DNA from: a virus
DNA length: 64,000 nt
Reading direction: 5' to 3' (one strand)
Virus record (IMG/VR): IMGVR_UViG_3300037107_000081
Coordinates: 1-64,000 of that record
Shown here: one piece after another, positions 1 to 64,000 of the stretch
How the letters are laid out: every line of letters begins with the position of its first letter
Numbering within the stretch: the stretch's first letter is position 1
The notes under the pieces: model-generated
Databases searched by the model: none
What the model was told of the DNA's origin: nothing
What the model saw: the letters and a program-made list of their open reading frames with translations, nothing else
Position numbers and translations under genes: made by a program

Positions 1-1
1 T

Positions 2-451
2 AGCGGAATTCCAAACTTTATTATACAAACAATCTTAGATGATTTACAGATAGAGGCAAATATAGCTTTAAAGGAATTGCGCCCAGAGCTTGATGTGCAA
101 ATTGATGCTGATTTGAATTTTGAATATAGGCGTAATGGTGTTGTTAAGGATTATTCTCAACTATCTCATGGTCAACACGTTTATATTGCATTGGCTTTTA
201 AACGTGGCTTGGCTAATGTTATACAGAGAAGAATTGGTATTAAGATTAATTTCTTAATATTTGATGAGGTTGATGCACATCTTGATTCGGCCGGTGTAGA
301 TGCGTTTAGCGATTGTGTAAAGAAGTGGCAGAAAGATTATGTTATATTTGTCATTACACATAATAATGATTTGAAGGATAAGTTCTCTCACGCCATTCTT
401 GTTGAAGAAGGTGACGATGGGGCTGAGGCAAGGGTAGTGACGGCTTGGTGA
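2..451 (+). CDS. Rad50/SbcC (gp46-like) ABC-ATPase, C-terminal part; 5'-truncated by window edge
   Basis: Frame is open from base 2 (SGIPNFIIQTILDDLQ...). Signature LSHGQ, Walker B/D-loop FLIFDEVDAHLD, H-loop VITH. Confidence 0.88.
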   Translation, partial: SGIPNFIIQTILDDLQIEANIALKELRPELDVQIDADLNFEYRRNGVVKDYSQLSHGQHVYIALAFKRGLANVIQRRIGIKINFLIFDEVDAHLDSAGVDAFSDCVKKWQKDYVIFVITHNNDLKDKFSHAILVEEGDDGAEARVVTAW

Positions 452-460
452 TTTATTTTA

Positions 461-488
461 GTCGAGCACATCAGGGGTTTAGCAATAG
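461..488 (+). promoter_or_regulatory. candidate phage promoter, GTCGAG box (weak downstream box)
   Basis: Intergenic GTCGAG at 461-466; the same hexamer precedes the genes at 3441, 8558, 15069 and 61132. Confidence 0.3.
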
Positions 489-509
489 TATTATGAAAGG
501 AAGTTATTT

Positions 510-773
510 ATGAAAGTTACAATTCAAACCGAACCAAAAGACATACTAGAACCATCTGCTTATTTGGAAATGGAGCCTTTAGAGTTTAATTGCGCTATTG
601 GTAAAATGCAAGTTGATATAAAGCTACGGATGCCACCTAAAATGTGTAAAGATCATTATATGGAAACAGCTGTAGAAAATGTAAAAAATTTAACATCTCA
701 AGTAAGTGATGCTTTGATTGCAATATTATCAAGTCCAGATCTCTCTGAAACAATTATTCAAAGCATTAAATAA
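510..773 (+). CDS. hypothetical protein
   Basis: ORF with AAGGAAG RBS, in operon. Confidence 0.6.
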   Translation: MKVTIQTEPKDILEPSAYLEMEPLEFNCAIGKMQVDIKLRMPPKMCKDHYMETAVENVKNLTSQVSDALIAILSSPDLSETIIQSIK

Positions 774-776
774 TAT

Positions 777-1178
777 ATGTCTCCAAATAATAAATCAACT
801 AGACAAGTAACAAAGATCAAGAAATCTCAAGCTAAAGCAATTAATGAGATTACTCAGCACGTATATGGTGTTGCTAGTGAATCTGGTTTCCATGAAAATG
901 ATGAGGGTTTACTAGAAGGTGGCGGAAGGTTTGCTGAGCTCTGTGCGAATTTACATGGGGAAATCAGCGAATTATTCGAGGCCTACCGTAAAGGAAATCT
1001 ATTAAAACAATGTGATAAACCAATTAATTTGTCATGTGCTGCTGAAGAATTAGCTGATGTGTGTATAAGGGCTATGGACACTGCACAGACGCTTGGAATA
1101 GATTTAGGACAAGCAATTATTGTGAAAGATTCATATAACCAAACAAGACCTTATAAGCATGGGAATAAACTAGCCTAA
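777..1178 (+). CDS. MazG-like nucleotide pyrophosphohydrolase
   Basis: LHGEISELFEAYRK...AEELADVCIRAMD...YNQTRPYKHG matches the all-alpha NTP-PPase pattern. Confidence 0.8.
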   Translation: MSPNNKSTRQVTKIKKSQAKAINEITQHVYGVASESGFHENDEGLLEGGGRFAELCANLHGEISELFEAYRKGNLLKQCDKPINLSCAAEELADVCIRAMDTAQTLGIDLGQAIIVKDSYNQTRPYKHGNKLA

Positions 1179-1209
1179 TAAGAGCGTCAGGACTTTAGCT
1201 GAGGATAAA

Positions 1210-1872
1210 ATGAATAGAGAATTATATTGTATAGCTGGAATGAAGAAGCATGGCAAAGATACGTTGGCTAGATTTATTCAGGAAGCCAATCCAAAGTTTT
1301 ATATTACGCACTTTGCTGATAGGTTGAAGGAAATTGCTGGGAAAGTCTTTGGGCTAACTAACGAGCAATTCAACGACCAGGATCTTAAGGAGGTCTTGTT
1401 TGATACGCCTATTGTTATGGATTTGTCTTTGGATGCATTGAGAATTGAAACTGGACTAGATTTGCAAAAACAAGATAAGGTAGCAAATAATCCAAGAGAA
1501 ATTTTACAATATTTTGGTACGGAATATACGCGCAAAGTACAGGATGATTATTGGGTTCAATGTGTGTTGGATGATGTAAAGGATCGTAATAATGTTTTGA
1601 TTCCTGATACAAGATTCCCAAATGAGGCAAAGGCTATTCGTTCAGTTGGTGGTTTAGTAATTAAGGTTGTTCGGGTTGATATGCCAGTTTCTACTGATGG
1701 GCATGCTTCTGAGACTCAGGTGGCAGCAATTGAACCAGATCTATTAATCGGGGCTACTACAGGGGATTTTGATACTTTAAAGAAAATTGCTGGATATATT
1801 GCCAAAAATGACTTTAATACCGCCTTACAATTTGATTATAGGCGTGATGGATTAATAATGAGCAAATACTGA
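1210..1872 (+). CDS. deoxynucleoside monophosphate kinase (T4 gp1-like)
   Basis: P-loop GMKKHGKDT, FADRLK, PREILQYFGTE, DTRFPNE, HASE. Confidence 0.88.
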   Translation: MNRELYCIAGMKKHGKDTLARFIQEANPKFYITHFADRLKEIAGKVFGLTNEQFNDQDLKEVLFDTPIVMDLSLDALRIETGLDLQKQDKVANNPREILQYFGTEYTRKVQDDYWVQCVLDDVKDRNNVLIPDTRFPNEAKAIRSVGGLVIKVVRVDMPVSTDGHASETQVAAIEPDLLIGATTGDFDTLKKIAGYIAKNDFNTALQFDYRRDGLIMSKY

Positions 1873-1895
1873 TATACCATTAATAATGCATGTAA

Positions 1896-2207
1896 TTGAT
1901 GCCTGCAAAAGTTACAAAGCGTGTTCAAACGGAATATGAAGGCCTCCTTAAGCAGGTTGGTGAAAATAGTTTTTTTAATCATGTGCTAGAGAATGCCGCT
2001 GCTGCTCGTAAACATTTTGAATATCCTGAATGTGTTTTACTCGATCAATCAGATTCATTTTTTTCATTATATAGAACAACTGGAAATGAAAATTACTTCA
2101 TAATTGGAAGGGTATTGAGACGGGTTGCACACAAAATATATAATGATAACAAGAAGAAAGGCCAGGTATCATTTAATAATAAATTTCTACAATTAATTAA
2201 AGCATGA
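1896..2207 (+). CDS. hypothetical protein
   Basis: ORF in operon; the real start may be the ATG at 1899. Confidence 0.6.
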   Translation: MMPAKVTKRVQTEYEGLLKQVGENSFFNHVLENAAAARKHFEYPECVLLDQSDSFFSLYRTTGNENYFIIGRVLRRVAHKIYNDNKKKGQVSFNNKFLQLIKA

Positions 2208-2224
2208 TTATTATTTGAGATTAT

Positions 2225-3274
2225 ATGGCCGTATTAACAATAAGCATAACCAATTCTCCGCTTGAATATGTTGCGGGCATTCCATCAAATATTACCCTGA
2301 GCACTAATATTCCTGCCACAATTTTTTATTCATTGGATGGCAGTACTCCTGATATTAATAGTCAGGTAGCGATTGGTTTTATAGAATTACCGACCGATGT
2401 AGATTATGTTGAATTAAAGGTTTTTGCTACAAACGGATCCGACAGTTCACCTATAATTACACAAGAATACAAGACTAATATTGTCGGATCAAGAAGACCA
2501 AGAAGTACTATTAAGAACCGTCATGGTTATAGTGGGGCTACGTTTCCATTTGGATCTCAGGTTGGTAATCTTGCTGAATTGGCTGAATATGGAAATACTG
2601 GTGGGGTAATAGTTGATGAGCAAGATAATCCTCATAGACACCCTGATGGATATACAGTCCAACAAACACCTGATATTAATGGAAATTATGCTCCTGGTGG
2701 TGGTGCTGGGTATTTTGTTCATTCTAAGTCTAAATATGAAAACTTATTCTCTGAGACGGATAGTATTGGGCAGACTGGACGAGGTGTTGGTACTATGCCA
2801 GGCCGAGTACTATGGGTAAAGCCGCGTAATGATAATACTCAAGTAGAAAGTACCAATGCTTCTGATCCGCATGTAGGCAAGGGTGGTAAGTGGCCAACAA
2901 TGCCTTTGTTTAATCCTCGTGCTTTGGTTATTTTCCAAGATTCCAGTGATGAGCCTGAATTTTCTACTCCATTAATCAACAGATCTCATTTCGATTTAGA
3001 GGATCAGACTAAAAGTAGAGACGGATCAATGCTTACTATTAATGATGCAATTACGACATCGGGTTCATTTGTCCGAGCTCATTATAACCCTACTCACAAC
3101 ACGATGACTTATTATTATTATGACAATAGGGTGGGGCGTTGGATTATATCGAAGGAGCCATATAACAGTTCACAAAACCCTACATCTAATTTATCTAATA
3201 TGGTAACAGCTAGGGGTGATGGTATGGGTAAGGTATTTAAGTGGATTCCGTTTAAATATAGGTCATTAGTATAG
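2225..3274 (+). CDS. protein with N-terminal chitobiase/FN3-associated (CHB_HEX_C-like) domain, possibly virion-associated
   Basis: ITLSTNIPATIFYSLDGSTPD...LKVFA...S motif typical of FN3-associated domains. Confidence 0.6.
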   Translation: MAVLTISITNSPLEYVAGIPSNITLSTNIPATIFYSLDGSTPDINSQVAIGFIELPTDVDYVELKVFATNGSDSSPIITQEYKTNIVGSRRPRSTIKNRHGYSGATFPFGSQVGNLAELAEYGNTGGVIVDEQDNPHRHPDGYTVQQTPDINGNYAPGGGAGYFVHSKSKYENLFSETDSIGQTGRGVGTMPGRVLWVKPRNDNTQVESTNASDPHVGKGGKWPTMPLFNPRALVIFQDSSDEPEFSTPLINRSHFDLEDQTKSRDGSMLTINDAITTSGSFVRAHYNPTHNTMTYYYYDNRVGRWIISKEPYNSSQNPTSNLSNMVTARGDGMGKVFKWIPFKYRSLV

Positions 3275-3285
3275 TTTGATGATTA

Positions 3286-3318
3286 TACATTGATTGTTTA
3301 TTAATATTTTTACCAGAA
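3286..3318 (-). repeat. bipartite dispersed motif, copy 1
   Basis: Reverse complement reads ttctggtaaaaatattaataaacaatcaatgta; CTGG-to-TGTA offset 27 nt. Confidence 0.85.
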
Positions 3319-3357
3319 AGTAGGTTTTTATATTTGCCGGTTTAAACAAATAAATAT

Positions 3358-3390
3358 CTCTGGTAAAAATAAAGGCTAATAAATAATGTA
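3358..3390 (+). repeat. bipartite dispersed motif, copy 2
   Basis: ctctggtaaaaataaaggctaataaataatgta; offset 27; back-to-back with copy 1. Confidence 0.85.
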
Positions 3391-3408
3391 TCATAAAGTT
3401 ATTTTTGT

Positions 3409-3436
3409 GTCGAGGGCTGGTAAAATTTAAGTTATA
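3409..3436 (+). promoter_or_regulatory. candidate promoter GTCGAG-N16-GTTATA
   Basis: Same spacing as GTCGAG-N16-GATATA at 61056; ends 4 nt before an ATG that has no RBS. Confidence 0.4.
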
Positions 3437-3440
3437 AGCA

Positions 3441-4307
3441 ATGCAAATTAAAATAAAGATCTTCTCATTAAGGGAAGATGCTGAGTCTTATTTAAATAGT
3501 CTAAATCATTGTAAAGGGCAAATTAAATTATCAGTAAGCAAGGCCAAGACATTTGATGATTGTGCGGCTAAATATAAGTTTTGTTATATAGATAAGTTGC
3601 CAAGGATTGATAGGGATTTTCATATATTCGGGAAGTATCTACATTTGGTTCTTGAGACTTTTCATCGTTATTTATTAGAAAATCCAGGAAGCGAATGGCG
3701 AGCTAAAATTGAGGAAGCTTGGACTTTTGCTTATAATGAGTACAGCGAGTTGATGACTGGCTTTCAATATAAGGAGGCCAAGGAAATAATCGATGAGTAT
3801 AAGGCAATTATTGTAAAAGATGGATTGCCTAATATAATTGAGGTTGAAGCGCCATTCTATATAGTAATTAATGACAAAGTATTATTGAATGGATTTATTG
3901 ATCGGATCCAAAGAGATCCTGATGGAATGATTCACGTAATAGATTATAAGACAACAAAAGATCCAAAATATCTTAAAGACTTTTTCCAGCTGATAACATA
4001 TTGCTATGCTTTATGTTTGGAAGATGAAAGCATTGAAAGAATCAGAGGATCATTTGTTTTGCTCAGACATAACTTTGATTATATTACACATGAATTTACT
4101 AGAGAAGAGGTAATAAAAGTAGCCGAGAAGTTCCTGCGGTATGCTTTTAATATCGAAGAAGAGAAATTGTGGAGACCTAATCCTCAGTTTCTTTGTAAAT
4201 ACTGTGATTATTTGGATCATTGTAAAGCTGGAAAAGATTATTTGACTGCTAAAGGTCTTCTTAAGAAAGTAAAGAGCAAACCTGTTGTAGGTATAAGGAA
4301 ATGGTAA
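3441..4307 (+). CDS. PD-(D/E)XK nuclease, Cas4/RecB-AddB-like, with probable Fe-S cysteines
   Basis: LSVSK...C, FGKYLH, EVE, GFIDRI, VIDYKT, QL..Y, and C-terminal CKYC...C. Confidence 0.88.
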   Translation: MQIKIKIFSLREDAESYLNSLNHCKGQIKLSVSKAKTFDDCAAKYKFCYIDKLPRIDRDFHIFGKYLHLVLETFHRYLLENPGSEWRAKIEEAWTFAYNEYSELMTGFQYKEAKEIIDEYKAIIVKDGLPNIIEVEAPFYIVINDKVLLNGFIDRIQRDPDGMIHVIDYKTTKDPKYLKDFFQLITYCYALCLEDESIERIRGSFVLLRHNFDYITHEFTREEVIKVAEKFLRYAFNIEEEKLWRPNPQFLCKYCDYLDHCKAGKDYLTAKGLLKKVKSKPVVGIRKW

Positions 4308-5809
4308 ATATGGAAGAAGCAACTATTAATACTAATGAAATTCACACACCAGATCATAATACGTATGATTTAGCTTTGCCAGGAGAATTATCTCAAAGAC
4401 AAATTGATGAGATTCATAAGCGCTCTCAAATTACTTATTCAGAGGCTTTGGTACGTATTACTGGCAATCTTCCTGTTGAAATAAATGATGGGAGCGGCTG
4501 GAGTCTAAGCAGCGATTTTGAGAAGAAACCATATAGAAAATATCGTGTAGGTCCATCAGCCGATACTAAATACCCAATAGTAAATATTCTAGAAGAGCCT
4601 GAATATTGCAAGATCAAGGTACATTACGAGGCCGATCCTGATGTGGTTGTTGGTAAGGTTGATGGGGCTGTAGAACTTTGTCGAAAACTTCAGGTGCCAG
4701 GATTCAGGAAAGGAAAAGCACCTGATCATATTATTAAGGTAAGACTTCGTTCTCAAATTAATCAGTATGTTGTTCGTGAAATGGCAACTCAAGCAATAGA
4801 TGATATTGTCTTTGATCAGAATATCAAGGTAATTGGTCAGCCTAATTTCAGTAACTTTGTAATTGAGAAGAATAAGTTTTCATGTGATGTTGATCTGTCT
4901 AAGAAACCAGAATTTACATTAAGTGATATTAAGTTTGATGTTAATAAGACAAAACATGATCTGACTGATGATATTCTTGTTGAGAAATCTTTGCTTGATT
5001 TGCAACTTCGTCTTGGTGAAACAGAGCCATATGAAGAGAATGATGTTGTAGAAATTGGAGATCAAGTAACATTTTCTTTCACAGCTACAATTGACGGAGA
5101 ATCATTTGACGGAAGTGTAGCTGAAGGAGAAATGTATCAAATCGGATCAGATCGTTGGGTTGGATTTGATAATAATCTATTGGGAATGAAGGCAGATGAA
5201 ACTAAGGAGTTTGAATTTAAGTTCGATAGTGGGTCTGAATCTATTCTAGGTAAGACAGCTAAATTTTCTGTGACTGTTCATATGGGAGTAAAGAAGAAGC
5301 CGCACGAGATTGATGAAGAGTTCTTTAAGCAATTGGGAGTTCAAAATCTTGAGGAGCTTAATGGTAAATTGCTTAGTATATCCAAGGCTTCAATAACACG
5401 AACTGAGCAAAATGATATTAGATCTCAGGTTGCAGAGAAGCTTATTGAGAATAATAAGTTTGAGATACCGAAATTCCTTATCGAACAAGAAGCTAAGTAT
5501 ATCGCTGCTCAGTCTGGTGTTGATTTTGATAAGATTGAGGTCGAGGACGAGAAAAAGAAGTACATAGAGCAAGCAGAGAGAAATTCTCGTTTGTCATTGG
5601 TATTGGATTCTGTTCGTGAGAGCGAGCCTGATTCTGTACTAAATGATGTTGAGGCACATAATTATCTTGAGCAGCATGTTAGAGCTACTGGAAGAGATCC
5701 GAAAGAAATTCTAAAGAACCAGGCTCAAACCATGATGTTGCTTAGTTCGATTAAGGATGAATTTACGCTACAATGGGTCGCTGATAAAGCAAATATTATA
5801 GAAAGTTAA
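4301..5809 (+). CDS. tig: trigger factor (ribosome-associated chaperone/PPIase) with an N-terminal extension
   Basis: Ribosome-binding signature VPGFRKGKAP; FKBP domain GDQVTFSFTATIDGESFDG...GFDNNLLGMKADETKEF; C-terminal LIENNKFEIPKFLIEQE. Confidence 0.9.
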   Translation: MVNMEEATINTNEIHTPDHNTYDLALPGELSQRQIDEIHKRSQITYSEALVRITGNLPVEINDGSGWSLSSDFEKKPYRKYRVGPSADTKYPIVNILEEPEYCKIKVHYEADPDVVVGKVDGAVELCRKLQVPGFRKGKAPDHIIKVRLRSQINQYVVREMATQAIDDIVFDQNIKVIGQPNFSNFVIEKNKFSCDVDLSKKPEFTLSDIKFDVNKTKHDLTDDILVEKSLLDLQLRLGETEPYEENDVVEIGDQVTFSFTATIDGESFDGSVAEGEMYQIGSDRWVGFDNNLLGMKADETKEFEFKFDSGSESILGKTAKFSVTVHMGVKKKPHEIDEEFFKQLGVQNLEELNGKLLSISKASITRTEQNDIRSQVAEKLIENNKFEIPKFLIEQEAKYIAAQSGVDFDKIEVEDEKKKYIEQAERNSRLSLVLDSVRESEPDSVLNDVEAHNYLEQHVRATGRDPKEILKNQAQTMMLLSSIKDEFTLQWVADKANIIES

Positions 5810-5820
5810 GGAGAAATATA

Positions 5821-6150
5821 ATGGCAAAACCGAAGAAGAATAAGAAGGTTAGTACAGCTCCGGATGGGTTTCCAGAGAAGACTTGGAATAAATTGGGTGA
5901 TGATTGGAGAACCGCAGCACAATCAAAGCAAACTGATGAGCTTGAAAGGGATATAATTAAGGCTGTTAGAAATATATCCAATACAGCTTTTGATATGAAG
6001 AATGATGATAAGCTTAAGGCGGCACAAGACTTAGCAAAGGAGCTTAAGTCTTATTATACTGGTGAAATTGATCTTGAGAAGGCTAAGGTTGATTTTTGTG
6101 TATATCTATTCAATTCTCGTGGTGGGCCTGTTACTAAGGATAATGATTAA
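5821..6150 (+). CDS. hypothetical protein
   Basis: Strong AAGGAG RBS. Confidence 0.7.
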   Translation: MAKPKKNKKVSTAPDGFPEKTWNKLGDDWRTAAQSKQTDELERDIIKAVRNISNTAFDMKNDDKLKAAQDLAKELKSYYTGEIDLEKAKVDFCVYLFNSRGGPVTKDND

Positions 6151-6377
6151 TGAAAACGGCAGTATATAATAAGCTAAAGAAATTGTTTGCGGCAGGTCAT
6201 TCATCTAAACAAGAGGCTAAGGAAGCGGGTAAACTTAGGAAGAAGGCCGGTCGAAAAGAAAATGAACGAAGAACTGCAGCCCAAGAAAAAGATTCAGAGT
6301 TTTATAGATTAAAGCTTGAGTCTGCTCTTAATGACCTTATGGTAAAAAAGGATACAAATGAAACTATCAACATTTAA
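6150..6377 (+). CDS. small basic hypothetical protein
   Basis: TAATG overlap with the upstream stop. Confidence 0.6.
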   Translation: MKTAVYNKLKKLFAAGHSSKQEAKEAGKLRKKAGRKENERRTAAQEKDSEFYRLKLESALNDLMVKKDTNETINI

Positions 6378-6576
6378 AAGACTTACTGAAGCTGGGTATT
6401 CAAACCGCCGCACTAAGCGAATGACCGCGGCAATAAATAAGAAGTCTGAGCGTAAGGAAATAAAGAGAAAGATGATAGCCGAACATCATGCAAAGTTGTT
6501 GGCTGGTGTTAAACAAGGCTATGAAAAATTGGTATATAAAGGTCGTTCTGTTGGTCATACAACTGGCGTAATCTAG
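6358..6576 (+). CDS. small basic hypothetical protein
   Basis: AAGGA RBS, overlaps the upstream gene. Confidence 0.6.
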   Translation: MKLSTFKRLTEAGYSNRRTKRMTAAINKKSERKEIKRKMIAEHHAKLLAGVKQGYEKLVYKGRSVGHTTGVI

Positions 6577-6577
6577 A

Positions 6578-6742
6578 ATGAAAACGGAAATATATAGCGA
6601 AAGTCCTGGGTTATTATTATCACAGTTAGCCCGCGTAATATCACTATCAGCAGGCGGCGACACTAAATATATGTTCGATAAAACAATTAAAGAATATAAA
6701 CTTCTAAACAAGAACAAACAGATCTTTCTAAATTACTTTTAG
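6578..6742 (+). CDS. small hypothetical protein (54 aa, below ORF-track cutoff)
   Basis: MKTEIYSESPGLLLSQLARV...; ATG 1 nt after the upstream stop. Confidence 0.45.
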   Translation: MKTEIYSESPGLLLSQLARVISLSAGGDTKYMFDKTIKEYKLLNKNKQIFLNYF

Positions 6743-6810
6743 ATAGATTTGGATTATCGATTACTAGTTAAGACAAAGAAATCTATTAGGAATAACGAAA
6801 GAAAAAGATA

Positions 6811-7506
6811 ATGAATACTTTAAAATACGAAGATGGTTTGCATACCTCCAACCCTGATATGGAAGGTATGTTCGAAAATATAGACAGAATAAATAAAAAA
6901 ATCCAAGAGAATAAATATAAAAGAAGCAATATTCATTGGGATATTATAGATACGACTAATAGACCACATGTTGTTGAAATTGTAGGTTTTGATGCTGTAT
7001 TAAATATTAATGCACATCCTGTTGACTGTTTGTTCACTAACCCTACTATTGATCCGCCTGTTATGTCTGGAAGCATAATTAAACCTGATTATAAATTTGG
7101 AAAATCTTATTCTGTACTTGGTAATTATAAAAGTTGTGCCACAAGCCTCAAAATTTTAGGGATAAAGATACCTCCTGAGCTTCCGTCTTTTTGTCCACCT
7201 TTTAATTTGGGAGATGAAACCTTAAAGGGACCATTTGATCAGATTCCACACCGTGAGCTTTTCGAAAAATTGGTAGATATATACTGGACTAAAAATACTT
7301 GTGACATCAAAGAATATGTACAGCTTATACGTGAAAGACTCGTGCATATGTTTTTGTTGGTATATTACGCTAGATGGAGTTGTAAGGAAAGAAATGGGCA
7401 AAATTTCATTGGGCCAATAGGTATTAGTTCAGTCCCAGGAGTAGATAGCATGAAAATAATCAATTCTAAAGAGGCCTCAGCTTTTCTTAAACAAATAAGG
7501 CATTGA
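6811..7506 (+). CDS. hypothetical protein
   Basis: 231-aa ORF. Confidence 0.6.
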   Translation: MNTLKYEDGLHTSNPDMEGMFENIDRINKKIQENKYKRSNIHWDIIDTTNRPHVVEIVGFDAVLNINAHPVDCLFTNPTIDPPVMSGSIIKPDYKFGKSYSVLGNYKSCATSLKILGIKIPPELPSFCPPFNLGDETLKGPFDQIPHRELFEKLVDIYWTKNTCDIKEYVQLIRERLVHMFLLVYYARWSCKERNGQNFIGPIGISSVPGVDSMKIINSKEASAFLKQIRH

Positions 7507-7797
7507 ATGAAGCGAACATTAGTCAAAGCTTGTTGTGGTGGCCGTGGGTATATTTTTGAGCTTGATGCCCCCCTTGCACGTTCTTGTTTAGCTACTTTTA
7601 AACAGGAAGGTTACATTACTTCAGATGTTTATTCTAGAGTTGGTGTATTTCACATAGAAAAGAATGGACTAACCGCATCAGCTCCTTTTGGAGGCACTAA
7701 GGTCCAGGTTAGATGTGGTGGTTCCAGTAATTGCCATATTTTATTAGATAATTTGGAGAATACCTTTAAAATGCTGGTTGATATTCCTGCAGGTTAA
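7507..7797 (+). CDS. hypothetical Cys-containing protein
   Basis: Abuts the upstream stop; KACCGG...C..C. Confidence 0.6.
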   Translation: MKRTLVKACCGGRGYIFELDAPLARSCLATFKQEGYITSDVYSRVGVFHIEKNGLTASAPFGGTKVQVRCGGSSNCHILLDNLENTFKMLVDIPAG

Positions 7798-7987
7798 TAT
7801 GGAAAACAAATCCGAATATACTAAAACATTAATAGAGAGACTTGATAATAAACTTGCCGAAATCCAAAACGCCGGTAGGTATGATTTAATAGAACGTCTA
7901 ATCAATTCTGTCTTTAATGAGATTAGATTCTGGGACACTGAAAGCAAGATTAACCAACCATTTTCAAGCCTCCCACAAAATAAATAA
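7778..7987 (+). CDS. hypothetical protein
   Basis: ORF; ATG at 7799 is the more likely start. Confidence 0.5.
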   Translation: MIFLQVNMENKSEYTKTLIERLDNKLAEIQNAGRYDLIERLINSVFNEIRFWDTESKINQPFSSLPQNK

Positions 7988-7990
7988 ACT

Positions 7991-8023
7991 CTCTGGTAAA
8001 ATAATAAAAAACCAATAAATGTA
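7991..8023 (+). repeat. bipartite dispersed motif, copy 3
   Basis: ctctggtaaaataataaaaaaccaataaatgta; offset 27. Confidence 0.85.
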
Positions 8024-8213
8024 TATGTCTAAAACGGAAATTGTTATTTTGATGTTGTCTTATGGAATGCAAGAGGCAGAAGTTGGGGAATGGATAGGCG
8101 GCAAAGAAGAAGATATAAAGTTTGTTTGGGATGAAATACAGAGAATACGCAATTTAGCTCCAAAATCAAAGCAAGGTATTTTAATGATACCAGATGTAAC
8201 TTATGAAAATTAA
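8019..8213 (+). CDS. hypothetical protein
   Basis: 64-aa ORF. Confidence 0.5.
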   Translation: MYMSKTEIVILMLSYGMQEAEVGEWIGGKEEDIKFVWDEIQRIRNLAPKSKQGILMIPDVTYEN

Positions 8214-8583
8214 ATTCTATATAAGCAGATTACTAGGAGATCTACAAACCCTAGAACCAGAGAGCCTTAGTAATATTGTTCGCTATGTCAGAAATCATAT
8301 CACATTTACAACAATAACCCTACTAACCCGTAATACCAAATCAGCAGCAAATTATATCCTTGATCAATGTCTAGATTTATTTGATGAAAAAGATCCTGTG
8401 TCAGATATTCAGCTGGCAGGCCTAATGGTTGTTGTAGCTGATGTATATGGTGACAAGTATTCAGATCTGGTGTCGAGAACCTCTAGCGCAACAGGTAATT
8501 ACTACTGGGCCTCAGCAATGGCTACCAGTTTAATTATCAATAAAGAGGTTCTAGAAAATGAGGAATTACGTATCACTGCATAA
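8203..8583 (+). CDS. hypothetical protein
   Basis: Overlaps both neighbours. Confidence 0.55.
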   Translation: MKIKFYISRLLGDLQTLEPESLSNIVRYVRNHITFTTITLLTRNTKSAANYILDQCLDLFDEKDPVSDIQLAGLMVVVADVYGDKYSDLVSRTSSATGNYYWASAMATSLIINKEVLENEELRITA

Positions 8584-11500
8584 TCATACCACAGGATCAA
8601 TTGGCGATTCATTAATTGAGCCAAAACAACTTATCTCCGCCACAAAAGAAGCCGGACAATCAGCTGTTGCAGTAACCGATCATGGATCCTTATCTGCTTT
8701 ATGGGATACTTATCAGGCAGCTAAGAAATCAGACATTAAGCTTATTGCCGGTCTTGAGGCTTATTTTGTTGACGATTCTAGCAATGATGAAGATACAACC
8801 CTTCGTCATCTTGTTTTATTAGCTAAGAATGGAATTGGCTACAAAAACTTACTAACAATCAATAAACGTGGCTTTGATAAGTTTACACTAGCTTTCAAAC
8901 GAGCTGTCCCACGAGTTGATTGGAGTTTGCTTGAGGAATATAAAGAAGGCATAATCTGCACCTCAGCCTGTGGAAATGGTGTGGTTGGTCAATTTATTAT
9001 GGCCGATCAATATAATGAAGCCAAAGCAGCAGCTAAGCGTTTGCAGGATATTTTTGGCGATGATTTTACACTAGAGCTGCAACCACATAATTTACAGCGC
9101 CGGCCATCTCCTTACTCAGGTCCAATTAATCAGCAGAAGATTAATATGGCACTTAAGAGGATTGGTCAGGAATTGGGGATTCGTTGTATTGTAGCCACCG
9201 ATGCTCATTATGTGAAGAAGGAACATCACTCAGCTCATGATGTTTATATTTGTAATGCATCTGGACAACCAATTAGTTCTGGTAATAGATTGATTTATGA
9301 TAAGCATGATTTCTATATTAAGGATTCGGATCAGATTTTTGAGCATTTTTCTAGACACATAAAGCTTTGGGGAGAAGAATTTGTAGAGTCTTTGTTCGAG
9401 AATACGGTTTATTATGCGGATAAGTGTGAGGCTTCTGATTGGATTGATCCTGCGGTCTCTACTGGTGAAAAGAATCAATTGCCAGATTTTCCTTATAAAG
9501 ATGAGTCGGATTATAATGAGTTTTGTGAGTGGAAGAAGACAAGTAAGCTATATGATGAGAAGGTACCTGATGATGCATTATTCTATAGGTATCGTAGTGA
9601 GATTGGTTTAGAGCAGAAAATAAATGATGGAAAGATACCTGCTGAAGATAAAGATGAGTGTTATGTAAATATGCAGGAGGAATTTGATGTATTAGAGTTT
9701 AGAAAATTCTCCGGTTACATGCTTATTGTTGCTGAGTTTTTACGGTGGGGAAGAGCAAATAATATACCGATTAATTTTGGAAGAGGATCGGCTGGAGGAT
9801 CTTTATCTGCCTTTTGTAATTATATTCATATGGCTTATCCAAAAAGGTATGGATTATTATTTGCCAGATTCATTAATAAATATAAGGAATCGTTTCCAGA
9901 TATAGACTCGGACGTTTCTCCACTTGGTCGTGATAAGTTATATGATCATTTATGTGATAAGTATGGAAAAGATAATGTTTGTAATATATCAAATATAAAT
10001 ACTATAACCCCAAAGGTTTATGCTAAAGATATTGCTAGGGTATTTGAGTTTGGTGGTCAGGGTAGAAGCGCGGCTGCTGAGATTGGTGAAAATATTGCTG
10101 ATTCTATTCCCGCAGAAATACATACAATAAAAAAGGCTTTAGAGGACGCTCCATTATTTGCTGAATATGCTAAGCAATATCCAGAATTAGTTGAATATGG
10201 TGATTTGTTGTGTGGAAAACCAAGAGCTTTATCAATGCATGCTGGTGGAATTATTGTTTCCAAAAAACCACTTGTTGGATTGGTTCCACTTAGACGTGAT
10301 GCTTCAGGGGCACTTGTTCTTGAGTATGACAAGGATGTAGCTGAACAAAATGGTTTGGTTAAGATAGATCTTTTACGAGTAGAAACATTAGATATAGTTG
10401 GTGAAACATATAGGCTGATTCGCGAAAATGGTAAAGTTATTGAGGATGATTTTGATTATGAGGGTTATGATGAAAAAACATATAATCTTCTTGGTGAAGG
10501 CGATACTTTTGGTGTATTTCAACTAGGAGCAACAGCGGTACATGTTTGTAAAAAGCTAAAGCCAAAAAATGTAGCTGATATTGCTTTGATTACTGCGCTT
10601 GTTCGTCCAGCGGCTAAAGATATTATTCCCGAGTTTATAAAGGTTAGGAATGGTGACGAAAAAATGTCTCTTTTCCATCCAAAATTACACAGAGCATTTT
10701 CTTATACATATGGATTTGGATTATTTGAAGAATCGTTATTTTATTTAGCCCAGGATATAGCTGCTTGGGACCTTCATGATGCTGATCGACTCCGGAAGCT
10801 TACAAAAGAAAAAGGAAAGAATCCTGAGAAGGTTAAAAAGTGGAGACAAGAATTTATTGAAGATTCTATTAAAAACAAAATACCAGAAGATATTGCTACA
10901 AAGATCTGGGATGAGACAATAGCTCAGTTTGGTGGATATGGTTTTAATATTTCCCATGCTGTTTTATATAGTATGTTATCTTATCAAACCGCATATCTTA
11001 AAGCTAATTATCCTATTGAGTTTTTAGTTGCCAACTTAATGTCACAGGTAAGTTCAAATGCTAAATCAACTAAAGATAATATCAATAAAATCAAGACTGA
11101 AATTCGTAATCATAATGTAAAGATCGTTCCTCCCGAAGTTAATACATCGCAATTATCCTGGAAGATTATTGATGATAAGACATTGATAACCGGGTTGGAT
11201 TCATTGAAATATATGGGCAAGGATGCAATTCCGGAGTTAATTTCAAAGCGTCCATTCACAAGTTTTCAGGATTTAATCTACCGAACAGATGCTTCCAAGG
11301 TTCGTTCGCCAAGTATTCAGGCAATGGCAGCCTCAGGTAGTTTGGATTCGTTTGGTATGGATCGAAAATTAATGTTCCTATATGCATCAGATTATAGGGC
11401 AAAGCTTCGTTCTCATATGGATAAATTGGATAAGATTTGGGCTAAGGCTGGGAATGAAGATGTAGCGATATCACCTGAGCGTGTGCAAAAACATTTATCT

Positions 11501-12199
11501 GAGTTCAATTATCCATTTCCAGAAGAAGCGCCATGGACAATTCAGGAGTTATTTGCTCTAGAAGAATTTTACATGGGTGAGGGTATTAGTGGGGATACTT
11601 TCGATCGGTATCCTGGATTCTTTGATAGGAAGAAGACGGTTCCATTTACAGCCATGCAACAAATGTTTCCATGGCATCTTGAGTATGAGGATGATGAGCG
11701 GGCGAATAGAAAGGCTAATACACATTTTCTAGCCAATTTAAAAATAAGGCCAATGGAAGCTGTGATAACTGGATTATTTGTTTTTACAGTTAAGAAGGAA
11801 GATTCTAAGATATTTGGCAAAGAGATGGCTAGATTATCAATTAAGGATCCATGGGGTGATGAATCTACTTTGCTATGTTTTCCTGAGGCATGGGAAGGGA
11901 TGAAGGAGCGGGTTGCTGAATTAAAGAAGAATATTGAGATTGGGTTAGCTATTAGGTTTTTGGGACAATTTCAATGGGAGAATGAGCATAGTACAAGTTT
12001 TATATTGAGTGATATATTAGATTGTAAGGCTCCACCAAGTCTACCTGAGGATCGCAAGTCTAAGAAGGTAAAGATGCCCCGGTCCAAGAAGATTAAGAAG
12101 GAGGAGGCTGATTTGATGACAGGTGAGGAGCTTTGCGAAGAATTGGAAAGTGAGTTGTTGGATGAAGGGATGGCTACGGTTGATGATGAGGAAGAATAA
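8558..12199 (+). CDS. dnaE: DNA polymerase III alpha subunit
   Basis: PHP domain (LHNHT, AVTDHG, TDAHY); GRGSAGGSL; catalytic FPDIDSD; HAGG; KIDLL; GYGFNISHAVLY; YLKANYP; C-terminal OB fold. Confidence 0.97.
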   Translation: MRNYVSLHNHTTGSIGDSLIEPKQLISATKEAGQSAVAVTDHGSLSALWDTYQAAKKSDIKLIAGLEAYFVDDSSNDEDTTLRHLVLLAKNGIGYKNLLTINKRGFDKFTLAFKRAVPRVDWSLLEEYKEGIICTSACGNGVVGQFIMADQYNEAKAAAKRLQDIFGDDFTLELQPHNLQRRPSPYSGPINQQKINMALKRIGQELGIRCIVATDAHYVKKEHHSAHDVYICNASGQPISSGNRLIYDKHDFYIKDSDQIFEHFSRHIKLWGEEFVESLFENTVYYADKCEASDWIDPAVSTGEKNQLPDFPYKDESDYNEFCEWKKTSKLYDEKVPDDALFYRYRSEIGLEQKINDGKIPAEDKDECYVNMQEEFDVLEFRKFSGYMLIVAEFLRWGRANNIPINFGRGSAGGSLSAFCNYIHMAYPKRYGLLFARFINKYKESFPDIDSDVSPLGRDKLYDHLCDKYGKDNVCNISNINTITPKVYAKDIARVFEFGGQGRSAAAEIGENIADSIPAEIHTIKKALEDAPLFAEYAKQYPELVEYGDLLCGKPRALSMHAGGIIVSKKPLVGLVPLRRDASGALVLEYDKDVAEQNGLVKIDLLRVETLDIVGETYRLIRENGKVIEDDFDYEGYDEKTYNLLGEGDTFGVFQLGATAVHVCKKLKPKNVADIALITALVRPAAKDIIPEFIKVRNGDEKMSLFHPKLHRAFSYTYGFGLFEESLFYLAQDIAAWDLHDADRLRKLTKEKGKNPEKVKKWRQEFIEDSIKNKIPEDIATKIWDETIAQFGGYGFNISHAVLYSMLSYQTAYLKANYPIEFLVANLMSQVSSNAKSTKDNINKIKTEIRNHNVKIVPPEVNTSQLSWKIIDDKTLITGLDSLKYMGKDAIPELISKRPFTSFQDLIYRTDASKVRSPSIQAMAASGSLDSFGMDRKLMFLYASDYRAKLRSHMDKLDKIWAKAGNEDVAISPERVQKHLSEFNYPFPEEAPWTIQELFALEEFYMGEGISGDTFDRYPGFFDRKKTVPFTAMQQMFPWHLEYEDDERANRKANTHFLANLKIRPMEAVITGLFVFTVKKEDSKIFGKEMARLSIKDPWGDESTLLCFPEAWEGMKERVAELKKNIEIGLAIRFLGQFQWENEHSTSFILSDILDCKAPPSLPEDRKSKKVKMPRSKKIKKEEADLMTGEELCEELESELLDEGMATVDDEEE

Positions 12200-12210
12200 T
12201 TTGATGATGA

Positions 12211-12243
12211 TACGTTGATTGTTTATTATTGATTTTACCAGAG
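12211..12243 (-). repeat. bipartite dispersed motif, copy 4
   Basis: Reverse complement ctctggtaaaatcaataataaacaatcaacgta; offset 27; followed on + by an RBS and ATG. Confidence 0.8.
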
Positions 12244-12256
12244 AGTAGGAATTTAT

Positions 12257-12343
12257 ATGCAAATAGAAACTGTAGAATTTGATAATTTAGATTTATTATT
12301 TGAAGATATGATTAAATTTAAAGAAACCAATAATGTTTGTTGA
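12257..12343 (+). CDS. 28-aa mini-ORF between two direct motif copies
   Basis: AGTAGGA RBS; MQIETVEFDNLDLLFEDMIKFKETNNVC. Confidence 0.4.
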   Translation: MQIETVEFDNLDLLFEDMIKFKETNNVC

Positions 12344-12346
12344 TGA

Positions 12347-12378
12347 TACATTGTTTTGATTGATTATTTTTACTAGAG
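12347..12378 (-). repeat. bipartite dispersed motif, copy 5 (variant CTAG)
   Basis: Reverse complement ctctagtaaaaataatcaatcaaaacaatgta; offset 26. Confidence 0.75.
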
Positions 12379-12393
12379 AGTTAGGAGTTTATT

Positions 12394-12759
12394 ATGGAAA
12401 AAAGAATATTGTGGGATGAATATAATTCTAATACTCAATACCCAATGTACAAATGTGATGATATAAAAGCGCGCGTAAGAGTTTTTAATGGTAAAGAATT
12501 TGTTTGGTTAGATTGTTTTGAGAGTAATGGTATAATTCGTGGTTCTTGGATTACAAAACAATTCACACATAAAGAAGCAAATTTACAGATTAAAAAATGT
12601 TTATCTGAATTTGATTGTGTTGTATGTTGGAAAATTGGGTTTTTATTTAGTGAGCTTGGAGATGAATATAAAAATAAGCATGTAATGTTATCTATAATTG
12701 GTATAGATAAGTTATTAAAAAACAATATTTCAAATGCTCCTGAGTGGTATATAAAATAA
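12394..12759 (+). CDS. hypothetical protein
   Basis: AGGAG RBS; AT-rich. Confidence 0.6.
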   Translation: MEKRILWDEYNSNTQYPMYKCDDIKARVRVFNGKEFVWLDCFESNGIIRGSWITKQFTHKEANLQIKKCLSEFDCVVCWKIGFLFSELGDEYKNKHVMLSIIGIDKLLKNNISNAPEWYIK

Positions 12760-12769
12760 TAGGATAATT

Positions 12770-13525
12770 ATGAGATGTATTAGTTGTGGTGTTGATGTTC
12801 CGCCTATTTGGGTTAAGGCAATTGAGTTAAATTCTTGTCCGTCGTGTGGTTCTGCTATAATGAATGAAGCCACCCAAGATCTATTGAAAGAGTTGTCTGA
12901 TGCATTAACTCGCATGCCTAATAATCCTCAGGGAGTAGCTGGTTGGCTTTTGTCTAATTATCGTTTTCAGAAGATGGGTGATGCTGTTCCTGTTGAGAAA
13001 TTTCATAATAAGGGTAGTGCTGTGGGTAGTGTGCCTGGTGAAATTAATGATAGCCAGTTAAAGATTGCGCCTAGAGTCAATGATTTTGTAAAGCGCAATG
13101 ATGCCGAGAAATATGTAGCAAGGACCCAAGAGCTTGCTGAGAAGGCTAAGGGTTTAAAGAATAAGCAGATGGCGGAGTTTGCTTCTTTAATTAATGGGGT
13201 AAAGGATCCGTATGAAGATCCTGATCTGGTTGAGACGGTTGCTGATGCGTCTTCTGATGTTGAGGATCAAATGACATATGCATTATTAAAGTCTCAGGGA
13301 ATTGATCCATTTGCTGAGTCTGGTAGTAATAATGCTCCTACAGGTCCAATGAATGTAAGCCAGATAATTGATCAAGAAATTAAAGGGGCTAGTAAGATAA
13401 GTGAGTATGAACAGATAATGATGCAGAGTGATAGGGGTAGGGAGCAATTGCAAAATGAGCTGCACAAGAAGATTAAGGCTCAGGATGCGATAAATGGGGT
13501 TGGCAAGGGTGTGTTTAGGAGATGA
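12770..13525 (+). CDS. zinc-ribbon protein
   Basis: N-terminal CISC...CPSC; AGGA RBS. Confidence 0.65.
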   Translation: MRCISCGVDVPPIWVKAIELNSCPSCGSAIMNEATQDLLKELSDALTRMPNNPQGVAGWLLSNYRFQKMGDAVPVEKFHNKGSAVGSVPGEINDSQLKIAPRVNDFVKRNDAEKYVARTQELAEKAKGLKNKQMAEFASLINGVKDPYEDPDLVETVADASSDVEDQMTYALLKSQGIDPFAESGSNNAPTGPMNVSQIIDQEIKGASKISEYEQIMMQSDRGREQLQNELHKKIKAQDAINGVGKGVFRR

Positions 13526-13529
13526 TAGT

Positions 13530-14282
13530 ATGGTAGATGATATTAATTATTTTATTGGAAAGGTTAAGAATATTGTAGAGAAGTATGATTCTGAAGATAT
13601 TAGGAACCATATTACTGATGAGGATTTTGATACATTTTCAATTTCTATTATTAATTTATTGGATCTTATTAAAAGGGCAAGGGTAGAAAAGACATTAAAT
13701 GATGAAAAATATCCAATATCTAATAAAGATTCGTATAACCTTACATTTGATGAGTTAAAGGCTAGAAATGAAATAAAACTAGATAAGTTCATTAAAGACA
13801 ATAATAAATCAAAGAGCCAATACGAAGAGCCAACTGAAGAAGAAATTGATAAGATGAGGGAAGATGGAATTTATTATGTTAAATCAGGTTCAATATCCGA
13901 TGAACCTTTCTTTTTAACTACTAATTTGAAAGATATTATTGATTTTTGTATAACTGATAAGGTCAATTATTCACATGAAGAGCGGTTATCTAAAAGTGAA
14001 GGTGGTAGAGAGTATTTAGCATTGTGTAGGCAGAAGAAAGATAAGGGTAAGGCTGCTCTTTTAGCTGGTGAAGGCGGGTGTTTTAGTAGGGGTGTGCCTA
14101 GTCGTGTAAGTGAAAAATCAAAAGCAATAAGAAGGCATTTTGAGGAAGAGTCTGAGCGTAGGTGTAATGATCCTAATGTATTATCTAAATATATGGATGA
14201 TGATACTAAATCTAAAATGAAAGATGCGCTTGATGAAATAAAAAAGTTTAGTAGTGAATTTATTAAAGATCAAAAAGAATAA
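13530..14282 (+). CDS. hypothetical protein (contains GRE...KK...G-F-x-R module)
   Basis: ORF-track start 13494; the ATG at 13530 follows an AGGAG RBS. Confidence 0.6.
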   Translation: MVDDINYFIGKVKNIVEKYDSEDIRNHITDEDFDTFSISIINLLDLIKRARVEKTLNDEKYPISNKDSYNLTFDELKARNEIKLDKFIKDNNKSKSQYEEPTEEEIDKMREDGIYYVKSGSISDEPFFLTTNLKDIIDFCITDKVNYSHEERLSKSEGGREYLALCRQKKDKGKAALLAGEGGCFSRGVPSRVSEKSKAIRRHFEEESERRCNDPNVLSKYMDDDTKSKMKDALDEIKKFSSEFIKDQKE

Positions 14283-14284
14283 TA

Positions 14285-14317
14285 TACATTTCGGTCACTT
14301 TATTGATTTTACCAGAA
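14285..14317 (-). repeat. bipartite dispersed motif, copy 6
   Basis: Reverse complement ttctggtaaaatcaataaagtgaccgaaatgta; offset 27. Confidence 0.85.
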
Positions 14318-14352
14318 AGATATTTGTATTTTCCGTCCCAAATAAATAAACT

Positions 14353-14384
14353 CTCTGGTAAAAATATAAAAACTAATAAATGTA
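14353..14384 (+). repeat. bipartite dispersed motif, copy 7
   Basis: ctctggtaaaaatataaaaactaataaatgta; offset 26; back-to-back with copy 6. Confidence 0.85.
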
Positions 14385-14398
14385 ACAAAAGGATTAAT

Positions 14399-14617
14399 AT
14401 GATTATCAGAAAAGATTTAGAAATTGCTGAATTAATAAAGCTAGGAGAAAAAGGAATTACTCAGGATGAACTTGAAGATGTTGTTTCTGAATATAAAGAA
14501 GAGCGTGAAAGGGTTGATGTAAGAAAATCATTTGAGGCTATGAAGGAAGAATATAAAAAAGAGAAATCCAAGAATAATTTTGAAGAGGGTGCTGGTGGTT
14601 TTAGGAGGACAAAATGA
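14399..14617 (+). CDS. hypothetical protein ending GAGGFRRTK
   Basis: AAGGA RBS before ATG 14399; the ORF-track start 14303 lies inside the motif pair. Confidence 0.55.
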   Translation: MIIRKDLEIAELIKLGEKGITQDELEDVVSEYKEERERVDVRKSFEAMKEEYKKEKSKNNFEEGAGGFRRTK

Positions 14618-14889
14618 ATTTGGAAGATGAAGAAAAATCTAATAAAGAATTTAGTAAGTTTCTTTATTCTAATGGTGATGAAATTGTTGAGACTAATAAT
14701 CATCTTTTATATTTTGATGTAGATAACCCAAACTATGGAAATATTAGTTTTAATACACCCAAATATGGAGAGGTTATTAAGGTGTGTAATAATGGTGATA
14801 TTTTTATTAAGGGTCGATTAGTTACCAACGATATGGAAGTTGTTGATGGCATTAAAGAATTTTTCTTTATGGCAAGAGCGGAAAAATAA
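14614..14889 (+). CDS. hypothetical protein
   Basis: AGGAGG RBS, ATGA overlap. Confidence 0.65.
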   Translation: MNLEDEEKSNKEFSKFLYSNGDEIVETNNHLLYFDVDNPNYGNISFNTPKYGEVIKVCNNGDIFIKGRLVTNDMEVVDGIKEFFFMARAEK

Positions 14890-15068
14890 TGGATGAAGAA
14901 AGAGATTCATGTGGCCGTCCAGTAGAATGGATTAAAGAACAAACTCTAAGGTATATGAATAGGCGTGGATGTCGAGAAGATTATGCCAGATCTGTTGTAG
15001 AGGCACAGTATGATTGTGATGTGGAAATTTTTAGAGACATAGACGCACAAATAGCAAAAGATAAATAA
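14889..15068 (+). CDS. small hypothetical protein (59 aa)
   Basis: TAATG coupling upstream and abuts the next ATG; MDEERDSCGRPVEWIKE... Confidence 0.55.
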   Translation: MDEERDSCGRPVEWIKEQTLRYMNRRGCREDYARSVVEAQYDCDVEIFRDIDAQIAKDK

Positions 15069-15479
15069 ATGGCCAAAGAATTAACCCAAATAAGAATCAT
15101 AGACAATAAGAAAGTCCGCCTTACTAATGACGAATTTTCTTTTTATGAGGAAATTTGCAAGGCTTATGACCGCCCAAACTTCAAAGGAAAAGATTTGTTC
15201 CAGGATCATTTTGAAGTAAATGATGACGGTATTATTATATTTGTTAAGCCTCCATACAAGAAATATTCATCAATGGAAGTCTTTACTTTCTTGGTTAGCC
15301 TAATGGTAAATCAACAACTAAGGATTTCTCAAGATCAAGTTGCTGCATTTATAACCGAAGGAAAAGCTAAATTTAAAGAACAACTTGATGAAATTAATGT
15401 ACTAAAAGAAGATATTAGTTCCTTAAAAGTTGAGGTCGAGCAGCAGAAGGTGTCACCCATAAAAGCAGATGACAACTGA
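15069..15479 (+). CDS. hypothetical protein with C-terminal coiled coil
   Basis: ORF in operon. Confidence 0.65.
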   Translation: MAKELTQIRIIDNKKVRLTNDEFSFYEEICKAYDRPNFKGKDLFQDHFEVNDDGIIIFVKPPYKKYSSMEVFTFLVSLMVNQQLRISQDQVAAFITEGKAKFKEQLDEINVLKEDISSLKVEVEQQKVSPIKADDN

Positions 15480-15906
15480 TACTGATGTAAATGATCTCAT
15501 AACTGGATTTGAAGAAAAATATCACAAGGTTCTATTAAAGCTAGATTCCTTGTCTCGCGGCACATTCGATGAGGATGATGCTACTGCAATGGCTGCTTTG
15601 TGTTTAATTGCTCAAGCTGCCTTACTATCTGATTTAGCTGCTTTTGATTTGCGGTCAAGATCCTTAAAGCGTGACATTGATTTTGCTAAAGCTACCGCAT
15701 ACGCAAAGCTGAGGAAAGATCCAATTGTTGATGGTAAAAAAGTTACAGAGAGCGCATTATCTCAACTAATTATAATTGATCCAGATGTAAAGCGTATTTC
15801 TGATGAGCAAAATATAGCTGAGCGAGATTATAAGAATTTGTCAAATATTCAATCATTGCTCAAAGAAGCTCATCTTACATTTAGATCTATAAAGAAACCG
15901 GTATAA
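15469..15906 (+). CDS. helical protein, possibly a UvsY-like recombination mediator
   Basis: All-helical, KKVTESALSQLIIIDPDV, immediately upstream of recA; the function is an inference. Confidence 0.4.
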   Translation: MTTDTDVNDLITGFEEKYHKVLLKLDSLSRGTFDEDDATAMAALCLIAQAALLSDLAAFDLRSRSLKRDIDFAKATAYAKLRKDPIVDGKKVTESALSQLIIIDPDVKRISDEQNIAERDYKNLSNIQSLLKEAHLTFRSIKKPV

Positions 15907-15917
15907 TAAAAGGAAAA

Positions 15918-16907
15918 ATGGCTGCGAAAAAGATAAATACTGACGAAAAACCAACAATGGGATCAAAGCTTAATATTAATGATCTTGTTGCTAAGGCTAA
16001 GGGGCGTTTTGATAAGAAGAAGTCACCACTTACTACACGCATGAAGACTGGTGATATGATTGTTTTATCAACAGATCCTAGTGATTACATAACATCATCA
16101 GACCTAAATAAGTTTTGGAAGCCTTTGACTGGTCTTCTTGGTCTTGCTTATGGGCGTATTTTTCAAATTGCAGGCAGACCAGATTCAGGAAAAAGCACAG
16201 CCGCAATGTTATTTATGAAGGCTGCCCAAGAACAGGGAGCTTTGGTTGTACTCTGGGATGCCGAGGGTAAGTTTGATTCAGTACGCTACAAGGATAGGAT
16301 TGGTGGTGATCCTTCTCAGATTGTAGTGGCACCAAGCAGAAATATTCTAGAGGGTGTTCAACAGGTGGTTGCTTATGTAAAGGCAGCTAAAGAAATGGAT
16401 CCTGATTGTAAGATCTTGATTAATTGGGATTCTGTTGGAGCATCAATTAACTCTGCCGAAGATGAAGAGAATGATGATTATAGCAAGCAACCAGGCGTTA
16501 CAGCAAAGGAAGTTTCTTGGGCAATCAGACGATTCAATCAGCTAATTGAGAAGTTCCGTGATGAAGATGGAAATTATACAATAGCTATTCTTTGTATCAA
16601 TCAGGTTTATGCAAAGATTGGTTTCATGCAATCTGGTTATCAACAAAAGGGCGGGGCAGAACTGGAATATCTTAGTTCCCTTATTCTAGAAATGTCGAGG
16701 AAGAAAACGCTCACCCGTACTAAGAATAAGCAAAAGGTAAAATACGGAATTGTAACATCTGCAAAGGTAAAGAAGAATCATTTGTTTGGTGGTGAAGATT
16801 GTATTGCCGAGCTTGATCTTTGTGTTTCTGCATCTGGAATTGATTTGATGGAAGAAGTAAAGAGTAAGATACCAGATGTAGATGATTTGAACGAGGATGA
16901 TGAATAA
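15918..16907 (+). CDS. recA: RecA/UvsX family recombinase
   Basis: GRIFQIAGRPDSGKST (Walker A), WDAE, NWDSV (Walker B), INQ, KGGAELEY. Confidence 0.9.
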   Translation: MAAKKINTDEKPTMGSKLNINDLVAKAKGRFDKKKSPLTTRMKTGDMIVLSTDPSDYITSSDLNKFWKPLTGLLGLAYGRIFQIAGRPDSGKSTAAMLFMKAAQEQGALVVLWDAEGKFDSVRYKDRIGGDPSQIVVAPSRNILEGVQQVVAYVKAAKEMDPDCKILINWDSVGASINSAEDEENDDYSKQPGVTAKEVSWAIRRFNQLIEKFRDEDGNYTIAILCINQVYAKIGFMQSGYQQKGGAELEYLSSLILEMSRKKTLTRTKNKQKVKYGIVTSAKVKKNHLFGGEDCIAELDLCVSASGIDLMEEVKSKIPDVDDLNEDDE

Positions 16908-17611
16908 TGTTAAGAATAATTAGATTAGGAAACTCAATATCTAATTTATATGATGTTGATACTGATTGTGAATTTGAACCAGGAATGATTGCACAACATT
17001 ATAAAAGAGGAGATAAATCTGTTTGTGGTGTTAGTGATGGTAGTTTGCCATTTGGAATTATTGATGATTTTAGGAAAAATAATTTTATAACCACAGAATC
17101 TAATGAACATGTTGTTGCTGACGCATCTGTTGTTGATGTAAAAGATGGTAAATTAATAACTCCTGTAGATATTAAATTTCAGCTTAAGCAATCAGATATT
17201 ATCGCATCTACTTTTGAGGTTGTTACAAAACCTATAAATGTAAGCCTTATTCAAAAAACTGGTGTTGTTATATTTCCAGCAGGAACACAATTAAATTTTG
17301 ATGCTAATAAAGATGGTTTTATTGATTCTATATCAATGTATGTTAGATATTTTTATAAAAAACAAATTCCTAATTATTATACTTCTGTAACAAATGGCAA
17401 GATAACTGTTTGGTCTTCTAACCATGGTATGTTTGAAACAGATCAGTTCGAGACAAATGTAGATTATGAATTACACAAACATATTAATCTTTTTGTGTCG
17501 AGTAATGGAAAGCTTACTTCGTTTCAATTACACAGTTCCCAGCAACCTTTTGGAAAAATAATATATCCACCAACAAATAATAGACCAATCTTAACTTTTC
17601 TTATGTTTTAG
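16907..17611 (+). CDS. head decoration-like protein; paralogue of 50873..51568
   Basis: Shares EFEPGMIAQ, VCGVSDG..P.GIIDDF, ITPVDI, FPAGT.LNFD, G.ITVW and LFVS.NGKLT with 50873. Confidence 0.6.
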   Translation: MLRIIRLGNSISNLYDVDTDCEFEPGMIAQHYKRGDKSVCGVSDGSLPFGIIDDFRKNNFITTESNEHVVADASVVDVKDGKLITPVDIKFQLKQSDIIASTFEVVTKPINVSLIQKTGVVIFPAGTQLNFDANKDGFIDSISMYVRYFYKKQIPNYYTSVTNGKITVWSSNHGMFETDQFETNVDYELHKHINLFVSSNGKLTSFQLHSSQQPFGKIIYPPTNNRPILTFLMF

Positions 17612-17630
17612 CTTAAAATACCGAGGATTA

Positions 17631-17939
17631 ATGACATCTTTTAATGCACAACCAGTAGATAGATCTGCTATTAAACCGATATATATTATAGTGGCAGAAG
17701 ACCCGTCCGAACCCGAAGGAATTGCTTATTATAAGTCGCAAGATTTAAATGAAAACTCAGCATTTCTAGAGATAAGAATTGGTTACCTGCTAAATAAAAC
17801 ACAAGCGGTAAAACTAGTTAAAGATCCTCATGCATCAATAAATGGCAAAACGGAACCAAAAGCAATTAATCGCAAAATTCCGTGGAGCAGAATAATTCGC
17901 ATAGATCACATAACGTACAACAAAAAATCGCAAGATTAA
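17631..17939 (+). CDS. hypothetical protein
   Basis: GAGGA RBS. Confidence 0.6.
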   Translation: MTSFNAQPVDRSAIKPIYIIVAEDPSEPEGIAYYKSQDLNENSAFLEIRIGYLLNKTQAVKLVKDPHASINGKTEPKAINRKIPWSRIIRIDHITYNKKSQD

Positions 17940-17976
17940 TTATCCATATTAAAATATGGACTTGAGTAAGTAGGAA

Positions 17977-18162
17977 ATGCCAATTTCGAAAGAACAAGTT
18001 AAACAAGAGATTAGAGTGCCCAAGATCATTGGACGCAAGCGTAAGTCTGCGTCCAAGGGTCGTTTGAAGGAAACTGAACTAACTAACCGTGGCAGGTTGA
18101 ACAATATGCAGGATGCTTCTCAGGGGCGAGAGTTTATGCTAATATTAAACCACTTGAAGTAG
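17977..18162 (+). CDS. small basic hypothetical protein
   Basis: 61-aa ORF, AGGA upstream. Confidence 0.5.
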   Translation: MPISKEQVKQEIRVPKIIGRKRKSASKGRLKETELTNRGRLNNMQDASQGREFMLILNHLK

Positions 18163-18225
18163 ATATACTATATATGATTAAGTGGAGGTTTTTGATTAGT
18201 CTAAATTCTTAACATTTATAAATTT

Positions 18226-18318
18226 CTTATTAAATCTTAACTTATTAAATGTAAATTAAAAGTAAACCAAAACTGTAAACCAATCAAGGTAAACAAAATA
18301 ACAAATAAGGTAAACAAA
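18226..18318 (+). repeat. A-rich repetitive leader of the SSB gene
   Basis: cttattaaat x2 and gtaaac(c/a)aa x4 directly before ATG 18319. Confidence 0.7.
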
Positions 18319-19101
18319 ATGACTGAAAATACAAACGTAAATACAAGCAAGCCGTCCGTAGGAATTCGACCATGGGGCACTCCACAAAAACAACAACGCA
18401 GATTCGATGATGAAGATCTTCCGCGTTTGAATTATATGAAGTTGCTACCAGGACTTAATACTGTAAGAGCTGTTTCTGATATGGGTGTTTATTATCAAGC
18501 ACGCGTTAAGCTTCCAAACAGTAAGAGTTCATTCGGTGATCGTATTCGCACATCATATCCAACGTATGATGACTGTCCAATAATTGAGTTCTTTGGTATG
18601 GAAGGTAAAGAGCGCTACTATGTTGTAGTTATCGACCGTGCAGATCCTACTGAACTAAAGCTATTGGATATGGGTCAGTTGGTTCAGGAACAAATTGATA
18701 ATAATCTTGAGGTTATTAATTCAATGCGTAAGAGTGGAGATAAAGTTAACCCACGTGACTTTGATATTTCCATTAAGTTTAATCCAAAGAGCAAGAAGCC
18801 AGCAGGTTATCACAGTGTTGTTTGTGGACAGGTAGATCCGATGTCAGCAGAAGATCTAAAGCTTATTTCTGATATTGGTGGTGAGGAAGTGATTATTAAG
18901 ATCATTAATCGTCAGCTTATTTGCCCGAAGCGTGAGACTGTTATCAAGAACCTAAAGAAGCTTGGTTGGGATGGTAGTGTTGTGCCCAAGGAAGAGAAAA
19001 AGGCCAAAGGAGCAAAGTTGGAAGAGGCTACGGAAGACGATTATAGTTTTCAAGCGCCTTCTACCAGTGAAACAGAAACGGACGAAGCAGTTAACGCCTG
19101 A
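18319..19101 (+). CDS. single-stranded DNA-binding protein, T4 gp32-like
   Basis: YMKL.PG.NTVR, RYYVVVIDR, LKLL, DFDISIK pattern; acidic C-terminal tail; located between recA and the resolvase. Confidence 0.65.
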   Translation: MTENTNVNTSKPSVGIRPWGTPQKQQRRFDDEDLPRLNYMKLLPGLNTVRAVSDMGVYYQARVKLPNSKSSFGDRIRTSYPTYDDCPIIEFFGMEGKERYYVVVIDRADPTELKLLDMGQLVQEQIDNNLEVINSMRKSGDKVNPRDFDISIKFNPKSKKPAGYHSVVCGQVDPMSAEDLKLISDIGGEEVIIKIINRQLICPKRETVIKNLKKLGWDGSVVPKEEKKAKGAKLEEATEDDYSFQAPSTSETETDEAVNA

Positions 19102-19184
19102 TCTTGTTTTCGACTTACTTAGTAGTGAAGAAGAATATTAACTTGGCTTAACTTATTGTTACTGTCCATAGGCGTTCGTGAATT

Positions 19185-19223
19185 GGGAAAGGATGATTCT
19201 TCAATGGGTCCTCCTTTTCTTTT
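19185..19223 (+). terminator. probable intrinsic terminator
   Basis: gaaaggatgattc...gggtcctcctttt imperfect stem followed by a T tract. Confidence 0.45.
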
Positions 19224-19238
19224 GATATATACACTTAC
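19223..19238 (+). promoter_or_regulatory. TGATATATAC box 16 nt before an RBS-less ATG
   Basis: Identical box and spacing at 63123/63139. Confidence 0.45.
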
Positions 19239-19850
19239 ATGAAAAGAGTAATTGGGCTTGACGCATCGACCTCAGTAATAGGGATTGGAATTATTGATTA
19301 TGATGGTTATAATACAATCCTAGTCCATTGTGAATATTATAAACCAGACAAAACTAATGGTATTTTGGAAATGTTGCGTCAGGCAAGAGATTATATATTA
19401 AGTATAGCTATAAAATATAATATTGATGAGTTTGTTATTGAAGATTATATTAGATTTATGAAGGGTAGTTCTTCGGCGGCTACTACAATTCCTCTTGCAA
19501 TATTAAATATGACTCTTAGATTAGCTATTCTTGATAATTTAAATATTAATCCTGAATGTCTTAATGTTTTAAAAATTCGTCACACACTAAAATTATCCAA
19601 ACAATTACCAGCCAAAGAGGATATGCCGGATCTTGTAGCTCATCATTTAAATATTGATTATCCATGGTTATATAAAATAAACAAGCGCACAAAACAACAA
19701 GTAATTATGGAAGAATCTCGGGATGTGGCTGATGCAATTTCTGTCGCACTAGCTTATATAAAACTTCAACAAAAACCACCAAAGAAATCCAAACCGGTAA
19801 AAATAAAATCCAAAACAAATGTAAAATCAAAATCTTCTGGTAAAAAATAA
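19239..19850 (+). CDS. RuvC-like Holliday junction resolvase
   Basis: VIGLDASTSVIGIGII, VIEDY, DVADAISVAL. Confidence 0.8.
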   Translation: MKRVIGLDASTSVIGIGIIDYDGYNTILVHCEYYKPDKTNGILEMLRQARDYILSIAIKYNIDEFVIEDYIRFMKGSSSAATTIPLAILNMTLRLAILDNLNINPECLNVLKIRHTLKLSKQLPAKEDMPDLVAHHLNIDYPWLYKINKRTKQQVIMEESRDVADAISVALAYIKLQQKPPKKSKPVKIKSKTNVKSKSSGKK

Positions 19851-20830
19851 TGAATACGCACGAAGCTTGTCAATTATTAGGAATACCCGTAAATTCCCCA
19901 ATGGAAGATGCTAAGGCCGCATTTAAAAAACTAGCAATACAATATCACCCAGATCGAAATAAAGATCCAGGCGCAGAGGATAAGTTTAAGGAAATTAATA
20001 CAGCTTTCCAGTTCCTTGAGAAATATGGAACCAATCCTCAAAACAATATTAATACGGGAGGTTTTGGTTTTAATATTGATTTCGGTGACCTTAATCAACG
20101 TATGGCCCAGATGTTTCACCAGAATTTTGTCATTAATCATCCAGGCCCTCCAATTGTAATAACCATATCAATTCCTTTCGAGATGTCTGTCCTTGGTGGA
20201 AATAAAGAAATTACATATAATAGATTAGTGAAATGTGCCAATTGTATAGATGGAAAAACTAAAGTGCCTTGTAAGAAATGTAATGGTACAGGTAAACGAA
20301 AATATGGCGGTGATTTTAATGGGGGATTCAAACCAGCTGATGATAGAGAACTTCCCTGTAATGGATGTACAGCTACCGGATCCACTACCTATGGAATATG
20401 TAAAGCCTGTAATGGATCATCTAAAACACAAACTTCAGAGACATTTTCAATCCAAATCCCACCAGGTGTTCAAAATGGTAACAACTTAATAATGAATGGT
20501 AGAGGAAATTATCGGATTATGGATTTGTATGATGCACTTGTTATTGTTATAAACGTTGAAAAAGACCCTGATTTTATCCTTGTTGGAAATGATGTTATAT
20601 CTAATGTTGAGCTTAGTTTGTTGGAAGCCCTCAAAGGAACAAAGAAAAGCTTAAGAACTATAAAAGGTGAGAAAACATTACAATTCAATCCAAAGATAAA
20701 AAACGGTGATAAAATAAAGGTATCAGGATTCGGAGTACCACCAAACGGCCATCATGTATACGAAATTACTGTAAACTATCCAGAAGATGTGTCAGAATTA
20801 ATTAATGTACTGGAAAAAGATATTATATAA
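19850..20830 (+). CDS. dnaJ: DnaJ-class co-chaperone
   Basis: J-domain with HPD, CxxCxGxG repeats, IPPGV, LSLLEALKG. Confidence 0.92.
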   Translation: MNTHEACQLLGIPVNSPMEDAKAAFKKLAIQYHPDRNKDPGAEDKFKEINTAFQFLEKYGTNPQNNINTGGFGFNIDFGDLNQRMAQMFHQNFVINHPGPPIVITISIPFEMSVLGGNKEITYNRLVKCANCIDGKTKVPCKKCNGTGKRKYGGDFNGGFKPADDRELPCNGCTATGSTTYGICKACNGSSKTQTSETFSIQIPPGVQNGNNLIMNGRGNYRIMDLYDALVIVINVEKDPDFILVGNDVISNVELSLLEALKGTKKSLRTIKGEKTLQFNPKIKNGDKIKVSGFGVPPNGHHVYEITVNYPEDVSELINVLEKDII

Positions 20831-20833
20831 ATT

Positions 20834-20867
20834 CTCTGGTAAAAATAAAGTAAATGACCAAAATGTA
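20834..20867 (+). repeat. bipartite dispersed motif, copy 8
   Basis: ctctggtaaaaataaagtaaatgaccaaaatgta; offset 28. Confidence 0.85.
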
Positions 20868-20896
20868 ACAAATGGATAATATTATAAAGGAAAACA

Positions 20897-21253
20897 ATGG
20901 ATTATAGATCATTCTGCGACAACAAAGACTGCCATAAAGAAATGAGACCGGTAGTTGATAAGGAAACTTTAATTGCTTATTGTACCGAATGTGGAAAGCA
21001 AGTTAACAACATTTCTCCATTCATGCGCCGACAAATGATGTCCTTCGATCAAATAAGGCGTAATGAAAAAAAGAAATTACCATGGGCTATAAAATGTAAC
21101 GGCGAGAAGTGTAAGAAGGAAGGCCCACCTGAATTGAAGGAAGGTAAGTTGGTGTGCTCATTCTGTGGAAAAGAATTAGATCATGTCGCTAAGCCTTTTG
21201 CCGAAATGATTAAAGTTAACCTTACTGCACAGAATAGGGCCGATGGAAAGTGA
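20897..21253 (+). CDS. double zinc-ribbon protein
   Basis: CDNKDC..CTEC and CNGEKC..CSFC; AAGGA RBS. Confidence 0.65.
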   Translation: MDYRSFCDNKDCHKEMRPVVDKETLIAYCTECGKQVNNISPFMRRQMMSFDQIRRNEKKKLPWAIKCNGEKCKKEGPPELKEGKLVCSFCGKELDHVAKPFAEMIKVNLTAQNRADGK

Positions 21254-22050
21254 CCGCCATTGCTCAACATAAATCAAAACAAAAAATATTGAATAAAGTT
21301 GTCTTGGCGTGTAGGCACTTACTTACATCAGAACAAGCTAAGAAGGCCAGGATTTGTCTTAATTCCAGGCTTTCTAAGGAACATCAGCAGGCTTGGCAAT
21401 TCGGATACTTCCCAACCGATGATCATTTAAGTGATTTGACAGATTTGGTTGATAAAAAAGATCTTGAACAACTAAATATATATTATCCAAAGTATATTTC
21501 AGGTGGTCAGATGGCGCATGGTCATTTTAGTGAACATAATTTATTAATGCCTTTTTATAATGTACATGGGGAAATAGTAAGCTTAGTAGGAAGATGTTTA
21601 TTATCTGAGGAAGAAAGACAAGAAGCTAAGCTGAATAAATATAAGTATAGCGCCGGTTGTAAAAAAGATCTGTTTGTCTATGGATTAAATAAGGCTAAAC
21701 AATCAATTATAGAGAAAAATTGTGTGATTGTAACGGAAGGCCAGTTTGACGCGATCTCATTGAATATAATGGGGATTGAGAATGTAGTGGCGTTGGGGTG
21801 GGCAAACATTTCTAGATATCAAATGTTTCAGCTTCATAGGTATACTAATAATATTATACTGATGCTTGATAATGATGAGGCTGGTCAAAAGGGTAAGGTT
21901 AAGATAAAAGAGAAATATAAAGATGTGTGTAATATTAAATTATTAAGTCCTCCGAAAGGATTTAAAGATATAGATGAGTTTTTTAGGAGCTCGAAAGATA
22001 TTGATATGGTTAATCGTGTTATATGTATGTTAAATGGCTTCGCGTATTAA
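21250..22050 (+). CDS. DnaG-type primase, catalytic/TOPRIM core without an N-terminal Zn-binding domain
   Basis: FGYFP, LLMPFYN.HG....VGR, KYKYS, VYGL, VTEGQFDAI, VVALG, LDNDEAG, KDIDE. Confidence 0.85.
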   Translation: MTAIAQHKSKQKILNKVVLACRHLLTSEQAKKARICLNSRLSKEHQQAWQFGYFPTDDHLSDLTDLVDKKDLEQLNIYYPKYISGGQMAHGHFSEHNLLMPFYNVHGEIVSLVGRCLLSEEERQEAKLNKYKYSAGCKKDLFVYGLNKAKQSIIEKNCVIVTEGQFDAISLNIMGIENVVALGWANISRYQMFQLHRYTNNIILMLDNDEAGQKGKVKIKEKYKDVCNIKLLSPPKGFKDIDEFFRSSKDIDMVNRVICMLNGFAY

Positions 22051-22071
22051 TGGCTTCTTCTAAGGAAATGA

Positions 22072-22548
22072 ATGGGTAAAAAAAATAATAGATCGAATGG
22101 GTATCAACATCTTTTTGCAGAACAAAGTTATCCGATTGAGATTTTGTCGGAATTTAGCGAGAGTCAAGGATTAGTTGAGAATTACAATCCAGATGATAAA
22201 GAAGAATTGTTGATATTAAAAGAAAGGCTTATTGAAGAATTTTGGAGAATTGCTAAGGAAAATTTAACCAAAAGACAATTAGAAGTAATTACACTGATGT
22301 CGAAGAATTACACCCAGATCGAGATCGCGAAAATTTTGCGCGTGAACCAATCTTCGATCACGAAGAGCCTGAACGGAAATTCAGATTATCGCGGTACTGT
22401 AAAAGGAGATGGAGACAAGAAATCAAGATCTACAAAGATCAGGGTGTACGGAGGCATCCGCCGTAAAATGAAAAAGATTGCTGACAAAGATCCTAGAGTG
22501 ATTGAAATCCTTGAACAAATGGCTGATATTCATTCACAATATTCTTAG
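22072..22548 (+). CDS. sigma-70 region 4/LuxR-type HTH transcription factor
   Basis: LTKRQLEVITLMSKNYTQIEIAKILRVNQSSITKSL. Confidence 0.7.
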   Translation: MGKKNNRSNGYQHLFAEQSYPIEILSEFSESQGLVENYNPDDKEELLILKERLIEEFWRIAKENLTKRQLEVITLMSKNYTQIEIAKILRVNQSSITKSLNGNSDYRGTVKGDGDKKSRSTKIRVYGGIRRKMKKIADKDPRVIEILEQMADIHSQYS

Positions 22549-22859
22549 ATTATTCCTTGTTCAGCCAGTATTTGTTGAATATGGTTTCTGATCTCTTCTT
22601 CTGTTTGATTATAATAAGTACAAATAAGAAGACAATTATTTTCTTTGCATAATCTATATTTATCTGCATCTTTATATAATTGATAGAAAAAATCTTTTAT
22701 TCCATTACGATGAAAACTATTGTAAATATAACAGTGTTGTGGACCTTGATGTTCTAGTATTATATTTAATTCTTCGCAGTAACAGTCGGCTTCATATGGG
22801 TATTTTGTTTTTTCATTAAATTTAAAAAAGAATTCTTCACTAAAAATTTGTTGATAGAT
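22545..22859 (-). pseudogene. start-less remnant of a Vsr/EDxHD-like (PD-(D/E)XK) homing endonuclease
   Basis: Manual translation: IYQQIFSEEF..NEKTKYPYEADCYCEELNIILEHQGPQH..FHRNG..DF..Q..KDADKYRLCKENNCLLI; in-frame stops immediately upstream and no start codon. Confidence 0.7.
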
Positions 22860-23028
22860 TGATTATTACTTTTAACGAATCTTTGAATAAATACAAAGAT
22901 AATTTGTCAGAGACGGAATTAGAGGATATAATTCAGCAATCACTAATGGAATTTTGGATAAGCGCTAGTACTGTTGGTTTCAGAAAAACAAAAAGAAAAA
23001 TTAAGTGAAATACCTTTTATAGATATGA

Positions 23029-23367
23029 TTATGTCATTTGGTGAGGTGAATTAATAGCCAATGTCTTAAACCTCATCAGCTGTCTTTTAATATCCAGCTC
23101 CAGCATTTGTATATTATCACCTTTTGCTTCGGCTATCTTTAATTTATTTTCTATCCACCATTTTTCAGGAAATCCGCACAGATCCACATAAACAATATAG
23201 TTAAACTTATTATTTCGCGTTTTCTTAGCTGATATTGTAATAAGAATATCTCCAATGACTCCCTCCCAATTGAGGTTGCCATTGCCCGAAGTTGTTCTTT
23301 CTTCGAGTGGTATTCCAATAAAAGTCTGCATGAGAAGATGCAAGATTATTCTAATGATTATTGCCAT
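23029..23367 (-). CDS. hypothetical protein
   Basis: One of the few minus-strand ORFs occupying a gap. Confidence 0.5.
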   Translation of the reverse strand: MAIIIRIILHLLMQTFIGIPLEERTTSGNGNLNWEGVIGDILITISAKKTRNNKFNYIVYVDLCGFPEKWWIENKLKIAEAKGDNIQMLELDIKRQLMRFKTLAINSPHQMT

Positions 23368-23463
23368 GATATATTTGTAGGGTAATAATATAGCAATATC
23401 TTGTGGGTATATTTTCGCATTGATTTAGCGAATTTGCCCAACGCCGTTATTATTGGAGAACCC

Positions 23464-23970
23464 ATGGATGATAAGTTTGCAGTTGATTTTGATAACCTAA
23501 CCCAAAAATTACTACCCAAGCGCGCTTATCGTTTGTCAGATGTAGCCGATCGTGTTGAAAAGGTTGGTTTTGATTTGGTTCGTTTCCGAGATAATGAGGA
23601 TACAGAACAATTATGGCAGGTACAAAAGAATCCTGATGGTGATGAAGTAATTGTTGCTCTTTACAATGATAACGGTGAAGAAATAAAGGCTGAGTCAAGC
23701 ATCAAGAAGAATTGGGAAGCAATACCTGACAAGAAGGCAGTTCATGTTTTTTACAAAGGTGAGGCATTGCTTTCATTGTCTAGTCAGGATCTTGGGGTTC
23801 CTGCCGACGAGTTTAATATTGTTCGCAGATGGTTGCCAAGAAAGCTTGAGACTGACCAAAACTTCCAGAGAATATTACTCAGCAAGGTAGCTAATGATGG
23901 TCGAAAGCTAATTGCTCAGAGATTTCCAGAACTCACAAAGGTTGCCAATATTTCAACTGAGACGGTATAA
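23464..23970 (+). CDS. hypothetical head-module protein
   Basis: GGAG RBS before ATG 23464; C-terminal LTKVA. Confidence 0.7.
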   Translation: MDDKFAVDFDNLTQKLLPKRAYRLSDVADRVEKVGFDLVRFRDNEDTEQLWQVQKNPDGDEVIVALYNDNGEEIKAESSIKKNWEAIPDKKAVHVFYKGEALLSLSSQDLGVPADEFNIVRRWLPRKLETDQNFQRILLSKVANDGRKLIAQRFPELTKVANISTETV

Positions 23971-23979
23971 CGAGGAATT

Positions 23980-25515
23980 ATGTTGAATTTACAAGAACTT
24001 TCATCTTTAATAAAAAAAGCCGCAGATACAATTGAGGCTAATGAAAAATTTCCCGTTGCTATTTTGGCAGCAAAAGCAAGGCGAGAGGCAAGTGCAAGGC
24101 CAACAGATACTCATCTAATAAATGCGTCGCAGGTTCTTACTAAAATAGCATCTTCTGACAAAATGTTTATTAGTAAGAGTGAACTTGCTAATATAGTCGA
24201 ACGTTTTGGAGCAACCCACTCTAAGCTATCTTCGGTTTTTTCTGAGGAACTTGGCAAGCGTGCAGAACCAAAGCCGCAGACGTTCGCTCGAGAAGCTAAT
24301 GAGGGCATTTCTCTGGACCGTGACTATCAAAGATTTTCGGATCCGGTTCTAGCTAATGCATTGAGTGGTGCTTTTGATGCCAAGCCTGTTGAGAAGATTT
24401 ATTCGCCGGCTGATGCACAGAGAGCTCATCGTGCGGCTTATGCTCAATTGCTTAGTATTGGTGTTGTTCCTAAGGAAGTTGTTACATTCGCTGGTCGTAA
24501 GGATATAATTATCTGCCAGGCTAATTACGAAACACAAATGGGTCAAGCTAATGTATTGATTCCGGTTGAGTTGATTGAGGGTAGAGCCGTTCTTCCATCA
24601 ATGTTTTTTAGTCTAAATGGTTTTGAAGATTTGGAAAAGACCGCTTATCTAGACCACATTAAGGCAGTGGTAGGTAAAGGGTTTAGAGTTGATGGTTCTA
24701 AGCTTCTTGATGTTCTTGAGCAGGTGAAGCGTGGCAGTTCAACTCTGTGCAATGATGTAGAATTGGCTGCAATAAAGGTAGCCTCAGAGCAAAACTCGCC
24801 GGCCATGCTAGATCAAAACGGTATTTATTATACAGAAGTTCTTGATACAAAGGCTGATGTTGAGCTTCCAAAGATGGCCGAGACTAAGGAGAGTAAGTTT
24901 GCCGAGACACTAAGCTCTGCAAACGGAATTGCTAACTTCATTCATAGTGATCGTGTTGTAGAAGCAGGCCGGTCCATGCTCAGTAGGAAATTTGCTGAGA
25001 TTGGTTACAAGAGTGTTCAGATTAAGGTAGCCGAAGTTGAGAAGGATAAGATTTTTTATGCTGTGGCTATTGGAACTGGTACTGGATTTAAGGTTCCGAT
25101 TGAAGTAACTGGAACAAACGTATTCCCTCCAAAGATTATATTTGCTGATGGCATTGTTACAGCTTTTAGTAAGGAAGCAATAACAGAGGCAGTTAAGGCT
25201 GGTATTGGGGGTAACAAACAAGCATTATCGATTGCTAGTAACTGTTCTGGAATGAAACCAACTGAACTTCTTGATATTGTAAAGAAGGCTGTTCATGATG
25301 GTAATTATGCTAGGGCCGAAGATGCAATAAATGTTTTAGGTGAGATCGATCCAAGCGCACAGAAGGTTGCTATTGCGCACATGATGTTGAATATTTCTGA
25401 GTCTGGTAAAGATCCTAGTGGTGATATTTCCGAGATGCAGAAATTAGCAAACAAGCCAGTACAAGACACTCCGATGTTTATGAGTTATAAGATTTTCTTT
25501 CCGGAAGGAGCTTAA
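23980..25515 (+). CDS. hypothetical head-module protein
   Basis: GAGGA RBS; LIKKA, LTKIA, AIKVA motifs. Confidence 0.75.
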   Translation: MLNLQELSSLIKKAADTIEANEKFPVAILAAKARREASARPTDTHLINASQVLTKIASSDKMFISKSELANIVERFGATHSKLSSVFSEELGKRAEPKPQTFAREANEGISLDRDYQRFSDPVLANALSGAFDAKPVEKIYSPADAQRAHRAAYAQLLSIGVVPKEVVTFAGRKDIIICQANYETQMGQANVLIPVELIEGRAVLPSMFFSLNGFEDLEKTAYLDHIKAVVGKGFRVDGSKLLDVLEQVKRGSSTLCNDVELAAIKVASEQNSPAMLDQNGIYYTEVLDTKADVELPKMAETKESKFAETLSSANGIANFIHSDRVVEAGRSMLSRKFAEIGYKSVQIKVAEVEKDKIFYAVAIGTGTGFKVPIEVTGTNVFPPKIIFADGIVTAFSKEAITEAVKAGIGGNKQALSIASNCSGMKPTELLDIVKKAVHDGNYARAEDAINVLGEIDPSAQKVAIAHMMLNISESGKDPSGDISEMQKLANKPVQDTPMFMSYKIFFPEGA

Positions 25516-25517
25516 TC

Positions 25518-28500
25518 ATGCCAGTTTCAATGGACCTAAGACTTCTAGCCAAAAAGCTGGAAAAAAGCAGTGATGATGTTTTGGTCAATGCTTCCTTAAA
25601 AAGCCCTAAGGAATTCGAAAGAGTTTCAATGGCCGTTGCTGCTGCATCTACTTTGCTAGAAGAAGTTGCAAATGACATGGATAATCAAGCTTCTTTTAGT
25701 ATTACAGAACAACAGCTCGATGAATTGGCCGCTCTCGCAAGTTCGTTTGATGAGAGCAATGATCCACTATTGAGAAAACAAGCTTCTGTTATTGATGAGT
25801 TATTACTTAGCATTGCGGCTCCAAAAAATGCCATTGCTGCTGCTAATAAAGCTACTGCCGACGAGATTAAGAGATTGCGTGAACAGCATAGCAAGGGTCG
25901 TCGTGAAGAAGCTTATGATGCGCCAAGGGAAGCTCTGCACAAGATGGAAAATGCAGCTGGCCAAGCCAAAGCAGTTGAGCAGCAGGTAAAGCGATTTGTG
26001 CCTATGGAAGCTCCTTTGCAAACTCGTTATCCCCCGGATCGTCCTGGTGGGCAGATGACTCGCATTACTGACCATGTTTATCAGGATATAGTTACTGGAA
26101 TTATCTATGACTATAAAGCCGGATACAAGACTCAGAAGGGCAATGAGGTTCCTGGTGGATCTGTTGAGAATCAAACTCGTGAACTGGGTGATTCTCGTAA
26201 CCAAGGCACATCTATGTTTGAGAGTCGTCAGTCTTTGATGGGGCGCTATGCCGAGGACAATTCTGATCTAAAAAAAAATTCAGCAATAGATAAAATTGCA
26301 ATAGCGCTGAAATCTATTCGTGATTTTGCGCCTAAATTATTAAATGCTGCTATTGATAATGCTCGGGATGATGGTCTTTCAACATCTCAGATTGCCGATA
26401 TTCTTGCTTCAGATATTTCCAGCAAAAGGGGATTAGAAGCCATAGCTCAATATGAAGGAGACGATGAATATCAAGTAAACCCTTTAGCCGATGAACTTGA
26501 TGACATTTCTGAAGAGGAGAGGGATTATCAAGGGGCTAGGAGATTATTTAAAGCAATTTCAGATTCAGGTTGGAAAAATAGTCCAGCTTTAATTGCTCAT
26601 CATATCGCAGCGTTATCAGAACACGGTGCATCTCCATTGACAATAGACTTGCTTCAAAGAGAATTTTTATTTGGAGAATCATTAGATGAACCAAATGATG
26701 ATGGTCCAATAACTGTACGACCACATGCTGAAATAGAAAGCGCACCAACTGTATTCTCACCATTAAGTGCTTCATCAAAACAAAGCTTAATGGCTCTTGC
26801 ATTGAGTGCGATCCAAGAATTAGCACCGCATCTTCTAAAATCGGCTGTTGCAAAATCAAAAGAATTATTAACTGATCAACAAATAAAATCAGTTTTATCA
26901 TCTAATTTTGTTAACAAGTTCGATAAACAAGCTGATGAAATAAAGATTGCTGAATCTCTGTTCCCGCATTTAAAAGATTTGGGCTGGAATGATTTAATAG
27001 AACAGCACACAAAAGTAATGTCGGCTCTAGGAATCAGCCAAGATAAAATACAAAAACTCTCTGGTAAAAAAACTAATAGAATTAATGTATTATCAAATAT
27101 TTTAAAATCAGCTGGTGTAAGAGAGATTGAATTTACAGATGAGCTGCCAGATTTAGAATTAGATAAAGAACCAGAGTTTGTTAATGTATTAGATCCAAAT
27201 GCTGAGGAAGAAGAGGTTCCTACTGAGCTACCAAGAGATACTATTCCATCTCCACCTCCAGCAAATAAACCAACATTACCGCCATGGAATCCAAAGGTAA
27301 AAGAGCATGTGTTGACAGAAAGGGATAAAGAAAGGCAAGTTAAACCATTTACAGAAAAGCACAATGATATATTAAAGGGTGTTGTTAGTTCTTTATCTTT
27401 ACCTTGGGGTGAATATATAAGCAAGCACCCAGAAACAAAACTAAGCTCTGAAAAAGTTAGACAATTAGAAACAGAAATTGGAAATCTTGTTCAGGCAGCT
27501 AAGACAGGAAGAGGTAATGATACTCCTGGTTTTGAAAAAATATTTGGAAGCTTTAAGTTCAAGGGCGAAACAATGCCTGTTGCTGTAGATAAACTTCCTA
27601 AAGATGTTAAAGATGCCATGAAAGATATGTTTATGGCAAAGGAAACTACTGAATCTGTTGCTAAATATCTTATGAAGCTTATTAGGGCTGGCGCAGATTT
27701 TGAGATTATTCCGCTCAAAGAATTGCAAAAGGCTCGTGTAGCAATGCTTGGGCCGCAAAATAAAAGACAAGCTGAAGAATTAAGACAGAAAGTTTTTGGT
27801 GGAATTTTAAGAAAAGCAACTAATTATATCCTGGCTGGTAAAAATCTTCCTGCGATGTTTGATTCTCAAGAAGGCGATAACGAAATTACAGCGCTTAAGT
27901 TTACAAAAATGCTTGAGGATATTGTGGGTGAAGTAACTACAACTAGAAGGAAGAAGGGGTTGGTTGCTGAGTTGCCAGAGGATAAGATTTCTTTATTTAG
28001 TGATCCTCAAGAATATATACAGATGTTTAGGGAAGCTCAAGAAAAGTTTCCAACAATATCTCAAAAATCAATGGCTGATAAACTTCACAATGCAGAAATG
28101 AGAAAGCAGCAGAGCCAATATATGGAAGAGAAGGGGTATATTTCTCCGGATGAAAAATTAATTGGTGGTGCTAGTGCTCGTTTCATGTTGCCCTGGCAGT
28201 TGGAGGGTGATTATGGTGGAGAGTGGACCGAAGATTTCCAGGGTATGAAGAATCTTTTCGAAAACCCAAAGGAATATGAGCATAAATATATTGAGGCCAA
28301 ACACAAGTTTCCATATAAGAGACAAGAAGTTCCCAAGGAAGTTTATCAGATTAGGGCTGCAGAACCAGAAAATGTAGCAAATATTCCGAGAGAAATTAAG
28401 GATAAGATATTTAATTTGATGAATTCAGGAATAACAAATGATGAGCTTATTGAAACCATGAAACAGGATAATGTTAGTCCAGAAACCGTTACAAAATACA

Positions 28501-28874
28501 AAGACTTCCTAAAGAACAGTGGTGGCGGAATTCGTGGATTGGTTAGTAGAATGGCTAATGCTAAGAATGGTCCAGTAGATATATCAAAAGTAAAAGCTAT
28601 GATTAAGAAGAGATGGCCTAATGCTGATGCTTCTGATGATATTATAGATCATTTGTATTCTATTGAGTTGGCTAATGCTAAAGATAAGGAAAAGAAAGAT
28701 TCTGAAATTGATAGGTGGATGGCTGAGCAGGGTTTCTTCCCGCCCAATCAACCGGCTACAATTGGTGGTAGGTCATTCGCTAAAATCCTAAGTGGAAATG
28801 GGTTTTTCAATCCTCTTGGAGCTGATCCGATTAATGCTCGCAAAAAGGAAGACATTAAACATGGGCGAGCGTAA
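25518..28874 (+). CDS. large putative internal head protein (1118 aa)
   Basis: Helical-hairpin tag, several KxA motifs, A9 run at 26270, acidic/Pro-rich linkers. Confidence 0.7.
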   Translation: MPVSMDLRLLAKKLEKSSDDVLVNASLKSPKEFERVSMAVAAASTLLEEVANDMDNQASFSITEQQLDELAALASSFDESNDPLLRKQASVIDELLLSIAAPKNAIAAANKATADEIKRLREQHSKGRREEAYDAPREALHKMENAAGQAKAVEQQVKRFVPMEAPLQTRYPPDRPGGQMTRITDHVYQDIVTGIIYDYKAGYKTQKGNEVPGGSVENQTRELGDSRNQGTSMFESRQSLMGRYAEDNSDLKKNSAIDKIAIALKSIRDFAPKLLNAAIDNARDDGLSTSQIADILASDISSKRGLEAIAQYEGDDEYQVNPLADELDDISEEERDYQGARRLFKAISDSGWKNSPALIAHHIAALSEHGASPLTIDLLQREFLFGESLDEPNDDGPITVRPHAEIESAPTVFSPLSASSKQSLMALALSAIQELAPHLLKSAVAKSKELLTDQQIKSVLSSNFVNKFDKQADEIKIAESLFPHLKDLGWNDLIEQHTKVMSALGISQDKIQKLSGKKTNRINVLSNILKSAGVREIEFTDELPDLELDKEPEFVNVLDPNAEEEEVPTELPRDTIPSPPPANKPTLPPWNPKVKEHVLTERDKERQVKPFTEKHNDILKGVVSSLSLPWGEYISKHPETKLSSEKVRQLETEIGNLVQAAKTGRGNDTPGFEKIFGSFKFKGETMPVAVDKLPKDVKDAMKDMFMAKETTESVAKYLMKLIRAGADFEIIPLKELQKARVAMLGPQNKRQAEELRQKVFGGILRKATNYILAGKNLPAMFDSQEGDNEITALKFTKMLEDIVGEVTTTRRKKGLVAELPEDKISLFSDPQEYIQMFREAQEKFPTISQKSMADKLHNAEMRKQQSQYMEEKGYISPDEKLIGGASARFMLPWQLEGDYGGEWTEDFQGMKNLFENPKEYEHKYIEAKHKFPYKRQEVPKEVYQIRAAEPENVANIPREIKDKIFNLMNSGITNDELIETMKQDNVSPETVTKYKDFLKNSGGGIRGLVSRMANAKNGPVDISKVKAMIKKRWPNADASDDIIDHLYSIELANAKDKEKKDSEIDRWMAEQGFFPPNQPATIGGRSFAKILSGNGFFNPLGADPINARKKEDIKHGRA
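27059..27089 (+). repeat. bipartite dispersed motif, copy 9 (intragenic)
   Basis: ctctggtaaaaaaactaatagaattaatgta; offset 25. Confidence 0.6.
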
Positions 28875-28882
28875 GGAATGAA

Positions 28883-29680
28883 ATGCCAGCTGATTTTACA
28901 AAGATTATTGATCATCCCGAGAAGCAAAATATAATCTCGAAGCTTGTTAGCGGTGAGAATTCTAAAGTTGTATCTAATTACCTAAAAGATAAATATTCAA
29001 AAGCCGATGAAGCACACCTAAGAATTCCGGCAACAACTCTACAGGAATTTTTGGATACGTATGCCGATCATCATGGGTTTGTAAAAAAGATAATTCAGAG
29101 GGATGCTGATAGTAAAATAGATAGGAAGATTGCAGAATCACTAATGGATACGCGTGCTTGGAGGGAGCGTGTTCAAGATGGTGTTGATAAGCAATTAAAT
29201 TATATAGAGAAGCTTGATCATTTAACAACTATTATGGAGGCTCGCGCTGAACAATTATTTGATTTGATTCAGAGTGATCCGGAAAATAGTAAAGTTGACT
29301 ATATTTTTACTAAGTACGCAGAAATATTAATGCAGATAATTGAAAAGGCTGACAAAATTCGTAATGATAAACCAGATGTGCGTGTTGAGCATACCTATAC
29401 TTTACAGATGGTAGAACAGCAATCATTTGCATTTCAGGAAACAATTCGTGAGTTTCTTCCGCGTCTTGGTCCAGATCAGGTTTCTATATTTTTTGATTTG
29501 TTAAATGAGAATCTATCCAAGATGAAGCCTAAAGAAATAGGGCCAGCTCCAGTTACAACAAGAGATATTGAAAAAGAAAGACAATCACTGGATAAGTTGG
29601 ATGCTAATGTTCAGGAATTTGATCAGAAATTTTTAGAAGAATATAAAGATGAAGAGGAGGATGAAGATGAGTCTGAATAA
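28883..29680 (+). CDS. hypothetical helical protein, candidate terminase small subunit
   Basis: HTH-like N-terminus (KIIDHPEKQNIISKLVSGENSKVVSNYL) followed by coiled coil; function is a weak inference. Confidence 0.35.
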   Translation: MPADFTKIIDHPEKQNIISKLVSGENSKVVSNYLKDKYSKADEAHLRIPATTLQEFLDTYADHHGFVKKIIQRDADSKIDRKIAESLMDTRAWRERVQDGVDKQLNYIEKLDHLTTIMEARAEQLFDLIQSDPENSKVDYIFTKYAEILMQIIEKADKIRNDKPDVRVEHTYTLQMVEQQSFAFQETIREFLPRLGPDQVSIFFDLLNENLSKMKPKEIGPAPVTTRDIEKERQSLDKLDANVQEFDQKFLEEYKDEEEDEDESE

Positions 29681-31610
29681 ACATTTTCAAAATCAGCTAG
29701 ATTCTTCTAATTGTGAATTTTTACCAGAGGATATAAAAAATAATGTACTCTCTGATTTTCACACAATGTCACAGCTTGATATAGATAACAATGCTGATCA
29801 GAACCAATTCTTTATGGTGAGAAATCATGTGCAAGAGATTGTTAATTTAGTATTCAATAGAAAATTAAATGACAACACATCTAGGGCAATTGCTGCGGAA
29901 GTTTTCAGGAATAGGGAAAATGCACCTATTGGAACGCTTTTGGAGTTAATACAAGCCACTGAACTCGCATTAAAGAAGATGATACCTGATTACATTAGAC
30001 CCAAGATTGCCTATCCTCAACCAATGGCAATTGAGGAGCGTCCTGAATATGATATTGGTCGTTGGGTAATGGCTACACGAGAGATATATAATTTGATGAA
30101 TAAAGGATATTCTCAAGATCAGGCTGAAAAAAATATAACTGGCAATTGGGAAGTAAGGGAAAAAATGGATTATGAACAATGGTTAAAATTCTATAAGGAC
30201 AAAACTCCGGAGAAATATCCCAAACTCGCAGCAGAAGATCATGGCGAAAATTTATTCTTGGCCAATCTTCCTCTTGGTGTTGGGGCTTTGCGTGCTCGTA
30301 CCAATAACAGCGGAAAGTTCCCTAATCCTATCTCAAGCGATCAATATAATTCAAAGGTGTCTCCTGGGTTGACGCAGAATTTACCAGAATCAGATGTAGC
30401 TTCTGCTCGTGATAAAATTGAAGGCCAGCGCAAGAAGCTTATTAGTCGTTTGAATTCTGCTGAAAAAATGTTGGCTTCGCTTGATGGTCAATTATTTGCT
30501 GGAGATGATCAAGAATTAATGTTGAAACTTCTTCAGGATTTGAAACGAAGAATTCAAATAGCCAATAAACTTACGGCAAAATCATCATTGTTTGAAGATT
30601 ATATTTATCGTACAGCAAATTTCTTGAAGGTTAAAGGTAAGGATGATGCTGCTAATTTCTTTTATAAGATAGCACAATTTGGTGAAGGGCCTGCTGATGG
30701 AGGGCTTGATCTTGGTGAGTCTGAGGTTCCTGGAGAAGAAGCTGCACCACAAGCAGTATCAGACGATGGTAATAAACAAGAGACTTATGAATGTTTGAAG
30801 GAGTTTTTCGCCAACTTGAAAGAGGGAATTGATGATGAAAATTCTCCTGAAGAAAAAAAGCCTGAGGAGTTAAAGCCAAATCCAACTGCTTTAAATATTC
30901 CACCACCAGCTGTTCCTGCACCTCCTGCCAAAGCCACAGCATCAATTGAAGATAATATCAAGCTTGGTATGGGTTACTGGCACAAGAATGCACAGATGGC
31001 TCCAGCAGCACCAGCGCCAAAACAATTACGCACAGCACCACCCAAGCGTCCTAATAATGAACTTGAGGCTGTAGAGGGTGTTGTGCCGGAAGATAATACC
31101 GAAGATGTAATTGATGCGGCTCTCAAGAATGTTTCAATTAATGATGTTATTAGCCGATTGGAAATGCTTGTTTCAATTTATAATAAGAGAGAAATTGCTC
31201 GTCAGTTAGCCATTCTTGATATTATGATGGATCGCATTGGTTTATCTTCATTCTTCCCAGCTTTAGGTGAGGCAATGAGTAAGGCTCTTGAATCTAATCA
31301 GTACATTGGAAGTCGTCTTGAAGGTGTGTTGACTAAGCTAAAAGGATCTCTTGAGGTTGCTGGTGCCTCTGAATGGATGGAAGTAAAGCAACAGAACAAT
31401 CCAGAGACAGCAAATATTAGGCGCAATCTTCAAGAAAAAGAAGATGAAGAGAAAAGGCGCAAGGAAATGAGGAAGCAACAAGATATAGCAAAGATGGAGG
31501 GTGGTGCAGCGGGTCCTGATGTGGGTCCGGCAGCAGTTCCAGTTGGAGAATCGGTTGATTTGCAGAGACCAGCTAAAGTCGAAAGGGCACCAAGAATAGA
31601 TGTGCGCTAA
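29667..31610 (+). CDS. putative internal head protein
   Basis: GGAGGA before ATG 29667; PKIA, YPKLA, FYKIAQ, WHKNAQ motifs and the hairpin tag. Confidence 0.7.
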   Translation: MSLNKHFQNQLDSSNCEFLPEDIKNNVLSDFHTMSQLDIDNNADQNQFFMVRNHVQEIVNLVFNRKLNDNTSRAIAAEVFRNRENAPIGTLLELIQATELALKKMIPDYIRPKIAYPQPMAIEERPEYDIGRWVMATREIYNLMNKGYSQDQAEKNITGNWEVREKMDYEQWLKFYKDKTPEKYPKLAAEDHGENLFLANLPLGVGALRARTNNSGKFPNPISSDQYNSKVSPGLTQNLPESDVASARDKIEGQRKKLISRLNSAEKMLASLDGQLFAGDDQELMLKLLQDLKRRIQIANKLTAKSSLFEDYIYRTANFLKVKGKDDAANFFYKIAQFGEGPADGGLDLGESEVPGEEAAPQAVSDDGNKQETYECLKEFFANLKEGIDDENSPEEKKPEELKPNPTALNIPPPAVPAPPAKATASIEDNIKLGMGYWHKNAQMAPAAPAPKQLRTAPPKRPNNELEAVEGVVPEDNTEDVIDAALKNVSINDVISRLEMLVSIYNKREIARQLAILDIMMDRIGLSSFFPALGEAMSKALESNQYIGSRLEGVLTKLKGSLEVAGASEWMEVKQQNNPETANIRRNLQEKEDEEKRRKEMRKQQDIAKMEGGAAGPDVGPAAVPVGESVDLQRPAKVERAPRIDVR

Positions 31611-31619
31611 GAGGATAAA

Positions 31620-32360
31620 ATGGCTGGACTTAGGGATACTCTACTGGAAATAAAACGCCTAGCAAAAGATAATGGTTTGTCTGAGCCATATATCGTAGGC
31701 GGTCTTCCACGTGATAAAATCCTTAATCGTTCTCGTAAAATAGAAGATGTAGACTTAACTTCTGGTGATGAGTCTATTCATAAATTGGCAGAAATTACAG
31801 CTAATAATTTCAAAGTTGTACCAATGAGATTTCCAGATGGTCATTATCAAGTTTATATTGATGGCGTTAAGTATGATTTCTCTTCAAACTATAACTCACC
31901 AGATGCTAAATATTTTTTGGAAAAGGTTGGTATTAAAAACCCTACCAATATGCAATTAGAATTATTTAGTCGTGATTTTACTTGCAATACACTTATTTTA
32001 TCATTGGCACTAAGAAAGATTATAGATCCAATTGGTTTGGCATTGGATGATATTAGGAAAAAGATTATCAAGACTCCGCTTCCGCCAAGAATAACTTTGA
32101 GGGATGATACCAAGCGAGTGATTCGTGCAATTTATTTGGCAGCTAAGCTTGGATTTTCTGTAGAAGAAGATATTATTGTATGGGCTCAGAATCATCATGA
32201 GAAAATTAATTCTGAGGTATCTGTGGGATTTGCAAAGAGAAAACTTGCTGATGCTACTCGTGCTGATATAAAAAAGACTACTGAATTACTTAATGCTATG
32301 GGTCTTTGGAATGTGGTGGGGATTCCTAGGATATTAATAGAGCAAAGGAGTGTGTTGTGA
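31620..32360 (+). CDS. class II nucleotidyltransferase (CCA-adding enzyme/poly(A) polymerase family)
   Basis: YIVGGLPRDKIL, DVD, SRDFTCNTL, IIDP.G...D, DDTKRVIRAI. Confidence 0.88.
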   Translation: MAGLRDTLLEIKRLAKDNGLSEPYIVGGLPRDKILNRSRKIEDVDLTSGDESIHKLAEITANNFKVVPMRFPDGHYQVYIDGVKYDFSSNYNSPDAKYFLEKVGIKNPTNMQLELFSRDFTCNTLILSLALRKIIDPIGLALDDIRKKIIKTPLPPRITLRDDTKRVIRAIYLAAKLGFSVEEDIIVWAQNHHEKINSEVSVGFAKRKLADATRADIKKTTELLNAMGLWNVVGIPRILIEQRSVL

Positions 32361-32851
32361 AATTGCGTCTAAAAATAGCTGAGGTTCGCAAAAATAATGA
32401 AGATCCTTGTCCATTTGGGTTGCCGATTCCTTTTGGATGTAAATATGCGGGTAAGAATGTAGAAAATATGGCTCCTTTTAATGTAATGGGTAAAGAAGCA
32501 AGCGAAGATGAAAAGGAAATGTTGGCCGCTGCTAATACTAAATTGTTGGCTTGGAATTTGTTGAGAAGTTCTGAGAAGCCTGAGCAGTGTCCTTATGTTG
32601 GTCATATATTAGAACACAATGATGCAGTTGAGTGTAATCATGACGATACAGCACCAGGACAGGGACCAGCTCAAGCATTAACGGCCGCTCCTTTTTATTC
32701 TAAGATGTTTAATGGAGTAATTACAGGATTGAGTACTTACCCCAGCGGATACCTTGCGGATTACAATGTTAGCAGAAATATGTACTTTGGAAGTTATTCT
32801 TTAAGTGGGAATTTTATAGGTTTTTCTTATACTAAACTAGGCAATGTATAG
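32357..32851 (+). CDS. hypothetical Cys-containing protein
   Basis: GTGA overlap, AGGAG RBS; CPFGLPIPFGC. Confidence 0.65.
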   Translation: MKLRLKIAEVRKNNEDPCPFGLPIPFGCKYAGKNVENMAPFNVMGKEASEDEKEMLAAANTKLLAWNLLRSSEKPEQCPYVGHILEHNDAVECNHDDTAPGQGPAQALTAAPFYSKMFNGVITGLSTYPSGYLADYNVSRNMYFGSYSLSGNFIGFSYTKLGNV

Positions 32852-33095
32852 GTTTTACTTTAACATAATCATATCTAATTGATTGATCTGTGTTTGATAT
32901 TTTATACATTTTACCAGTATGTGAAGTAGGATCTTTGGTAACCTCAGAATGAATTAAGTATCCAAATTTTTCAGCGTATTTGTATGCCGCCTGCAGAGAG
33001 TTGATTGCCTTAACATTAAATTCATTATACCACTCTGCTTTTTGTGGGTCAGTGTTTTTTGGATCGAAACTCGAAGATATTGAATACATTTTCAT
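32832..33095 (-). CDS. hypothetical protein
   Basis: AGGAG RBS on the minus strand. Confidence 0.6.
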   Translation of the reverse strand: MKMYSISSSFDPKNTDPQKAEWYNEFNVKAINSLQAAYKYAEKFGYLIHSEVTKDPTSHTGKMYKISNTDQSIRYDYVKVKPIHCLV

Positions 33096-33144
33096 AATTG
33101 CTCCTAAAAATAGGTAGTTGTTAAGTTTGTGTTATATAAGTAAT

Positions 33145-33405
33145 ATGAAGAATTGTTTTAAGGTAGATTTTTATTCACGCGATATTGATCATGGATGGGA
33201 TTATCAAATTGAAGGTGAGGATCTGAAAAATATAAATGATTTGCGTTCAGAAATTAAAAACCTTATATCACGTGCTTATTATGATGATATTGAAGAGCGA
33301 TTATATTATTTACGAATGATTGAGTGGAATATTATAAACATGCATCTTTGGAGTGGTTTTGCTGGAGAATCACAAGCGCCCGAAAGTCCCCTTCTTCTTT
33401 TTTGA
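33145..33405 (+). CDS. hypothetical protein
   Basis: Divergent from 33095; TGTTATATA box shortly upstream of ATG 33145. Confidence 0.5.
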   Translation: MKNCFKVDFYSRDIDHGWDYQIEGEDLKNINDLRSEIKNLISRAYYDDIEERLYYLRMIEWNIINMHLWSGFAGESQAPESPLLLF

Positions 33406-33440
33406 TTTATTGTATCCATCTAAAATAATACTTTCCATAA

Positions 33441-33510
33441 ATCACCACCTATATCAACCAAATTTCTATATATCACCACCTATATCAACCAAATTTCTAT
33501 ATATCAACCA
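33441..33510. repeat. 31-bp perfect tandem duplication plus partial copy
   Basis: atcaccacctatatcaaccaaatttctatat at 33441-33471 and 33472-33502, then atcaacca. Confidence 0.9.
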
Positions 33511-33524
33511 AGTCAACTAATTTC

Positions 33525-33557
33525 TTCTGGTAAAAAATAATAAATGACCAAAATGTA
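33525..33557 (+). repeat. bipartite dispersed motif, copy 10
   Basis: ttctggtaaaaaataataaatgaccaaaatgta; offset 27; the taaatgaccaaaatgta tail is identical to copy 8. Confidence 0.85.
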
Positions 33558-33625
33558 TAATAAGCAACTGATATATATCCTAGTGTGCCGGCCTCTCAAA
33601 ACAGCAACCGGTACTAGGAGAAAAT

Positions 33626-34039
33626 ATGAAAAATAAAATAGAAACAGTTGATTTTTTAAAAGACATTATTGATTCCGCTAGTAAGCAAGATATTAAAACA
33701 ATGTATGAGTATTTAAACGATAAATTTGAATCAGTACAAAAATTAAAAATGATTGTTGAATTAAATGATGAAAAAATCAACCTATATAAAGAACAAGAAG
33801 CTTTACCTACTACACAGGATATTATTAAGCAATTGATTTGTTGTTTGCAATTTCAAATCAGAGTTCAAGAGTTGTGTTCACTTTACCCTCTAGACTCAAC
33901 TAATAATAATTATTCTCAGTATGTTTCTAAAGCAAGAGAAACTGCGGGATATATAGGAACAGCAATATCAGCACTTTCTCGTATTAATTTAGATTTAGGG
34001 TTCAACGAGGATTCTACACCATTAATTTTCAAACAATAA
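33626..34039 (+). CDS. hypothetical protein
   Basis: AGGAG RBS. Confidence 0.65.
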   Translation: MKNKIETVDFLKDIIDSASKQDIKTMYEYLNDKFESVQKLKMIVELNDEKINLYKEQEALPTTQDIIKQLICCLQFQIRVQELCSLYPLDSTNNNYSQYVSKARETAGYIGTAISALSRINLDLGFNEDSTPLIFKQ

Positions 34040-34040
34040 T

Positions 34041-34075
34041 AAAGCCTCATGAATTATTGTGGGGCTTTTCTATTT
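34041..34075 (+). terminator. intrinsic terminator
   Basis: aaagcctcat...gtggggcttttctattt hairpin directly after the stop. Confidence 0.65.
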
Positions 34076-34129
34076 AAACCCGTAATAACCCAATATACCA
34101 ATAATCCAGAATAATACAGAGGTTCTAAA

Positions 34130-34960
34130 ATGGTAGAAAAACGCGCACAACAATTGGGAGAGTTCATTGCTCCATTAATGGGCAGTGGGGATTTTCCGCC
34201 TCTTGAAGTTGAAGACACCATAGAGGTTTCAGAAGATCCAGATAAGGATATTTTCTTCATTGATAAGGTTCCTGGTGCTCCCGATGCCCAAGAAATTATG
34301 GTCAAGGAAGATGATGGGGATAAGGACATTGAAGTAGAAGCCGATCCACAAGATAACGATCCGTGGCATTGGACCCATTCAACATTTATTCCTTGGGTAT
34401 CTAAAATGATTGATAACTGTCCAAAGCATTCAGGATATGATGTTTCTGGTCTTGAAAAGTGTATTGGTTATTTTGGAGCCATACTAAGAGAATTTCCAAA
34501 AGCATTGCGTACAGACTTTAAGAACGAGATCGATATTGATAAAGCAGAAAAAGCTCGTGAACAAATCATAAAAGCAATAGAACGTTTAGAAGATCGTCTT
34601 GAGCGTGTTAGTGCTGATAAATATGGTAAGAAAAAGAAGAGTTGGGCTGTCGAAGCTGGTCTAATCAAGGAAGCTGGAACAACAAATATTACAGGTATTA
34701 CAATTACTGTTCCATTGTTAATTTCTACAATTGCTCGTGTGTGTATCAATGGTATGGTTTCGGCCGGTCATGATATGGAAGATATGTTTAAGCGTCAGGC
34801 AGAGGAATATTCGCTTGATAAAAGAGAACAGGCTGAATTATCGCAATTGCTAAGCGATATGGGTTATAGCATGATTCGTGATCGTGGATATCCTGCTGGC
34901 ACTTCTGTTAAAACTTGGAAGAATGATAATTTTGATTTCAGTGCACAATATAATGATTAA
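34130..34960 (+). CDS. putative head protein
   Basis: GAGG RBS; starts MVEKRAQ; LIKEAG. Confidence 0.7.
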   Translation: MVEKRAQQLGEFIAPLMGSGDFPPLEVEDTIEVSEDPDKDIFFIDKVPGAPDAQEIMVKEDDGDKDIEVEADPQDNDPWHWTHSTFIPWVSKMIDNCPKHSGYDVSGLEKCIGYFGAILREFPKALRTDFKNEIDIDKAEKAREQIIKAIERLEDRLERVSADKYGKKKKSWAVEAGLIKEAGTTNITGITITVPLLISTIARVCINGMVSAGHDMEDMFKRQAEEYSLDKREQAELSQLLSDMGYSMIRDRGYPAGTSVKTWKNDNFDFSAQYND

Positions 34961-34969
34961 AGAGATTAT

Positions 34970-35860
34970 ATGAGAAACAATCCTGCTTTTTATAGAACTG
35001 ACGAAATAAGTCGCGAACCAACCAAATGTCCTGATTGGCTAGATCTTCTTGCTACTAAATTTGCTATTGATGAAGAAAGAAAAGGAGAGGTAGCAAAGAC
35101 AGCCGTTGAAGTTGCTCGTGAACGTCAGCAACACCAGCCATCGATATACGAGATGATGAGCGCAATTGTTAGCAACCAGAAGCCAAAATATAGTTCGGTT
35201 GAGGAAGCAGTTAAAGATTATCAGCGTCAGACCGGTTTAGAAGCATATTTAAAGCGTGAGGCTGGCTTTAATCTTGGTGAGCTTGCTAGTCAAATCATTG
35301 CTGCTGCTGAATATGAATTGAGTGGTGAAGATGAGTCTGATGCTAGGGGTGTGTGCCATAAGTGTGGTTGTACTCATGCCGAATGCGAATGCGATAAGGA
35401 TGATGCTGAAGATGGTGGTTTCTTTAGAAGGAATCTTGATTATGGGTGTGCTTCTGACAGCGATGACTCAAGGGATGCTACGGAAGAGGAATTAGAGGCA
35501 TTTCCTGATAAAAAAAAAACACTGATTGCGCAGGGTGAGAAGCCAGAAATATTGGAAAATAATCCAGCAATTGAGCATTTTATAATTAACATGATCGAAA
35601 CAAATCATGGTATTCAAATTCCGGCGCTGCTTCATTCTTTGATGGAGACATTCAATCGTGATGGTGTTAATCAGGATATTTTTTCTGATAGATCGTTGCT
35701 AGATTGGATTAATAATATTTTGATTGAAAAGGGTGTTAAGGGTGAGTCTACTCCTTCGCATCTTGGACGTGGTGTTGGTACCCATGTCGATTACTCAGGC
35801 GAAAAAGATTCTAATAGAGACCCATTTACACTATTAGAACCGGATAAAAGTTCGCTGTAA
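34970..35860 (+). CDS. putative head protein
   Basis: VAKTA motif; Cys-rich acidic linker; A10 run at 35510. Confidence 0.7.
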   Translation: MRNNPAFYRTDEISREPTKCPDWLDLLATKFAIDEERKGEVAKTAVEVARERQQHQPSIYEMMSAIVSNQKPKYSSVEEAVKDYQRQTGLEAYLKREAGFNLGELASQIIAAAEYELSGEDESDARGVCHKCGCTHAECECDKDDAEDGGFFRRNLDYGCASDSDDSRDATEEELEAFPDKKKTLIAQGEKPEILENNPAIEHFIINMIETNHGIQIPALLHSLMETFNRDGVNQDIFSDRSLLDWINNILIEKGVKGESTPSHLGRGVGTHVDYSGEKDSNRDPFTLLEPDKSSL

Positions 35861-35870
35861 TTAGGAAAGG

Positions 35871-37739
35871 ATGAAAGCTGCAGAGGTAGGTTTTTCGGGT
35901 TTATTTAATCAATTTCGTGACAATATACAACGCATTGATCCGGTATATTTTTGTTCAAGATATTTAGCTATAGATGGTAAGCCGTTACAATTAGAGGGAA
36001 CTGGATATAAACCATTCTCTGATATTTATAGATACATAGCTCTTAAAGCAATTGAGCCAAACGCAAAGCCAATTGTATTAGTAAAAGGACGGCAAGTAGG
36101 GGCAACGGTAATGGCTGCTGCTCTTGAATGTTATTTTAGTGCGTGTGGATCTTTTGGTGTAAATGAACGACCACCAGCACGTATGATGCATTTATTTCCT
36201 ACGTTATCACTAGCTGCAGCATATACAAAAGACAAGCTGGATCCAATGATTAGTAGTGCGTTGCCGGTTCCAGGACTTATGAAGAGTAATGGTCTTTTGA
36301 AATCTTATATGGAGGCTAGGTTAGACGCAAGCAGCCCGACTAACAATAACATGCATTTCAAAAAATTCATGTTTGGAAATCAGATTTGGATTGAATCTAC
36401 TGGTTTAGATGGCGACAGAATTCGTGGTCGTACGTGCGATATTAATTTTTTCGACGAGGTTCAGGATATGTCGGACACTGCAATTGGTGCAGCGACTAAA
36501 ATCTTAGCACAGTCACGCTATGGAGCACCAGGCGAAGGTGTTCAGGTTTACTACGGAACCCCTAAAACAAAAGGCGGCTCTTACTGGAATATGTGGCAAA
36601 ACTCATCGCAAAATTACTTTCATTTGCGTTGTGAAAAATGTGGCAAGTATTTTCCATTGTATCATCCCAGCATAAATTGGGAAGAAGTGTGGGTTTATGG
36701 TTTAACTGTTAAGTGCACAGAATGCAGTCATGAACAAGATAAACTTGAAGCTCAGGAACGTGGTAAATGGATCCCGCTTAATGAGCCAGATAAATGCGAT
36801 TTTGTTGGTTATCACATAAATCAATTATACATTCCACATTTCACCAGAGAGACAATAGAAAAAGCCAAGCCGGAACGAAGCCCAATTAATACTGAGCGCG
36901 TTTATATGAATGAAGTTCTTGGTGAGTTTTATGATGGAGAAGGTGGAACAATTACCGCTCAAGAGATTCGGGATAAATGTATTGATAAAGGTCGTAAAAT
37001 GCCCAAGTTTATTTATCCAGAACAGAATAAGAGAGTTTATGCAGGATTCGACTGGGGACAAAGAGGAGCGCTTGAACAAATAGCCGGAAGAGGAAGAAAA
37101 GGCTCTTATAGTTGTGCGGTTATACTTACGGTTTCTGATAATTTATTTAATGTGGAATTTGCTACTAGATTACTCAGACCAGATCCAGAAACTAAAATGG
37201 GTACTGTTGAGGAGATGTTTAGGCGCTACAATATGGCATTATCTGTTGGTGATATTGGTGATGCTTATGATTTAACTCATAAATTGCAAAGGGTTTATGA
37301 CGAGAAGTTTTTGGCATCGCGTTCTTCTCATAAAGTTAATGGCCATATAAAATATTCCAATGATGAATGGCCAAAAACAATTGTATTCGAGAAGGATTAT
37401 TATATTTCAGAGGTATTGGGATTGCTTAAAGAGGGTAGAATTAAATTTCCTGGTGGTAGTTATGACCGTATTGAATGGATGATTGAGCATTGTGCAAGTA
37501 TGGATATTAAGGTTACCAGGGATAAATCAGGCGAACCATTAAAGAAATATGTAAAAGGATCTGGGGCAAACGACGGGTTAATGGCCTTGTTGAATGCTTA
37601 TTTGGCCTGGAAATTCGATGTAACTCAAGGTTTTACGATTGCTAATCCACAACACATGAAATATGACTTGGCCACAAAAGGTAGTCAGGTTCAGGCGGTT
37701 CTTGGCTTTGTTCCTAGAATGTTTGGAGGCCGCGGATAG
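35871..37739 (+). CDS. terminase large subunit (lambda GpA-like)
   Basis: Walker A VKGRQVGAT, Walker B FFDEVQ, GTP motif, CEKC...CTEC zinc site, VGYHINQL, nuclease AGFDWG and NDGLMA. Confidence 0.92.
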   Translation: MKAAEVGFSGLFNQFRDNIQRIDPVYFCSRYLAIDGKPLQLEGTGYKPFSDIYRYIALKAIEPNAKPIVLVKGRQVGATVMAAALECYFSACGSFGVNERPPARMMHLFPTLSLAAAYTKDKLDPMISSALPVPGLMKSNGLLKSYMEARLDASSPTNNNMHFKKFMFGNQIWIESTGLDGDRIRGRTCDINFFDEVQDMSDTAIGAATKILAQSRYGAPGEGVQVYYGTPKTKGGSYWNMWQNSSQNYFHLRCEKCGKYFPLYHPSINWEEVWVYGLTVKCTECSHEQDKLEAQERGKWIPLNEPDKCDFVGYHINQLYIPHFTRETIEKAKPERSPINTERVYMNEVLGEFYDGEGGTITAQEIRDKCIDKGRKMPKFIYPEQNKRVYAGFDWGQRGALEQIAGRGRKGSYSCAVILTVSDNLFNVEFATRLLRPDPETKMGTVEEMFRRYNMALSVGDIGDAYDLTHKLQRVYDEKFLASRSSHKVNGHIKYSNDEWPKTIVFEKDYYISEVLGLLKEGRIKFPGGSYDRIEWMIEHCASMDIKVTRDKSGEPLKKYVKGSGANDGLMALLNAYLAWKFDVTQGFTIANPQHMKYDLATKGSQVQAVLGFVPRMFGGRG

Positions 37740-37761
37740 CTGATATATAAACAAATAGATT

Positions 37762-37794
37762 CTCTGGTAAAAATAATAAAAACCAAAGAGTGTA
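37762..37794 (+). repeat. bipartite dispersed motif, copy 11
   Basis: ctctggtaaaaataataaaaaccaaagagtgta; offset 27; lies between terminase and portal. Confidence 0.85.
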
Positions 37795-37824
37795 TAATAT
37801 TCTGCAATATAAATGTAGGTTTTA

Positions 37825-39735
37825 ATGATCGATATTAATAATGAAAGAACCAGGGCACAGGAACTAATTGAAAAAAACCGTAAATTAGTATCTAGAGCGG
37901 CAACCATAATGTCAAATAATATGGCATTGTCTGGTATTCCTGAAATTTCTAATCGAATGGCGCGTGGGGTTAGTGAGGAGCGCCGAGAATTGATGGAAAT
38001 GCAACTTGAGGCTGGTGAATTCAGGGAGCAAGGATCTGGTTTTTCAGGAGCATCTAGAGACCGTTCAGTTAAGAAATCACAAACAGAATTAGGCCTTGTA
38101 GCTCATAATGGAAAAAACCTATACAAGATGGCAGCTGATGGAGGTGTTATCTCTGGTAGCGGTGGCGGATGGCGAGGTAGTAATGATTCAGTTAGACAGG
38201 TTCCGGAAGTTTATTCTCCTTTATGGCTTAATTCAAATTTAAACTTACCAAGAGATCGTCCAACAATTAATGCTTGGAGTCGTAGTTTTTTTGCATTAAA
38301 TCCCATTGTTCATAATGCAATAACACTACATTCAACATATCCAATTGCAAAACTAAATATCAAATCAAAGAATCCTAAGGTTGAGAAGTTTTTTTCTCAG
38401 ATGTCAGAAGAAATAGATTTGATGAATATTGCCGTACTAGCCGCTCAGGAATATTGGATTCTTGGAGAGGCTTTTATTTATGGCGAATTAGATGAGAGCA
38501 AGGGTAGTTGGAGTCGGTTGATGATTCTAAACCCTGATTATGTTAATGTTCAGAGAAGTGTAATTGCAGCAGAACCAATTATTAGTTTGCGCCCTGATGA
38601 AAACCTTAGACGTGTAGTAATGGGTAATCAACCATCGGATCTGCAACAACGCAAACAACTTGATCCGTCTATTATTGAGCATGTTCGTCGTAATGAGAAT
38701 ATTCCACTAAATAACTTCTATGTTCATCATATGGCTCGTAGAATTTCGCCTTATGAGATTCGTGGAACGGGCTTGATTGTAAGTTGTTTTAGAGCCTTGA
38801 TGTTATGGGACAAAATTCGCGAATCAAAGTTTGCACAAGCCGACAACATGGTTAATCCGCTGACACTTGTAAAGATTGGTGATGCAGATTTTCGCCCAGG
38901 CCCACAAGATCTTGAAAATTGGCGACATGTGTTCGAGGCGGGACAGTATGATCGCGATTTCAAAATTTTTACACATAATGCTGTAACGGTTGAGCGTATT
39001 GGTTATGGCCAAGGTATTTATGATACTTCAGCTGACATAACACAATTAATTAAAGAAATTTATATTGGTTTGATGGTGCCGTCTGTAATTATGGATGGCA
39101 GTGATACGACTTATGCGACTGGTTCTGTAGCATTGGATGTTTTGCGTCAGAGATATATGCAATTCCGCCAGATGATGACTACTTGGTTGAAGAGAAAGAT
39201 TTTTGCTCCAATTGCTCAGATTCAAGATTTTTATGAATATGTAGATGGTGAAAAAACTTTGATTGTTCCTGAAATTGACTGGAACCATATGTCTTTGTTT
39301 GATATGGATAGTTACATTCAAAACATGGTTAATCTTTCTCAGGGTCAAGGTGAAACTCCAAAGCGCGTTTCATTGCAGACTTTATATAGAAGCTTGGGTC
39401 TTGAATATGAGGAAGAGCAGAGAAAGATTCGTTATGAAGATATTCAAGATGCAATTAGGACCAGAGAGCTTGCTGCTATGGCTAAGTATGATCTTCATGA
39501 ATTGAAATCTCTTAATCCGGGTGATGAAATTGAGGAGCCTTCTGATACACCGGTTCCAGGAGAAAGCCCGTATATAACCCCACAAGGTGATGAGTCAGAA
39601 GGTGGAATGGGTGGTGGAATAGGACCAGGAGCACCAAGCGGACCATCAATGCCAGGATCACCACCTCCATCTCCAATTGGCGGAGGCGGACCAAAACCGG
39701 CAGCTCCAAAGCCAGCAAGCCCACCTTCACCATAA
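37825..39735 (+). CDS. portal protein
   Basis: Follows the terminase; NPIVHNAI, EYWILGEAF, LNPDYV, YEIRGTG, GLMVP, WLKRKIF.PI; Pro/Gly-rich tail. Confidence 0.82.
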   Translation: MIDINNERTRAQELIEKNRKLVSRAATIMSNNMALSGIPEISNRMARGVSEERRELMEMQLEAGEFREQGSGFSGASRDRSVKKSQTELGLVAHNGKNLYKMAADGGVISGSGGGWRGSNDSVRQVPEVYSPLWLNSNLNLPRDRPTINAWSRSFFALNPIVHNAITLHSTYPIAKLNIKSKNPKVEKFFSQMSEEIDLMNIAVLAAQEYWILGEAFIYGELDESKGSWSRLMILNPDYVNVQRSVIAAEPIISLRPDENLRRVVMGNQPSDLQQRKQLDPSIIEHVRRNENIPLNNFYVHHMARRISPYEIRGTGLIVSCFRALMLWDKIRESKFAQADNMVNPLTLVKIGDADFRPGPQDLENWRHVFEAGQYDRDFKIFTHNAVTVERIGYGQGIYDTSADITQLIKEIYIGLMVPSVIMDGSDTTYATGSVALDVLRQRYMQFRQMMTTWLKRKIFAPIAQIQDFYEYVDGEKTLIVPEIDWNHMSLFDMDSYIQNMVNLSQGQGETPKRVSLQTLYRSLGLEYEEEQRKIRYEDIQDAIRTRELAAMAKYDLHELKSLNPGDEIEEPSDTPVPGESPYITPQGDESEGGMGGGIGPGAPSGPSMPGSPPPSPIGGGGPKPAAPKPASPPSP

Positions 39736-39776
39736 TTAAGCCCAGCGCATATTCTGGCTTTTAACTGGAGTGGTTT

Positions 39777-40976
39777 ATGGAAAAGGAAGCGCAAAGAAGA
39801 TCTGTTACTAAATCTATTGGAAGGGCCATAAATCCAGCAGAATGGTTCAGAAATATGTCTGGCGAATACAGGGAAGTATCTCAGTTAATTGATGAGATTG
39901 ATAAAGATATGCGCGATAAGGCTTTGCAAAATGATCCTGGTATGCGTGAAGCTATACATGAAGCTCGTATGGCTATGAAGAATCGCGAGTTTCCTAAGAC
40001 TTTTTATTATGCTTGGCAATTAATAAAAGCAGTTGAAGGGATTTTTACTAAAGATATTCATAAGTTAGAAAGATTAAGTAAAAGAATTATTAATGAATTT
40101 TATGCAGAATCTTTAACGCCAAGCCAATTAAGAGAACTTCATAGAAATTTTGGTCAGGGTAGTAAAGAAATTAAAGTTCCAAAAAATTCTAATCTTGAAG
40201 TTTTATTATATGCAGCAGCGGCACCTGAATTGATTAGTGAGGGTGCTAATCCGGTTCAATGGTTGCAGGAAAACATACCATCATACAGACAATTAAAGGG
40301 CGATTTACTTGATAGAATTTTTCGCAATAGAATGGGTAAACAAAAAGAAGCTGCTCGTTTAGCTTTATCGGTTGCAGAGAAAGCATATAAATCAATAAAA
40401 GAAGTATTTTCAAAGCTTGATTCTGCGCGTAGAGATTTTTCAACTTATATTAGTATTGCTCAAAAATATCAAGAAAGATTTGAAGCACTAAAAGAAGAGC
40501 TTTCGGTTATTTATCAAGAACATTTTTCAGACTTGGTTCCTTCTAATAAACCTGAAAAGAAAGAACAAAAAACTGAGCAATCCAGAAAATGTTGGAATTG
40601 TGGAGCTAATGCTGTTGCTGGTGCTCCTTGTTCTGAATGTGGCGCTGAAGAAATGAGATCTGCAGAAGCGCCACCAGCGGTACCAGTTGTTGAAAGTCCA
40701 CAGCCAGCCGGTACTAAAAATCCAAATCCTGGTCCATTGGTTGATAATGTTACAGTTCCAAATATTACAAACAAAGAAGAGGAAGAAAAAACAAAGGCAG
40801 CTGAACTTATTGTTGAGTTGGTAAGTAAGGCTAGAAATGCGTTAGAGCAGAGCGACAGGGGTTTAGCAGCGGCACTTTTGGCTAAGGCTTCGGAAATTTG
40901 TGATGATTATGGGAACGAGGAAGAGAGTATTGTTTTATTGAAGGCGGCCTCTGATTTAATGCCAATTGGAGAATAA
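39777..40976 (+). CDS. putative internal head protein
   Basis: Starts MEKEAQ; CxxC..CxxC insert; C-terminal hairpin tag. Confidence 0.7.
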   Translation: MEKEAQRRSVTKSIGRAINPAEWFRNMSGEYREVSQLIDEIDKDMRDKALQNDPGMREAIHEARMAMKNREFPKTFYYAWQLIKAVEGIFTKDIHKLERLSKRIINEFYAESLTPSQLRELHRNFGQGSKEIKVPKNSNLEVLLYAAAAPELISEGANPVQWLQENIPSYRQLKGDLLDRIFRNRMGKQKEAARLALSVAEKAYKSIKEVFSKLDSARRDFSTYISIAQKYQERFEALKEELSVIYQEHFSDLVPSNKPEKKEQKTEQSRKCWNCGANAVAGAPCSECGAEEMRSAEAPPAVPVVESPQPAGTKNPNPGPLVDNVTVPNITNKEEEEKTKAAELIVELVSKARNALEQSDRGLAAALLAKASEICDDYGNEEESIVLLKAASDLMPIGE

Positions 40977-42370
40977 TGAACAGAGAGGATCTTCAACTAT
41001 TGCGATATGCAGCTTTAGAGCTTCAGGCTGATAGTACAGATCTGGTTAAAGTAGCCGGTATAATTCAGCGTATTAAGAATTGGTGGAAGGCTAAATTTAA
41101 TCCTGACTTTGCCCAACAACAAGAACAGGTTGAGCAGGCTTATGATGAAATGAAAGGGCCACTTGGAGAGTTAATTGGTCAGTTAAAACAATTGGATAAA
41201 TCATTTCAAGGCCAAGATGTTGATTCTATTGCTAGGCTTGTTGGTGAAGTTCCGGCAATAATTTCTAAGGTTACAAAAGATATGGGTAATCTAAAGCAAA
41301 AGATGTTAGATGCCAATAAAGCTGTTCCTGAAAGTTATGTAAATGAAAAAGGCGAAGAGATTGCGTCTGGAGATTTAAGTAGAGTAATGAAGGGGTTTCA
41401 TAAAGATCCTAGGGTGCTTGGTGGTTCTTGGGATTTGTTACCAGAAGAATTTAGAAATGAGATACCGATTGCGCAAGTTATTGATAAGCCGTTGTCAAGT
41501 TTTTCTTGGTACAAACAATATAGTCCAGAGATTAGAATAAATACCAATGTATATAATAAAACCAAAGATGCCTTAATTAATAATTTATCAAGATTATTCG
41601 ATAAGACTGGAAGGTTTAGTGGTCAAGAATTAATTAGTAAGATTGATTCTGGTTTTGATAAATTTATGGACAATTTGCAAGACGCTATTTTTAATAAAGG
41701 AATTATTCATAAAGTTAATTTTTCAAGACCATCTGAATCTGTCAAGAATAGAATAAATAATCAAATGAAGTTAGAAGTTATTATTCCTGATATACCATTT
41801 CCTTTTGGTGATTCAGAAATATTAATTCATACCAATATTGTTGCGCTTACTGATTTGGGTACTGGAACTGTTGCTAATCCAAGAAAAGTATTATCATTAT
41901 ATTTTGTAGAAAATCCGACATTATCTCTTTCTAGAAGGGAAATATTAAATGATCAAGAAATACATAATGCTGGAATAATTACAAATATAATTAAACGAGC
42001 CATACTTAAAAAATCATTACCAACAACGCATGCAATTGTAAAAGTAAATGGGCAAACATTCCATCATAAAACACAATTTTCCAGGATTTTATCAAGTGCA
42101 TTAAGGCAGGAAATTGATGCGGATTGTTCGGTAAGAAATGATGGTGATGATATAGAGGTTCAGGTGGCTGTGTGTGGAAGTAAGACAGCTTCATTAATGG
42201 CTATTTATGGCATATCTACGTATTTAGCTGATGAGTTCTTAAATACCACAAAGATAGGTGTGGGTGTAGATGTTGTGCCTGGGATATCTAATCTTGATGT
42301 AATTGAATCTGGAGTGTTTGATCAGAGTTTTAGGAAGGTTGCTTTTGATTGCTGGAGAAACAATGAGTAA
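40976..42370 (+). CDS. putative internal head protein
   Basis: LLRYA, LVKVAG, IIKRA, FRKVA. Confidence 0.7.
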   Translation: MNREDLQLLRYAALELQADSTDLVKVAGIIQRIKNWWKAKFNPDFAQQQEQVEQAYDEMKGPLGELIGQLKQLDKSFQGQDVDSIARLVGEVPAIISKVTKDMGNLKQKMLDANKAVPESYVNEKGEEIASGDLSRVMKGFHKDPRVLGGSWDLLPEEFRNEIPIAQVIDKPLSSFSWYKQYSPEIRINTNVYNKTKDALINNLSRLFDKTGRFSGQELISKIDSGFDKFMDNLQDAIFNKGIIHKVNFSRPSESVKNRINNQMKLEVIIPDIPFPFGDSEILIHTNIVALTDLGTGTVANPRKVLSLYFVENPTLSLSRREILNDQEIHNAGIITNIIKRAILKKSLPTTHAIVKVNGQTFHHKTQFSRILSSALRQEIDADCSVRNDGDDIEVQVAVCGSKTASLMAIYGISTYLADEFLNTTKIGVGVDVVPGISNLDVIESGVFDQSFRKVAFDCWRNNE

Positions 42371-42749
42371 TGTTGAAATTGATGTTATTAATAATGAAGT
42401 TATCAACGCTGATTCTGATGATTTTGAGCATATAGATTCTCTTGCCGAAGCAATTGGTCATTTTTATAAAGGAAAAATGATTCAGGTATATTGGTCTGAT
42501 AATGGTGGGTCTACACATTATTCTGATTATGATGTTTCTAATAATGTGTATATTGAGGGTAAGGTTCTTTGGGGAAGGGGTGAGGTATTTGCTTTAGAGT
42601 GTGAAGTGGATACGCCAGCAAAAAAGTTTAAGACGGTTGTTATATTTAATTCATATAATGTTTATTTTGTAACTCCTCTTGATGGTGTTGATGTTATGAC
42701 ACTATTCAAAGGAAGAATGAAGCATATAAAAAGCAAAGGTTTACCGTGA
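42363..42749 (+). CDS. hypothetical protein
   Basis: GGAG RBS before ATG 42363. Confidence 0.65.
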   Translation: MSNVEIDVINNEVINADSDDFEHIDSLAEAIGHFYKGKMIQVYWSDNGGSTHYSDYDVSNNVYIEGKVLWGRGEVFALECEVDTPAKKFKTVVIFNSYNVYFVTPLDGVDVMTLFKGRMKHIKSKGLP

Positions 42750-43054
42750 GCATAGAAAGTGAATTAGCATCTATTTGTAAAGATATTAGGTTACTTGGTG
42801 ATAATAAGTTAACCAATGATGCTATTTGTGCTTACGCTGCCCTAACTGATACTGAAAATCCACGACCAGACCTATCATATTCGTATATTATTAGGAAGTT
42901 GCGTAAAGGTGATGATGATAGACGTTTGAAATTCCAAAAAGCTTTTAAGAAGGCGTTTGATAGTGCTTTATATGAAGATGTTGAAGATCCAGACGCTGTT
43001 GCTTTGATGGTTGCAATGAAGGCTATTGATTTCAAGGATGAGAATGCCAGCTAG
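42746..43054 (+). CDS. hypothetical protein with N-terminal hairpin-tag-like segment
   Basis: GTGA overlap; ELASICKDIRLLGDNKLTNDA. Confidence 0.65.
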   Translation: MSIESELASICKDIRLLGDNKLTNDAICAYAALTDTENPRPDLSYSYIIRKLRKGDDDRRLKFQKAFKKAFDSALYEDVEDPDAVALMVAMKAIDFKDENAS

Positions 43055-44090
43055 ATTTGCCAAAGTAACCAAAGATTTATTTAGGGGTGGTTGTCCATCG
43101 CTTAAAGATAATGATATTGAATCTTTAAAGCGTATGGGAATAAATAAAATTGTAAGTCTTGATGAAGAGTGTGGTGAGCGTATAAAAGAAAAGTGTAATG
43201 AGCTGGGTATTCATCAAATTATATGGGGATTGGGTGCAGGCAATGATCCTAAAGTTGCTGCATTAAAAAAGAGAATTGTTCCAACGCTTACTCATGGTGG
43301 CCCAACGTATGTTCATTGCTTACATGGAAAAGATCGTACAGGAATGACAGTGGCTATGTATCGTGTTTATTCTGGATGGTCTGTTGATAAAGCATTAAAA
43401 GAAGCAGCACAATTCGGAATGGGAACTCACCTACCACCAGATGTTGCTAAAACTTATTATGATGCTGTAAAAGAATTCGCAAAAGATCTGGAGGAAGATA
43501 AAAGTAATGCGTTAGATGCTGTTTCTTTAACTAGGATGACTAATTCATTTGGCCCAGAAAACCCCGCTGTTGATGATATGACAATTTCCAGACCGGTTAA
43601 TTTTAATCTTCCACCAGGCACAGATATTGAATTTAGTCAGCTTAGTAGAATTGCTTCAGCTAAAATTTATATTAAGTGCAATTCAGGAGATTTATTAAAA
43701 CCAGGATCTTTTTGGTGGGGCTCAAAAGAATTGGCAAACAAAAATCCTATAAATTCTTCTGGTAAATTATTTTCGGCCAATTTAATATCATCATCTAAAT
43801 TTGAAAAGTTCGACGGGAAGGTAAATAAAAATCTAATAAACAATGTATTAACAAGAGATATTGATGTAGCTATTCTTCGTGATAATCAATATTTAATTAT
43901 ATGCCCAAGCTCTTTAATAGATATTCAAGAAGAAAATGATGATATAAATGATTTGGTAGAAGTAGGAATGAGAGATAATTCTACCGATTATACGTATGCT
44001 TATCCTGGAAGTGGAAGTGGTTTAGGTGGAATGCCAGATGGAGCAGCAGGTTTTGTACAATTACCGTTTTCAGGAATAGGTCAGGTTTAG
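43044..44090 (+). CDS. cysteine-based (CX5R) protein tyrosine/dual-specificity phosphatase family protein
   Basis: LFRGGCP, GINKIVSL, P-loop YVHCLHGKDRTG, YR...GWSVDKA..E...FG. Confidence 0.88.
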   Translation: MPARFAKVTKDLFRGGCPSLKDNDIESLKRMGINKIVSLDEECGERIKEKCNELGIHQIIWGLGAGNDPKVAALKKRIVPTLTHGGPTYVHCLHGKDRTGMTVAMYRVYSGWSVDKALKEAAQFGMGTHLPPDVAKTYYDAVKEFAKDLEEDKSNALDAVSLTRMTNSFGPENPAVDDMTISRPVNFNLPPGTDIEFSQLSRIASAKIYIKCNSGDLLKPGSFWWGSKELANKNPINSSGKLFSANLISSSKFEKFDGKVNKNLINNVLTRDIDVAILRDNQYLIICPSSLIDIQEENDDINDLVEVGMRDNSTDYTYAYPGSGSGLGGMPDGAAGFVQLPFSGIGQV

Positions 44091-44119
44091 CTAATAATTC
44101 GATATAATATATAACAACA

Positions 44120-44746
44120 ATGGAAAAAAAAGCATATTCTATCCAAATGCATTTTAATGTTCCTGATTCTGAAAAAAGAATTGCGGAAAAGGCTGAGGAA
44201 TATTTTCAACAGTTAGTTGCACATTTAGATGATATAAAAGGTTATTTAGATTTAATATATACTCCATTTCAAAAGCACCAGAATATTGATATGGATATGA
44301 TTGTAGAATATAGAAAAACTTTCCGTGAATATCGTGATCAGGTCAAGGCAAAATCAGATAAGGTAACAAAAAGAGCATATCAGTGTGTTGCCTTAATGAA
44401 TGAATTTAGCACAGATACGGCCACAGAAGAGATTATGAACTCTTTTATTGGGTCGGTTAGGGAATTAGAGAAATATACCGATACATTTATGTCAATATTC
44501 TCGAATCTTAATAGTCCAGAGTTTAGGGACCATTTGATTTTAACAATTGATTCGATGAAGAAACAAATGAACCAAATCGAGCAATTAATAAAAGATCGAA
44601 TTTTAGAACATATAGATAGTAATATTTTGGCAAAGAATTGGGCGAAGGATCATTGTGATGACGGTAAGCCCATAGAAGAAAGAGTACCGCTAGTAATGCA
44701 GCTCTTCAAAGAAAGACAAGAAGCATTGCAAGGTACAAAGAGTTAA
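44120..44746 (+). CDS. putative head protein, all-helical
   Basis: Starts MEKKAY. Confidence 0.7.
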   Translation: MEKKAYSIQMHFNVPDSEKRIAEKAEEYFQQLVAHLDDIKGYLDLIYTPFQKHQNIDMDMIVEYRKTFREYRDQVKAKSDKVTKRAYQCVALMNEFSTDTATEEIMNSFIGSVRELEKYTDTFMSIFSNLNSPEFRDHLILTIDSMKKQMNQIEQLIKDRILEHIDSNILAKNWAKDHCDDGKPIEERVPLVMQLFKERQEALQGTKS

Positions 44747-44753
44747 GGGTTAT

Positions 44754-44912
44754 ATGTTAATCAAAACTGGTGATGCAGAAATTATTGGTGTCATTGATTC
44801 GAAGTCGGAAGATATCGAAAGCAAGAATAGCGAAGTTGTAGCGTCAACACTCTTAGATATGGCCAAGAAACGTATTTCTGAATCGGATCAAGATAAAGGC
44901 TTGGAGAACTAA
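44754..44912 (+). CDS. 52-aa protein missed by the ORF track
   Basis: MLIKTGDAEIIGVIDS...; TAATG coupling to the protease; N-terminus mirrors the protease's MLIKLG. Confidence 0.6.
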   Translation: MLIKTGDAEIIGVIDSKSEDIESKNSEVVASTLLDMAKKRISESDQDKGLEN

Positions 44913-47900
44913 TGTTGATAAAACTCGGCGAGTCTGTTTGTATTAGACCTGAAGATATACGACCAGTTGAAAAATTGGTTAGTGATTCTGATTTAGATAT
45001 TGAAAACAGAATGTATAGATTTGCTCAGGAACTTAAAGTTATTGCTCCTAAAGCAAAAGACTTTCTATATTTTACTGCCGTTATGATGCATGCTGCTGAG
45101 GCTGCCTGTGTTAATGATGATGGATCTCCAAAGAAAACAGCATCGGGTGAGGTTGTTTCTGCTACATGGGAAAAGGTTGGAGAGGGCGTCAAGTGGGTTT
45201 GTAATGATCCAAATATCAAATGTTACCGTAACAATAATAGAGATATTTTTCCAGAATATGAATTAAAGTTAGCGTATAAGAAATGGATAGGTCGTCCGTT
45301 ATGCCTCGATCATCAATCACAGTCGGTTGATAAGATTCGAGGCGTTATTGTTGATACTGTATATGATGATCGTAGAAAGAGGTTAATTGCTCTCTGTGCC
45401 CTTGATTCAAAAAATTATAGTGATTTAGCCGATAAGGTTACTAGTGGTGTTGCTAATAACGTATCGATGGGAACCGGGGTTGGCAGGGCTGTGTGTTCAG
45501 AATGCCAACGAGCCGCTAGAACCGAAAAAGACTTTTGCCAGCACATGAAGAATAAGAGTTGTTATGGCGAAATTAACTTGGAACTGTCTCCGTTAGAACT
45601 TTCTTTAGTAGTTGCCGGAGCCGATCCAAAAGCCAAAGTTAAGCATATTATTGCCAGTGATATTGCTAAAGCTGCGGAATTACTTTCTGATTATTTGCAT
45701 GTTAAAGAAGCGGTATCTAGGCAAGATCTAACATCTATACAGGAAGACCTAAAGAGCCTAATGGGTAAGATTGAAGCTATGGCTCATGATAGCGATAAGA
45801 AAGACGAGAGTGATGCGGTTGGTCCGACTCGCTCTAGATGGTCGATGGATGAAGTCAGTAATGAACCATCGACTCAGTTTAATGTTCCTGAGGCATTCCC
45901 AACTTACGCCTCAGAGCTACAAATGGCAATTTTGGGAGCTCAAACAAAACTGGCAAGCTTGCAGGACAATATACTTAGACTATCTAATAATAGTAACGAG
46001 GAATCAATCATGACTACAAAAGAAGCATATTTTCAAGGTACAGAGGAACCAAAACCAGGACAGAAGCAATACGCTGTGGATCCGTTGAATGAGAAAGCCA
46101 GACTATTGGACAAGAATCTACATGGCCCAGCTCCATTTCCAAACACTGGATCTGTAGATGGTATGTATCCTGGTGATGATAAAACCAAGAAAGATTTGCA
46201 GCGCCTAGCGGATGAGCATGAGCGTGCAATGTTCCGTGAAGCTGCTTTGAAGAAGGCCAAGGAACAATTGAAGCAAGGATATTTCCAGGGAACGGAAGAG
46301 CCAACTCCTGGTAAGCCACAATATACAAAAGATCCGCTTAATGAGAAGGATCGTTTATTGGATAAGACCATGGTTGGCGAAAAACCGTTCCCAGGAGTAG
46401 GCAAGGTTGATGGTCTTTATGGTGACGATCTTGCTGAAAAAGAAAAGCTTTCACGAGCATCTTTGAAGGCTAGATTTGAGAAGGTTGCTCTTCCAGATGG
46501 TCGTATTAATAAAGGCGCTTCTAATTGGGTTGTTCTAGCTAATGGAAAACCAATTCTTCAAGCTTCTGTTGCTCAGATCACTCGTGGTAATGAAGAGCAT
46601 TTGTATGATGCGATTGCTACCGAGCGTTTTGGTAGGTCACTATTAAATCGTATTCAGACTGAAGGTTTTGAAGCTACTGCTAATGATTTACTCAAGACTG
46701 CACAAGCTCCAGCCGCTCCTCCTCCAGCCCCAGAAGCTGCGCCAGCCGGTGATATGCCCCCACTTGAGCCACCAAAGGATGTTGCTAGTGAGGGTGGAGA
46801 ACCAGGTGAAATTGTAGATGATATTCAGTCGCTTGTTGATGAAATGGAAGGCAAGATTAGTGATCTTAAGGATAAGGTTAGCGGACCTGTTTCTGAGGAC
46901 GCTGAAGGTCTTGGTGATGTTCCTCCGGCAGGTGATGAGGAATTCGCGGTTCCAGCTGGTGGTGCTCCTGCTCCTAAGAGCGCATCACAGCTTCAATCAA
47001 TGCGTAAACGTGTAAATGTGATGTTGCAGGATGGTATTGATGAGACAATTACTTCTTTATCTAAGCATGTAAATGAACTAAAGACTGCGCAAAAAGTTTA
47101 TAAAGAATCATATGCATCAATGACTGAAGAGCAACGTGATTATATTAACGATCTAACAATTTCGGCCGTGAAAGATGCTAAGGCTCAACTTAATGATACC
47201 AATAGGTTGATGGAAGCTGTTGTTAAGTATGCTACAGGAACAGCTGGTGTTGAAAAGCGCGCACATGAAGAGGGTCTCAATACCGATGAACTTCTTGATG
47301 AAATTGAAGGTGGAAAGGGTGGTGATGACACTTATCTAGACAATGCTGCATTTGAAGATGAGTCACCAGAAGCCACACCAGAAACCGGAAAAATGAAAGA
47401 TTTCTTGTCTGAACTTGGAATTGATTCTGAGAAGGATAATGATGCTGATATGGATGGAACATTAGCTAATGGTACCCCTATTAGTATTAACGATAAGGGA
47501 GAGGCATTACTTGGAAAGAGTACAGGAGGAGCAAAATTGGAATTATCAACTAAACAAGCGCGTGCTGAGGTACGTGTGAAGCTTGCCGAAAAGGGCTTGC
47601 TTGGGTTCAACGAATTGTCTAATGATGCTCATCCAGGTGGCAGTGTAGATGCTGTTTCTGCCGGTAATTTGGATGTAAAACCAAGTGTTCCGGGGTCTGC
47701 ATTCCATGTGGCCAAGGATATTAAAGACGCAATGACCGAATTGGCAAATATGCCTCCTCGTGTTCGTAAGCAGGCTGAGGTTATTAATGAGCTTGTTTCT
47801 TCGGGTAAGATGAGTGCTGAGTCTGTTGATGGTCTTGTGGCTCATGGTATTGATCCTGATGCAGTCAAGTATTGGAAGGAATTGTATGGTCAGGGTGATT

Positions 47901-48274
47901 CGCAGTCGAAGGAATTCGCAACAGAATTAACCAAGGAACATGCCAACGCCAAGAAAGCTGAGGAAATGGAACAATACAAGGGTAAGCTAAAGAGAGCTTA
48001 TCAGGTTGCACAGCAAATGATTGTTAAGGGAATGATTAGTGAAAACCAATTAGATTCCCAGGTTGAAGATATTATGAATTGGAATGATGCTGGTTTTGAA
48101 AGCATCAAGAATATTCTATCAAGACAAGCTTCAATCAGTAAGCAAGCATCCTTACCGGTTGTTGGTCTTTTGGACTCAGGCTCGGTAATTCTTCCAGCGG
48201 CACAAAGCGCAACACAAGAAAGTATAAATATCAAAGGTTTGTTTGATAATCACTTTGCGTCGAGGAAATTCTAA
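44912..48274 (+). CDS. prohead maturation protease fused to a long scaffold-like region
   Basis: N.NRDIFP..EL, WIGRPLCLDH, GVIVD, VSMGT, CSEC..FCQH, ELSLVVAGADPKA (clan SH phage protease pattern), followed by about 850 aa of coiled-coil/acidic sequence. Confidence 0.82.
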   Translation: MLIKLGESVCIRPEDIRPVEKLVSDSDLDIENRMYRFAQELKVIAPKAKDFLYFTAVMMHAAEAACVNDDGSPKKTASGEVVSATWEKVGEGVKWVCNDPNIKCYRNNNRDIFPEYELKLAYKKWIGRPLCLDHQSQSVDKIRGVIVDTVYDDRRKRLIALCALDSKNYSDLADKVTSGVANNVSMGTGVGRAVCSECQRAARTEKDFCQHMKNKSCYGEINLELSPLELSLVVAGADPKAKVKHIIASDIAKAAELLSDYLHVKEAVSRQDLTSIQEDLKSLMGKIEAMAHDSDKKDESDAVGPTRSRWSMDEVSNEPSTQFNVPEAFPTYASELQMAILGAQTKLASLQDNILRLSNNSNEESIMTTKEAYFQGTEEPKPGQKQYAVDPLNEKARLLDKNLHGPAPFPNTGSVDGMYPGDDKTKKDLQRLADEHERAMFREAALKKAKEQLKQGYFQGTEEPTPGKPQYTKDPLNEKDRLLDKTMVGEKPFPGVGKVDGLYGDDLAEKEKLSRASLKARFEKVALPDGRINKGASNWVVLANGKPILQASVAQITRGNEEHLYDAIATERFGRSLLNRIQTEGFEATANDLLKTAQAPAAPPPAPEAAPAGDMPPLEPPKDVASEGGEPGEIVDDIQSLVDEMEGKISDLKDKVSGPVSEDAEGLGDVPPAGDEEFAVPAGGAPAPKSASQLQSMRKRVNVMLQDGIDETITSLSKHVNELKTAQKVYKESYASMTEEQRDYINDLTISAVKDAKAQLNDTNRLMEAVVKYATGTAGVEKRAHEEGLNTDELLDEIEGGKGGDDTYLDNAAFEDESPEATPETGKMKDFLSELGIDSEKDNDADMDGTLANGTPISINDKGEALLGKSTGGAKLELSTKQARAEVRVKLAEKGLLGFNELSNDAHPGGSVDAVSAGNLDVKPSVPGSAFHVAKDIKDAMTELANMPPRVRKQAEVINELVSSGKMSAESVDGLVAHGIDPDAVKYWKELYGQGDSQSKEFATELTKEHANAKKAEEMEQYKGKLKRAYQVAQQMIVKGMISENQLDSQVEDIMNWNDAGFESIKNILSRQASISKQASLPVVGLLDSGSVILPAAQSATQESINIKGLFDNHFASRKF
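46014..46429 (+). repeat. internal ~55-aa duplication in the protease/scaffold
   Basis: KEAYFQGTEEPKPGQKQYAVDPLNEKARLLDK..PFPNTGSVDGMY versus KQGYFQGTEEPTPGKPQYTKDPLNEKDRLLDK..PFPGVGKVDGLY. Confidence 0.9.
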
Positions 48275-48285
48275 TATTCTGGGCC

Positions 48286-48310
48286 GGGCGGGGTTATAAA
48301 TGCTCCGCCC
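48286..48310 (+). other. intergenic GC hairpin
   Basis: gggcgggg-ttataaatg-ctccgccc, with no U tract. Confidence 0.55.
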
Positions 48311-48328
48311 ATCCATAAGAGGTAAAAT

Positions 48329-49252
48329 ATGTCTACTAATAAATATGATATTGCTTCAGCTATGAATGGGATAATAAGCGACCCAGTTAATCAATCAATT
48401 TTCTCAAGGCCACAACCCCTTACCAAGACAGCTGCAAAGAAAGATGATACCGCTGATAAGGCTAAGGCTGAAAAAGAAAAAGCTAAGGAAAAGGCTGCTA
48501 AAGAGAAGGAAAAGGAAAGGGCTGCTAAGGAAAAAGCCAAAGAACAGGCTGCTAAAGCTAAGGCCAAGAAAAAGGCTTCAACTAAATATGAAGCTTGCGT
48601 TATTGGTTTGTGCAAAATTTCTGAAATGCTAGATGAGGCTGGTTTGTCAAAGTCGTCTTCATATGCATTGCTAGCACTTAACGATTTGATTAGTACTGCC
48701 GCAAAGAAGAAGGAAGAAAAAGAGGAAAAGGCTAAGGGAAAGAAAGATGAAAAGGGCAAGGGCAAGAAAGAAGAGCCCAAGGACGAAAAAGCTAAGGGCA
48801 AGAAAGCACCTCCGTTTATGAAGAAGGATGAAAAAGGCGACAAGGATAAGAAGGTAAAGAAGGCAGATTATGGTGTTAAGCATGAGCTAACTCCAGGTTA
48901 TGTAAATCCTTGGAATGACAAATCAACCAAGTCTTTTCCTGGCGATCCTATGAATTTTTCGCTTGCTCCTGAAAAACCAGCTGCGGCTCTAAAATCAATT
49001 ACACACACTGATTCTGCATTTCGTCCAGGTGACCCGCTAAATCAAAATGGTGATTATGTTGCTAGCGCAGATGATTGTGAATACGCTGACGATGAAGAAG
49101 TAAGTAATTGTGATGATTTTGATACTTTGTCAAATCAGATCGATCCTGATTCTTTGTGGGAAACCGAAGTTACAGCTGATGAAGAGAAGACTTCTTTGCA
49201 GAAACTTGCTGAGGAATTGGAGGCAACCAAGAGTTTTTTAGCCGCAAAGTAA
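48329..49252 (+). CDS. Lys/Glu/Ala-rich putative head protein (frame-0 product)
   Basis: GAGG RBS; LTKTAA, KEKAKEK repeats, hairpin tag; ends 12 nt after the slippery heptamer. Confidence 0.75.
   Translation: MSTNKYDIASAMNGIISDPVNQSIFSRPQPLTKTAAKKDDTADKAKAEKEKAKEKAAKEKEKERAAKEKAKEQAAKAKAKKKASTKYEACVIGLCKISEMLDEAGLSKSSSYALLALNDLISTAAKKKEEKEEKAKGKKDEKGKGKKEEPKDEKAKGKKAPPFMKKDEKGDKDKKVKKADYGVKHELTPGYVNPWNDKSTKSFPGDPMNFSLAPEKPAAALKSITHTDSAFRPGDPLNQNGDYVASADDCEYADDEEVSNCDDFDTLSNQIDPDSLWETEVTADEEKTSLQKLAEELEATKSFLAAK
49219..49240 (+). promoter_or_regulatory. -1 programmed ribosomal frameshift signal (internal SD + U_UUU_UUA)
   Basis: GGAGG at 49219-49223, 10-nt spacer, T TTT TTA at 49234-49240 correctly phased in frame 0. 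Confidence 0.72.
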
Positions 49253-49731
49253 TAGCCGGTAAAAAAGATCCTAAGGCCAAAGTTAGGAATAGACCGGATC
49301 CAATTTTCAGTAGTAAACATTCTAAAGTAAAAGATGATAAAGATCACTTTCCGATTGATACTATTGAATGCGGCAGAAACGCTCTTGCTCAATGTGAAAA
49401 ATATGACTCGGCCCCTACGTGGTGGAAAGGATCCTTAAAAGAACTTCAAAATTCCGTATCAAGGGCTGTACATAATGAGTATCCAAGTATTAAGAGTGAA
49501 AATAAAAAGAAATCTAGTCACGAGGTATTATTAGAGGTTTTAGGTAGTAGTAAAAAAAGACCGGTTCCATTCTGGGATATAGGAAAAATGACAGATCCAA
49601 TGCTTGATGAATGGGAAGCTATTTTACAAGGACAAAAGGAATTCAGAGACAATCCATTATACGATATTTTCTTAAAAGACATTGCTACTGAAAAAAGAAA
49701 TAGACAAATGGATTTAAAGCGAGCAGTATGA
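49234..49731 (+). CDS. -1 frame extension of 48329 (fusion about 467 aa)
   Basis: 165 open codons (FFSRKVIAGKKDPKAKVRNRPDPIF...KDHFPIDTIECGRNALAQ...YPSI...); first in-frame ATG only at 49588; stop overlaps the next ATG (ATGA). Confidence 0.75.
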   Translation, partial: FFSRKVIAGKKDPKAKVRNRPDPIFSSKHSKVKDDKDHFPIDTIECGRNALAQCEKYDSAPTWWKGSLKELQNSVSRAVHNEYPSIKSENKKKSSHEVLLEVLGSSKKRPVPFWDIGKMTDPMLDEWEAILQGQKEFRDNPLYDIFLKDIATEKRNRQMDLKRAV

Positions 49732-49943
49732 AAAATTTTACTACAGATATTGAAAATAATATGGCCTTTTTTATGGGAGGAGATCTTAAGAAATCTCTAA
49801 ACAAAGATGAGGCCATATGCTCGTTGAATAAAGCACGAAATCTTCTTCAGAATGCCGGATTGGAAACTCTTTGTGTTGCCATTGATGCGATTGTTAAAAA
49901 GGCAGAGTTTATTGACGAAAGTAACATCGAGGTAACCATATGA
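49728..49943 (+). CDS. small protein consisting mostly of the hairpin tag
   Basis: AICSLNKARNLLQNAGLETLCVAIDAIVKKAE. Confidence 0.65.
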   Translation: MKNFTTDIENNMAFFMGGDLKKSLNKDEAICSLNKARNLLQNAGLETLCVAIDAIVKKAEFIDESNIEVTI

Positions 49944-50281
49944 TTTTCAAGCAGGGATCTTGTGAGGAAGAGCTTTTTGAGGGTATGCAAAATGCTCAAC
50001 AAGAAGCAATTGTAGCTGAAGATCAACAGTATGAGCGTTTAATTTTGGCAGCAATGGAAGAATTAAATGCTGCGGCTGAATGTTTCGAAAAAGCCGGAAG
50101 AACAGCGAGGGCAGCAGAAGTTACTACCGTTATGATTGCTTTGGCTGACTCAAAAAAGAAAACAAAACCTTCTGGTAAAAAAAGTGAAATGATAAAAATG
50201 TTTAAAAATTTCGGATTCACCCCAAAAGACCTGGGATATGCTTCTGATGAGGATGCTGAAAACGAAAAAGAGTGTGAGTAA
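49940..50281 (+). CDS. small hairpin-tag protein
   Basis: MIFKQG start; ELNAAAECFEKAGRTARAAEV. Confidence 0.7.
   Translation: MIFKQGSCEEELFEGMQNAQQEAIVAEDQQYERLILAAMEELNAAAECFEKAGRTARAAEVTTVMIALADSKKKTKPSGKKSEMIKMFKNFGFTPKDLGYASDEDAENEKECE
50170..50202 (+). repeat. bipartite dispersed motif, copy 12 (intragenic variant)
   Basis: ttctggtaaaaaaagtgaaatgataaaaatgtt; offset 27. Confidence 0.55.
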
Positions 50282-50307
50282 TTAAATCTATAAATTGGAG
50301 GAATAAA

Positions 50308-50778
50308 ATGACAAGTAGACAACAAATCGCAAGACAGGCCGCAAAAGCAGCTGCTCTGTCCACATATAATGCAATTCTAAATGCGCCAACACATAAGGTT
50401 GCTGGTACAAATTTTAGATCTGCACCATCTTGGAAGGATATCGCAAAAATTGCAGGGGCTAGCTCTTACGATGCCGTTGCTAAACTTGCTCAGGTTATGC
50501 AGATGCCGACCTCTCAAGTTGTTCCGCTCGACTTTCATAGCATTTCTGATGTTATGCAGCGAGTATCACCTGATTTTTACAAGTGGATTGTTGATGGGGC
50601 AACTACCGAAGTTGTTCCTTATGATGCCAAGGGTTTTGCTGCATATGTAAAGACTCCGGGTGGTAATAAGGAAACTTGGGCTACCCCAGAAACTTGGCCG
50701 GAAGTTGTTAGGGCAATTACCTCTAATGTAGCTCCACAAAGCCAGGAAGGGTTGAAAACATACCTGCTATCCCTGTAA
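50308..50778 (+). CDS. putative head protein
   Basis: GGAGGA RBS; THKVAG, IAKIAG, VAKLAQ. Confidence 0.7.
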   Translation: MTSRQQIARQAAKAAALSTYNAILNAPTHKVAGTNFRSAPSWKDIAKIAGASSYDAVAKLAQVMQMPTSQVVPLDFHSISDVMQRVSPDFYKWIVDGATTEVVPYDAKGFAAYVKTPGGNKETWATPETWPEVVRAITSNVAPQSQEGLKTYLLSL

Positions 50779-50813
50779 TTAATTAAATATTGTTAGATTA
50801 ACTTAGTTAGCTT

Positions 50814-50848
50814 AAGCCCAGTTATGCAAATAGCTGGGCTTTTTCTTT
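50814..50848 (+). terminator. intrinsic terminator
   Basis: aagcccagttat-gcaa-atagctgggctt followed by a T tract. Confidence 0.85.
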
Positions 50849-50872
50849 GATATATATAGAAATAGGAGAAAT

Positions 50873-51568
50873 ATGACATTAAGACTTGTTCAGGTAGGAA
50901 ATGCACTACCAGTATCATACCCAGTTGATCCCTCAGCAGAATTTGAACCCGGTATGATTGCTCAGCTTTATTTGCGTGGTAATAATATTGTTTGTGGTGT
51001 TAGTGATGGAAGAGCACCGTTGGGTATTATAGATGATTTTAAAACAAGAGCTTTTACAGCCCCTTCTATTGATGAAACTGTTATAGCAGCAGCTCCGGCA
51101 ATTGATGATGGTAGTGGTCATCTTATTACTCCAATAGATGTAAATATTAATCTTATAAATCCAAATGTTATTCCGGCTAGTTTTATTACGTCGCCTGTTG
51201 ATGTAGCCCTTAATGCTCGAAATGGTATGATTACTTTTCCAGCAGGAACACCATTGAATTTTGATTTGGATGGTGATGGTATTCCAGATTCAATTAGAAC
51301 AATTTGCAGTTATATTTATCAGGTCCCAAACATTTCTGGTGATGATTCTACTGCAGGAAGTGGACATATTACTGTTTGGTTTATGAGAGGAATATATCAG
51401 TGTGATAGCTACGAGACAAACCAACGTTATCCACTTAATGCTATATTATTTGTATCAGAGAATGGAAAATTAACAACTTCTCAGCCAAATGATGACTATC
51501 CAGGTGTTGCAATGGTAACTGGGCCACCCAGCGCTTCAATGTCCAGTTTAGAATTTGAATGGCTTTAA
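50873..51568 (+). CDS. head decoration-like protein
   Basis: DSTAGSGHITVW..G...LFVSENGKLT pattern shared with 16907 and 59136. Confidence 0.6.
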   Translation: MTLRLVQVGNALPVSYPVDPSAEFEPGMIAQLYLRGNNIVCGVSDGRAPLGIIDDFKTRAFTAPSIDETVIAAAPAIDDGSGHLITPIDVNINLINPNVIPASFITSPVDVALNARNGMITFPAGTPLNFDLDGDGIPDSIRTICSYIYQVPNISGDDSTAGSGHITVWFMRGIYQCDSYETNQRYPLNAILFVSENGKLTTSQPNDDYPGVAMVTGPPSASMSSLEFEWL

Positions 51569-51575
51569 AATTATT

Positions 51576-51953
51576 ATGAAAACTATATATAAAACATGTA
51601 GTGGATGTAGAGAAACAAAAATACCCAATGATTTTTATAAAAACTCAAAACAGTTTCATGTTAGTAAAAATTTAGAAAAGGAGATACTTAAGAGGCTACC
51701 ATATACAGCTGATGAATTAAGGTTGCATATAGAATCATTATGGGAGCCGTGGATGAATTGGGATAATTATGGTAAGTTTGATAAAAATAAAAAGACTTGG
51801 CAAATTGATCATATAATTCCACAAAGCAAGTTGCCATTTGATTTTCTTGATCATAAAAATTTCCTCAAACTATGGGCGCTTGAAAATCTACAACCGCTTG
51901 AAACCATTGCCAATATCAAGAAAGGTAATAAAATAATACCCAAAGCAGCCTAA
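51576..51953 (+). CDS. HNH homing-endonuclease-like protein, probably internally deleted
   Basis: KTCSGC..K...FYK joined directly to LPYTADELRLHIE..WMNWDNYG..WQIDHIIP..W.LENLQPL...NIKKGNK. Confidence 0.75.
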   Translation: MKTIYKTCSGCRETKIPNDFYKNSKQFHVSKNLEKEILKRLPYTADELRLHIESLWEPWMNWDNYGKFDKNKKTWQIDHIIPQSKLPFDFLDHKNFLKLWALENLQPLETIANIKKGNKIIPKAA

Positions 51954-52355
51954 ATGTTCAAAATCGTCGAATCAATAACAACGAAACCAATAAAGTTTCC
52001 AGTAAAACCAGGAGTTAAGCTTGTTCCTGGTCAAGTAATAAGTCTTGTTGATTATGGTGATGATTTAGTAGTTGATAAATGTGATGGATATGCTCCTTTT
52101 GGTTTATTAGGTAATCGTTGTATTGGTGGAAATATTGTTAATTTTAAAAAGAGAGCCAATACGTTTCCACAAAGAATGATTGCTGATTTAAATGTATTTG
52201 ATAGAGATAATGAAATAAATGTTGGAAACTCATTATATTGCAACAAAGATGGTGTTTTGAGTAGTAAAAAACCATTCGAAAATTCATATGCTTTGGCTAA
52301 GGTAATTACTCCTGCAGATAAAAATAGGAAGCATATGCAGATTTTGTGGCTGTAA
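51954..52355 (+). CDS. short head decoration-like paralogue
   Basis: FPV.P...L.PGQVI, DG.APFGLL, LYCNKDGVLS; C-terminal ILWL resembles FEWL of 50873. Confidence 0.55.
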   Translation: MFKIVESITTKPIKFPVKPGVKLVPGQVISLVDYGDDLVVDKCDGYAPFGLLGNRCIGGNIVNFKKRANTFPQRMIADLNVFDRDNEINVGNSLYCNKDGVLSSKKPFENSYALAKVITPADKNRKHMQILWL

Positions 52356-52418
52356 TAATAATGCATATCTTAGTATACTATTAGGCCTAAACCCAGCTGT
52401 ATTATATAAGGTGTTGTA

Positions 52419-52742
52419 ATGAACGATGAAGTTTGGAAGGATTTTTTCGCAGATAACCAGACTAAAAGAGTTTTGGATAGCTCAGAGGTGTGGAGGAATT
52501 ATTCTCAGGCTGAGCTAGTACGTGAGCAGCTTAGAGAGGTTAATGCTGCAAACAAAACAATTGATAACGAAAATCAGTTGATGGCTACTTTGGATGAGTT
52601 TCGCCAGAAGATTGCTGAAAACCCTGCTCTCAAGGCAGAATTAAAAAAAGCATCTGATATTTTGGAACAACATCCTGAATTAAAAGAAAAGGTAGACCAA
52701 AATTTTATAAATGGTTTAGAGTTGCTTGACCTTGGGGACTAA
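52419..52742 (+). CDS. hypothetical protein
   Basis: AAGG RBS; SSEVWR motif shared with 52745 (SSEVYR). Confidence 0.65.
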   Translation: MNDEVWKDFFADNQTKRVLDSSEVWRNYSQAELVREQLREVNAANKTIDNENQLMATLDEFRQKIAENPALKAELKKASDILEQHPELKEKVDQNFINGLELLDLGD

Positions 52743-52744
52743 TT

Positions 52745-54415
52745 ATGATTTTTGCAAAATATACAGATAACATATATTCGTCTGAAGTTTATCGTGAACT
52801 TGAGCGTCAGGCTGTTAAGAAAGGTTTTTTCAAGCCAACCGAAACTGAATTAGTAAAGTTAGCGGCGGATGAAGTTAATAAGGTTGAAAAAATTAATCAA
52901 GAAGTAGATGTAACTCCTTCTAACGATTTTATTCAGGATGTGGCTTGTTTGGCCTATGCAATGAGGCGCAAGGGATTTGTTACGTTGGCAGAAGATCTTG
53001 AAGAGAAGTTGGTTATTTATAAGAAGGCCGAGAATGAGCTTTATAATGTTAATATGGAAAAGACGAAAGATTTTATTGATTTCGCTCACAGAGATGGTGA
53101 TGTCAATCTTATCGATGGGTCAGGTGAGTTGGGAACTATAGAAACACAACAGGGAATGGCTGATAAGATTTTAGCTGTTGTTAATAAGAATCCTACGGGA
53201 AAGTATCCAACTAATAAAATTGCTGAGTTTGCTGCTGAAATTATGAAGAAAGCACAAGAACAAAACGCTTCTGAGATGCCGGCTGAAAACCAAAGTACTT
53301 ATCAACCTGATTCGTCTGCTCCAAAAAATATAAAAGAATCATTAACAAGGGCCGCAGTTGTTTTGAACGATGTTGAGAGTGTTAAAAATAATCAACCAAT
53401 ACCTGTTAGTTCTTTTTCATTTAATGATCAAATAGAAAAAAAAAATGAAGTTCAGAACGCTTATATATATTTTGCTCGTTTAGCTGGCGTAAATGTAAAT
53501 CAAAGAAATATTCAGGCGTGGTTTATATTAAAGGGAACGGCGGGTGATAAAGGAGTTTTAACTGATGGTGACGTTCCGGTTATTAGTGCGGCCAATCTTC
53601 AATCAGCATATAAAAACGCATATTCATCAAGTTTTACCCCTTCTGCTGCTAATGGTATCTTGCAAAGTATAGCCGCTGCACTTGGTGTTGGTCCTACTTT
53701 TGCTTCTAAATATATTAATGAAACTAGTAAATATGATCTTTTTGCTGGTGGCTTAAATATGGCTCCAAATTGGGATAATGTTAACGCTGCTTGTAAAGAG
53801 TTGGCAGATCAAGCAAGTAAATTATATATAAGTGTTTGGGGCGTAAATAATGATACTATAACCAAAGCAACAGCGATATTACAAAGTATGCCAGATAATT
53901 TATATAAAAAGATTAATACTATTGATACAAAACAAAATTTTCAAAACAATGTAAACAAAGCTTTATCTGATCTAATTAATATTTCAAAAACCATCAGCTT
54001 AGCAAGAAATGATTTTACAAAACAACCGACTTATAATTATATGAAAGCGATTGTTAATGATATAGATCAAATAGTTACATGGGCTGATGGAATTGTAAAA
54101 CACATTTCTGATAGTTATAAGACTGTGGCAACTCCAGAACAACGAAAACCATTTGATATTGATACTCGTGAATTAGATAAAGCATACAATTATTGGTTAA
54201 TTCAAGCGCAAAGTGAAGATGAGGCAACTAAAAATAAAGCCACACATATCGCTGATAGAATACAACAATTAAAAGGAATTTTAGATCAGGGACAGGGTAA
54301 GATTTGGCTTGAAGTAAAGGACGATCTTGAGGCGAATGGTATTAGTGCTCCAACTAAAGAAGCTCTTCAAAATAGCATAAATACAATTGCCAACTCTGCA
54401 AAAGGTGGGAGATAA
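52745..54415 (+). CDS. putative internal/ejection protein
   Basis: Hairpin tag, AH-module, LVKLAA, IYKKAE, IMKKAQ. Confidence 0.65.
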   Translation: MIFAKYTDNIYSSEVYRELERQAVKKGFFKPTETELVKLAADEVNKVEKINQEVDVTPSNDFIQDVACLAYAMRRKGFVTLAEDLEEKLVIYKKAENELYNVNMEKTKDFIDFAHRDGDVNLIDGSGELGTIETQQGMADKILAVVNKNPTGKYPTNKIAEFAAEIMKKAQEQNASEMPAENQSTYQPDSSAPKNIKESLTRAAVVLNDVESVKNNQPIPVSSFSFNDQIEKKNEVQNAYIYFARLAGVNVNQRNIQAWFILKGTAGDKGVLTDGDVPVISAANLQSAYKNAYSSSFTPSAANGILQSIAAALGVGPTFASKYINETSKYDLFAGGLNMAPNWDNVNAACKELADQASKLYISVWGVNNDTITKATAILQSMPDNLYKKINTIDTKQNFQNNVNKALSDLINISKTISLARNDFTKQPTYNYMKAIVNDIDQIVTWADGIVKHISDSYKTVATPEQRKPFDIDTRELDKAYNYWLIQAQSEDEATKNKATHIADRIQQLKGILDQGQGKIWLEVKDDLEANGISAPTKEALQNSINTIANSAKGGR

Positions 54416-54416
54416 A

Positions 54417-56147
54417 ATGATATCTAAGATTGCTGGACAAGACGCTGCAGCATGGGTCGGATTGACTGGTGGAAAAGGCCCAACTACTGCCCCATCTCAT
54501 TCTGGTGGTGCAGGTCGTGGTGGTGCAGCTGCTCAACCAACAACCGAAAATAAACCTGTATCTGATGCTGTTCGTACAATGCAGGGTCTTATGGGAGACT
54601 TGCGAAATCAATTACAAGATACAAACAAAGCACAAACAGCTCTTGCTCAAATAAATGCAAAAGGACAAAGCGGAATTAAAGATGTTGCAGAATTGGCTGC
54701 CGCCGCTCAAGCATTTGGAACAACTTCGGCAGGTGCAAGATCTTCAACAGATGGTGTCTGGGGCCCGCAAACTAGAAATTCTTTAATAAATATAAAGAAT
54801 TTTGTTGAAAAAGCAAACATTCCAGGAACAATTATTCAAGAAGGAACTGGACCAAGCCCATATAAAGCAACGAAAGAGGACGACCTTCTTCAACTAGCTA
54901 ATGCAAATATTAATAACTTAGTGCGCTTATTTCAAACAGTTGGGCTTTCTTCAACGGTAGCGACACAAAAGGGTAGTTTTATTCAGGTAGATTCGGTTGG
55001 TCCAGAATTAGATCCTTCGGGTTTTTCTGATGATCCATGGCCAACAACATGGGGAAAAAACCCAGTCATGTCTACCGATATACATGATTTCTACAAATTC
55101 TTTAACTTTATACAGAATCTACATTTGGTTGGTGAGTTGTGTAAACCATTAGATGAGCGTGGTAAAGAAGAAACTAATAATCGTAATGATAGAAACAGAA
55201 GAGCTGATGATCAATTGTCTGCTATTGAGAAGTTGGCAAAAGAAATATTAGAATCAACAATTATTAGATTGGGTCAAGAAGGACAACAGGTTGGTGAGTT
55301 TGATCGTGCAAAGGGTCAACCAGCTGTAGAAACAACACCAACGCCAGAACCAAAAGCTCAAGATGATAAGTGGCATTGTTTTTATTCTATAGACGAAATT
55401 ATAGATTGGTTTGTTAGAAGGGCTAATGCTATTTTTGCTCAGCTATATCCGTTATATCGTTCATCAGGAGAAAATCCAAGACCAGATAAGAAAGGCACAG
55501 TTGTTACAGAAAATGATATGCAGCTTGCTAATGATTATAAAAAGAGCATGGATACAATTCGTGCTCAATGGTATGGAATTAGAAACGATGTAATAAATGC
55601 GCTAAAAGAACAGGATAAGCAAGATCATCCTGTTGTTACTCTTGGTACTATTATTGGTGTTGCAAGTGGTAATGCTGGTGGATCTGGTGGTGCTGGTCGT
55701 GGTGAAAGAGCTAGTGGTACTGGTGGTAGTGGTTACACTTTAAGTGGTGAAGAAGAGCAGGCTAAAAAAGCACCTATAGCAGATTTTATGAAACTTAGGG
55801 TTCTAGCAAGAGGTTTGCGCACTAAGGCCGTTGATGAGCTTGAAGTATTAAGTGATGATGGACTTCCAAACGTAGATTTAAATGATTGGTTAAATGGTAA
55901 TTGGCAAAATCTAGCTGAAGACGTTAAGGGAGATACACCAGCTCAAAAACTTAATGGTTTTAGAAATTGGGCATTAGCAGTTAAAAACGTTATAACAGAT
56001 ATATTTCGTAACTGGAATAACCGAGATCAAGATCATGATGATTCAGTTACCAAACAACAAACACATCTATGGCAGCGATGGTTAGATGCTATTGATAGTC
56101 AAATTGGTACTGCTGGTAGAATGTTACAAAGAACAACGGGAAGATAA
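54417..56147 (+). CDS. putative ejection protein with peptidoglycan-binding-like motif
   Basis: GGGAG RBS; MISKIAG; VRTMQ...TDGVWGPQTRNSL (PG_binding_1-like DGxxGxxT). Confidence 0.6.
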   Translation: MISKIAGQDAAAWVGLTGGKGPTTAPSHSGGAGRGGAAAQPTTENKPVSDAVRTMQGLMGDLRNQLQDTNKAQTALAQINAKGQSGIKDVAELAAAAQAFGTTSAGARSSTDGVWGPQTRNSLINIKNFVEKANIPGTIIQEGTGPSPYKATKEDDLLQLANANINNLVRLFQTVGLSSTVATQKGSFIQVDSVGPELDPSGFSDDPWPTTWGKNPVMSTDIHDFYKFFNFIQNLHLVGELCKPLDERGKEETNNRNDRNRRADDQLSAIEKLAKEILESTIIRLGQEGQQVGEFDRAKGQPAVETTPTPEPKAQDDKWHCFYSIDEIIDWFVRRANAIFAQLYPLYRSSGENPRPDKKGTVVTENDMQLANDYKKSMDTIRAQWYGIRNDVINALKEQDKQDHPVVTLGTIIGVASGNAGGSGGAGRGERASGTGGSGYTLSGEEEQAKKAPIADFMKLRVLARGLRTKAVDELEVLSDDGLPNVDLNDWLNGNWQNLAEDVKGDTPAQKLNGFRNWALAVKNVITDIFRNWNNRDQDHDDSVTKQQTHLWQRWLDAIDSQIGTAGRMLQRTTGR

Positions 56148-57238
56148 TGGCTGGTGAGATCCAATATGTTTCCGATACTATATTACTTGAAAAAACATTT
56201 CGGGTTCTCTCGGAATTTAATGATGGCAATATAAATAAATATGCCTTTGATATGGGTTCGCTTTTGAGTGGTATTGGTGAAAACATACATTCATTCATTG
56301 GTAGCCAAATTCATGATAAAGCTTCAGGTGGAATTACCAGAACGATTATAGATTTACTTGCCCCAGCTGTATTTTTTGGGCTTAATCCTGTTCTTGGTTT
56401 TGTAGTTGCTTTTGCTCAGGAAGCTTTTGGTTTTGATATGTATTCTGTGTATCAAAAGATTCATGATGCCATTATACCTGATGTTGAAGCTGAAAAACCA
56501 ATAAGTGCTGATAAAATAAATAATATTGCAAAATCAGCAATTCCAAATACAGACGAAGAAGAAACAGATGAACAACATGCAGATGATCTTTTATATCCAT
56601 TGAGGGCTTTAGAAGAAAATGGACAATTAACAAAAGAAGCGTTGGGTCGTCGTTCTTTCTACAGTTCAAAAGATACAAGATTTAAGCCCTTGCAATCACT
56701 GCTTGAAGTTATTGGTAAAAGAAAGGGAATGTCTTTTATTACCGGAATTATAGCTTGGTTTTTGAAGACTATATTATTATCTGCTGGTTTGTTAATTGTT
56801 GGTGGTGTTGCTGCAAAAGCTCTTGGTTTTGGGGTTAAACAACAAAACACTACGACTACACAACCTGAACAAACAAACACACAACAGCCGCAACAAAACA
56901 CACAACAACCAACACAAATGTCTATTCCGGCTCCTTCTGGTGCTGGTGCTTACGTATATAAAAATAAACCTAATGATATATGGGTTGAGAATTTAAATGG
57001 AAGACAGCCTTATGAAATGATTTTACAATGGGCTCTTGGGTCATATCCTAGCCTTTACCAATATGACAACATTATATTGAATACTCCGTCTTTTTGGAAT
57101 GCAGTTCGTAGCGTTACCGAAAATTGGAGACCTGGACAATCTGATATAGCAATCCCAGATCCATACAAAAAACGGGATGATGTTGTAAGTCTGTTCATAA
57201 ATGACGTTTTTAGAAATATTAATCAAGGGAGTGCATAA
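56147..57238 (+). CDS. putative membrane-inserting virion protein
   Basis: INKYAF, LTKEAL; two hydrophobic segments; Q/T-rich linker. Confidence 0.65.
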   Translation: MAGEIQYVSDTILLEKTFRVLSEFNDGNINKYAFDMGSLLSGIGENIHSFIGSQIHDKASGGITRTIIDLLAPAVFFGLNPVLGFVVAFAQEAFGFDMYSVYQKIHDAIIPDVEAEKPISADKINNIAKSAIPNTDEEETDEQHADDLLYPLRALEENGQLTKEALGRRSFYSSKDTRFKPLQSLLEVIGKRKGMSFITGIIAWFLKTILLSAGLLIVGGVAAKALGFGVKQQNTTTTQPEQTNTQQPQQNTQQPTQMSIPAPSGAGAYVYKNKPNDIWVENLNGRQPYEMILQWALGSYPSLYQYDNIILNTPSFWNAVRSVTENWRPGQSDIAIPDPYKKRDDVVSLFINDVFRNINQGSA

Positions 57239-58473
57239 TGAATCAAGATATTTGGGATGAATTTGAAAAAATAGCAGTTGCACAAGGATTAATTGCATTG
57301 TCCGAAGATGATTATTCTAAACCGTTGCCTAAGCGTTATGATTCGTTGTCTGATGATGCGATCCGTTTGCTTTATAACATTGAACCGGAACCAGAAAAAG
57401 ACAAGACTATTATAGAAGTAGCACACCCAGAAACCTTTACTGTTGGTACTGCTTATGATGCCATGAACTCGGTTGTTGAAAATGAACACCAACACCAAGA
57501 TATGATGGCCTATATTGCGTTGAAAGTTCCAAACGGCCACCTCACACAAAGACGTTATGTTGCTGCAAAACAAGAACTGTTAAACTCATTAATACGATCA
57601 GCTTTCACTCTCGATAATAAAGATGAAGAAGGCCTGATGGTTCTTGCTGATTCTTGCGCAAAAAGATTGGATGAACGAAGTGAACAAATTACTAAAGAGG
57701 GTATTGCCCCTTTAGCAGTTGCCGGGGTTGCTAGTGCTGCTGCATTACTCGGCATTGCTTACTATTTTATATGGGGAGCTCCAACAGCACAAAATGTATA
57801 CACCAATGCACAAAGGGTTTTAGATGCTCTTGAACCATTATCAGATCAACCATACGCAGATCCTATCAAAAAAGATATGACCACTGTAATGAGTATGGCC
57901 GAACAACTGCATGCAATGAGAACACAACTTGCAACCGTTCATTCTGTTGATGATGTCGTTAATGCCGCACAACAAGCTTCTGAAAATGCAAAAATAGAAG
58001 AGGCAAAAACCAAGAGAGATGCTTACGTTGCTCAGTTAAGGAAAATTTATGCAGCTCTTCCGGAATGGGTTAGAGCAATTAGGTCGGCTCACGTAAATCA
58101 AACAAGCACCAATGATTTCTTCGCTAAACTACAGGAAATTGGCAGCATCTTTACAGAGGGCGGTGCTGATGAAAAATTGGTCCATGAATTAATTGGTAAG
58201 TCTGATTGGTTCGCAAAGATAAAACAATACATTCCGGGTACACAAGATCATTATGCACCAGGCCAAGACAATTCAAAAGAAGCTGTGCATGGCGGCCTAA
58301 AAGAAGCAATCGAAAATGAAATATCGGTTATGAAACAATCTTTTAATAAAGCCCAAGAACAAGTACCAGAAATTCAAAACTCATTGGATATCGCCGCACA
58401 AAAAACCAAACCATCTACCCCAGACGATGCAAAAAATATGTTGGTCAAAGATACAGTCGATAATTTTACATAA
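57238..58473 (+). CDS. putative membrane-inserting virion protein
   Basis: AHP-module and hairpin tag; ITKEG immediately followed by IAPLAVAGVASAAALLGIAYYFIWG. Confidence 0.65.
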   Translation: MNQDIWDEFEKIAVAQGLIALSEDDYSKPLPKRYDSLSDDAIRLLYNIEPEPEKDKTIIEVAHPETFTVGTAYDAMNSVVENEHQHQDMMAYIALKVPNGHLTQRRYVAAKQELLNSLIRSAFTLDNKDEEGLMVLADSCAKRLDERSEQITKEGIAPLAVAGVASAAALLGIAYYFIWGAPTAQNVYTNAQRVLDALEPLSDQPYADPIKKDMTTVMSMAEQLHAMRTQLATVHSVDDVVNAAQQASENAKIEEAKTKRDAYVAQLRKIYAALPEWVRAIRSAHVNQTSTNDFFAKLQEIGSIFTEGGADEKLVHELIGKSDWFAKIKQYIPGTQDHYAPGQDNSKEAVHGGLKEAIENEISVMKQSFNKAQEQVPEIQNSLDIAAQKTKPSTPDDAKNMLVKDTVDNFT

Positions 58474-58477
58474 TCTC

Positions 58478-58510
58478 CTCTGGTAAAAATAATAATAATC
58501 AATGAATGTA
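58478..58510 (+). repeat. bipartite dispersed motif, copy 13
   Basis: ctctggtaaaaataataataatcaatgaatgta; offset 27. Confidence 0.85.
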
Positions 58511-59005
58511 CCAAATGAAATAATAGCCTGGAAAAAGTACCTAACTACTAAGGCGCTTTATTCAGGACCTATTAATAAAGATAATAACCTTGAATTCAAA
58601 TCAGCTATCAAAAACCTAGAATCACTCTTAACCAAACATTCCCCATCTATAAAAGGTATGATCTGGAAAAATAATACCGTAAATAAAAATGTTTCTATCG
58701 TCGATGTAAATAATGCCCTAAACCTATTGTCTAAATTCGCCCAAGCCGATCTAGATGCTTTAGGTCCCCCAGATGCAGATCAACGAGGTACCATAATTAA
58801 TCAAATGTTTTTAAGCCAGGATATGAAAAATTCAGACAATTGGAGCGAATCAAATAACCAAAATCAAGGCCGCGAAGGCTCAACTATCCCAAAAAATCTA
58901 AATCCCTCTGGTAAAAAAATAACTCAAGAAATACCGCAAAAACACCAAAATATTGACGATAGAATGAAGGCACTAACTGATTTATTAGAAAATGTGAAAA
59001 AATAA
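58502..59005 (+). CDS. hypothetical protein, degenerate peptidoglycan-binding-like N-terminus
   Basis: IIAWKKYL...LYSGPIN.....FKSAIKNLE; LSKFAQ. Confidence 0.5.
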   Translation: MNVPNEIIAWKKYLTTKALYSGPINKDNNLEFKSAIKNLESLLTKHSPSIKGMIWKNNTVNKNVSIVDVNNALNLLSKFAQADLDALGPPDADQRGTIINQMFLSQDMKNSDNWSESNNQNQGREGSTIPKNLNPSGKKITQEIPQKHQNIDDRMKALTDLLENVKK

Positions 59006-59135
59006 TTTAATAAACTACTACTACTAATGTATTTAATTTGTAAGGTGTCTTGATTACCTAAATATCAAGGGAAAGTAAGACCAAGATGTAAGACAATAAA
59101 AGCACTAAATAAATAAGTGCAATAGGATATAATAT

Positions 59136-59843
59136 ATGGCATTAGAACTTGTACAGCCTGGCATTCAACCGCTAGGTCAATTTGATGGCGCGGATGCTAT
59201 CTATCTAACTGTAAAAGGTGGAGAAGTTGCAACAATCAAAGCCGCAGTAGCTACCTCCGCTACCGACGAAGCCGCAGCAGATGTTTTCAATGATGGCTAT
59301 GTGCTTGCTTCCGGCGTAAAACAACGTCCAGTCGCAACAACCGTCCTCGCAAACGGTAACCGTCCCCTTATGTTGGTGGATGACGGTATCTTTGGTTACG
59401 GAACTTTGTTTGGTTCAGTGATCGGTGGAATTGCTGGTCAGATTGCTTACGGCGTCAACCAGGCATCTGCTACTCAACTAGGCCCACACACTGCAGCAGG
59501 ATCGGGTAAGCTTACTCTGTGGGATAAGTCAGGTACATATGCTGTGACATTGGATGCGGTTCATACAGACGTGACTGCTGGTTTGGTTCCTACTAACCCA
59601 ACATTGACGATTGGTGCTGCTCTTTATGCAACAACTAAAGGCCTCTTAACTCCAACTAGCGGAAATGCCTTCGAAGCAATTCGTCTTGGCTCTTTCCTTA
59701 ACTTCGAAGCTTATAAGGGCGGAAGCTTGGTTACGACTCCGGTCAGCCTTGTCTCTGCTTCTAAGAGCCCAGTTGGCGTTGGTCAGCCTCAGACTAGTGC
59801 AATGGCCCGTGCGTTGATTTACTTCGCTCCTCCAACCACATAA
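59136..59843 (+). CDS. head decoration/cement protein
   Basis: Immediately upstream of the MCP; Gly/Ala/Thr-rich; HTAAGSGKLTLW, LYATTKGLLT. Confidence 0.7.
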   Translation: MALELVQPGIQPLGQFDGADAIYLTVKGGEVATIKAAVATSATDEAAADVFNDGYVLASGVKQRPVATTVLANGNRPLMLVDDGIFGYGTLFGSVIGGIAGQIAYGVNQASATQLGPHTAAGSGKLTLWDKSGTYAVTLDAVHTDVTAGLVPTNPTLTIGAALYATTKGLLTPTSGNAFEAIRLGSFLNFEAYKGGSLVTTPVSLVSASKSPVGVGQPQTSAMARALIYFAPPTT

Positions 59844-59846
59844 TCG

Positions 59847-59888
59847 TGAATATAGATTCTGGAGATGCTTTCGTGTCTCCAGATTCAC
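59847..59888 (+). other. intergenic stem-loop before the MCP
   Basis: tctggagat/gtctccaga stem closed by gtgaat/attcac. Confidence 0.65.
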
Positions 59889-59941
59889 TAGCTGTTGATG
59901 GATTTTGGCAGCTTATAAACAGTAAACCTTAGGAGATATTT

Positions 59942-60952
59942 ATGTCTTTATTTGATACCCATGGTGGTATGAATGCTTCGTCTGTAAGAGACGCATTGAA
60001 TACGTTAGTTAAATACGCAGCGATCATAGAAGAAGGTCAGCCCTCGAATATGGCGCTATCAGGTCAACCAAGCCTGAATGATGAGAAACGAGATGAGCTT
60101 ATCGCCAGAGCAATTATGACCCAGGAAGGGAAGCTTGCTCTTGCTCAGGCTATGGCAAACCCAATTCGTAGAAACCTTGATTATCAGGGAATTGCACGTC
60201 GTCTGTTGGTCGTAGATCCACTTCCACAAGGAGTAGATCCGAAGTATGAGCGTGATATCGATGTCGCAGCTACCGTTATTTCCAGCAATGGTACCGGTGG
60301 TGAAAGCCGCGTGTTCGGTGATCGTATCGTAATTCCTACCTTCGAACTTTACTCGAACCCAACCGTTCGCATTTCAGAAGTTCGTCGTCGTAGATTCAAC
60401 GTGATTGATCGTGCGGTCCAGAAGGCACGTCAAGAAATAATGGCCCAGGAAGATGCCAACATTTTCGCAGCCATTGATGCAGCTTCAACTGTTGAGAATG
60501 CCGCTCAGGATATTACTGATGGTGGAATGCTTAAGAGAGACTTGGTCGATATTAAGGTCCAGATTGATCGTTGGGACCTGGTAACGACAAAGTATTTCAT
60601 GAATATCAATGAGTTTACTGATATTCTTAACTGGGCATCCGGCGGTGGCCAGGGCGCAGGTGGTGGAGAAATTGATCCAGTTACACAGCGCGAAATTCTC
60701 CAGACCGGTCTCTATGCTCACATTTGGGGCGCGGACATTATGGTGTCAAAGATTGTTCCACCAGGAACCGTTTATGGAGCGGCCGATCCAGAGTTTGTAG
60801 GTGTTTTGCCCATAAGACAAGACATCGAGGTAATTCCGGCCGATGAGCCGAAGCAACTCAAATTGGGTTGGGTTGTGAGTGAAGAAATCGGCATTGGTAT
60901 CGTGAATCCACGAGCCGTTGCTGTATCGCGCAAGTCAACGATTGTTCAATAA
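59942..60952 (+). CDS. major capsid protein (HK97 fold)
   Basis: AGGAG RBS; LAQAMANPIRRNLDYQGIARRLL, FELYSNPTV, AQEDANIF, GHIWG-like AHIWGADI, LGWVVSEEIGIGIVNPRAV; followed by a strong terminator. Confidence 0.9.
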   Translation: MSLFDTHGGMNASSVRDALNTLVKYAAIIEEGQPSNMALSGQPSLNDEKRDELIARAIMTQEGKLALAQAMANPIRRNLDYQGIARRLLVVDPLPQGVDPKYERDIDVAATVISSNGTGGESRVFGDRIVIPTFELYSNPTVRISEVRRRRFNVIDRAVQKARQEIMAQEDANIFAAIDAASTVENAAQDITDGGMLKRDLVDIKVQIDRWDLVTTKYFMNINEFTDILNWASGGGQGAGGGEIDPVTQREILQTGLYAHIWGADIMVSKIVPPGTVYGAADPEFVGVLPIRQDIEVIPADEPKQLKLGWVVSEEIGIGIVNPRAVAVSRKSTIVQ

Positions 60953-60977
60953 TAGCTAAAAAACAGCTAGTTTTGAT

Positions 60978-61010
60978 AAAGGTCAGGTATTCGGTTACCT
61001 GGCCTTTTTC
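60978..61010 (+). terminator. intrinsic terminator after the MCP
   Basis: aaaggtcaggta-ttcggt-tacctggccttttt. Confidence 0.9.
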
Positions 61011-61055
61011 ATTTAAACATAATTTTCGATATATTATTTCATAATTAAAGTTTTT

Positions 61056-61083
61056 GTCGAGAACCTGCTACTGAACCGATATA
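61056..61083 (+). promoter_or_regulatory. candidate promoter GTCGAG-N16-GATATA
   Basis: Lies between the terminator and the AGGAG RBS of 61132. Confidence 0.45.
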
Positions 61084-61131
61084 TTAATTAGTACATGCAA
61101 TGAGCCTGTACATTAATATTAGGAGTTAGTT

Positions 61132-63060
61132 GTGAATAATAAAATAATAGAGTTATATGAATCTGGAAAATCAAGTTATGAGGTTAGCAAATTAACTGGT
61201 GTTTCTGCTACTCAAGTGCGTCGAATATTAAATAAATATTCTGTAAAAATGAAAGATAATAAGACGCCAGATAAAATTGAAGATCAAATAATTGAGAGAT
61301 ATACAAACGGAGAATCATCAGAAAAAATATCTGCTGATCTTGGGATTAATGGAACAACCGTTTGTAGAATATTAAAAAGACGTGGTATTGATCTTAGGTC
61401 TCCAAGTCAAAGGCATCGTATATTACCATTATTTGAAGATTACCTTGATAATATGGATACTGAGGAAAAAGCATATTTTCTTGGGTTTATGTATGCTGAT
61501 GGAAATGTTAGCTCTTCAATGGGAGCCTTTTCGTTAACTTTACATAATAAAGATATAGAAATATTACAAAGGTTTTCTAATTTGTTTTATGGTGAAGATA
61601 GAACTGTTTCAAGAAAAGAGCCATATGTTACATTATCTATTTATAGTCTTCATATGAAAGAAAAACTTATTAGTTATGGTTGTATGCCAAATAAAACATT
61701 TAAAACAAAGATGCCTACGTTTTTGCGACAAGATTTAGTTAGGCATTTTATTCGTGGTTTATATGATGGTGATGGTTGTATTTCTACGTCAAGTAATATG
61801 ATTAGGGTAATATTAACTGGAAGCTTAACATTTCTTGAAGAAGTTAAAGATGCTATATTGTCTTATAAACCAAGTATACAACCCATTATAAGATTAACCA
61901 AACATAAAACAAATGTTGCAGATATGGTTATGGGAAAACAAGCTGATTGTGTTGATTTTCTTAATTGGATTTATCAAGATGCAACAATATATCTTAGTAG
62001 AAAGTATATATCATATCATAGCGTTTTGGAATTGTGTAAGCCTCCAAAAAATTACGGATCAACAAATATAGTATCATATAATGGACAAAAACTAACTAGT
62101 GAGTTTGTATCATCTATACCTGTTGCTGAACGTGAAAATATAGCACAATATTTACTAAGTTATTTTAGACGTCAAGGTTTTCCATATCAAACATTTTATA
62201 AAGTAGAAATGGAAGAAGATTTTAATAAGCTATGTAATCTTGAAATTAAAATAGAAAGTGAAATAAAAACACTACCAGAATGTGGACTTAAAGCATTCAA
62301 ACATTTTTGCCCACATTTTCATGAAGTTAAAAATAATAAAATGTTAAGTATGGTTGAAGTATTTAATGATGATGGTTTGTTAATGGATGTGATTAGAAAT
62401 CGTTTAGGAATTACTTATAAAGAAACGTTTAATATTACGGGAAATATGATTAGGCAGGGCATTAGAAATTCTAGAAGTGGTTTTGCAGCCAGTCTATTTA
62501 AACCATCTTTAGCTAAGGGTGTATATGATAAATTTGTACCTGATAATGGTGTTGTATTAGATATATCTGCTGGGTTTGGGCAAAGAATGTTAGGGGCAAT
62601 GGCTAGTAAAAAGGTTAGTAAATATATTGGTATTGATCCTTGGGATAAGCAAATAGAGGCACTTTCTAAAATAAAAGAATTCTTTAATTCTGATAAGGTA
62701 GAGTTGCACTGTGCTGGTTCTGAGAATTTTTATTTGCCAGAAAACTCTATTGATTTTTGTTTTTCATCACCACCATTCTTTGATAAGGAAATTTATACCG
62801 GTGATGTAAATCAAGCATGTCATAATCGTAGTTTTTCTGAATTTATTGAGGATTGGTGGGTTCCAACTGCTACCATGGTATATAAATCATTAAAGCCAAA
62901 TTCATTATTTGTATTAAATATGAATTTATCAATGGCTAAAATAATGATTGAAAGAGTAGAAAAGTTATTTAAGGAAATTGATCAGTTTTATATTTCTTAT
63001 TTAAGGAATTATATTTCTTCAGAAGGTAAAGATACTTTTTTTGTTTTGAAGAAGATTTAA
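61132..63060 (+). CDS. HTH-HTH-LAGLIDADG homing endonuclease fused to an amino (N4C/N6A) DNA methyltransferase-like domain
   Basis: Two HTH repeats; AYFLGFMYADG and HFIRGLYDGDG; then VLDISAGFGQR (motif I), YIGID, FSSPPFF (motif IV). Confidence 0.85.
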   Translation: MNNKIIELYESGKSSYEVSKLTGVSATQVRRILNKYSVKMKDNKTPDKIEDQIIERYTNGESSEKISADLGINGTTVCRILKRRGIDLRSPSQRHRILPLFEDYLDNMDTEEKAYFLGFMYADGNVSSSMGAFSLTLHNKDIEILQRFSNLFYGEDRTVSRKEPYVTLSIYSLHMKEKLISYGCMPNKTFKTKMPTFLRQDLVRHFIRGLYDGDGCISTSSNMIRVILTGSLTFLEEVKDAILSYKPSIQPIIRLTKHKTNVADMVMGKQADCVDFLNWIYQDATIYLSRKYISYHSVLELCKPPKNYGSTNIVSYNGQKLTSEFVSSIPVAERENIAQYLLSYFRRQGFPYQTFYKVEMEEDFNKLCNLEIKIESEIKTLPECGLKAFKHFCPHFHEVKNNKMLSMVEVFNDDGLLMDVIRNRLGITYKETFNITGNMIRQGIRNSRSGFAASLFKPSLAKGVYDKFVPDNGVVLDISAGFGQRMLGAMASKKVSKYIGIDPWDKQIEALSKIKEFFNSDKVELHCAGSENFYLPENSIDFCFSSPPFFDKEIYTGDVNQACHNRSFSEFIEDWWVPTATMVYKSLKPNSLFVLNMNLSMAKIMIERVEKLFKEIDQFYISYLRNYISSEGKDTFFVLKKI

Positions 63061-63082
63061 TAAAATAATCCTCCAAACAAAT

Positions 63083-63109
63083 AGCCTGGCTTAACCGCCG
63101 GGCTTTTTC
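63083..63109 (+). terminator. intrinsic terminator
   Basis: agcctggc-ttaacc-gccgggct followed by a T tract. Confidence 0.85.
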
Positions 63110-63122
63110 ATTTAAAATTGCT

Positions 63123-63138
63123 TGATATATACTTATGC
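63123..63138 (+). promoter_or_regulatory. TGATATATAC box 16 nt before an RBS-less ATG
   Basis: Same box and spacing as 19223/19239. Confidence 0.45.
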
Positions 63139-64000
63139 ATGAAGTTTAGATTCCATATTTTAGGACACCCGCATACCGCAGTAAATGATGATTATTGTGG
63201 TTGTGCCTATACGCAAAAGCACAAAAAATTTATTAAAATGATGGCTTCCCGCGGCCACGAAATAATCCTTTATGCTAACGAAGGGTCTATAGTTCCTCCT
63301 GGTGTGGAATTCGTACAAATATTTACTGAAGCTGAGCGGGCGTCATGGTTTGGTACTCATGATAGGCAAAAGCAATACGATCTTCAATGGGATGGCAACG
63401 TTGATTATTGGCGGCTGTTTAATGAACGGGCGGCACCTGAGGTATTAAAACGTGCTCGTAAGGGTGATTTTATACTCACATTATCTGGTGAAAATTGCAA
63501 TACGTATGTAGGCGATCAATTCCCTGGGTCATATGGAGGGATAGCATCGAAGGTAATGTATGTAGAGTATGGAATTGGGTATTATGGAACTGTTTCAAGG
63601 TATCGTGTGTACGAGAGCAACACACATCGGGAGTGGCAAAAAGGTGCTGTTGATTGTAAGGGTGAAGATAATCTTGATGCTGTTATTTACAATTATTTTG
63701 ATCTTGACGAATTTAAGATGCCCGCTATACGAGATTCGCGAATACCCACTGATCCTTATTATTTATTTATAGGGCGATTGAATACAGATAAAGGATATAA
63801 TATTGCAATTGATGTTACTAGGGATATAGGGGCTAAGCTTATAATAGCGGGGCAGGGTAATATAGGTGAGGTTCCTTCTCATGTAACATTGTGGGGGCAT
63901 GCAACTATCAAGGAGCGGGCTGAATTAATGGGTAATGCGATAGCTACATTTACGCCCACTCATTATAGGGAGCCATTTGGGGGTACGGCTACAGAGACAC
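63139..64000 (+). CDS. GT-B family 4 glycosyltransferase, 3'-truncated by window edge
   Basis: Manual translation: MKFRFHILGHPHT...MASRGHEIILY...YLFIGRLNTDKG...LIIAGQG...YREPFGGTATE. Confidence 0.85.
   Translation, partial: MKFRFHILGHPHTAVNDDYCGCAYTQKHKKFIKMMASRGHEIILYANEGSIVPPGVEFVQIFTEAERASWFGTHDRQKQYDLQWDGNVDYWRLFNERAAPEVLKRARKGDFILTLSGENCNTYVGDQFPGSYGGIASKVMYVEYGIGYYGTVSRYRVYESNTHREWQKGAVDCKGEDNLDAVIYNYFDLDEFKMPAIRDSRIPTDPYYLFIGRLNTDKGYNIAIDVTRDIGAKLIIAGQGNIGEVPSHVTLWGHATIKERAELMGNAIATFTPTHYREPFGGTATET

Follow-up and report, generated by a model that had tools for sequence, protein, structure and literature searches.

A hydrophobic-x-Lys-x-Ala motif in head-module proteins is the probable recognition code of the head maturation protease in a phage-G-like megaphage

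Which short sequence might direct the head maturation protease of a phage-G-like giant phage to its substrates? The question is raised by a 64,000-nt stretch of giant-phage DNA (positions 1-64,000 of IMG/VR record IMGVR_UViG_3300037107_000081), here called the window. The source phage is a phage-G-like giant phage (megaphage). An earlier note on this DNA had proposed that a recurrent motif, [LIVMFY]-x-[KR]-x-[AG], is the cleavage code of a head maturation protease encoded at 44912. Two modules were compared:

23401-60952, + strand: head module, 36 ORFs, all on the + strand, with [LIVMFY]-x-K-x-A 2.5-fold over-represented
1-22548, + strand: replication/other module, the internal control, with the motif unenriched

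With expected counts matched to each protein's own composition, [LIVMFY]-x-K-x-A occurs 59 times in the head module, where 23.6 occurrences are expected (z 7.4), and 12 times in the control module, where 12.6 are expected. An unbiased scan of ~11,500 patterns consisting of a hydrophobic and two fixed residues within +/-5 positions placed this motif first. The top z across 60 shuffled proteomes was 5.05, below the real value of 7.4. The looser motif, whose enrichment the earlier note had named in advance as a test of its idea, survived that test, with 106 occurrences vs 61.6 expected in the head module (z 5.9) and 40 vs 36.4 in the control (z 0.6). The listed examples that were looked up all lie at the places given: MVEKRA-Q (34130), MEKEA-Q (39777), MEKKA-Y (44120), MLIKTG (44754), MLIKLG (44912), MIFKQG (49940), MISKIA-G (54417, within ORF 54387), LYKMA-A (portal residue 103), LVKYA-A (major capsid protein [MCP] residue 26), FYKIA-Q and WHKNA-Q (29649), LVKVA-G (40976), LTKTA-A (48329), INKYA-F and LTKEA-L (56147), ITKEG-I (57238), LSKFA-Q (58502), and, in the protease polyprotein, TTKEA, LKQG, LLKTA, VEKRA and ISKQA. 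The excess in the head module is ~35 sites; hence, ~40% of single matches are expected by chance.

The sites are not evenly placed. Twenty-five of 82 lie within the first 60 residues (p 0.004), and a site within the first 110 residues is found in 23/36 head-module proteins vs 8/36 control-module proteins. Starts of the form M-(x)-hydrophobic-x-K-x-A/G that end at residue 5-6 are present in 6-7 head-module proteins vs one in the control, and these starts are conserved in relatives. Other sites lie at domain boundaries, ahead of the portal core and the protease fold. The suggested figure of about 20 processed proteins was right in order of magnitude: 23 of the 36 have an early site, and ~15-17 have a site conserved in relatives.

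Which residues define the motif? At P3 in the head module, Lys is enriched 2.5-fold and Arg 1.9-fold, while Glu, Asp, Gln, Asn and Ser are unenriched there (0.5-0.9-fold); at P1, Ala is enriched 2.5-fold and Gly and Ser are at 0.8-0.9-fold. This residue specificity speaks against a helix artefact. Of the motif as first proposed, Lys and Ala (2.5-fold each) and Arg (24 vs 12.7) are borne out, but Gly at the final position (13 vs 15.7) and Tyr at the first (1 vs 2.3) are not; Gly is conserved at just a handful of sites near N-termini. This narrows the motif to [L/I/F/M>V]-x-[K>R]-x-A. P1' varies, with preferences for Gln, Glu, Ser and Phe, of which Gln is most enriched. There are also flanking preferences for Leu at P8 and P3' and for Ile/Leu at P6', a hint that some sites sit in amphipathic helices, which are less readily cut by proteases.

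The earlier note had also asked whether the motif is conserved in homologues, and it is: conservation is 0.73 for motif Lys vs 0.43 for other Lys (p 9e-7) and 0.81 for motif Ala vs 0.49 for other Ala (p 2e-7). Among homologues <70% identical, P5, P3 and P1 have similar-group conservation of 0.86, 0.79 and 0.85, while the intervening and adjacent positions have 0.44-0.64. The motif is thus a real, selected, head-module-specific signal.

The same signal is found in Bacillus phage G, where the head module (gp4-gp28) contains 25 copies vs 9.6 expected (z 5.1), seven of them in gp19. Homology between the two head modules is limited to portal, protease and MCP; the motif is convergent in the non-homologous head proteins of phage G. 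No report of a cleavage motif was found in the accessible phage G literature. In IMG/VR, all 33 protease-anchored loci of metagenomic relatives show the motif, at 1.6-4.0 times expectation. A 392-kb relative has 70 copies in its head module vs 26.3 expected, and 100 vs 114.4 in the rest of its genome; all four of its proteins with p<0.01 belong to the head module.

The candidate enzyme is the N-terminal part of a large polyprotein. Its features are:

44912-48274, + strand: protease-scaffold polyprotein (1120 aa); phrog_18299, head maturation protease, matched over aa 116-215 (2e-16)
44915-44929, + strand: LIKLG-E, N-terminal site, Gly variant, kept in 27/27 homologues (Gly in 25, Ala in 2)
45011-45025, + strand: MYRFA-Q, 6 residues ahead of the conserved IAPK fold start, Arg here and Lys in most relatives, kept in 89%
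45026-45676, + strand: protease domain (aa 39-255), predicted T4 gp21/herpesvirus assemblin fold, AF2 core pLDDT ~90
45311-45313, + strand: His134 (D-H), candidate catalytic His, invariant in 22 sequences
45464-45466, + strand: Ser185 in V-S-M-G, candidate catalytic Ser, invariant in 22 sequences
46196-46243, + strand: LQRLA-D and MFREA-A (aa 433 and 444), Arg-type, kept as Arg in 81% and 78%
46475-46489, + strand: FEKVA-L (aa 526), kept in 85%
46688-46702, + strand: LLKTA-Q (aa 597), kept in 85%
47219-47263, + strand: VVKYA-T and VEKRA-H (aa 774 and 784), kept in 85% and 93%
47762-47776, + strand: VRKQA-E (aa 955), kept in 78%
48134-48148, + strand: ISKQA-S (aa 1079), kept in 78%

Structural modelling indicates that the 44912 protein carries an assemblin-fold protease domain, shared with T4 gp21 and herpesvirus proteases. 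A Foldseek search with the AF2 model gave 5JBL as the best match (prob 0.98, E 4e-3), followed by herpes proteases, and VIA scored 5JBL at Z 8.5 (rmsd 3.2 A over 134 aa) and the herpes proteases at Z 6-7.5, values that are moderate. At the sequence level, the only matches are PHROG profiles: the protease hit no Pfam family at E<0.01, including Peptidase_S77/S78/S21, and nothing in the PDB. D133-H134 and S185, ~50 residues apart, are invariant across the 22 sequences and are also present in phage G gp19. These data agree with the earlier placement of a protease in 44912 with its candidate catalytic Ser in VSMG. The gene lies between those for portal (37825) and MCP (59942), and the protease-scaffold fusion is conserved in at least 27 relatives; a similar "capsid maturation protease", 1089 aa long, is known from Gordonia phage Stormageddon. 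In addition to eight strict sites, the polyprotein has two conserved variants with Arg (433 and 444) and one with Gly (residue 6); ten of its sites are each retained in 78% or more of 27 homologues. The protease domain of phage G gp19 is 33% identical, with the same His/Ser and the same Cys-x-x-Cys...Cys-x-His insert, and has LVKTA-A exactly 6 residues ahead of the fold, the offset seen in the window. In contrast, gp19 is only 300 aa long and lacks the long scaffold tail.

Outside the polyprotein, the most informative proteins and sites are:

59942-60952, + strand: MCP (336 aa), phrog_2522 (E 1.5e-75), 54% identical to phage G gp27 from residue 45
60005-60019, + strand: LVKYA-A, MCP residue 26, the sole MCP site, full motif in 97% of 60 homologues
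37825-39735, + strand: portal protein (636 aa), phrog_16240 from aa 121 (E 8e-47), 29% identical to phage G gp14 from aa 127
38119-38133, + strand: LYKMA-A, portal residue 103; conservation 1.00 (hydrophobic), 0.90 (K), 0.86 (A), vs 0.38 at P4, 0.33 at P2 and 0.05 at P1'
56231-56245, + strand: INKYA-F, residue 33 of the 363-aa protein 56147-57238, full motif in 93% of 46 homologues (median 25% identity), K31 invariant
56627-56641, + strand: LTKEA-L, residue 165 of the same protein, kept in 63%
57262-57276, + strand: FEKIA-V, residue 13 of 57238-58473, kept in 17/17 homologues
52850-53254, + strand: LVKLA-A (40), IYKKA-E (95) and IMKKA-Q (170) in 52745-54415, all three kept in 6/6 homologues
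50440-50490, + strand: IAKIA-G (49) and VAKLA-Q (61) in 50308-50778, kept in 100% and 89% of 9 homologues, with a long indel region next
39777-39791, + strand: MEKEA-Q, 5-residue N-terminal leader of 39777-40976; K 0.92, A 1.00, Q 1.00 in 13 homologues
44120-44134, + strand: MEKKA-Y, N-terminal leader of 44120-44746; A 0.94 in 35 homologues, K/R alternating
41042-41056, + strand: LVKVA-G, residue 27 of 40976-42370; hydrophobic 1.00, A 1.00, K/R alternating in relatives
34133-34147, + strand: VEKRA-Q, N-terminal leader of 34130-34960, kept in 3/5 relatives
34661-34675, + strand: LIKEA-G, residue 182 of 34130-34960, kept in 5/5 relatives (25-65% identity)
30603-30674, + strand: IYRTA-N (323) and FYKIA-Q (342) in 29649-31610, kept in 4/5 and 5/5 relatives
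23980-25515, + strand: 511-aa protein, the most site-dense of all (9 vs 1.58 expected, p 4e-5)
35871-37739, + strand: large terminase (622 aa), phrog_675 (E 8e-56), a head-module gene whose product is outside the capsid interior

The MCP site falls in an N-terminal extension; phage G gp27 lacks the first ~44 residues and with them the site. The portal site directly precedes an indel-rich Gly/Ser linker, after which the portal core begins at aa 121. The large terminase has no strict motif vs 0.97 expected. In the site-dense protein 23980-25515, LTKIA-S (residue 57, nt 24136-24150) is K/R-x-A in 4/5 relatives, with Ser at P1 in the fifth, and most of the remaining sites turn over among the five. 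The many unconserved sites of this protein, like the ~40% of matches expected by chance, count against cleavage, as does the brevity of the 5-6-residue leaders (MEKEA, MEKKA, MLIKLG), very short for propeptides.

What does the motif do? We propose that it is probably the substrate-recognition code of the head maturation protease in this phage-G-like megaphage. The protease of the 1120-aa polyprotein would be its N-terminal assemblin-fold domain (aa ~39-255, His134/Ser185), and the scaffold-like remainder would bring it into the prohead. Once the shell has assembled, the enzyme would bind the motif as an extended strand, which fits selection on the alternate side chains P5, P3 and P1. We infer that the 44912 enzyme cleaves its substrates and does so at one specific bond, at or next to the motif and most simply after the Ala. 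The enzyme would release itself by cuts at sites 6 and 38 plus 255 or 433, and the scaffold part would be chopped at about eight conserved sites. About 26 residues would be trimmed from MCP, ~103 from portal, and N-terminal leaders of 5-60 residues from ~15-20 further head-module proteins. As to the new specificity that the earlier note had assigned to the 44912 protease, the head-specific motif, the assemblin fold and the lack of module-specific enrichment of the T4-type and herpes-type motifs speak for it, but "A/G" was too loose.

How does this proposed code compare with those of known head proteases? A small P1 residue is a trait of herpesvirus assemblins, whose sites are V/L/I-x-A followed by Ser; their P3 is hydrophobic and their P1' is strictly Ser. 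Shared with the window are the predicted fold (Z 6-7.5), the probable Ala at P1 and the fusion of protease and scaffold in one polyprotein, which in the window, too, would process itself. However, in the window the basic residue would occupy P3 and the hydrophobic one P5, and P1' varies; the herpes-type [VLI]-x-A is unenriched in the head module (209 vs 209.1). T4 gp21 trims capsid-targeting leaders of 10-20 residues and also cuts scaffold (PMC7411985). It is the best structural match (5JBL), its motif is likewise short, with the selected residues spaced by two, and among its many substrates are MCP, the scaffold and proteins that bear short leaders at the N-terminus (PMC7411985). In contrast, the window motif has Lys/Arg in place of Glu and a third fixed residue, Ala, and the window protease is fused to a ~865-aa scaffold-like tail. 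T4-type [LI]xE shows no module-specific enrichment, with 153 vs 128.8 in the head module (1.19-fold) and 101 vs 80.4 in the control (1.26-fold). Among giant phages, phiKZ gp175 and SPN3US gp245 are likewise predicted to process many head proteins extensively, among them portal, MCP and the protease's own chain (PMC10052503, PMC13282480), and gp245 cleaves after A-x-E at many sites (PMC10052503). Their motifs (S/A/G-x-E and A-x-E, respectively) nonetheless end in Glu, and beyond the fold they have no sequence relationship to the window. In the head module, [SAG]-x-E is unenriched (193 vs 190.0) and A-x-E is in mild excess (103 vs 79.4). The window sites occupy the same places as those of T4, phiKZ and SPN3US, namely the N-terminus of MCP, the stretches ahead of the portal core and of the protease fold, and many points in the scaffold-like part.

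An alternative is that the same protease recognizes the same motif but cuts after the Lys, giving hydrophobic(P3)-x-Lys(P1), then x(P1')-Ala(P2'), a charge-reversed version of T4 L/I-x-E. T4 gp21 (PMC7411985, PMC13282480), the closest structure, has the same hydrophobic-x-charged register. Moreover, [LIVMF]-x-K by itself exceeds expectation in the head module (298 vs 243.7) and does not in the control (183 vs 185.5). The HK97 capsid protein is also cut after a Lys. However, the Ala two residues on is conserved as strongly as the Lys (0.80 vs 0.73), and the conserved block stops at that Ala, with indels starting one residue further. We know of no precedent in the assemblin-type family for a strict P2' requirement, which also counts against a cut after Lys. 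We consider this alternative unlikely.

A second alternative, which we regard as quite improbable, is that the motif is an uncleaved docking or capsid-targeting signal, bound as a strand by scaffold, shell or protease to recruit cargo into the prohead. The i/i+2/i+4 footprint suits any strand-binding groove, and several copies are at extreme N-termini, where the loss of five residues looks pointless. Nonetheless, docking does not readily explain ten conserved copies along a scaffold-like polyprotein, several copies per protein, or sites that flank the protease fold. Sites also turn over while their density is maintained, as for degradative cleavage sites such as those of SPN3US gp53 (PMC10052503), and the targeting leaders of T4 are themselves cut (PMC7411985).

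There is very little chance that the motif has no function and is a by-product of Ala/Lys-rich amphipathic helices, paralogous segments or a DNA motif. Head-module proteins are indeed richer in Ala and Lys, and the hydrophobic flanks are weakly heptad-like, but the excess persists with per-protein composition matching, and P3 Glu, Gln and Asp are unenriched. No shared paralogous segment carries the motif, the Lys and Ala codons are mixed, and none of the 18 copies of CTGGTAAAA underlies a site. Motif residues are kept and their neighbors are not, and the enrichment recurs in non-homologous phage G proteins. Residue specificity, conservation, the 392-kb relative control and the shuffled proteomes largely refute this reading.

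Protein starts such as MLIKLG, hydrophobic-hydrophobic-basic-hydrophobic in order, are similar to one class of ClpX N-degrons. Slighter still, however, is the chance that the motif is a signal for another protease or unfoldase, such as a phage-encoded ClpXP, or for a host enzyme: proteomics detected phage G ClpP and ClpX in particles (PMC12484599), but the sites are mostly internal, the motif tracks the head module with its assemblin-type protease and flanks that protease's own fold, and no Clp gene was noticed in the window in a search that was not systematic.

It is possible, at a little under an even chance, that phage G and hundreds of uncultivated related megaphages share an undescribed assemblin-fold specificity (hydrophobic P5, basic P3 and Ala rather than Glu at P1), that the motif allows processed, capsid-packaged and possibly ejected proteins to be read from sequence, and that the 5-6-residue M-hydrophobic-x-K-x-A leaders are tags for both targeting and cleavage. 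To our knowledge, proteolytic head maturation is understood in detail for few phages, and the cleavage motifs of giant phages to date all end in Glu. A 2026 review names the phiKZ S/A/G-x-E motif only (PMC13282480). Because phage G is cultivable and its virions are open to renewed analysis, such a code would lend itself to precise, cheap experiments. If the proposed code is real, the mature ends predicted for MCP and portal would be corrected, which would be of use to structural work, and a second code would reveal how the T4/herpes protease fold comes to have diverse substrate pockets. Capsid-internal and ejected proteins could then be named from sequence in phage G and in its uncultivable environmental relatives of 300-450 kb.

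An earlier note on this DNA took a short peptide motif that recurs in the head module (genes 23401–60952, 36 ORFs) to be a candidate cleavage code of the head maturation protease. All of the examples it listed are present in the sequence, and the enrichment it anticipated is found: [LIVMFY]-x-[KR]-x-[AG] occurs 106 times in genes 23401–60952 against 61.6 expected from within-protein shuffles, and 40 times against 36.4 in the control module (genes 1–22548, 36 ORFs). For the strict form, [LIVMFY]-x-K-x-A, the head module has 59 sites versus 23.6 expected (z 7.4) and the control module 12 versus 12.6. Since the motif had been picked post hoc, we scanned all comparable patterns without bias, each combining a hydrophobic residue with two defined residues up to five positions away on either side. 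Hydrophobic-x-K-x-A ranked first of the ~11,500 patterns (z 7.4; runner-up 5.4), and in 60 shuffled proteomes the maximum z averaged 4.34 and never exceeded 5.05. The last 11 kb of the contig, which encode large fibre-like proteins, show no obvious excess, on a raw count of 7 sites in ~4,400 residues with no computed expectation. A second dispersed pattern, hydrophobic-x-D-x-I (e.g. LQDNI, LYDAI, IVDDI, LLDEI and YVSDTI), is over-represented in 23401–60952 (39 versus 16.7), although its z of 5.4 is barely above the shuffled maximum of 5.05. Asp10 in the leader of the protein starting at 56147 is nearly invariant, and this pattern may belong to a helical targeting element.

Amino-acid composition can essentially be discounted as an explanation, and several specific sources of artefact were rejected. 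An amphipathic-helix artefact would raise Glu or Gln to the same extent as Lys, and neither has the enrichment seen for Lys; paralogy fails because all-against-all BLAST of head-module proteins found no common segment bearing the motif; and a DNA-level cause fails because both motif residues, Lys and Ala, are encoded by a mixture of codons. The repeated sequence CTGGTAAAA, which in frame encodes L-V-K, is not the source either, as none of its 18 copies underlies a motif site. These copies, 13 on the plus strand and 5 on the minus strand, lie between 3308 and 58908, many of them near gene boundaries (e.g. 7993, 20836, 33527, 37764 and 58480). CTGGTAAAA is unrelated to the peptide motif and may have a promoter or regulatory role.

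The motif is narrower than the earlier note had it. The Arg variant stood: at the middle fixed position Lys is enriched 2.5-fold and Arg 1.9-fold, compared with 0.5–0.9-fold for Glu, Asp, Gln, Asn and Ser. The Gly and Tyr alternatives did not hold overall, with Ala alone enriched at the last position (2.5-fold; Gly 0.83-fold, Ser 0.86-fold) and, at the first, Leu, Ile, Phe and Met enriched 2–3.5-fold, Val 1.5-fold and Tyr not at all. Gly is conserved at particular N-terminal sites, such as MLIKLG of the protease (Gly in 25 of 27 homologues, Ala in 2), and in the protease-scaffold polyprotein the Arg form is conserved at two sites, residues 433 and 444. The residue that follows the Ala is preferentially Gln, Phe, Glu or Ser, with Pro and beta-branched residues disfavoured.

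The window covers the first 64 kb of a virus contig 75 kb long; its GC content is ~36%, and the plus strand carries essentially all genes. The major capsid protein (MCP) matches phrog_2522 (E 1.5e-75) and shares 54% identity with its nearest GenBank relative, Bacillus phage G gp27. There are hundreds of relatives in IMG/VR, with MCP identities of 77–93% among the 80 best and contigs of up to 450 kb. Given this kinship to gp27 and the size of the IMG/VR relatives, the window is a fragment of a phage-G-like megaphage. Megablast of 44000–50000 against GenBank phages gave no matches. Pfam and PDB sequence searches of the protease found nothing, nor did Pfam for nine other head proteins; PHROGs named only the protease, MCP, portal, terminase and a nucleotidyltransferase-like protein. 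Four products within 23401–60952 can be named:

35871–37739, plus strand: large terminase
37825–39735, plus strand: portal (profile match from residue 121)
44912–48274, plus strand: 1120-aa polyprotein with a head maturation protease domain at residues ~107–250 (PHROG profile)
59942–60952, plus strand: MCP (phrog_2522)

The head module also includes a tRNA-nucleotidyltransferase-like protein (31620–32360; phrog_2244, 9e-15), whose two matches to the motif, at residues 15 (IKRLA) and 57 (IHKLA), are probably due to chance since they are poorly conserved in relatives. Directly 3ʹ of the MCP gene, a single ORF (61132–63060) has weak Pfam matches to HTH domains and LAGLIDADG (PF14528) and a methyltransferase-like C-terminal part, and looks like a homing-endonuclease-like mobile gene.

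Where do the sites lie? The N-terminal tendency described in the earlier note is borne out: 25 of 82 sites fall within the first 60 residues (p 0.004), and 23 of 36 head-module proteins have a site in the first 110 residues, versus 8 of 36 control proteins. Several proteins open with leaders of 5–6 residues that end in the motif and are conserved in relatives. The single MCP site, at residue 26, is within an N-terminal extension that phage G gp27 lacks, and the one strict site in the portal, at residue 103, precedes the conserved core. No site occurs in the terminase or in the protein encoded immediately upstream of the MCP. Ten sites are conserved in the polyprotein (residues 6, 38, 433, 444, 526, 597, 774, 784, 955 and 1079). 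One polyprotein site precedes the protease fold, with its conserved IAPK start, by exactly six residues, and phage G gp19 has LVKTA-A at the same offset.

Conservation in homologues, also raised in the earlier note, was assessed for 27 head-module proteins aligned to homologues in 119 IMG/VR loci. The motif Lys is conserved at 0.73 versus 0.43 for the remaining Lys residues (p 9e-7), and the motif Ala at 0.81 versus 0.49 for other Ala (p 2e-7). Among homologues less than 70% identical, similar-group conservation is 0.86, 0.79 and 0.85 at P5, P3 and P1 (hydrophobic, Lys and Ala, numbered as if the cut follows Ala), compared with 0.44–0.64 at P4, P2 and the flanks, and identity at the flanking and intervening positions is 0.33–0.49. 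A footprint of this kind, i/i+2/i+4 with unconstrained residues in between, would be predicted by extended-strand recognition. In the very divergent 56147–57238 family (median 25% identity) nothing else in the N-terminal region is conserved as well as the motif, whose Lys31 is invariant, and indels start one residue past the Ala. The portal site is likewise conserved, with an indel-rich Gly/Ser linker directly after it.

The enrichment is shared by relatives. It is 1.6–4.0-fold in 33 of 33 relatives anchored on the protease. The strongest control is genome-wide, in a 392-kb relative (~91% complete): its head module (345–392 kb) has 70 sites versus 26.3 expected, and the remaining 345 kb has 100 versus 114.4; all four proteins reaching p<0.01 are in the head module. 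We also compared the upstream sub-module (23401–34960) across five relatives, finding those of the 23980 protein by searching the relatives' records. All five keep LIKEA-182 and FYKIA-342, four keep LTKIA-57 as K/R-x-A, and many other sites turn over while density is maintained, as would be expected of degradative sites. The phage G head module (gp4–gp28) has 25 sites versus 9.6 expected (z 5.1), and neighbouring gp29–gp64 have 10 versus 6.7. Phage G copies include MAKQA in gp14 (residue 20), LVKTA (45) and LEKVA (250) in gp19, LSKVA in gp9 (22), ISKTA in gp13 (9) and LKKTA in gp20 (12). Between phage G and the window, homology is limited to the portal, protease and MCP, so the motif has arisen separately in head proteins that are not related. 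Phages that share the MCP family but are more distant show a weak, inconclusive signal (Erwinia Yoloswag, Lys form 8 versus 3.9; Rctr197k, Arg form 20 versus 12.1 and Lys form 9 versus 5.6). Since the Arg form is weakly over-represented in head proteins of the Gordonia phage Stormageddon (14 versus 6.5), the code may reach beyond the phage G clade. In this distant actinophage a 1089-aa "capsid maturation protease" (11079–14348) adjoins the MCP gene.

In an AlphaFold2 model of polyprotein residues 1–330 the core is confidently predicted, several blocks reaching pLDDT ~90. The best structural match of this predicted model is T4 gp21 (Foldseek probability 0.98; VIA Z 8.5, rmsd 3.2 Å over 134 residues), followed by herpesvirus proteases (Z 6–7.5). 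Asp133-His134 and Ser185 (VSMG) are invariant in 22 sequences and conserved in phage G gp19. A pocket for the motif Lys may be formed by an invariant acidic residue such as Asp111, Asp148, Asp152 or Glu220. Just past the candidate catalytic Ser is a Cys-x-x-Cys...(10)...Cys-x-His cluster (C195, C198, C209 and H211; nt 45494–45544, aa 195–211) that looks like a zinc-binding insert in the fold; none of its three Cys varies among 22 relatives, and phage G gp19 has it too (CSICG...FCDH). A 52-aa ORF directly upstream (44754–44912), conserved in five relatives, has a stop that overlaps the protease start, and its own start, MLIKTGDAEI, nearly matches that of the protease, MLIKLGESVC. In L091, L092, L104, L117 and L119, all relatives' loci, the protease ORF is 1350–1585 aa long and resembles the window protein only from residue 108.

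In the papers compared here, only Glu-ending cleavage motifs are described for giant phages (PMC13282480, PMC10052503). T4 gp21 removes capsid-targeting leaders of 10–20 residues and cuts the scaffold (PMC7411985), and SPN3US gp245 cuts after A-x-E at at least 14 sites in nine proteins (PMC10052503). Neither Glu-type nor herpes-type motifs are specifically enriched in the head module, A-x-E showing a mild excess only. A multi-omics study of phage G gives no cleavage sites or cleavage motif (PMC12484599); Gonzalez et al. 2020 lies outside this comparison.

The best explanation of the motif is that it would serve as the recognition code of the predicted protease in the polyprotein. A register with Lys at P3 and Ala at P1 is plausible, and herpes proteases likewise take Ala at P1. 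Alternatively, the same motif could be cut after Lys, which would mirror the hydrophobic-x-Glu of T4. Docking of the motif without cleavage is a weaker rival. Co-folding of the protease domain (aa 39–255) with the N-terminal 70 residues of the 56147–57238 protein scored 0.01, which is not evidence either way. A recognition code of this kind would be relevant to phage-assembly specialists, and is directly testable on phage G.

Follow-up and report, generated by a model that had tools for sequence, protein, structure and literature searches.

How does a long reading frame come to be translated when it has no start codon of its own and lies, in the -1 register, behind the end of another gene? Gene 48329 raises this question in a fragment of an uncultivated giant phage; the whole stretch of 64,000 nucleotides that was analysed is called the window here. 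The original prediction joined this start-less -1 open reading frame to gene 48329 by slippage at a U_UUU_UUA heptamer, and conservation among relatives now gives that joining strong support. We put the probability at roughly 0.8 that a programmed -1 ribosomal frameshift at U_UUU_UUA yields 307-aa and 467-aa forms of one protein, a reading that draws on sequence comparison.

Anatomy of the locus and the proposed decoding

The features of the locus, all on the + strand, are as follows.

48329..49252, +: 0-frame gene, encoding the 307-aa short isoform, which is K/E-rich, helical and largely disordered
49210..49212, +: TGA closing the -1 frame upstream, read from the sequence
49219..49223, +: SD-like GGAGG, a possible stimulator, with a 10-nt spacer to the heptamer
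49234..49240, +: slippery heptamer U_UUU_UUA, the proposed -1 shift site, in X_XXY_YYZ phase with gene 48329
49240..49731, +: -1 frame continuation, 163 codons plus TGA, which would be read after the shift
49250..49255, +: tandem 0-frame stops TAA TAG, 3 sense codons after the heptamer
49256..49297, +: possible downstream structure, in which an outer stem of 5 bp (CCGGU/ACCGG) would enclose a hairpin of 6 bp (UCCUAA/UUAGGA), beginning 15 nt 3' of the heptamer
49267..49491, +: -1 frame region encoding a conserved globular domain (DPKAKVRN..KVKDDKDHFPI..RNALA..P.WW.GSL..YPSI), a distant DUF6582 relative
49492..49728, +: window-specific C-terminal tail of the -1 open reading frame, containing ATG 49588 and lacking in the closest relatives
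49728..49943, +: next gene, 71 aa, whose own ATG overlaps the -1 stop (ATGA); syntenic in all relatives

Gene 48329 ends in AGT TTT TTA GCC GCA AAG TAA TAG. From 49213, the -1 frame runs without a stop as far as the TGA at 49729-49731, and the first ATG, GTG or TTG within it is the ATG at 49588. Because the frame is closed upstream by the TGA at 49210, any shift into it must occur within 49213-49252, a 40-nt overlap of the two frames into which the heptamer falls. The phased T_TTT_TTA, the upstream TGA, the lack of a start before 49588 and the ATGA overlap had all been predicted, and each was confirmed in the sequence. The predicted isoform sizes of 307 and about 467 aa also agree with the arithmetic (304 + 163 = 467 for the long form).

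The + strand of the window (64 kb) contains 10 copies of TTTTTTA. The window was screened with 18 canonical heptamers, keeping those phased in an open frame of at least 100 codons and followed by a -1 extension of at least 60 codons. The site at 49234 passed, and the one other match was T_TTA_AAG at 49713, which lies just 5' of a gene with its own ATG.

In the decoding that we propose, most ribosomes would terminate at the TAA at 49250 and release the 307-aa product, a highly charged, helical and disordered protein. A minority would slip by -1 at 49234-49240 through tandem slippage, with the P-site tRNA-Phe moving from UUU to UUU and the A-site tRNA-Leu from UUA to UUU. These ribosomes would then read the -1 frame to 49731 and produce the rarer, 467-aa protein, which would carry a small globular DUF6582-like domain and a lineage-specific tail. 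As only a subset of ribosomes would slip, the efficiency of slippage would set the ratio of plain to domain-bearing protein. That the ribosome itself makes the shift, and how efficiently, we infer from the sequence pattern. The original prediction took U_UUU_UUA to be an efficient site, which is true of eukaryotic ribosomes; in E. coli, this heptamer is much less shift-prone than A_AAA_AAG (PMC5009743).

The AF2 model of the 307-aa protein (P0002) has a mean pLDDT of 59, with helices at residues 8-26, 86-141 and 289-306, and a fold search from this model was dropped as too poor a starting point. About 20 homologues of 244-367 aa share C-termini of the form ...SLQKLAEEL..FL[A/T/E/G]. Neither this protein nor the -1 frame product (P0001) matched Pfam or PHROGs, and the region matched none of 50,697 phage records in blastn and tblastn searches. 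Scans of viral contigs with P0002 and P0106 returned low-complexity patterns and no further contigs, and a scan with alignment A4 returned nothing. The gene sits between the protease gene and the capsid gene of a head module that includes TerL (35871), portal (37825), a protease-bearing open reading frame (44912) and MCP (59942). The major head protein is encoded at 59942-60952 (phrog_2522, E 1.5e-75) and hence not by gene 48329. The predicted label of head protein comes from this position and finds no echo in PHROGs or Pfam. A role as a scaffold or internal head protein may be suggested for the 307/467-aa protein.

The prediction that the -1 frame encodes a protein-like domain was borne out by 86 homologues and by a pattern of codon use that strongly indicates purifying selection. 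Among 58 columns with an invariant residue and a degenerate codon, the codon varies in 43; a single codon is used in the other 15, of which two form the heptamer. All conserved Leu columns other than the one in the heptamer use several codons each. The AF2 model of the domain has a pLDDT of 80, and 51 of its residues score at least 90. The relationship to DUF6582 (PF20223) is distant: homologue P0030 scores 26.5 bits and P0046 15.7 bits against a gathering threshold of 27.3, P0001 has no match, and PF20223 occurs in 17% of the members of the domain's Atlas neighbour cluster. A profile search against the PDB found nothing, Foldseek gave no match at E <=0.001 in the PDB or BFVD, and a wide VIA-align search reached a best Z of only 3.9, so the domain is given no fold assignment. 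A literature search found no paper mentioning DUF6582. The tail at 49492-49728 has no homologue in related loci, and it shows weak pairwise similarity (E 2.5e-5) to a frameshift extension in the relative L099 described below. Contigs of one RNA run (X8) cover 49396-49836, a region outside the junction.

The frame break among relatives

Relatives were drawn from IMG/VR and metagenomes, and seven distinct sequences, including the window, are split in the same way (WIN, L001, L002, L005, L020, L021 and L023). These sequences are 61-77% identical in the domain. All seven have NNT TTT TTA, a 0-frame stop one to three codons later and a start-less -1 frame leading into the domain. The codon before the heptamer varies (AGT, GAT or GGT, encoding S, D or G), and its third base is T in every case. 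In L001, L005, L020 and L023, a -1 frame stop lies zero or one codon 5' of the T run, leaving the heptamer as the only place for the shift. A slip at A_AAG (49247-49249), just before the 0-frame stop, was also considered and rejected as a common site; it is absent in L002, L005, L020, L021 and L023. The seven sequences are related, so their agreement does not amount to seven independent events.

Both parts are found fused in frame in other homologues (L003, L007, L008, L010, P0013, P0103 and P0111), and this arrangement shows that they belong in one polypeptide. The in-frame homologues are more distant from the window than the split ones, the closest relatives keeping the break at the same heptamer. 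Since the fusions join the same two parts, they do not refute a shift. A tree of split and in-frame states was resolved in two clades only.

A break next to a homopolymer invites a simpler reading, in which a recent inactivating indel or an assembly error turned the downstream frame into a decaying relic or an artefact, and frameshifting, if it occurs, is adventitious rescue. The frame would be restored by T7, and the more distant relatives are indeed in frame. This account is nonetheless the least probable of those considered, and we regard it as close to negligible. The identical break occurs in seven distinct sequences from different samples, and the variation of the codon in 43 of the 58 conserved columns points to strong purifying selection on the -1 frame. 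A comparison with L003, which is in frame, places the length difference 3' of the T run and not inside it. The possibility of a miscounted T7 had been flagged from the start, and T6 was reproduced without indels or gaps at the site in independently assembled contigs of three runs from different studies (X3, X5 and X9); this check used assembled contigs (Logan), which are blind to minor T7 variants and to slippage at the RNA level.

It is also very unlikely, if slightly less so, that the locus consists of two separate genes, with the domain translated alone by reinitiation or from a non-canonical start, or with nothing real downstream but the 47-aa open reading frame from ATG 49588. The domain does exist in many phages as a free-standing small protein with its own ATG (for example, L009, L013 and L014), in contexts that share no common neighbourhood, and public gene calls begin it at an internal GTG (P0003-P0012). 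In the window, however, the domain is devoid of any ATG, GTG or TTG. Where the gene callers chose a GTG, the window reads GTT and L001 reads GTA, and starting there would remove the conserved DPKAK motif; no near-cognate start is conserved either. The in-frame fusions speak against separate genes, and so does L100, where the domain is absent and the same position reads GGA CTC TTG with no T run. With domain and T run both missing, L100 is a natural control for the link between the two.

Other relatives differ in how, or where, the frame is broken. L025 is split at GCT AAA AAA AAA G, an A9 run, and groups with the in-frame L003 (support 95/94). In L099, the junction is in frame and has no T run; AGT TTT TTA GTG TAA instead follows the domain and leads into a start-less -1 extension of 95 codons. 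The in-frame L003 and L007 retain the T run, and the -1 frame there ends within three to four codons. One tentative interpretation, which we consider possible but doubtful, is that the cassette NNU UUU UUA plus one to three codons plus a stop is a portable recoding module placed at different domain boundaries of giant-phage head-module proteins: before the DUF6582-like domain in the window lineage, after it in L099 and replaced by A9 in L025. Such a module would adjust what fraction of a scaffold-like protein bears optional modules at its C-terminus, and at the in-frame L003 and L007 the site would give a truncated form, as in dnaX.

Possible stimulatory elements and the nature of the slip

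The original prediction included a dnaX-style Shine-Dalgarno stimulator. The GGAGG is indeed present with its 10-nt spacer, but the motif is not conserved. An SD-like motif lies 6-12 nt upstream of the heptamer in five of eight related cassettes and is absent in L001, L021 and L099. Where present, it sits in the Glu codons of the conserved AEEL motif and so may reflect coding constraint. The genes of the window do use SD sequences, with one at 31 of the 57 open reading frames, versus a background of 11%.

The predicted downstream pairing at 49256-49297 is weak in the window. Both window stems appear in the minimum-energy fold, but the fold is not better than that of shuffled sequences (z -1.4 to -1.7, with 13-20 of 200 shuffles equalling it). 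In six relatives, a homologous outer stem of 8-9 bp lies 7 nt 3' of the heptamer (z -1.5 to -3.6, with a covariation term of about 0). The L099 cassette has neither the SD-like motif nor the stem. Any stimulatory role for the GGAGG or the stem is thus best described as conceivable.

The T run could alternatively be kept for an RNA polymerase, and giant phages often encode their own. Here, the phage or host polymerase would add a U at T6, and the resulting U7 mRNA would place both parts in one frame (...SFF-SRK...). A run of T or A is the element common to all the split loci, the in-frame L007 has T7, and L099 lacks a detectable ribosomal stimulator. The A9 of L025 is of a length documented for such slippage, whereas a run of six is short for bacterial polymerases to slip on efficiently (PMC5009743). 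Further evidence against this explanation comes from the form of the site. The exact phase N_NT_TTT_TTA and the final A are kept in eight of eight T6 cassettes, and TTG, which makes up 24% of Leu codons, is never used even though T6 would survive the change. A fixed phase with a final A and no TTG is what is expected of tRNA re-pairing, not of polymerase stuttering. The 8-9 bp stem of six relatives, whose 7-nt distance from the site is the canonical one, argues in the same direction. Transcriptional slippage is therefore improbable, although it is the least improbable of the alternatives to a programmed ribosomal frameshift.

Known frameshift systems and the meaning of the locus

Lambda uses G_GGA_AAG as the slip site of its tail chaperone gene, and the P2 E/E' site is T_TTT_TTG, another T-run heptamer. 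The locus resembles the tail chaperone G/GT in that a conserved -1 shift in a phage morphogenesis gene would give a minor, C-terminally extended protein. It differs in its location: the tail chaperone shift is found between the genes for tail tube and tape measure, whereas the window site belongs to the head module (terminase, portal, protease ... capsid). Neither part was linked to tail chaperone families by PHROGs or Pfam, a result that is still compatible with a distant relationship.

The original prediction presented the context as distinct from familiar cases, but -1 C-terminal extensions of phage head proteins are already known. In gene 10 of T7 and T3 (10A/10B) and in the major head protein of Lactobacillus phage A2 (gp5A/gp5B), a -1 shift near the 3' end gives a minor, C-terminally extended isoform (PMC5009743; PMC5221750). 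As with T7 10A/10B and A2 gp5A/5B, the proposed shift is only a few codons short of the 0-frame stop in a head-module gene, the long product is the short one plus a C-terminal segment, and the ratio would be set by translation. The shifted gene in T7 and A2 is that of the major capsid protein, whereas gene 48329, located between the genes for protease and capsid, encodes a protein that is charged and mostly disordered. The T7 heptamer is G_GUU_UUC and the window heptamer U_UUU_UUA, and the module added in the window is a DUF6582-like domain, which other phages encode as a free-standing protein.

Comparison with E. coli dnaX (tau/gamma) also reveals a mixture of shared and different features. 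Both have a tandem-slippage heptamer. In dnaX, an SD lies 10 nt upstream of it and a stem-loop downstream; the GGAGG of the window is exactly 10 nt upstream and the stem of six relatives is 7 nt downstream. The dnaX slip site, however, is A_AAA_AAG, read by a single tRNA-Lys, and not U_UUU_UUA; the shifted product is shorter in dnaX and longer here; the SD-like motif is limited to five of the eight cassettes; and the gene families are unrelated. HIV-1 gag-pol has the identical heptamer, U_UUU_UUA, and a downstream stem-loop at a spacing similar to that in the relatives. It belongs to a eukaryotic virus, uses eukaryotic ribosomes and makes an enzyme fusion, and the likeness is confined to slip-site chemistry.

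The mechanism proposed for gene 48329 is textbook, a familiar form of viral recoding, and this gene is a new case of it. A literature search on frameshifting in jumbo phages found no paper. Public gene predictions end the first protein at ...FLA and begin the domain at an arbitrary internal GTG; the gene callers miss the shift, and the locus is therefore mis-annotated across an entire clade of uncultivated peat and freshwater giant phages. The uncharacterised DUF6582-like module gains a first genomic context, in which a head-module protein would carry it as an optional and sub-stoichiometric appendage at the C-terminus. The relatives provide a series of natural states: in frame, split at U6A, split at A9, with the cassette at another boundary, and with domain and heptamer both lost. 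This series makes the family a good comparative system for the origin, movement and loss of frameshift sites.

The slippery heptamer and the frame behind it

The virus record holding the window is 75 kb long, with a CheckV-estimated completeness of 18%, and all its genes lie on the + strand. A programmed -1 ribosomal frameshift at the heptamer U_UUU_UUA is the best explanation for the arrangement at the end of gene 48329 (probability roughly 0.8). Frameshifting there would yield 307-aa and 467-aa isoforms of a head-module protein. The descriptive elements of the original prediction (coordinates, heptamer phase, start-less -1 frame, GGAGG, and ATGA overlap) were every one confirmed in the sequence.

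Features of the proposed frameshift locus
48329-49252, + strand: 0-frame gene, 307 aa, 3' end AGT TTT TTA GCC GCA AAG TAA TAG
49210, + strand: TGA closing the -1 frame upstream; the frame is open from 49213
49213 to TGA 49729-49731, + strand: -1 ORF, first ATG/GTG/TTG at 49588
49219-49223, + strand: GGAGG, Shine-Dalgarno (SD)-like, 10 nt 5' of the heptamer
49234-49240, + strand: slippery heptamer T_TTT_TTA, in X_XXY_YYZ phase with the upstream gene
49256-49297, + strand: candidate stems, present in the minimum-energy fold
49267-49491, + strand: conserved domain of the -1 ORF, 86 homologues
49492-49728, + strand: -1 ORF tail, last ~70 residues, not in close relatives
49729-49731, + strand: -1 ORF stop, overlapped by the next gene's ATG as ATGA

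Eighteen canonical heptamers were screened across the window for phase within a long open frame and a long -1 extension, which returned the 49234 site and one trivial neighbor at 49713. This second phased heptamer, T_TTA_AAG (49713-49719), lies three codons 5' of the -1 ORF stop and is probably coincidental; a -1 shift there would lead into the frame of the next gene (71 aa), whose own ATG is at 49728 and which is a separate gene in all relatives. TTTTTTA shows a strong strand bias in the window, with 10 copies on the coding (+) strand versus 35 on the - strand. The bias is consistent with A-rich coding strands and possibly with slippery T runs being avoided in mRNA.

Relatives split at the same site

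With the -1 frame product as query, a scan of IMG/VR and of JGI/ENA metagenomes gathered 97 loci, which sort into five classes. One class is split at the same site: the window, L001(=L018), L002(=L022), L005(=L006), L020, L021, and L023. All seven have a full-length upstream ORF starting MSKFDIA..MNGI, then NNT TTT TTA and a stop within one to three codons, while the -1 frame continues into the conserved domain. The codon before the heptamer is AGT, GAT, or GGT, so the residue varies (Ser, Asp, or Gly) and the third-position T is constant. In L001, L005, L020, and L023 the -1 frame stops zero to one codon 5' of the T run, which leaves the heptamer as the sole place for a frame change. Searching proteins with the N-terminal part turned up ~20 more distinct short forms, whose protein sequences end ...SLQKLAEEL..[S/G/D/N]FL[A/T/E/G]. 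The upstream ORF of L020 (P0089), a homologue of the 0-frame gene, sits on a 463-kb contig, and NCBI lists it as a hypothetical protein from 'Candidatus Pacearchaeota archaeon'. The contig resembles a giant phage that ended up in an archaeal MAG during binning.

The -1 frame was aligned across the seven split sequences, and the columns in which the residue is invariant and its codon degenerate were compared. A single codon was kept in 15 of 58 such columns, two of the 15 being the heptamer's TTT TTT, and the other conserved Leu columns all show several codons. It follows that the -1 frame is translated and subject to purifying selection, which extends to the stretch ahead of any possible start. 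Separate initiation of the domain ORF is unlikely; many homologues of the domain are stand-alone proteins with their own ATG, but in none of the seven split sequences does a start codon precede the conserved DPKAKVRN motif.

Against the turnover elsewhere in these sequences, the invariance of TTT TTA stands out. Leu codon shares are 32% for TTA and 24% for TTG. TTG occurs at the heptamer's Leu codon in none of eight cassettes (the seven split sequences and a further one in L099, described below), though it would preserve the T6 run. The main rival, transcriptional slippage at that run, is improbable; the T6 check used assembled contigs, which minor T7 variants or U7 transcripts would escape. 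An indel or artefact, such as a T7 misread as T6, is unlikely as well. Logan contigs of three sequencing runs from different studies of peat and freshwater (X3, X5, and X9) span 49234-49240 without a gap or a differing letter, and the length difference between the split forms and the in-frame L003 lies 3' of the T run, which together speak against assembly error and recent pseudogenization.

The predicted frameshift and its isoforms are supported as the best explanation by the same-site splits, selection on the -1 frame, and in-frame fusions. The frameshift would be of a kind already known from T7 10A/10B, the phage A2 head protein, and tail-chaperone G/GT (PMC5009743, PMC5221750).

Candidate stimulators and alternative states of the locus

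A dnaX-style SD stimulator and a downstream stem had also been proposed. Since the window's genes use SD sequences (31 of 57, versus an 11% background), the internal GGAGG is a candidate stimulator. An SD-like motif lies 6-12 nt 5' of the heptamer in five of eight cassettes (absent from L001, L021, and L099), where it coincides with Glu codons of the conserved AEEL motif. The stems at 49256-49297 do form in the minimum-energy fold, but this does not outperform shuffled sequence (z -1.4 to -1.7). In six relatives a stem of 8-9 bp (GGCAGCUGG/CCGGCUGCC) begins 7 nt 3' of the heptamer (z -1.5 to -3.6), with a covariation term of ~0 and arms made of Ala/Gly/Pro codons; in the window it has shrunk to 5 bp, starting 15 nt from the heptamer. 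The Atkins review gives U_UUU_UUA as far less shift-prone than A_AAA_AAG in E. coli (PMC5009743), and shift efficiency at the window's site may be modest.

In-frame fusions occur in L003(=L004=L019), L007(=L012=L024), L008, L010(=L088), P0013, P0103, and P0111, showing that both parts work as a single polypeptide. L003 (3009-3030) keeps T6A and L007 (3018-3040) has T7 at the homologous place. In both, the -1 frame stops within three to four codons, and slippage would yield a truncated, domain-less form (n=2 independent sequences).

Other loci differ at the junction. L025, a lone 6.4-kb contig, is split at an A9 run (GCT AAA AAA AAA GTC; 1960-2000) with a TAA closing the -1 frame directly 5' of the A run, and has no T run. 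Either -1 frameshifting or slippage of transcription may take place at the A9 run. L025 clusters with the in-frame L003 in a tree of the domain and two downstream genes (95/94 support), so its split arose independently. L099 reads through the junction in one frame (AGC ATT ATC TTA), and a cassette AGT TTT TTA GTG TAA (pattern AGT TTT TTA GNN TAA) follows the domain; it opens, within 3161-3448, a start-less 95-codon -1 extension paralogous to the following stand-alone ORF (3445-3633). L100 (2440-2500) is a homologue without the domain, ending ...GGA CTC TTG GCG TCG AAG TAA, with the syntenic 71-aa gene beginning 6 nt past the stop. There is no -1 ORF here for a shift to enter, and the T run is missing as well; L100 serves as a natural negative control.

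The two predicted products in the head module

PHROGs matches of its neighbors place gene 48329 in the head module.

Head-module features
35871, + strand: large terminase (PHROGs)
37825, + strand: portal (PHROGs)
44912-48274, + strand: 1120-aa ORF with prohead-protease domain (PHROGs)
48329, + strand: proposed frameshift gene, between the protease-bearing ORF and the major head protein
59942, + strand: major head protein (PHROGs)

In the 1120-aa ORF, residues 107-249 match prohead-protease families phrog_18299 and phrog_4523 and the remainder is without a match; the ORF resembles a polyprotein that includes a protease. Also inside the module is a 132-aa ORF (51555-51953) with a weak endonuclease VII/HNH match (phrog_1035, E 3.4e-7).

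The 307-aa product has no family match. In a poor AF2 model (mean pLDDT 59) it has short helices near the N terminus, a helical hairpin (86-141), a long stretch that is charged and disordered, and a last helix (289-306) containing the slip site. Position and composition suggest a scaffold-like or internal head protein.

Homologues of the -1 frame domain include, besides the stand-alone forms (90-130 aa), others fused to unrelated N-termini. One scores 26.5 bits to DUF6582 against a cut-off of 27.3, and Atlas neighbors also point to DUF6582, of which the domain appears to be a distant relative. It is modeled as a small alpha/beta unit with a confident fold (pLDDT 80); PDB and BFVD gave no match to it in structure or sequence. 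In close relatives the -1 ORF ends ...LLESLGK just 5' of the 71-aa gene; the window's tail weakly resembles the L099 extension and its next paralogous ORF (E 2.5e-5, pairwise). Within the tail, AGGA lies ahead of an internal ATG (49588), and a 47-aa protein may also be made separately from this start.

Recognition of the frameshift corrects a systematic misannotation across a clade of uncultivated giant phages, and the locus gives a natural series of states for the study of frameshift-site evolution.
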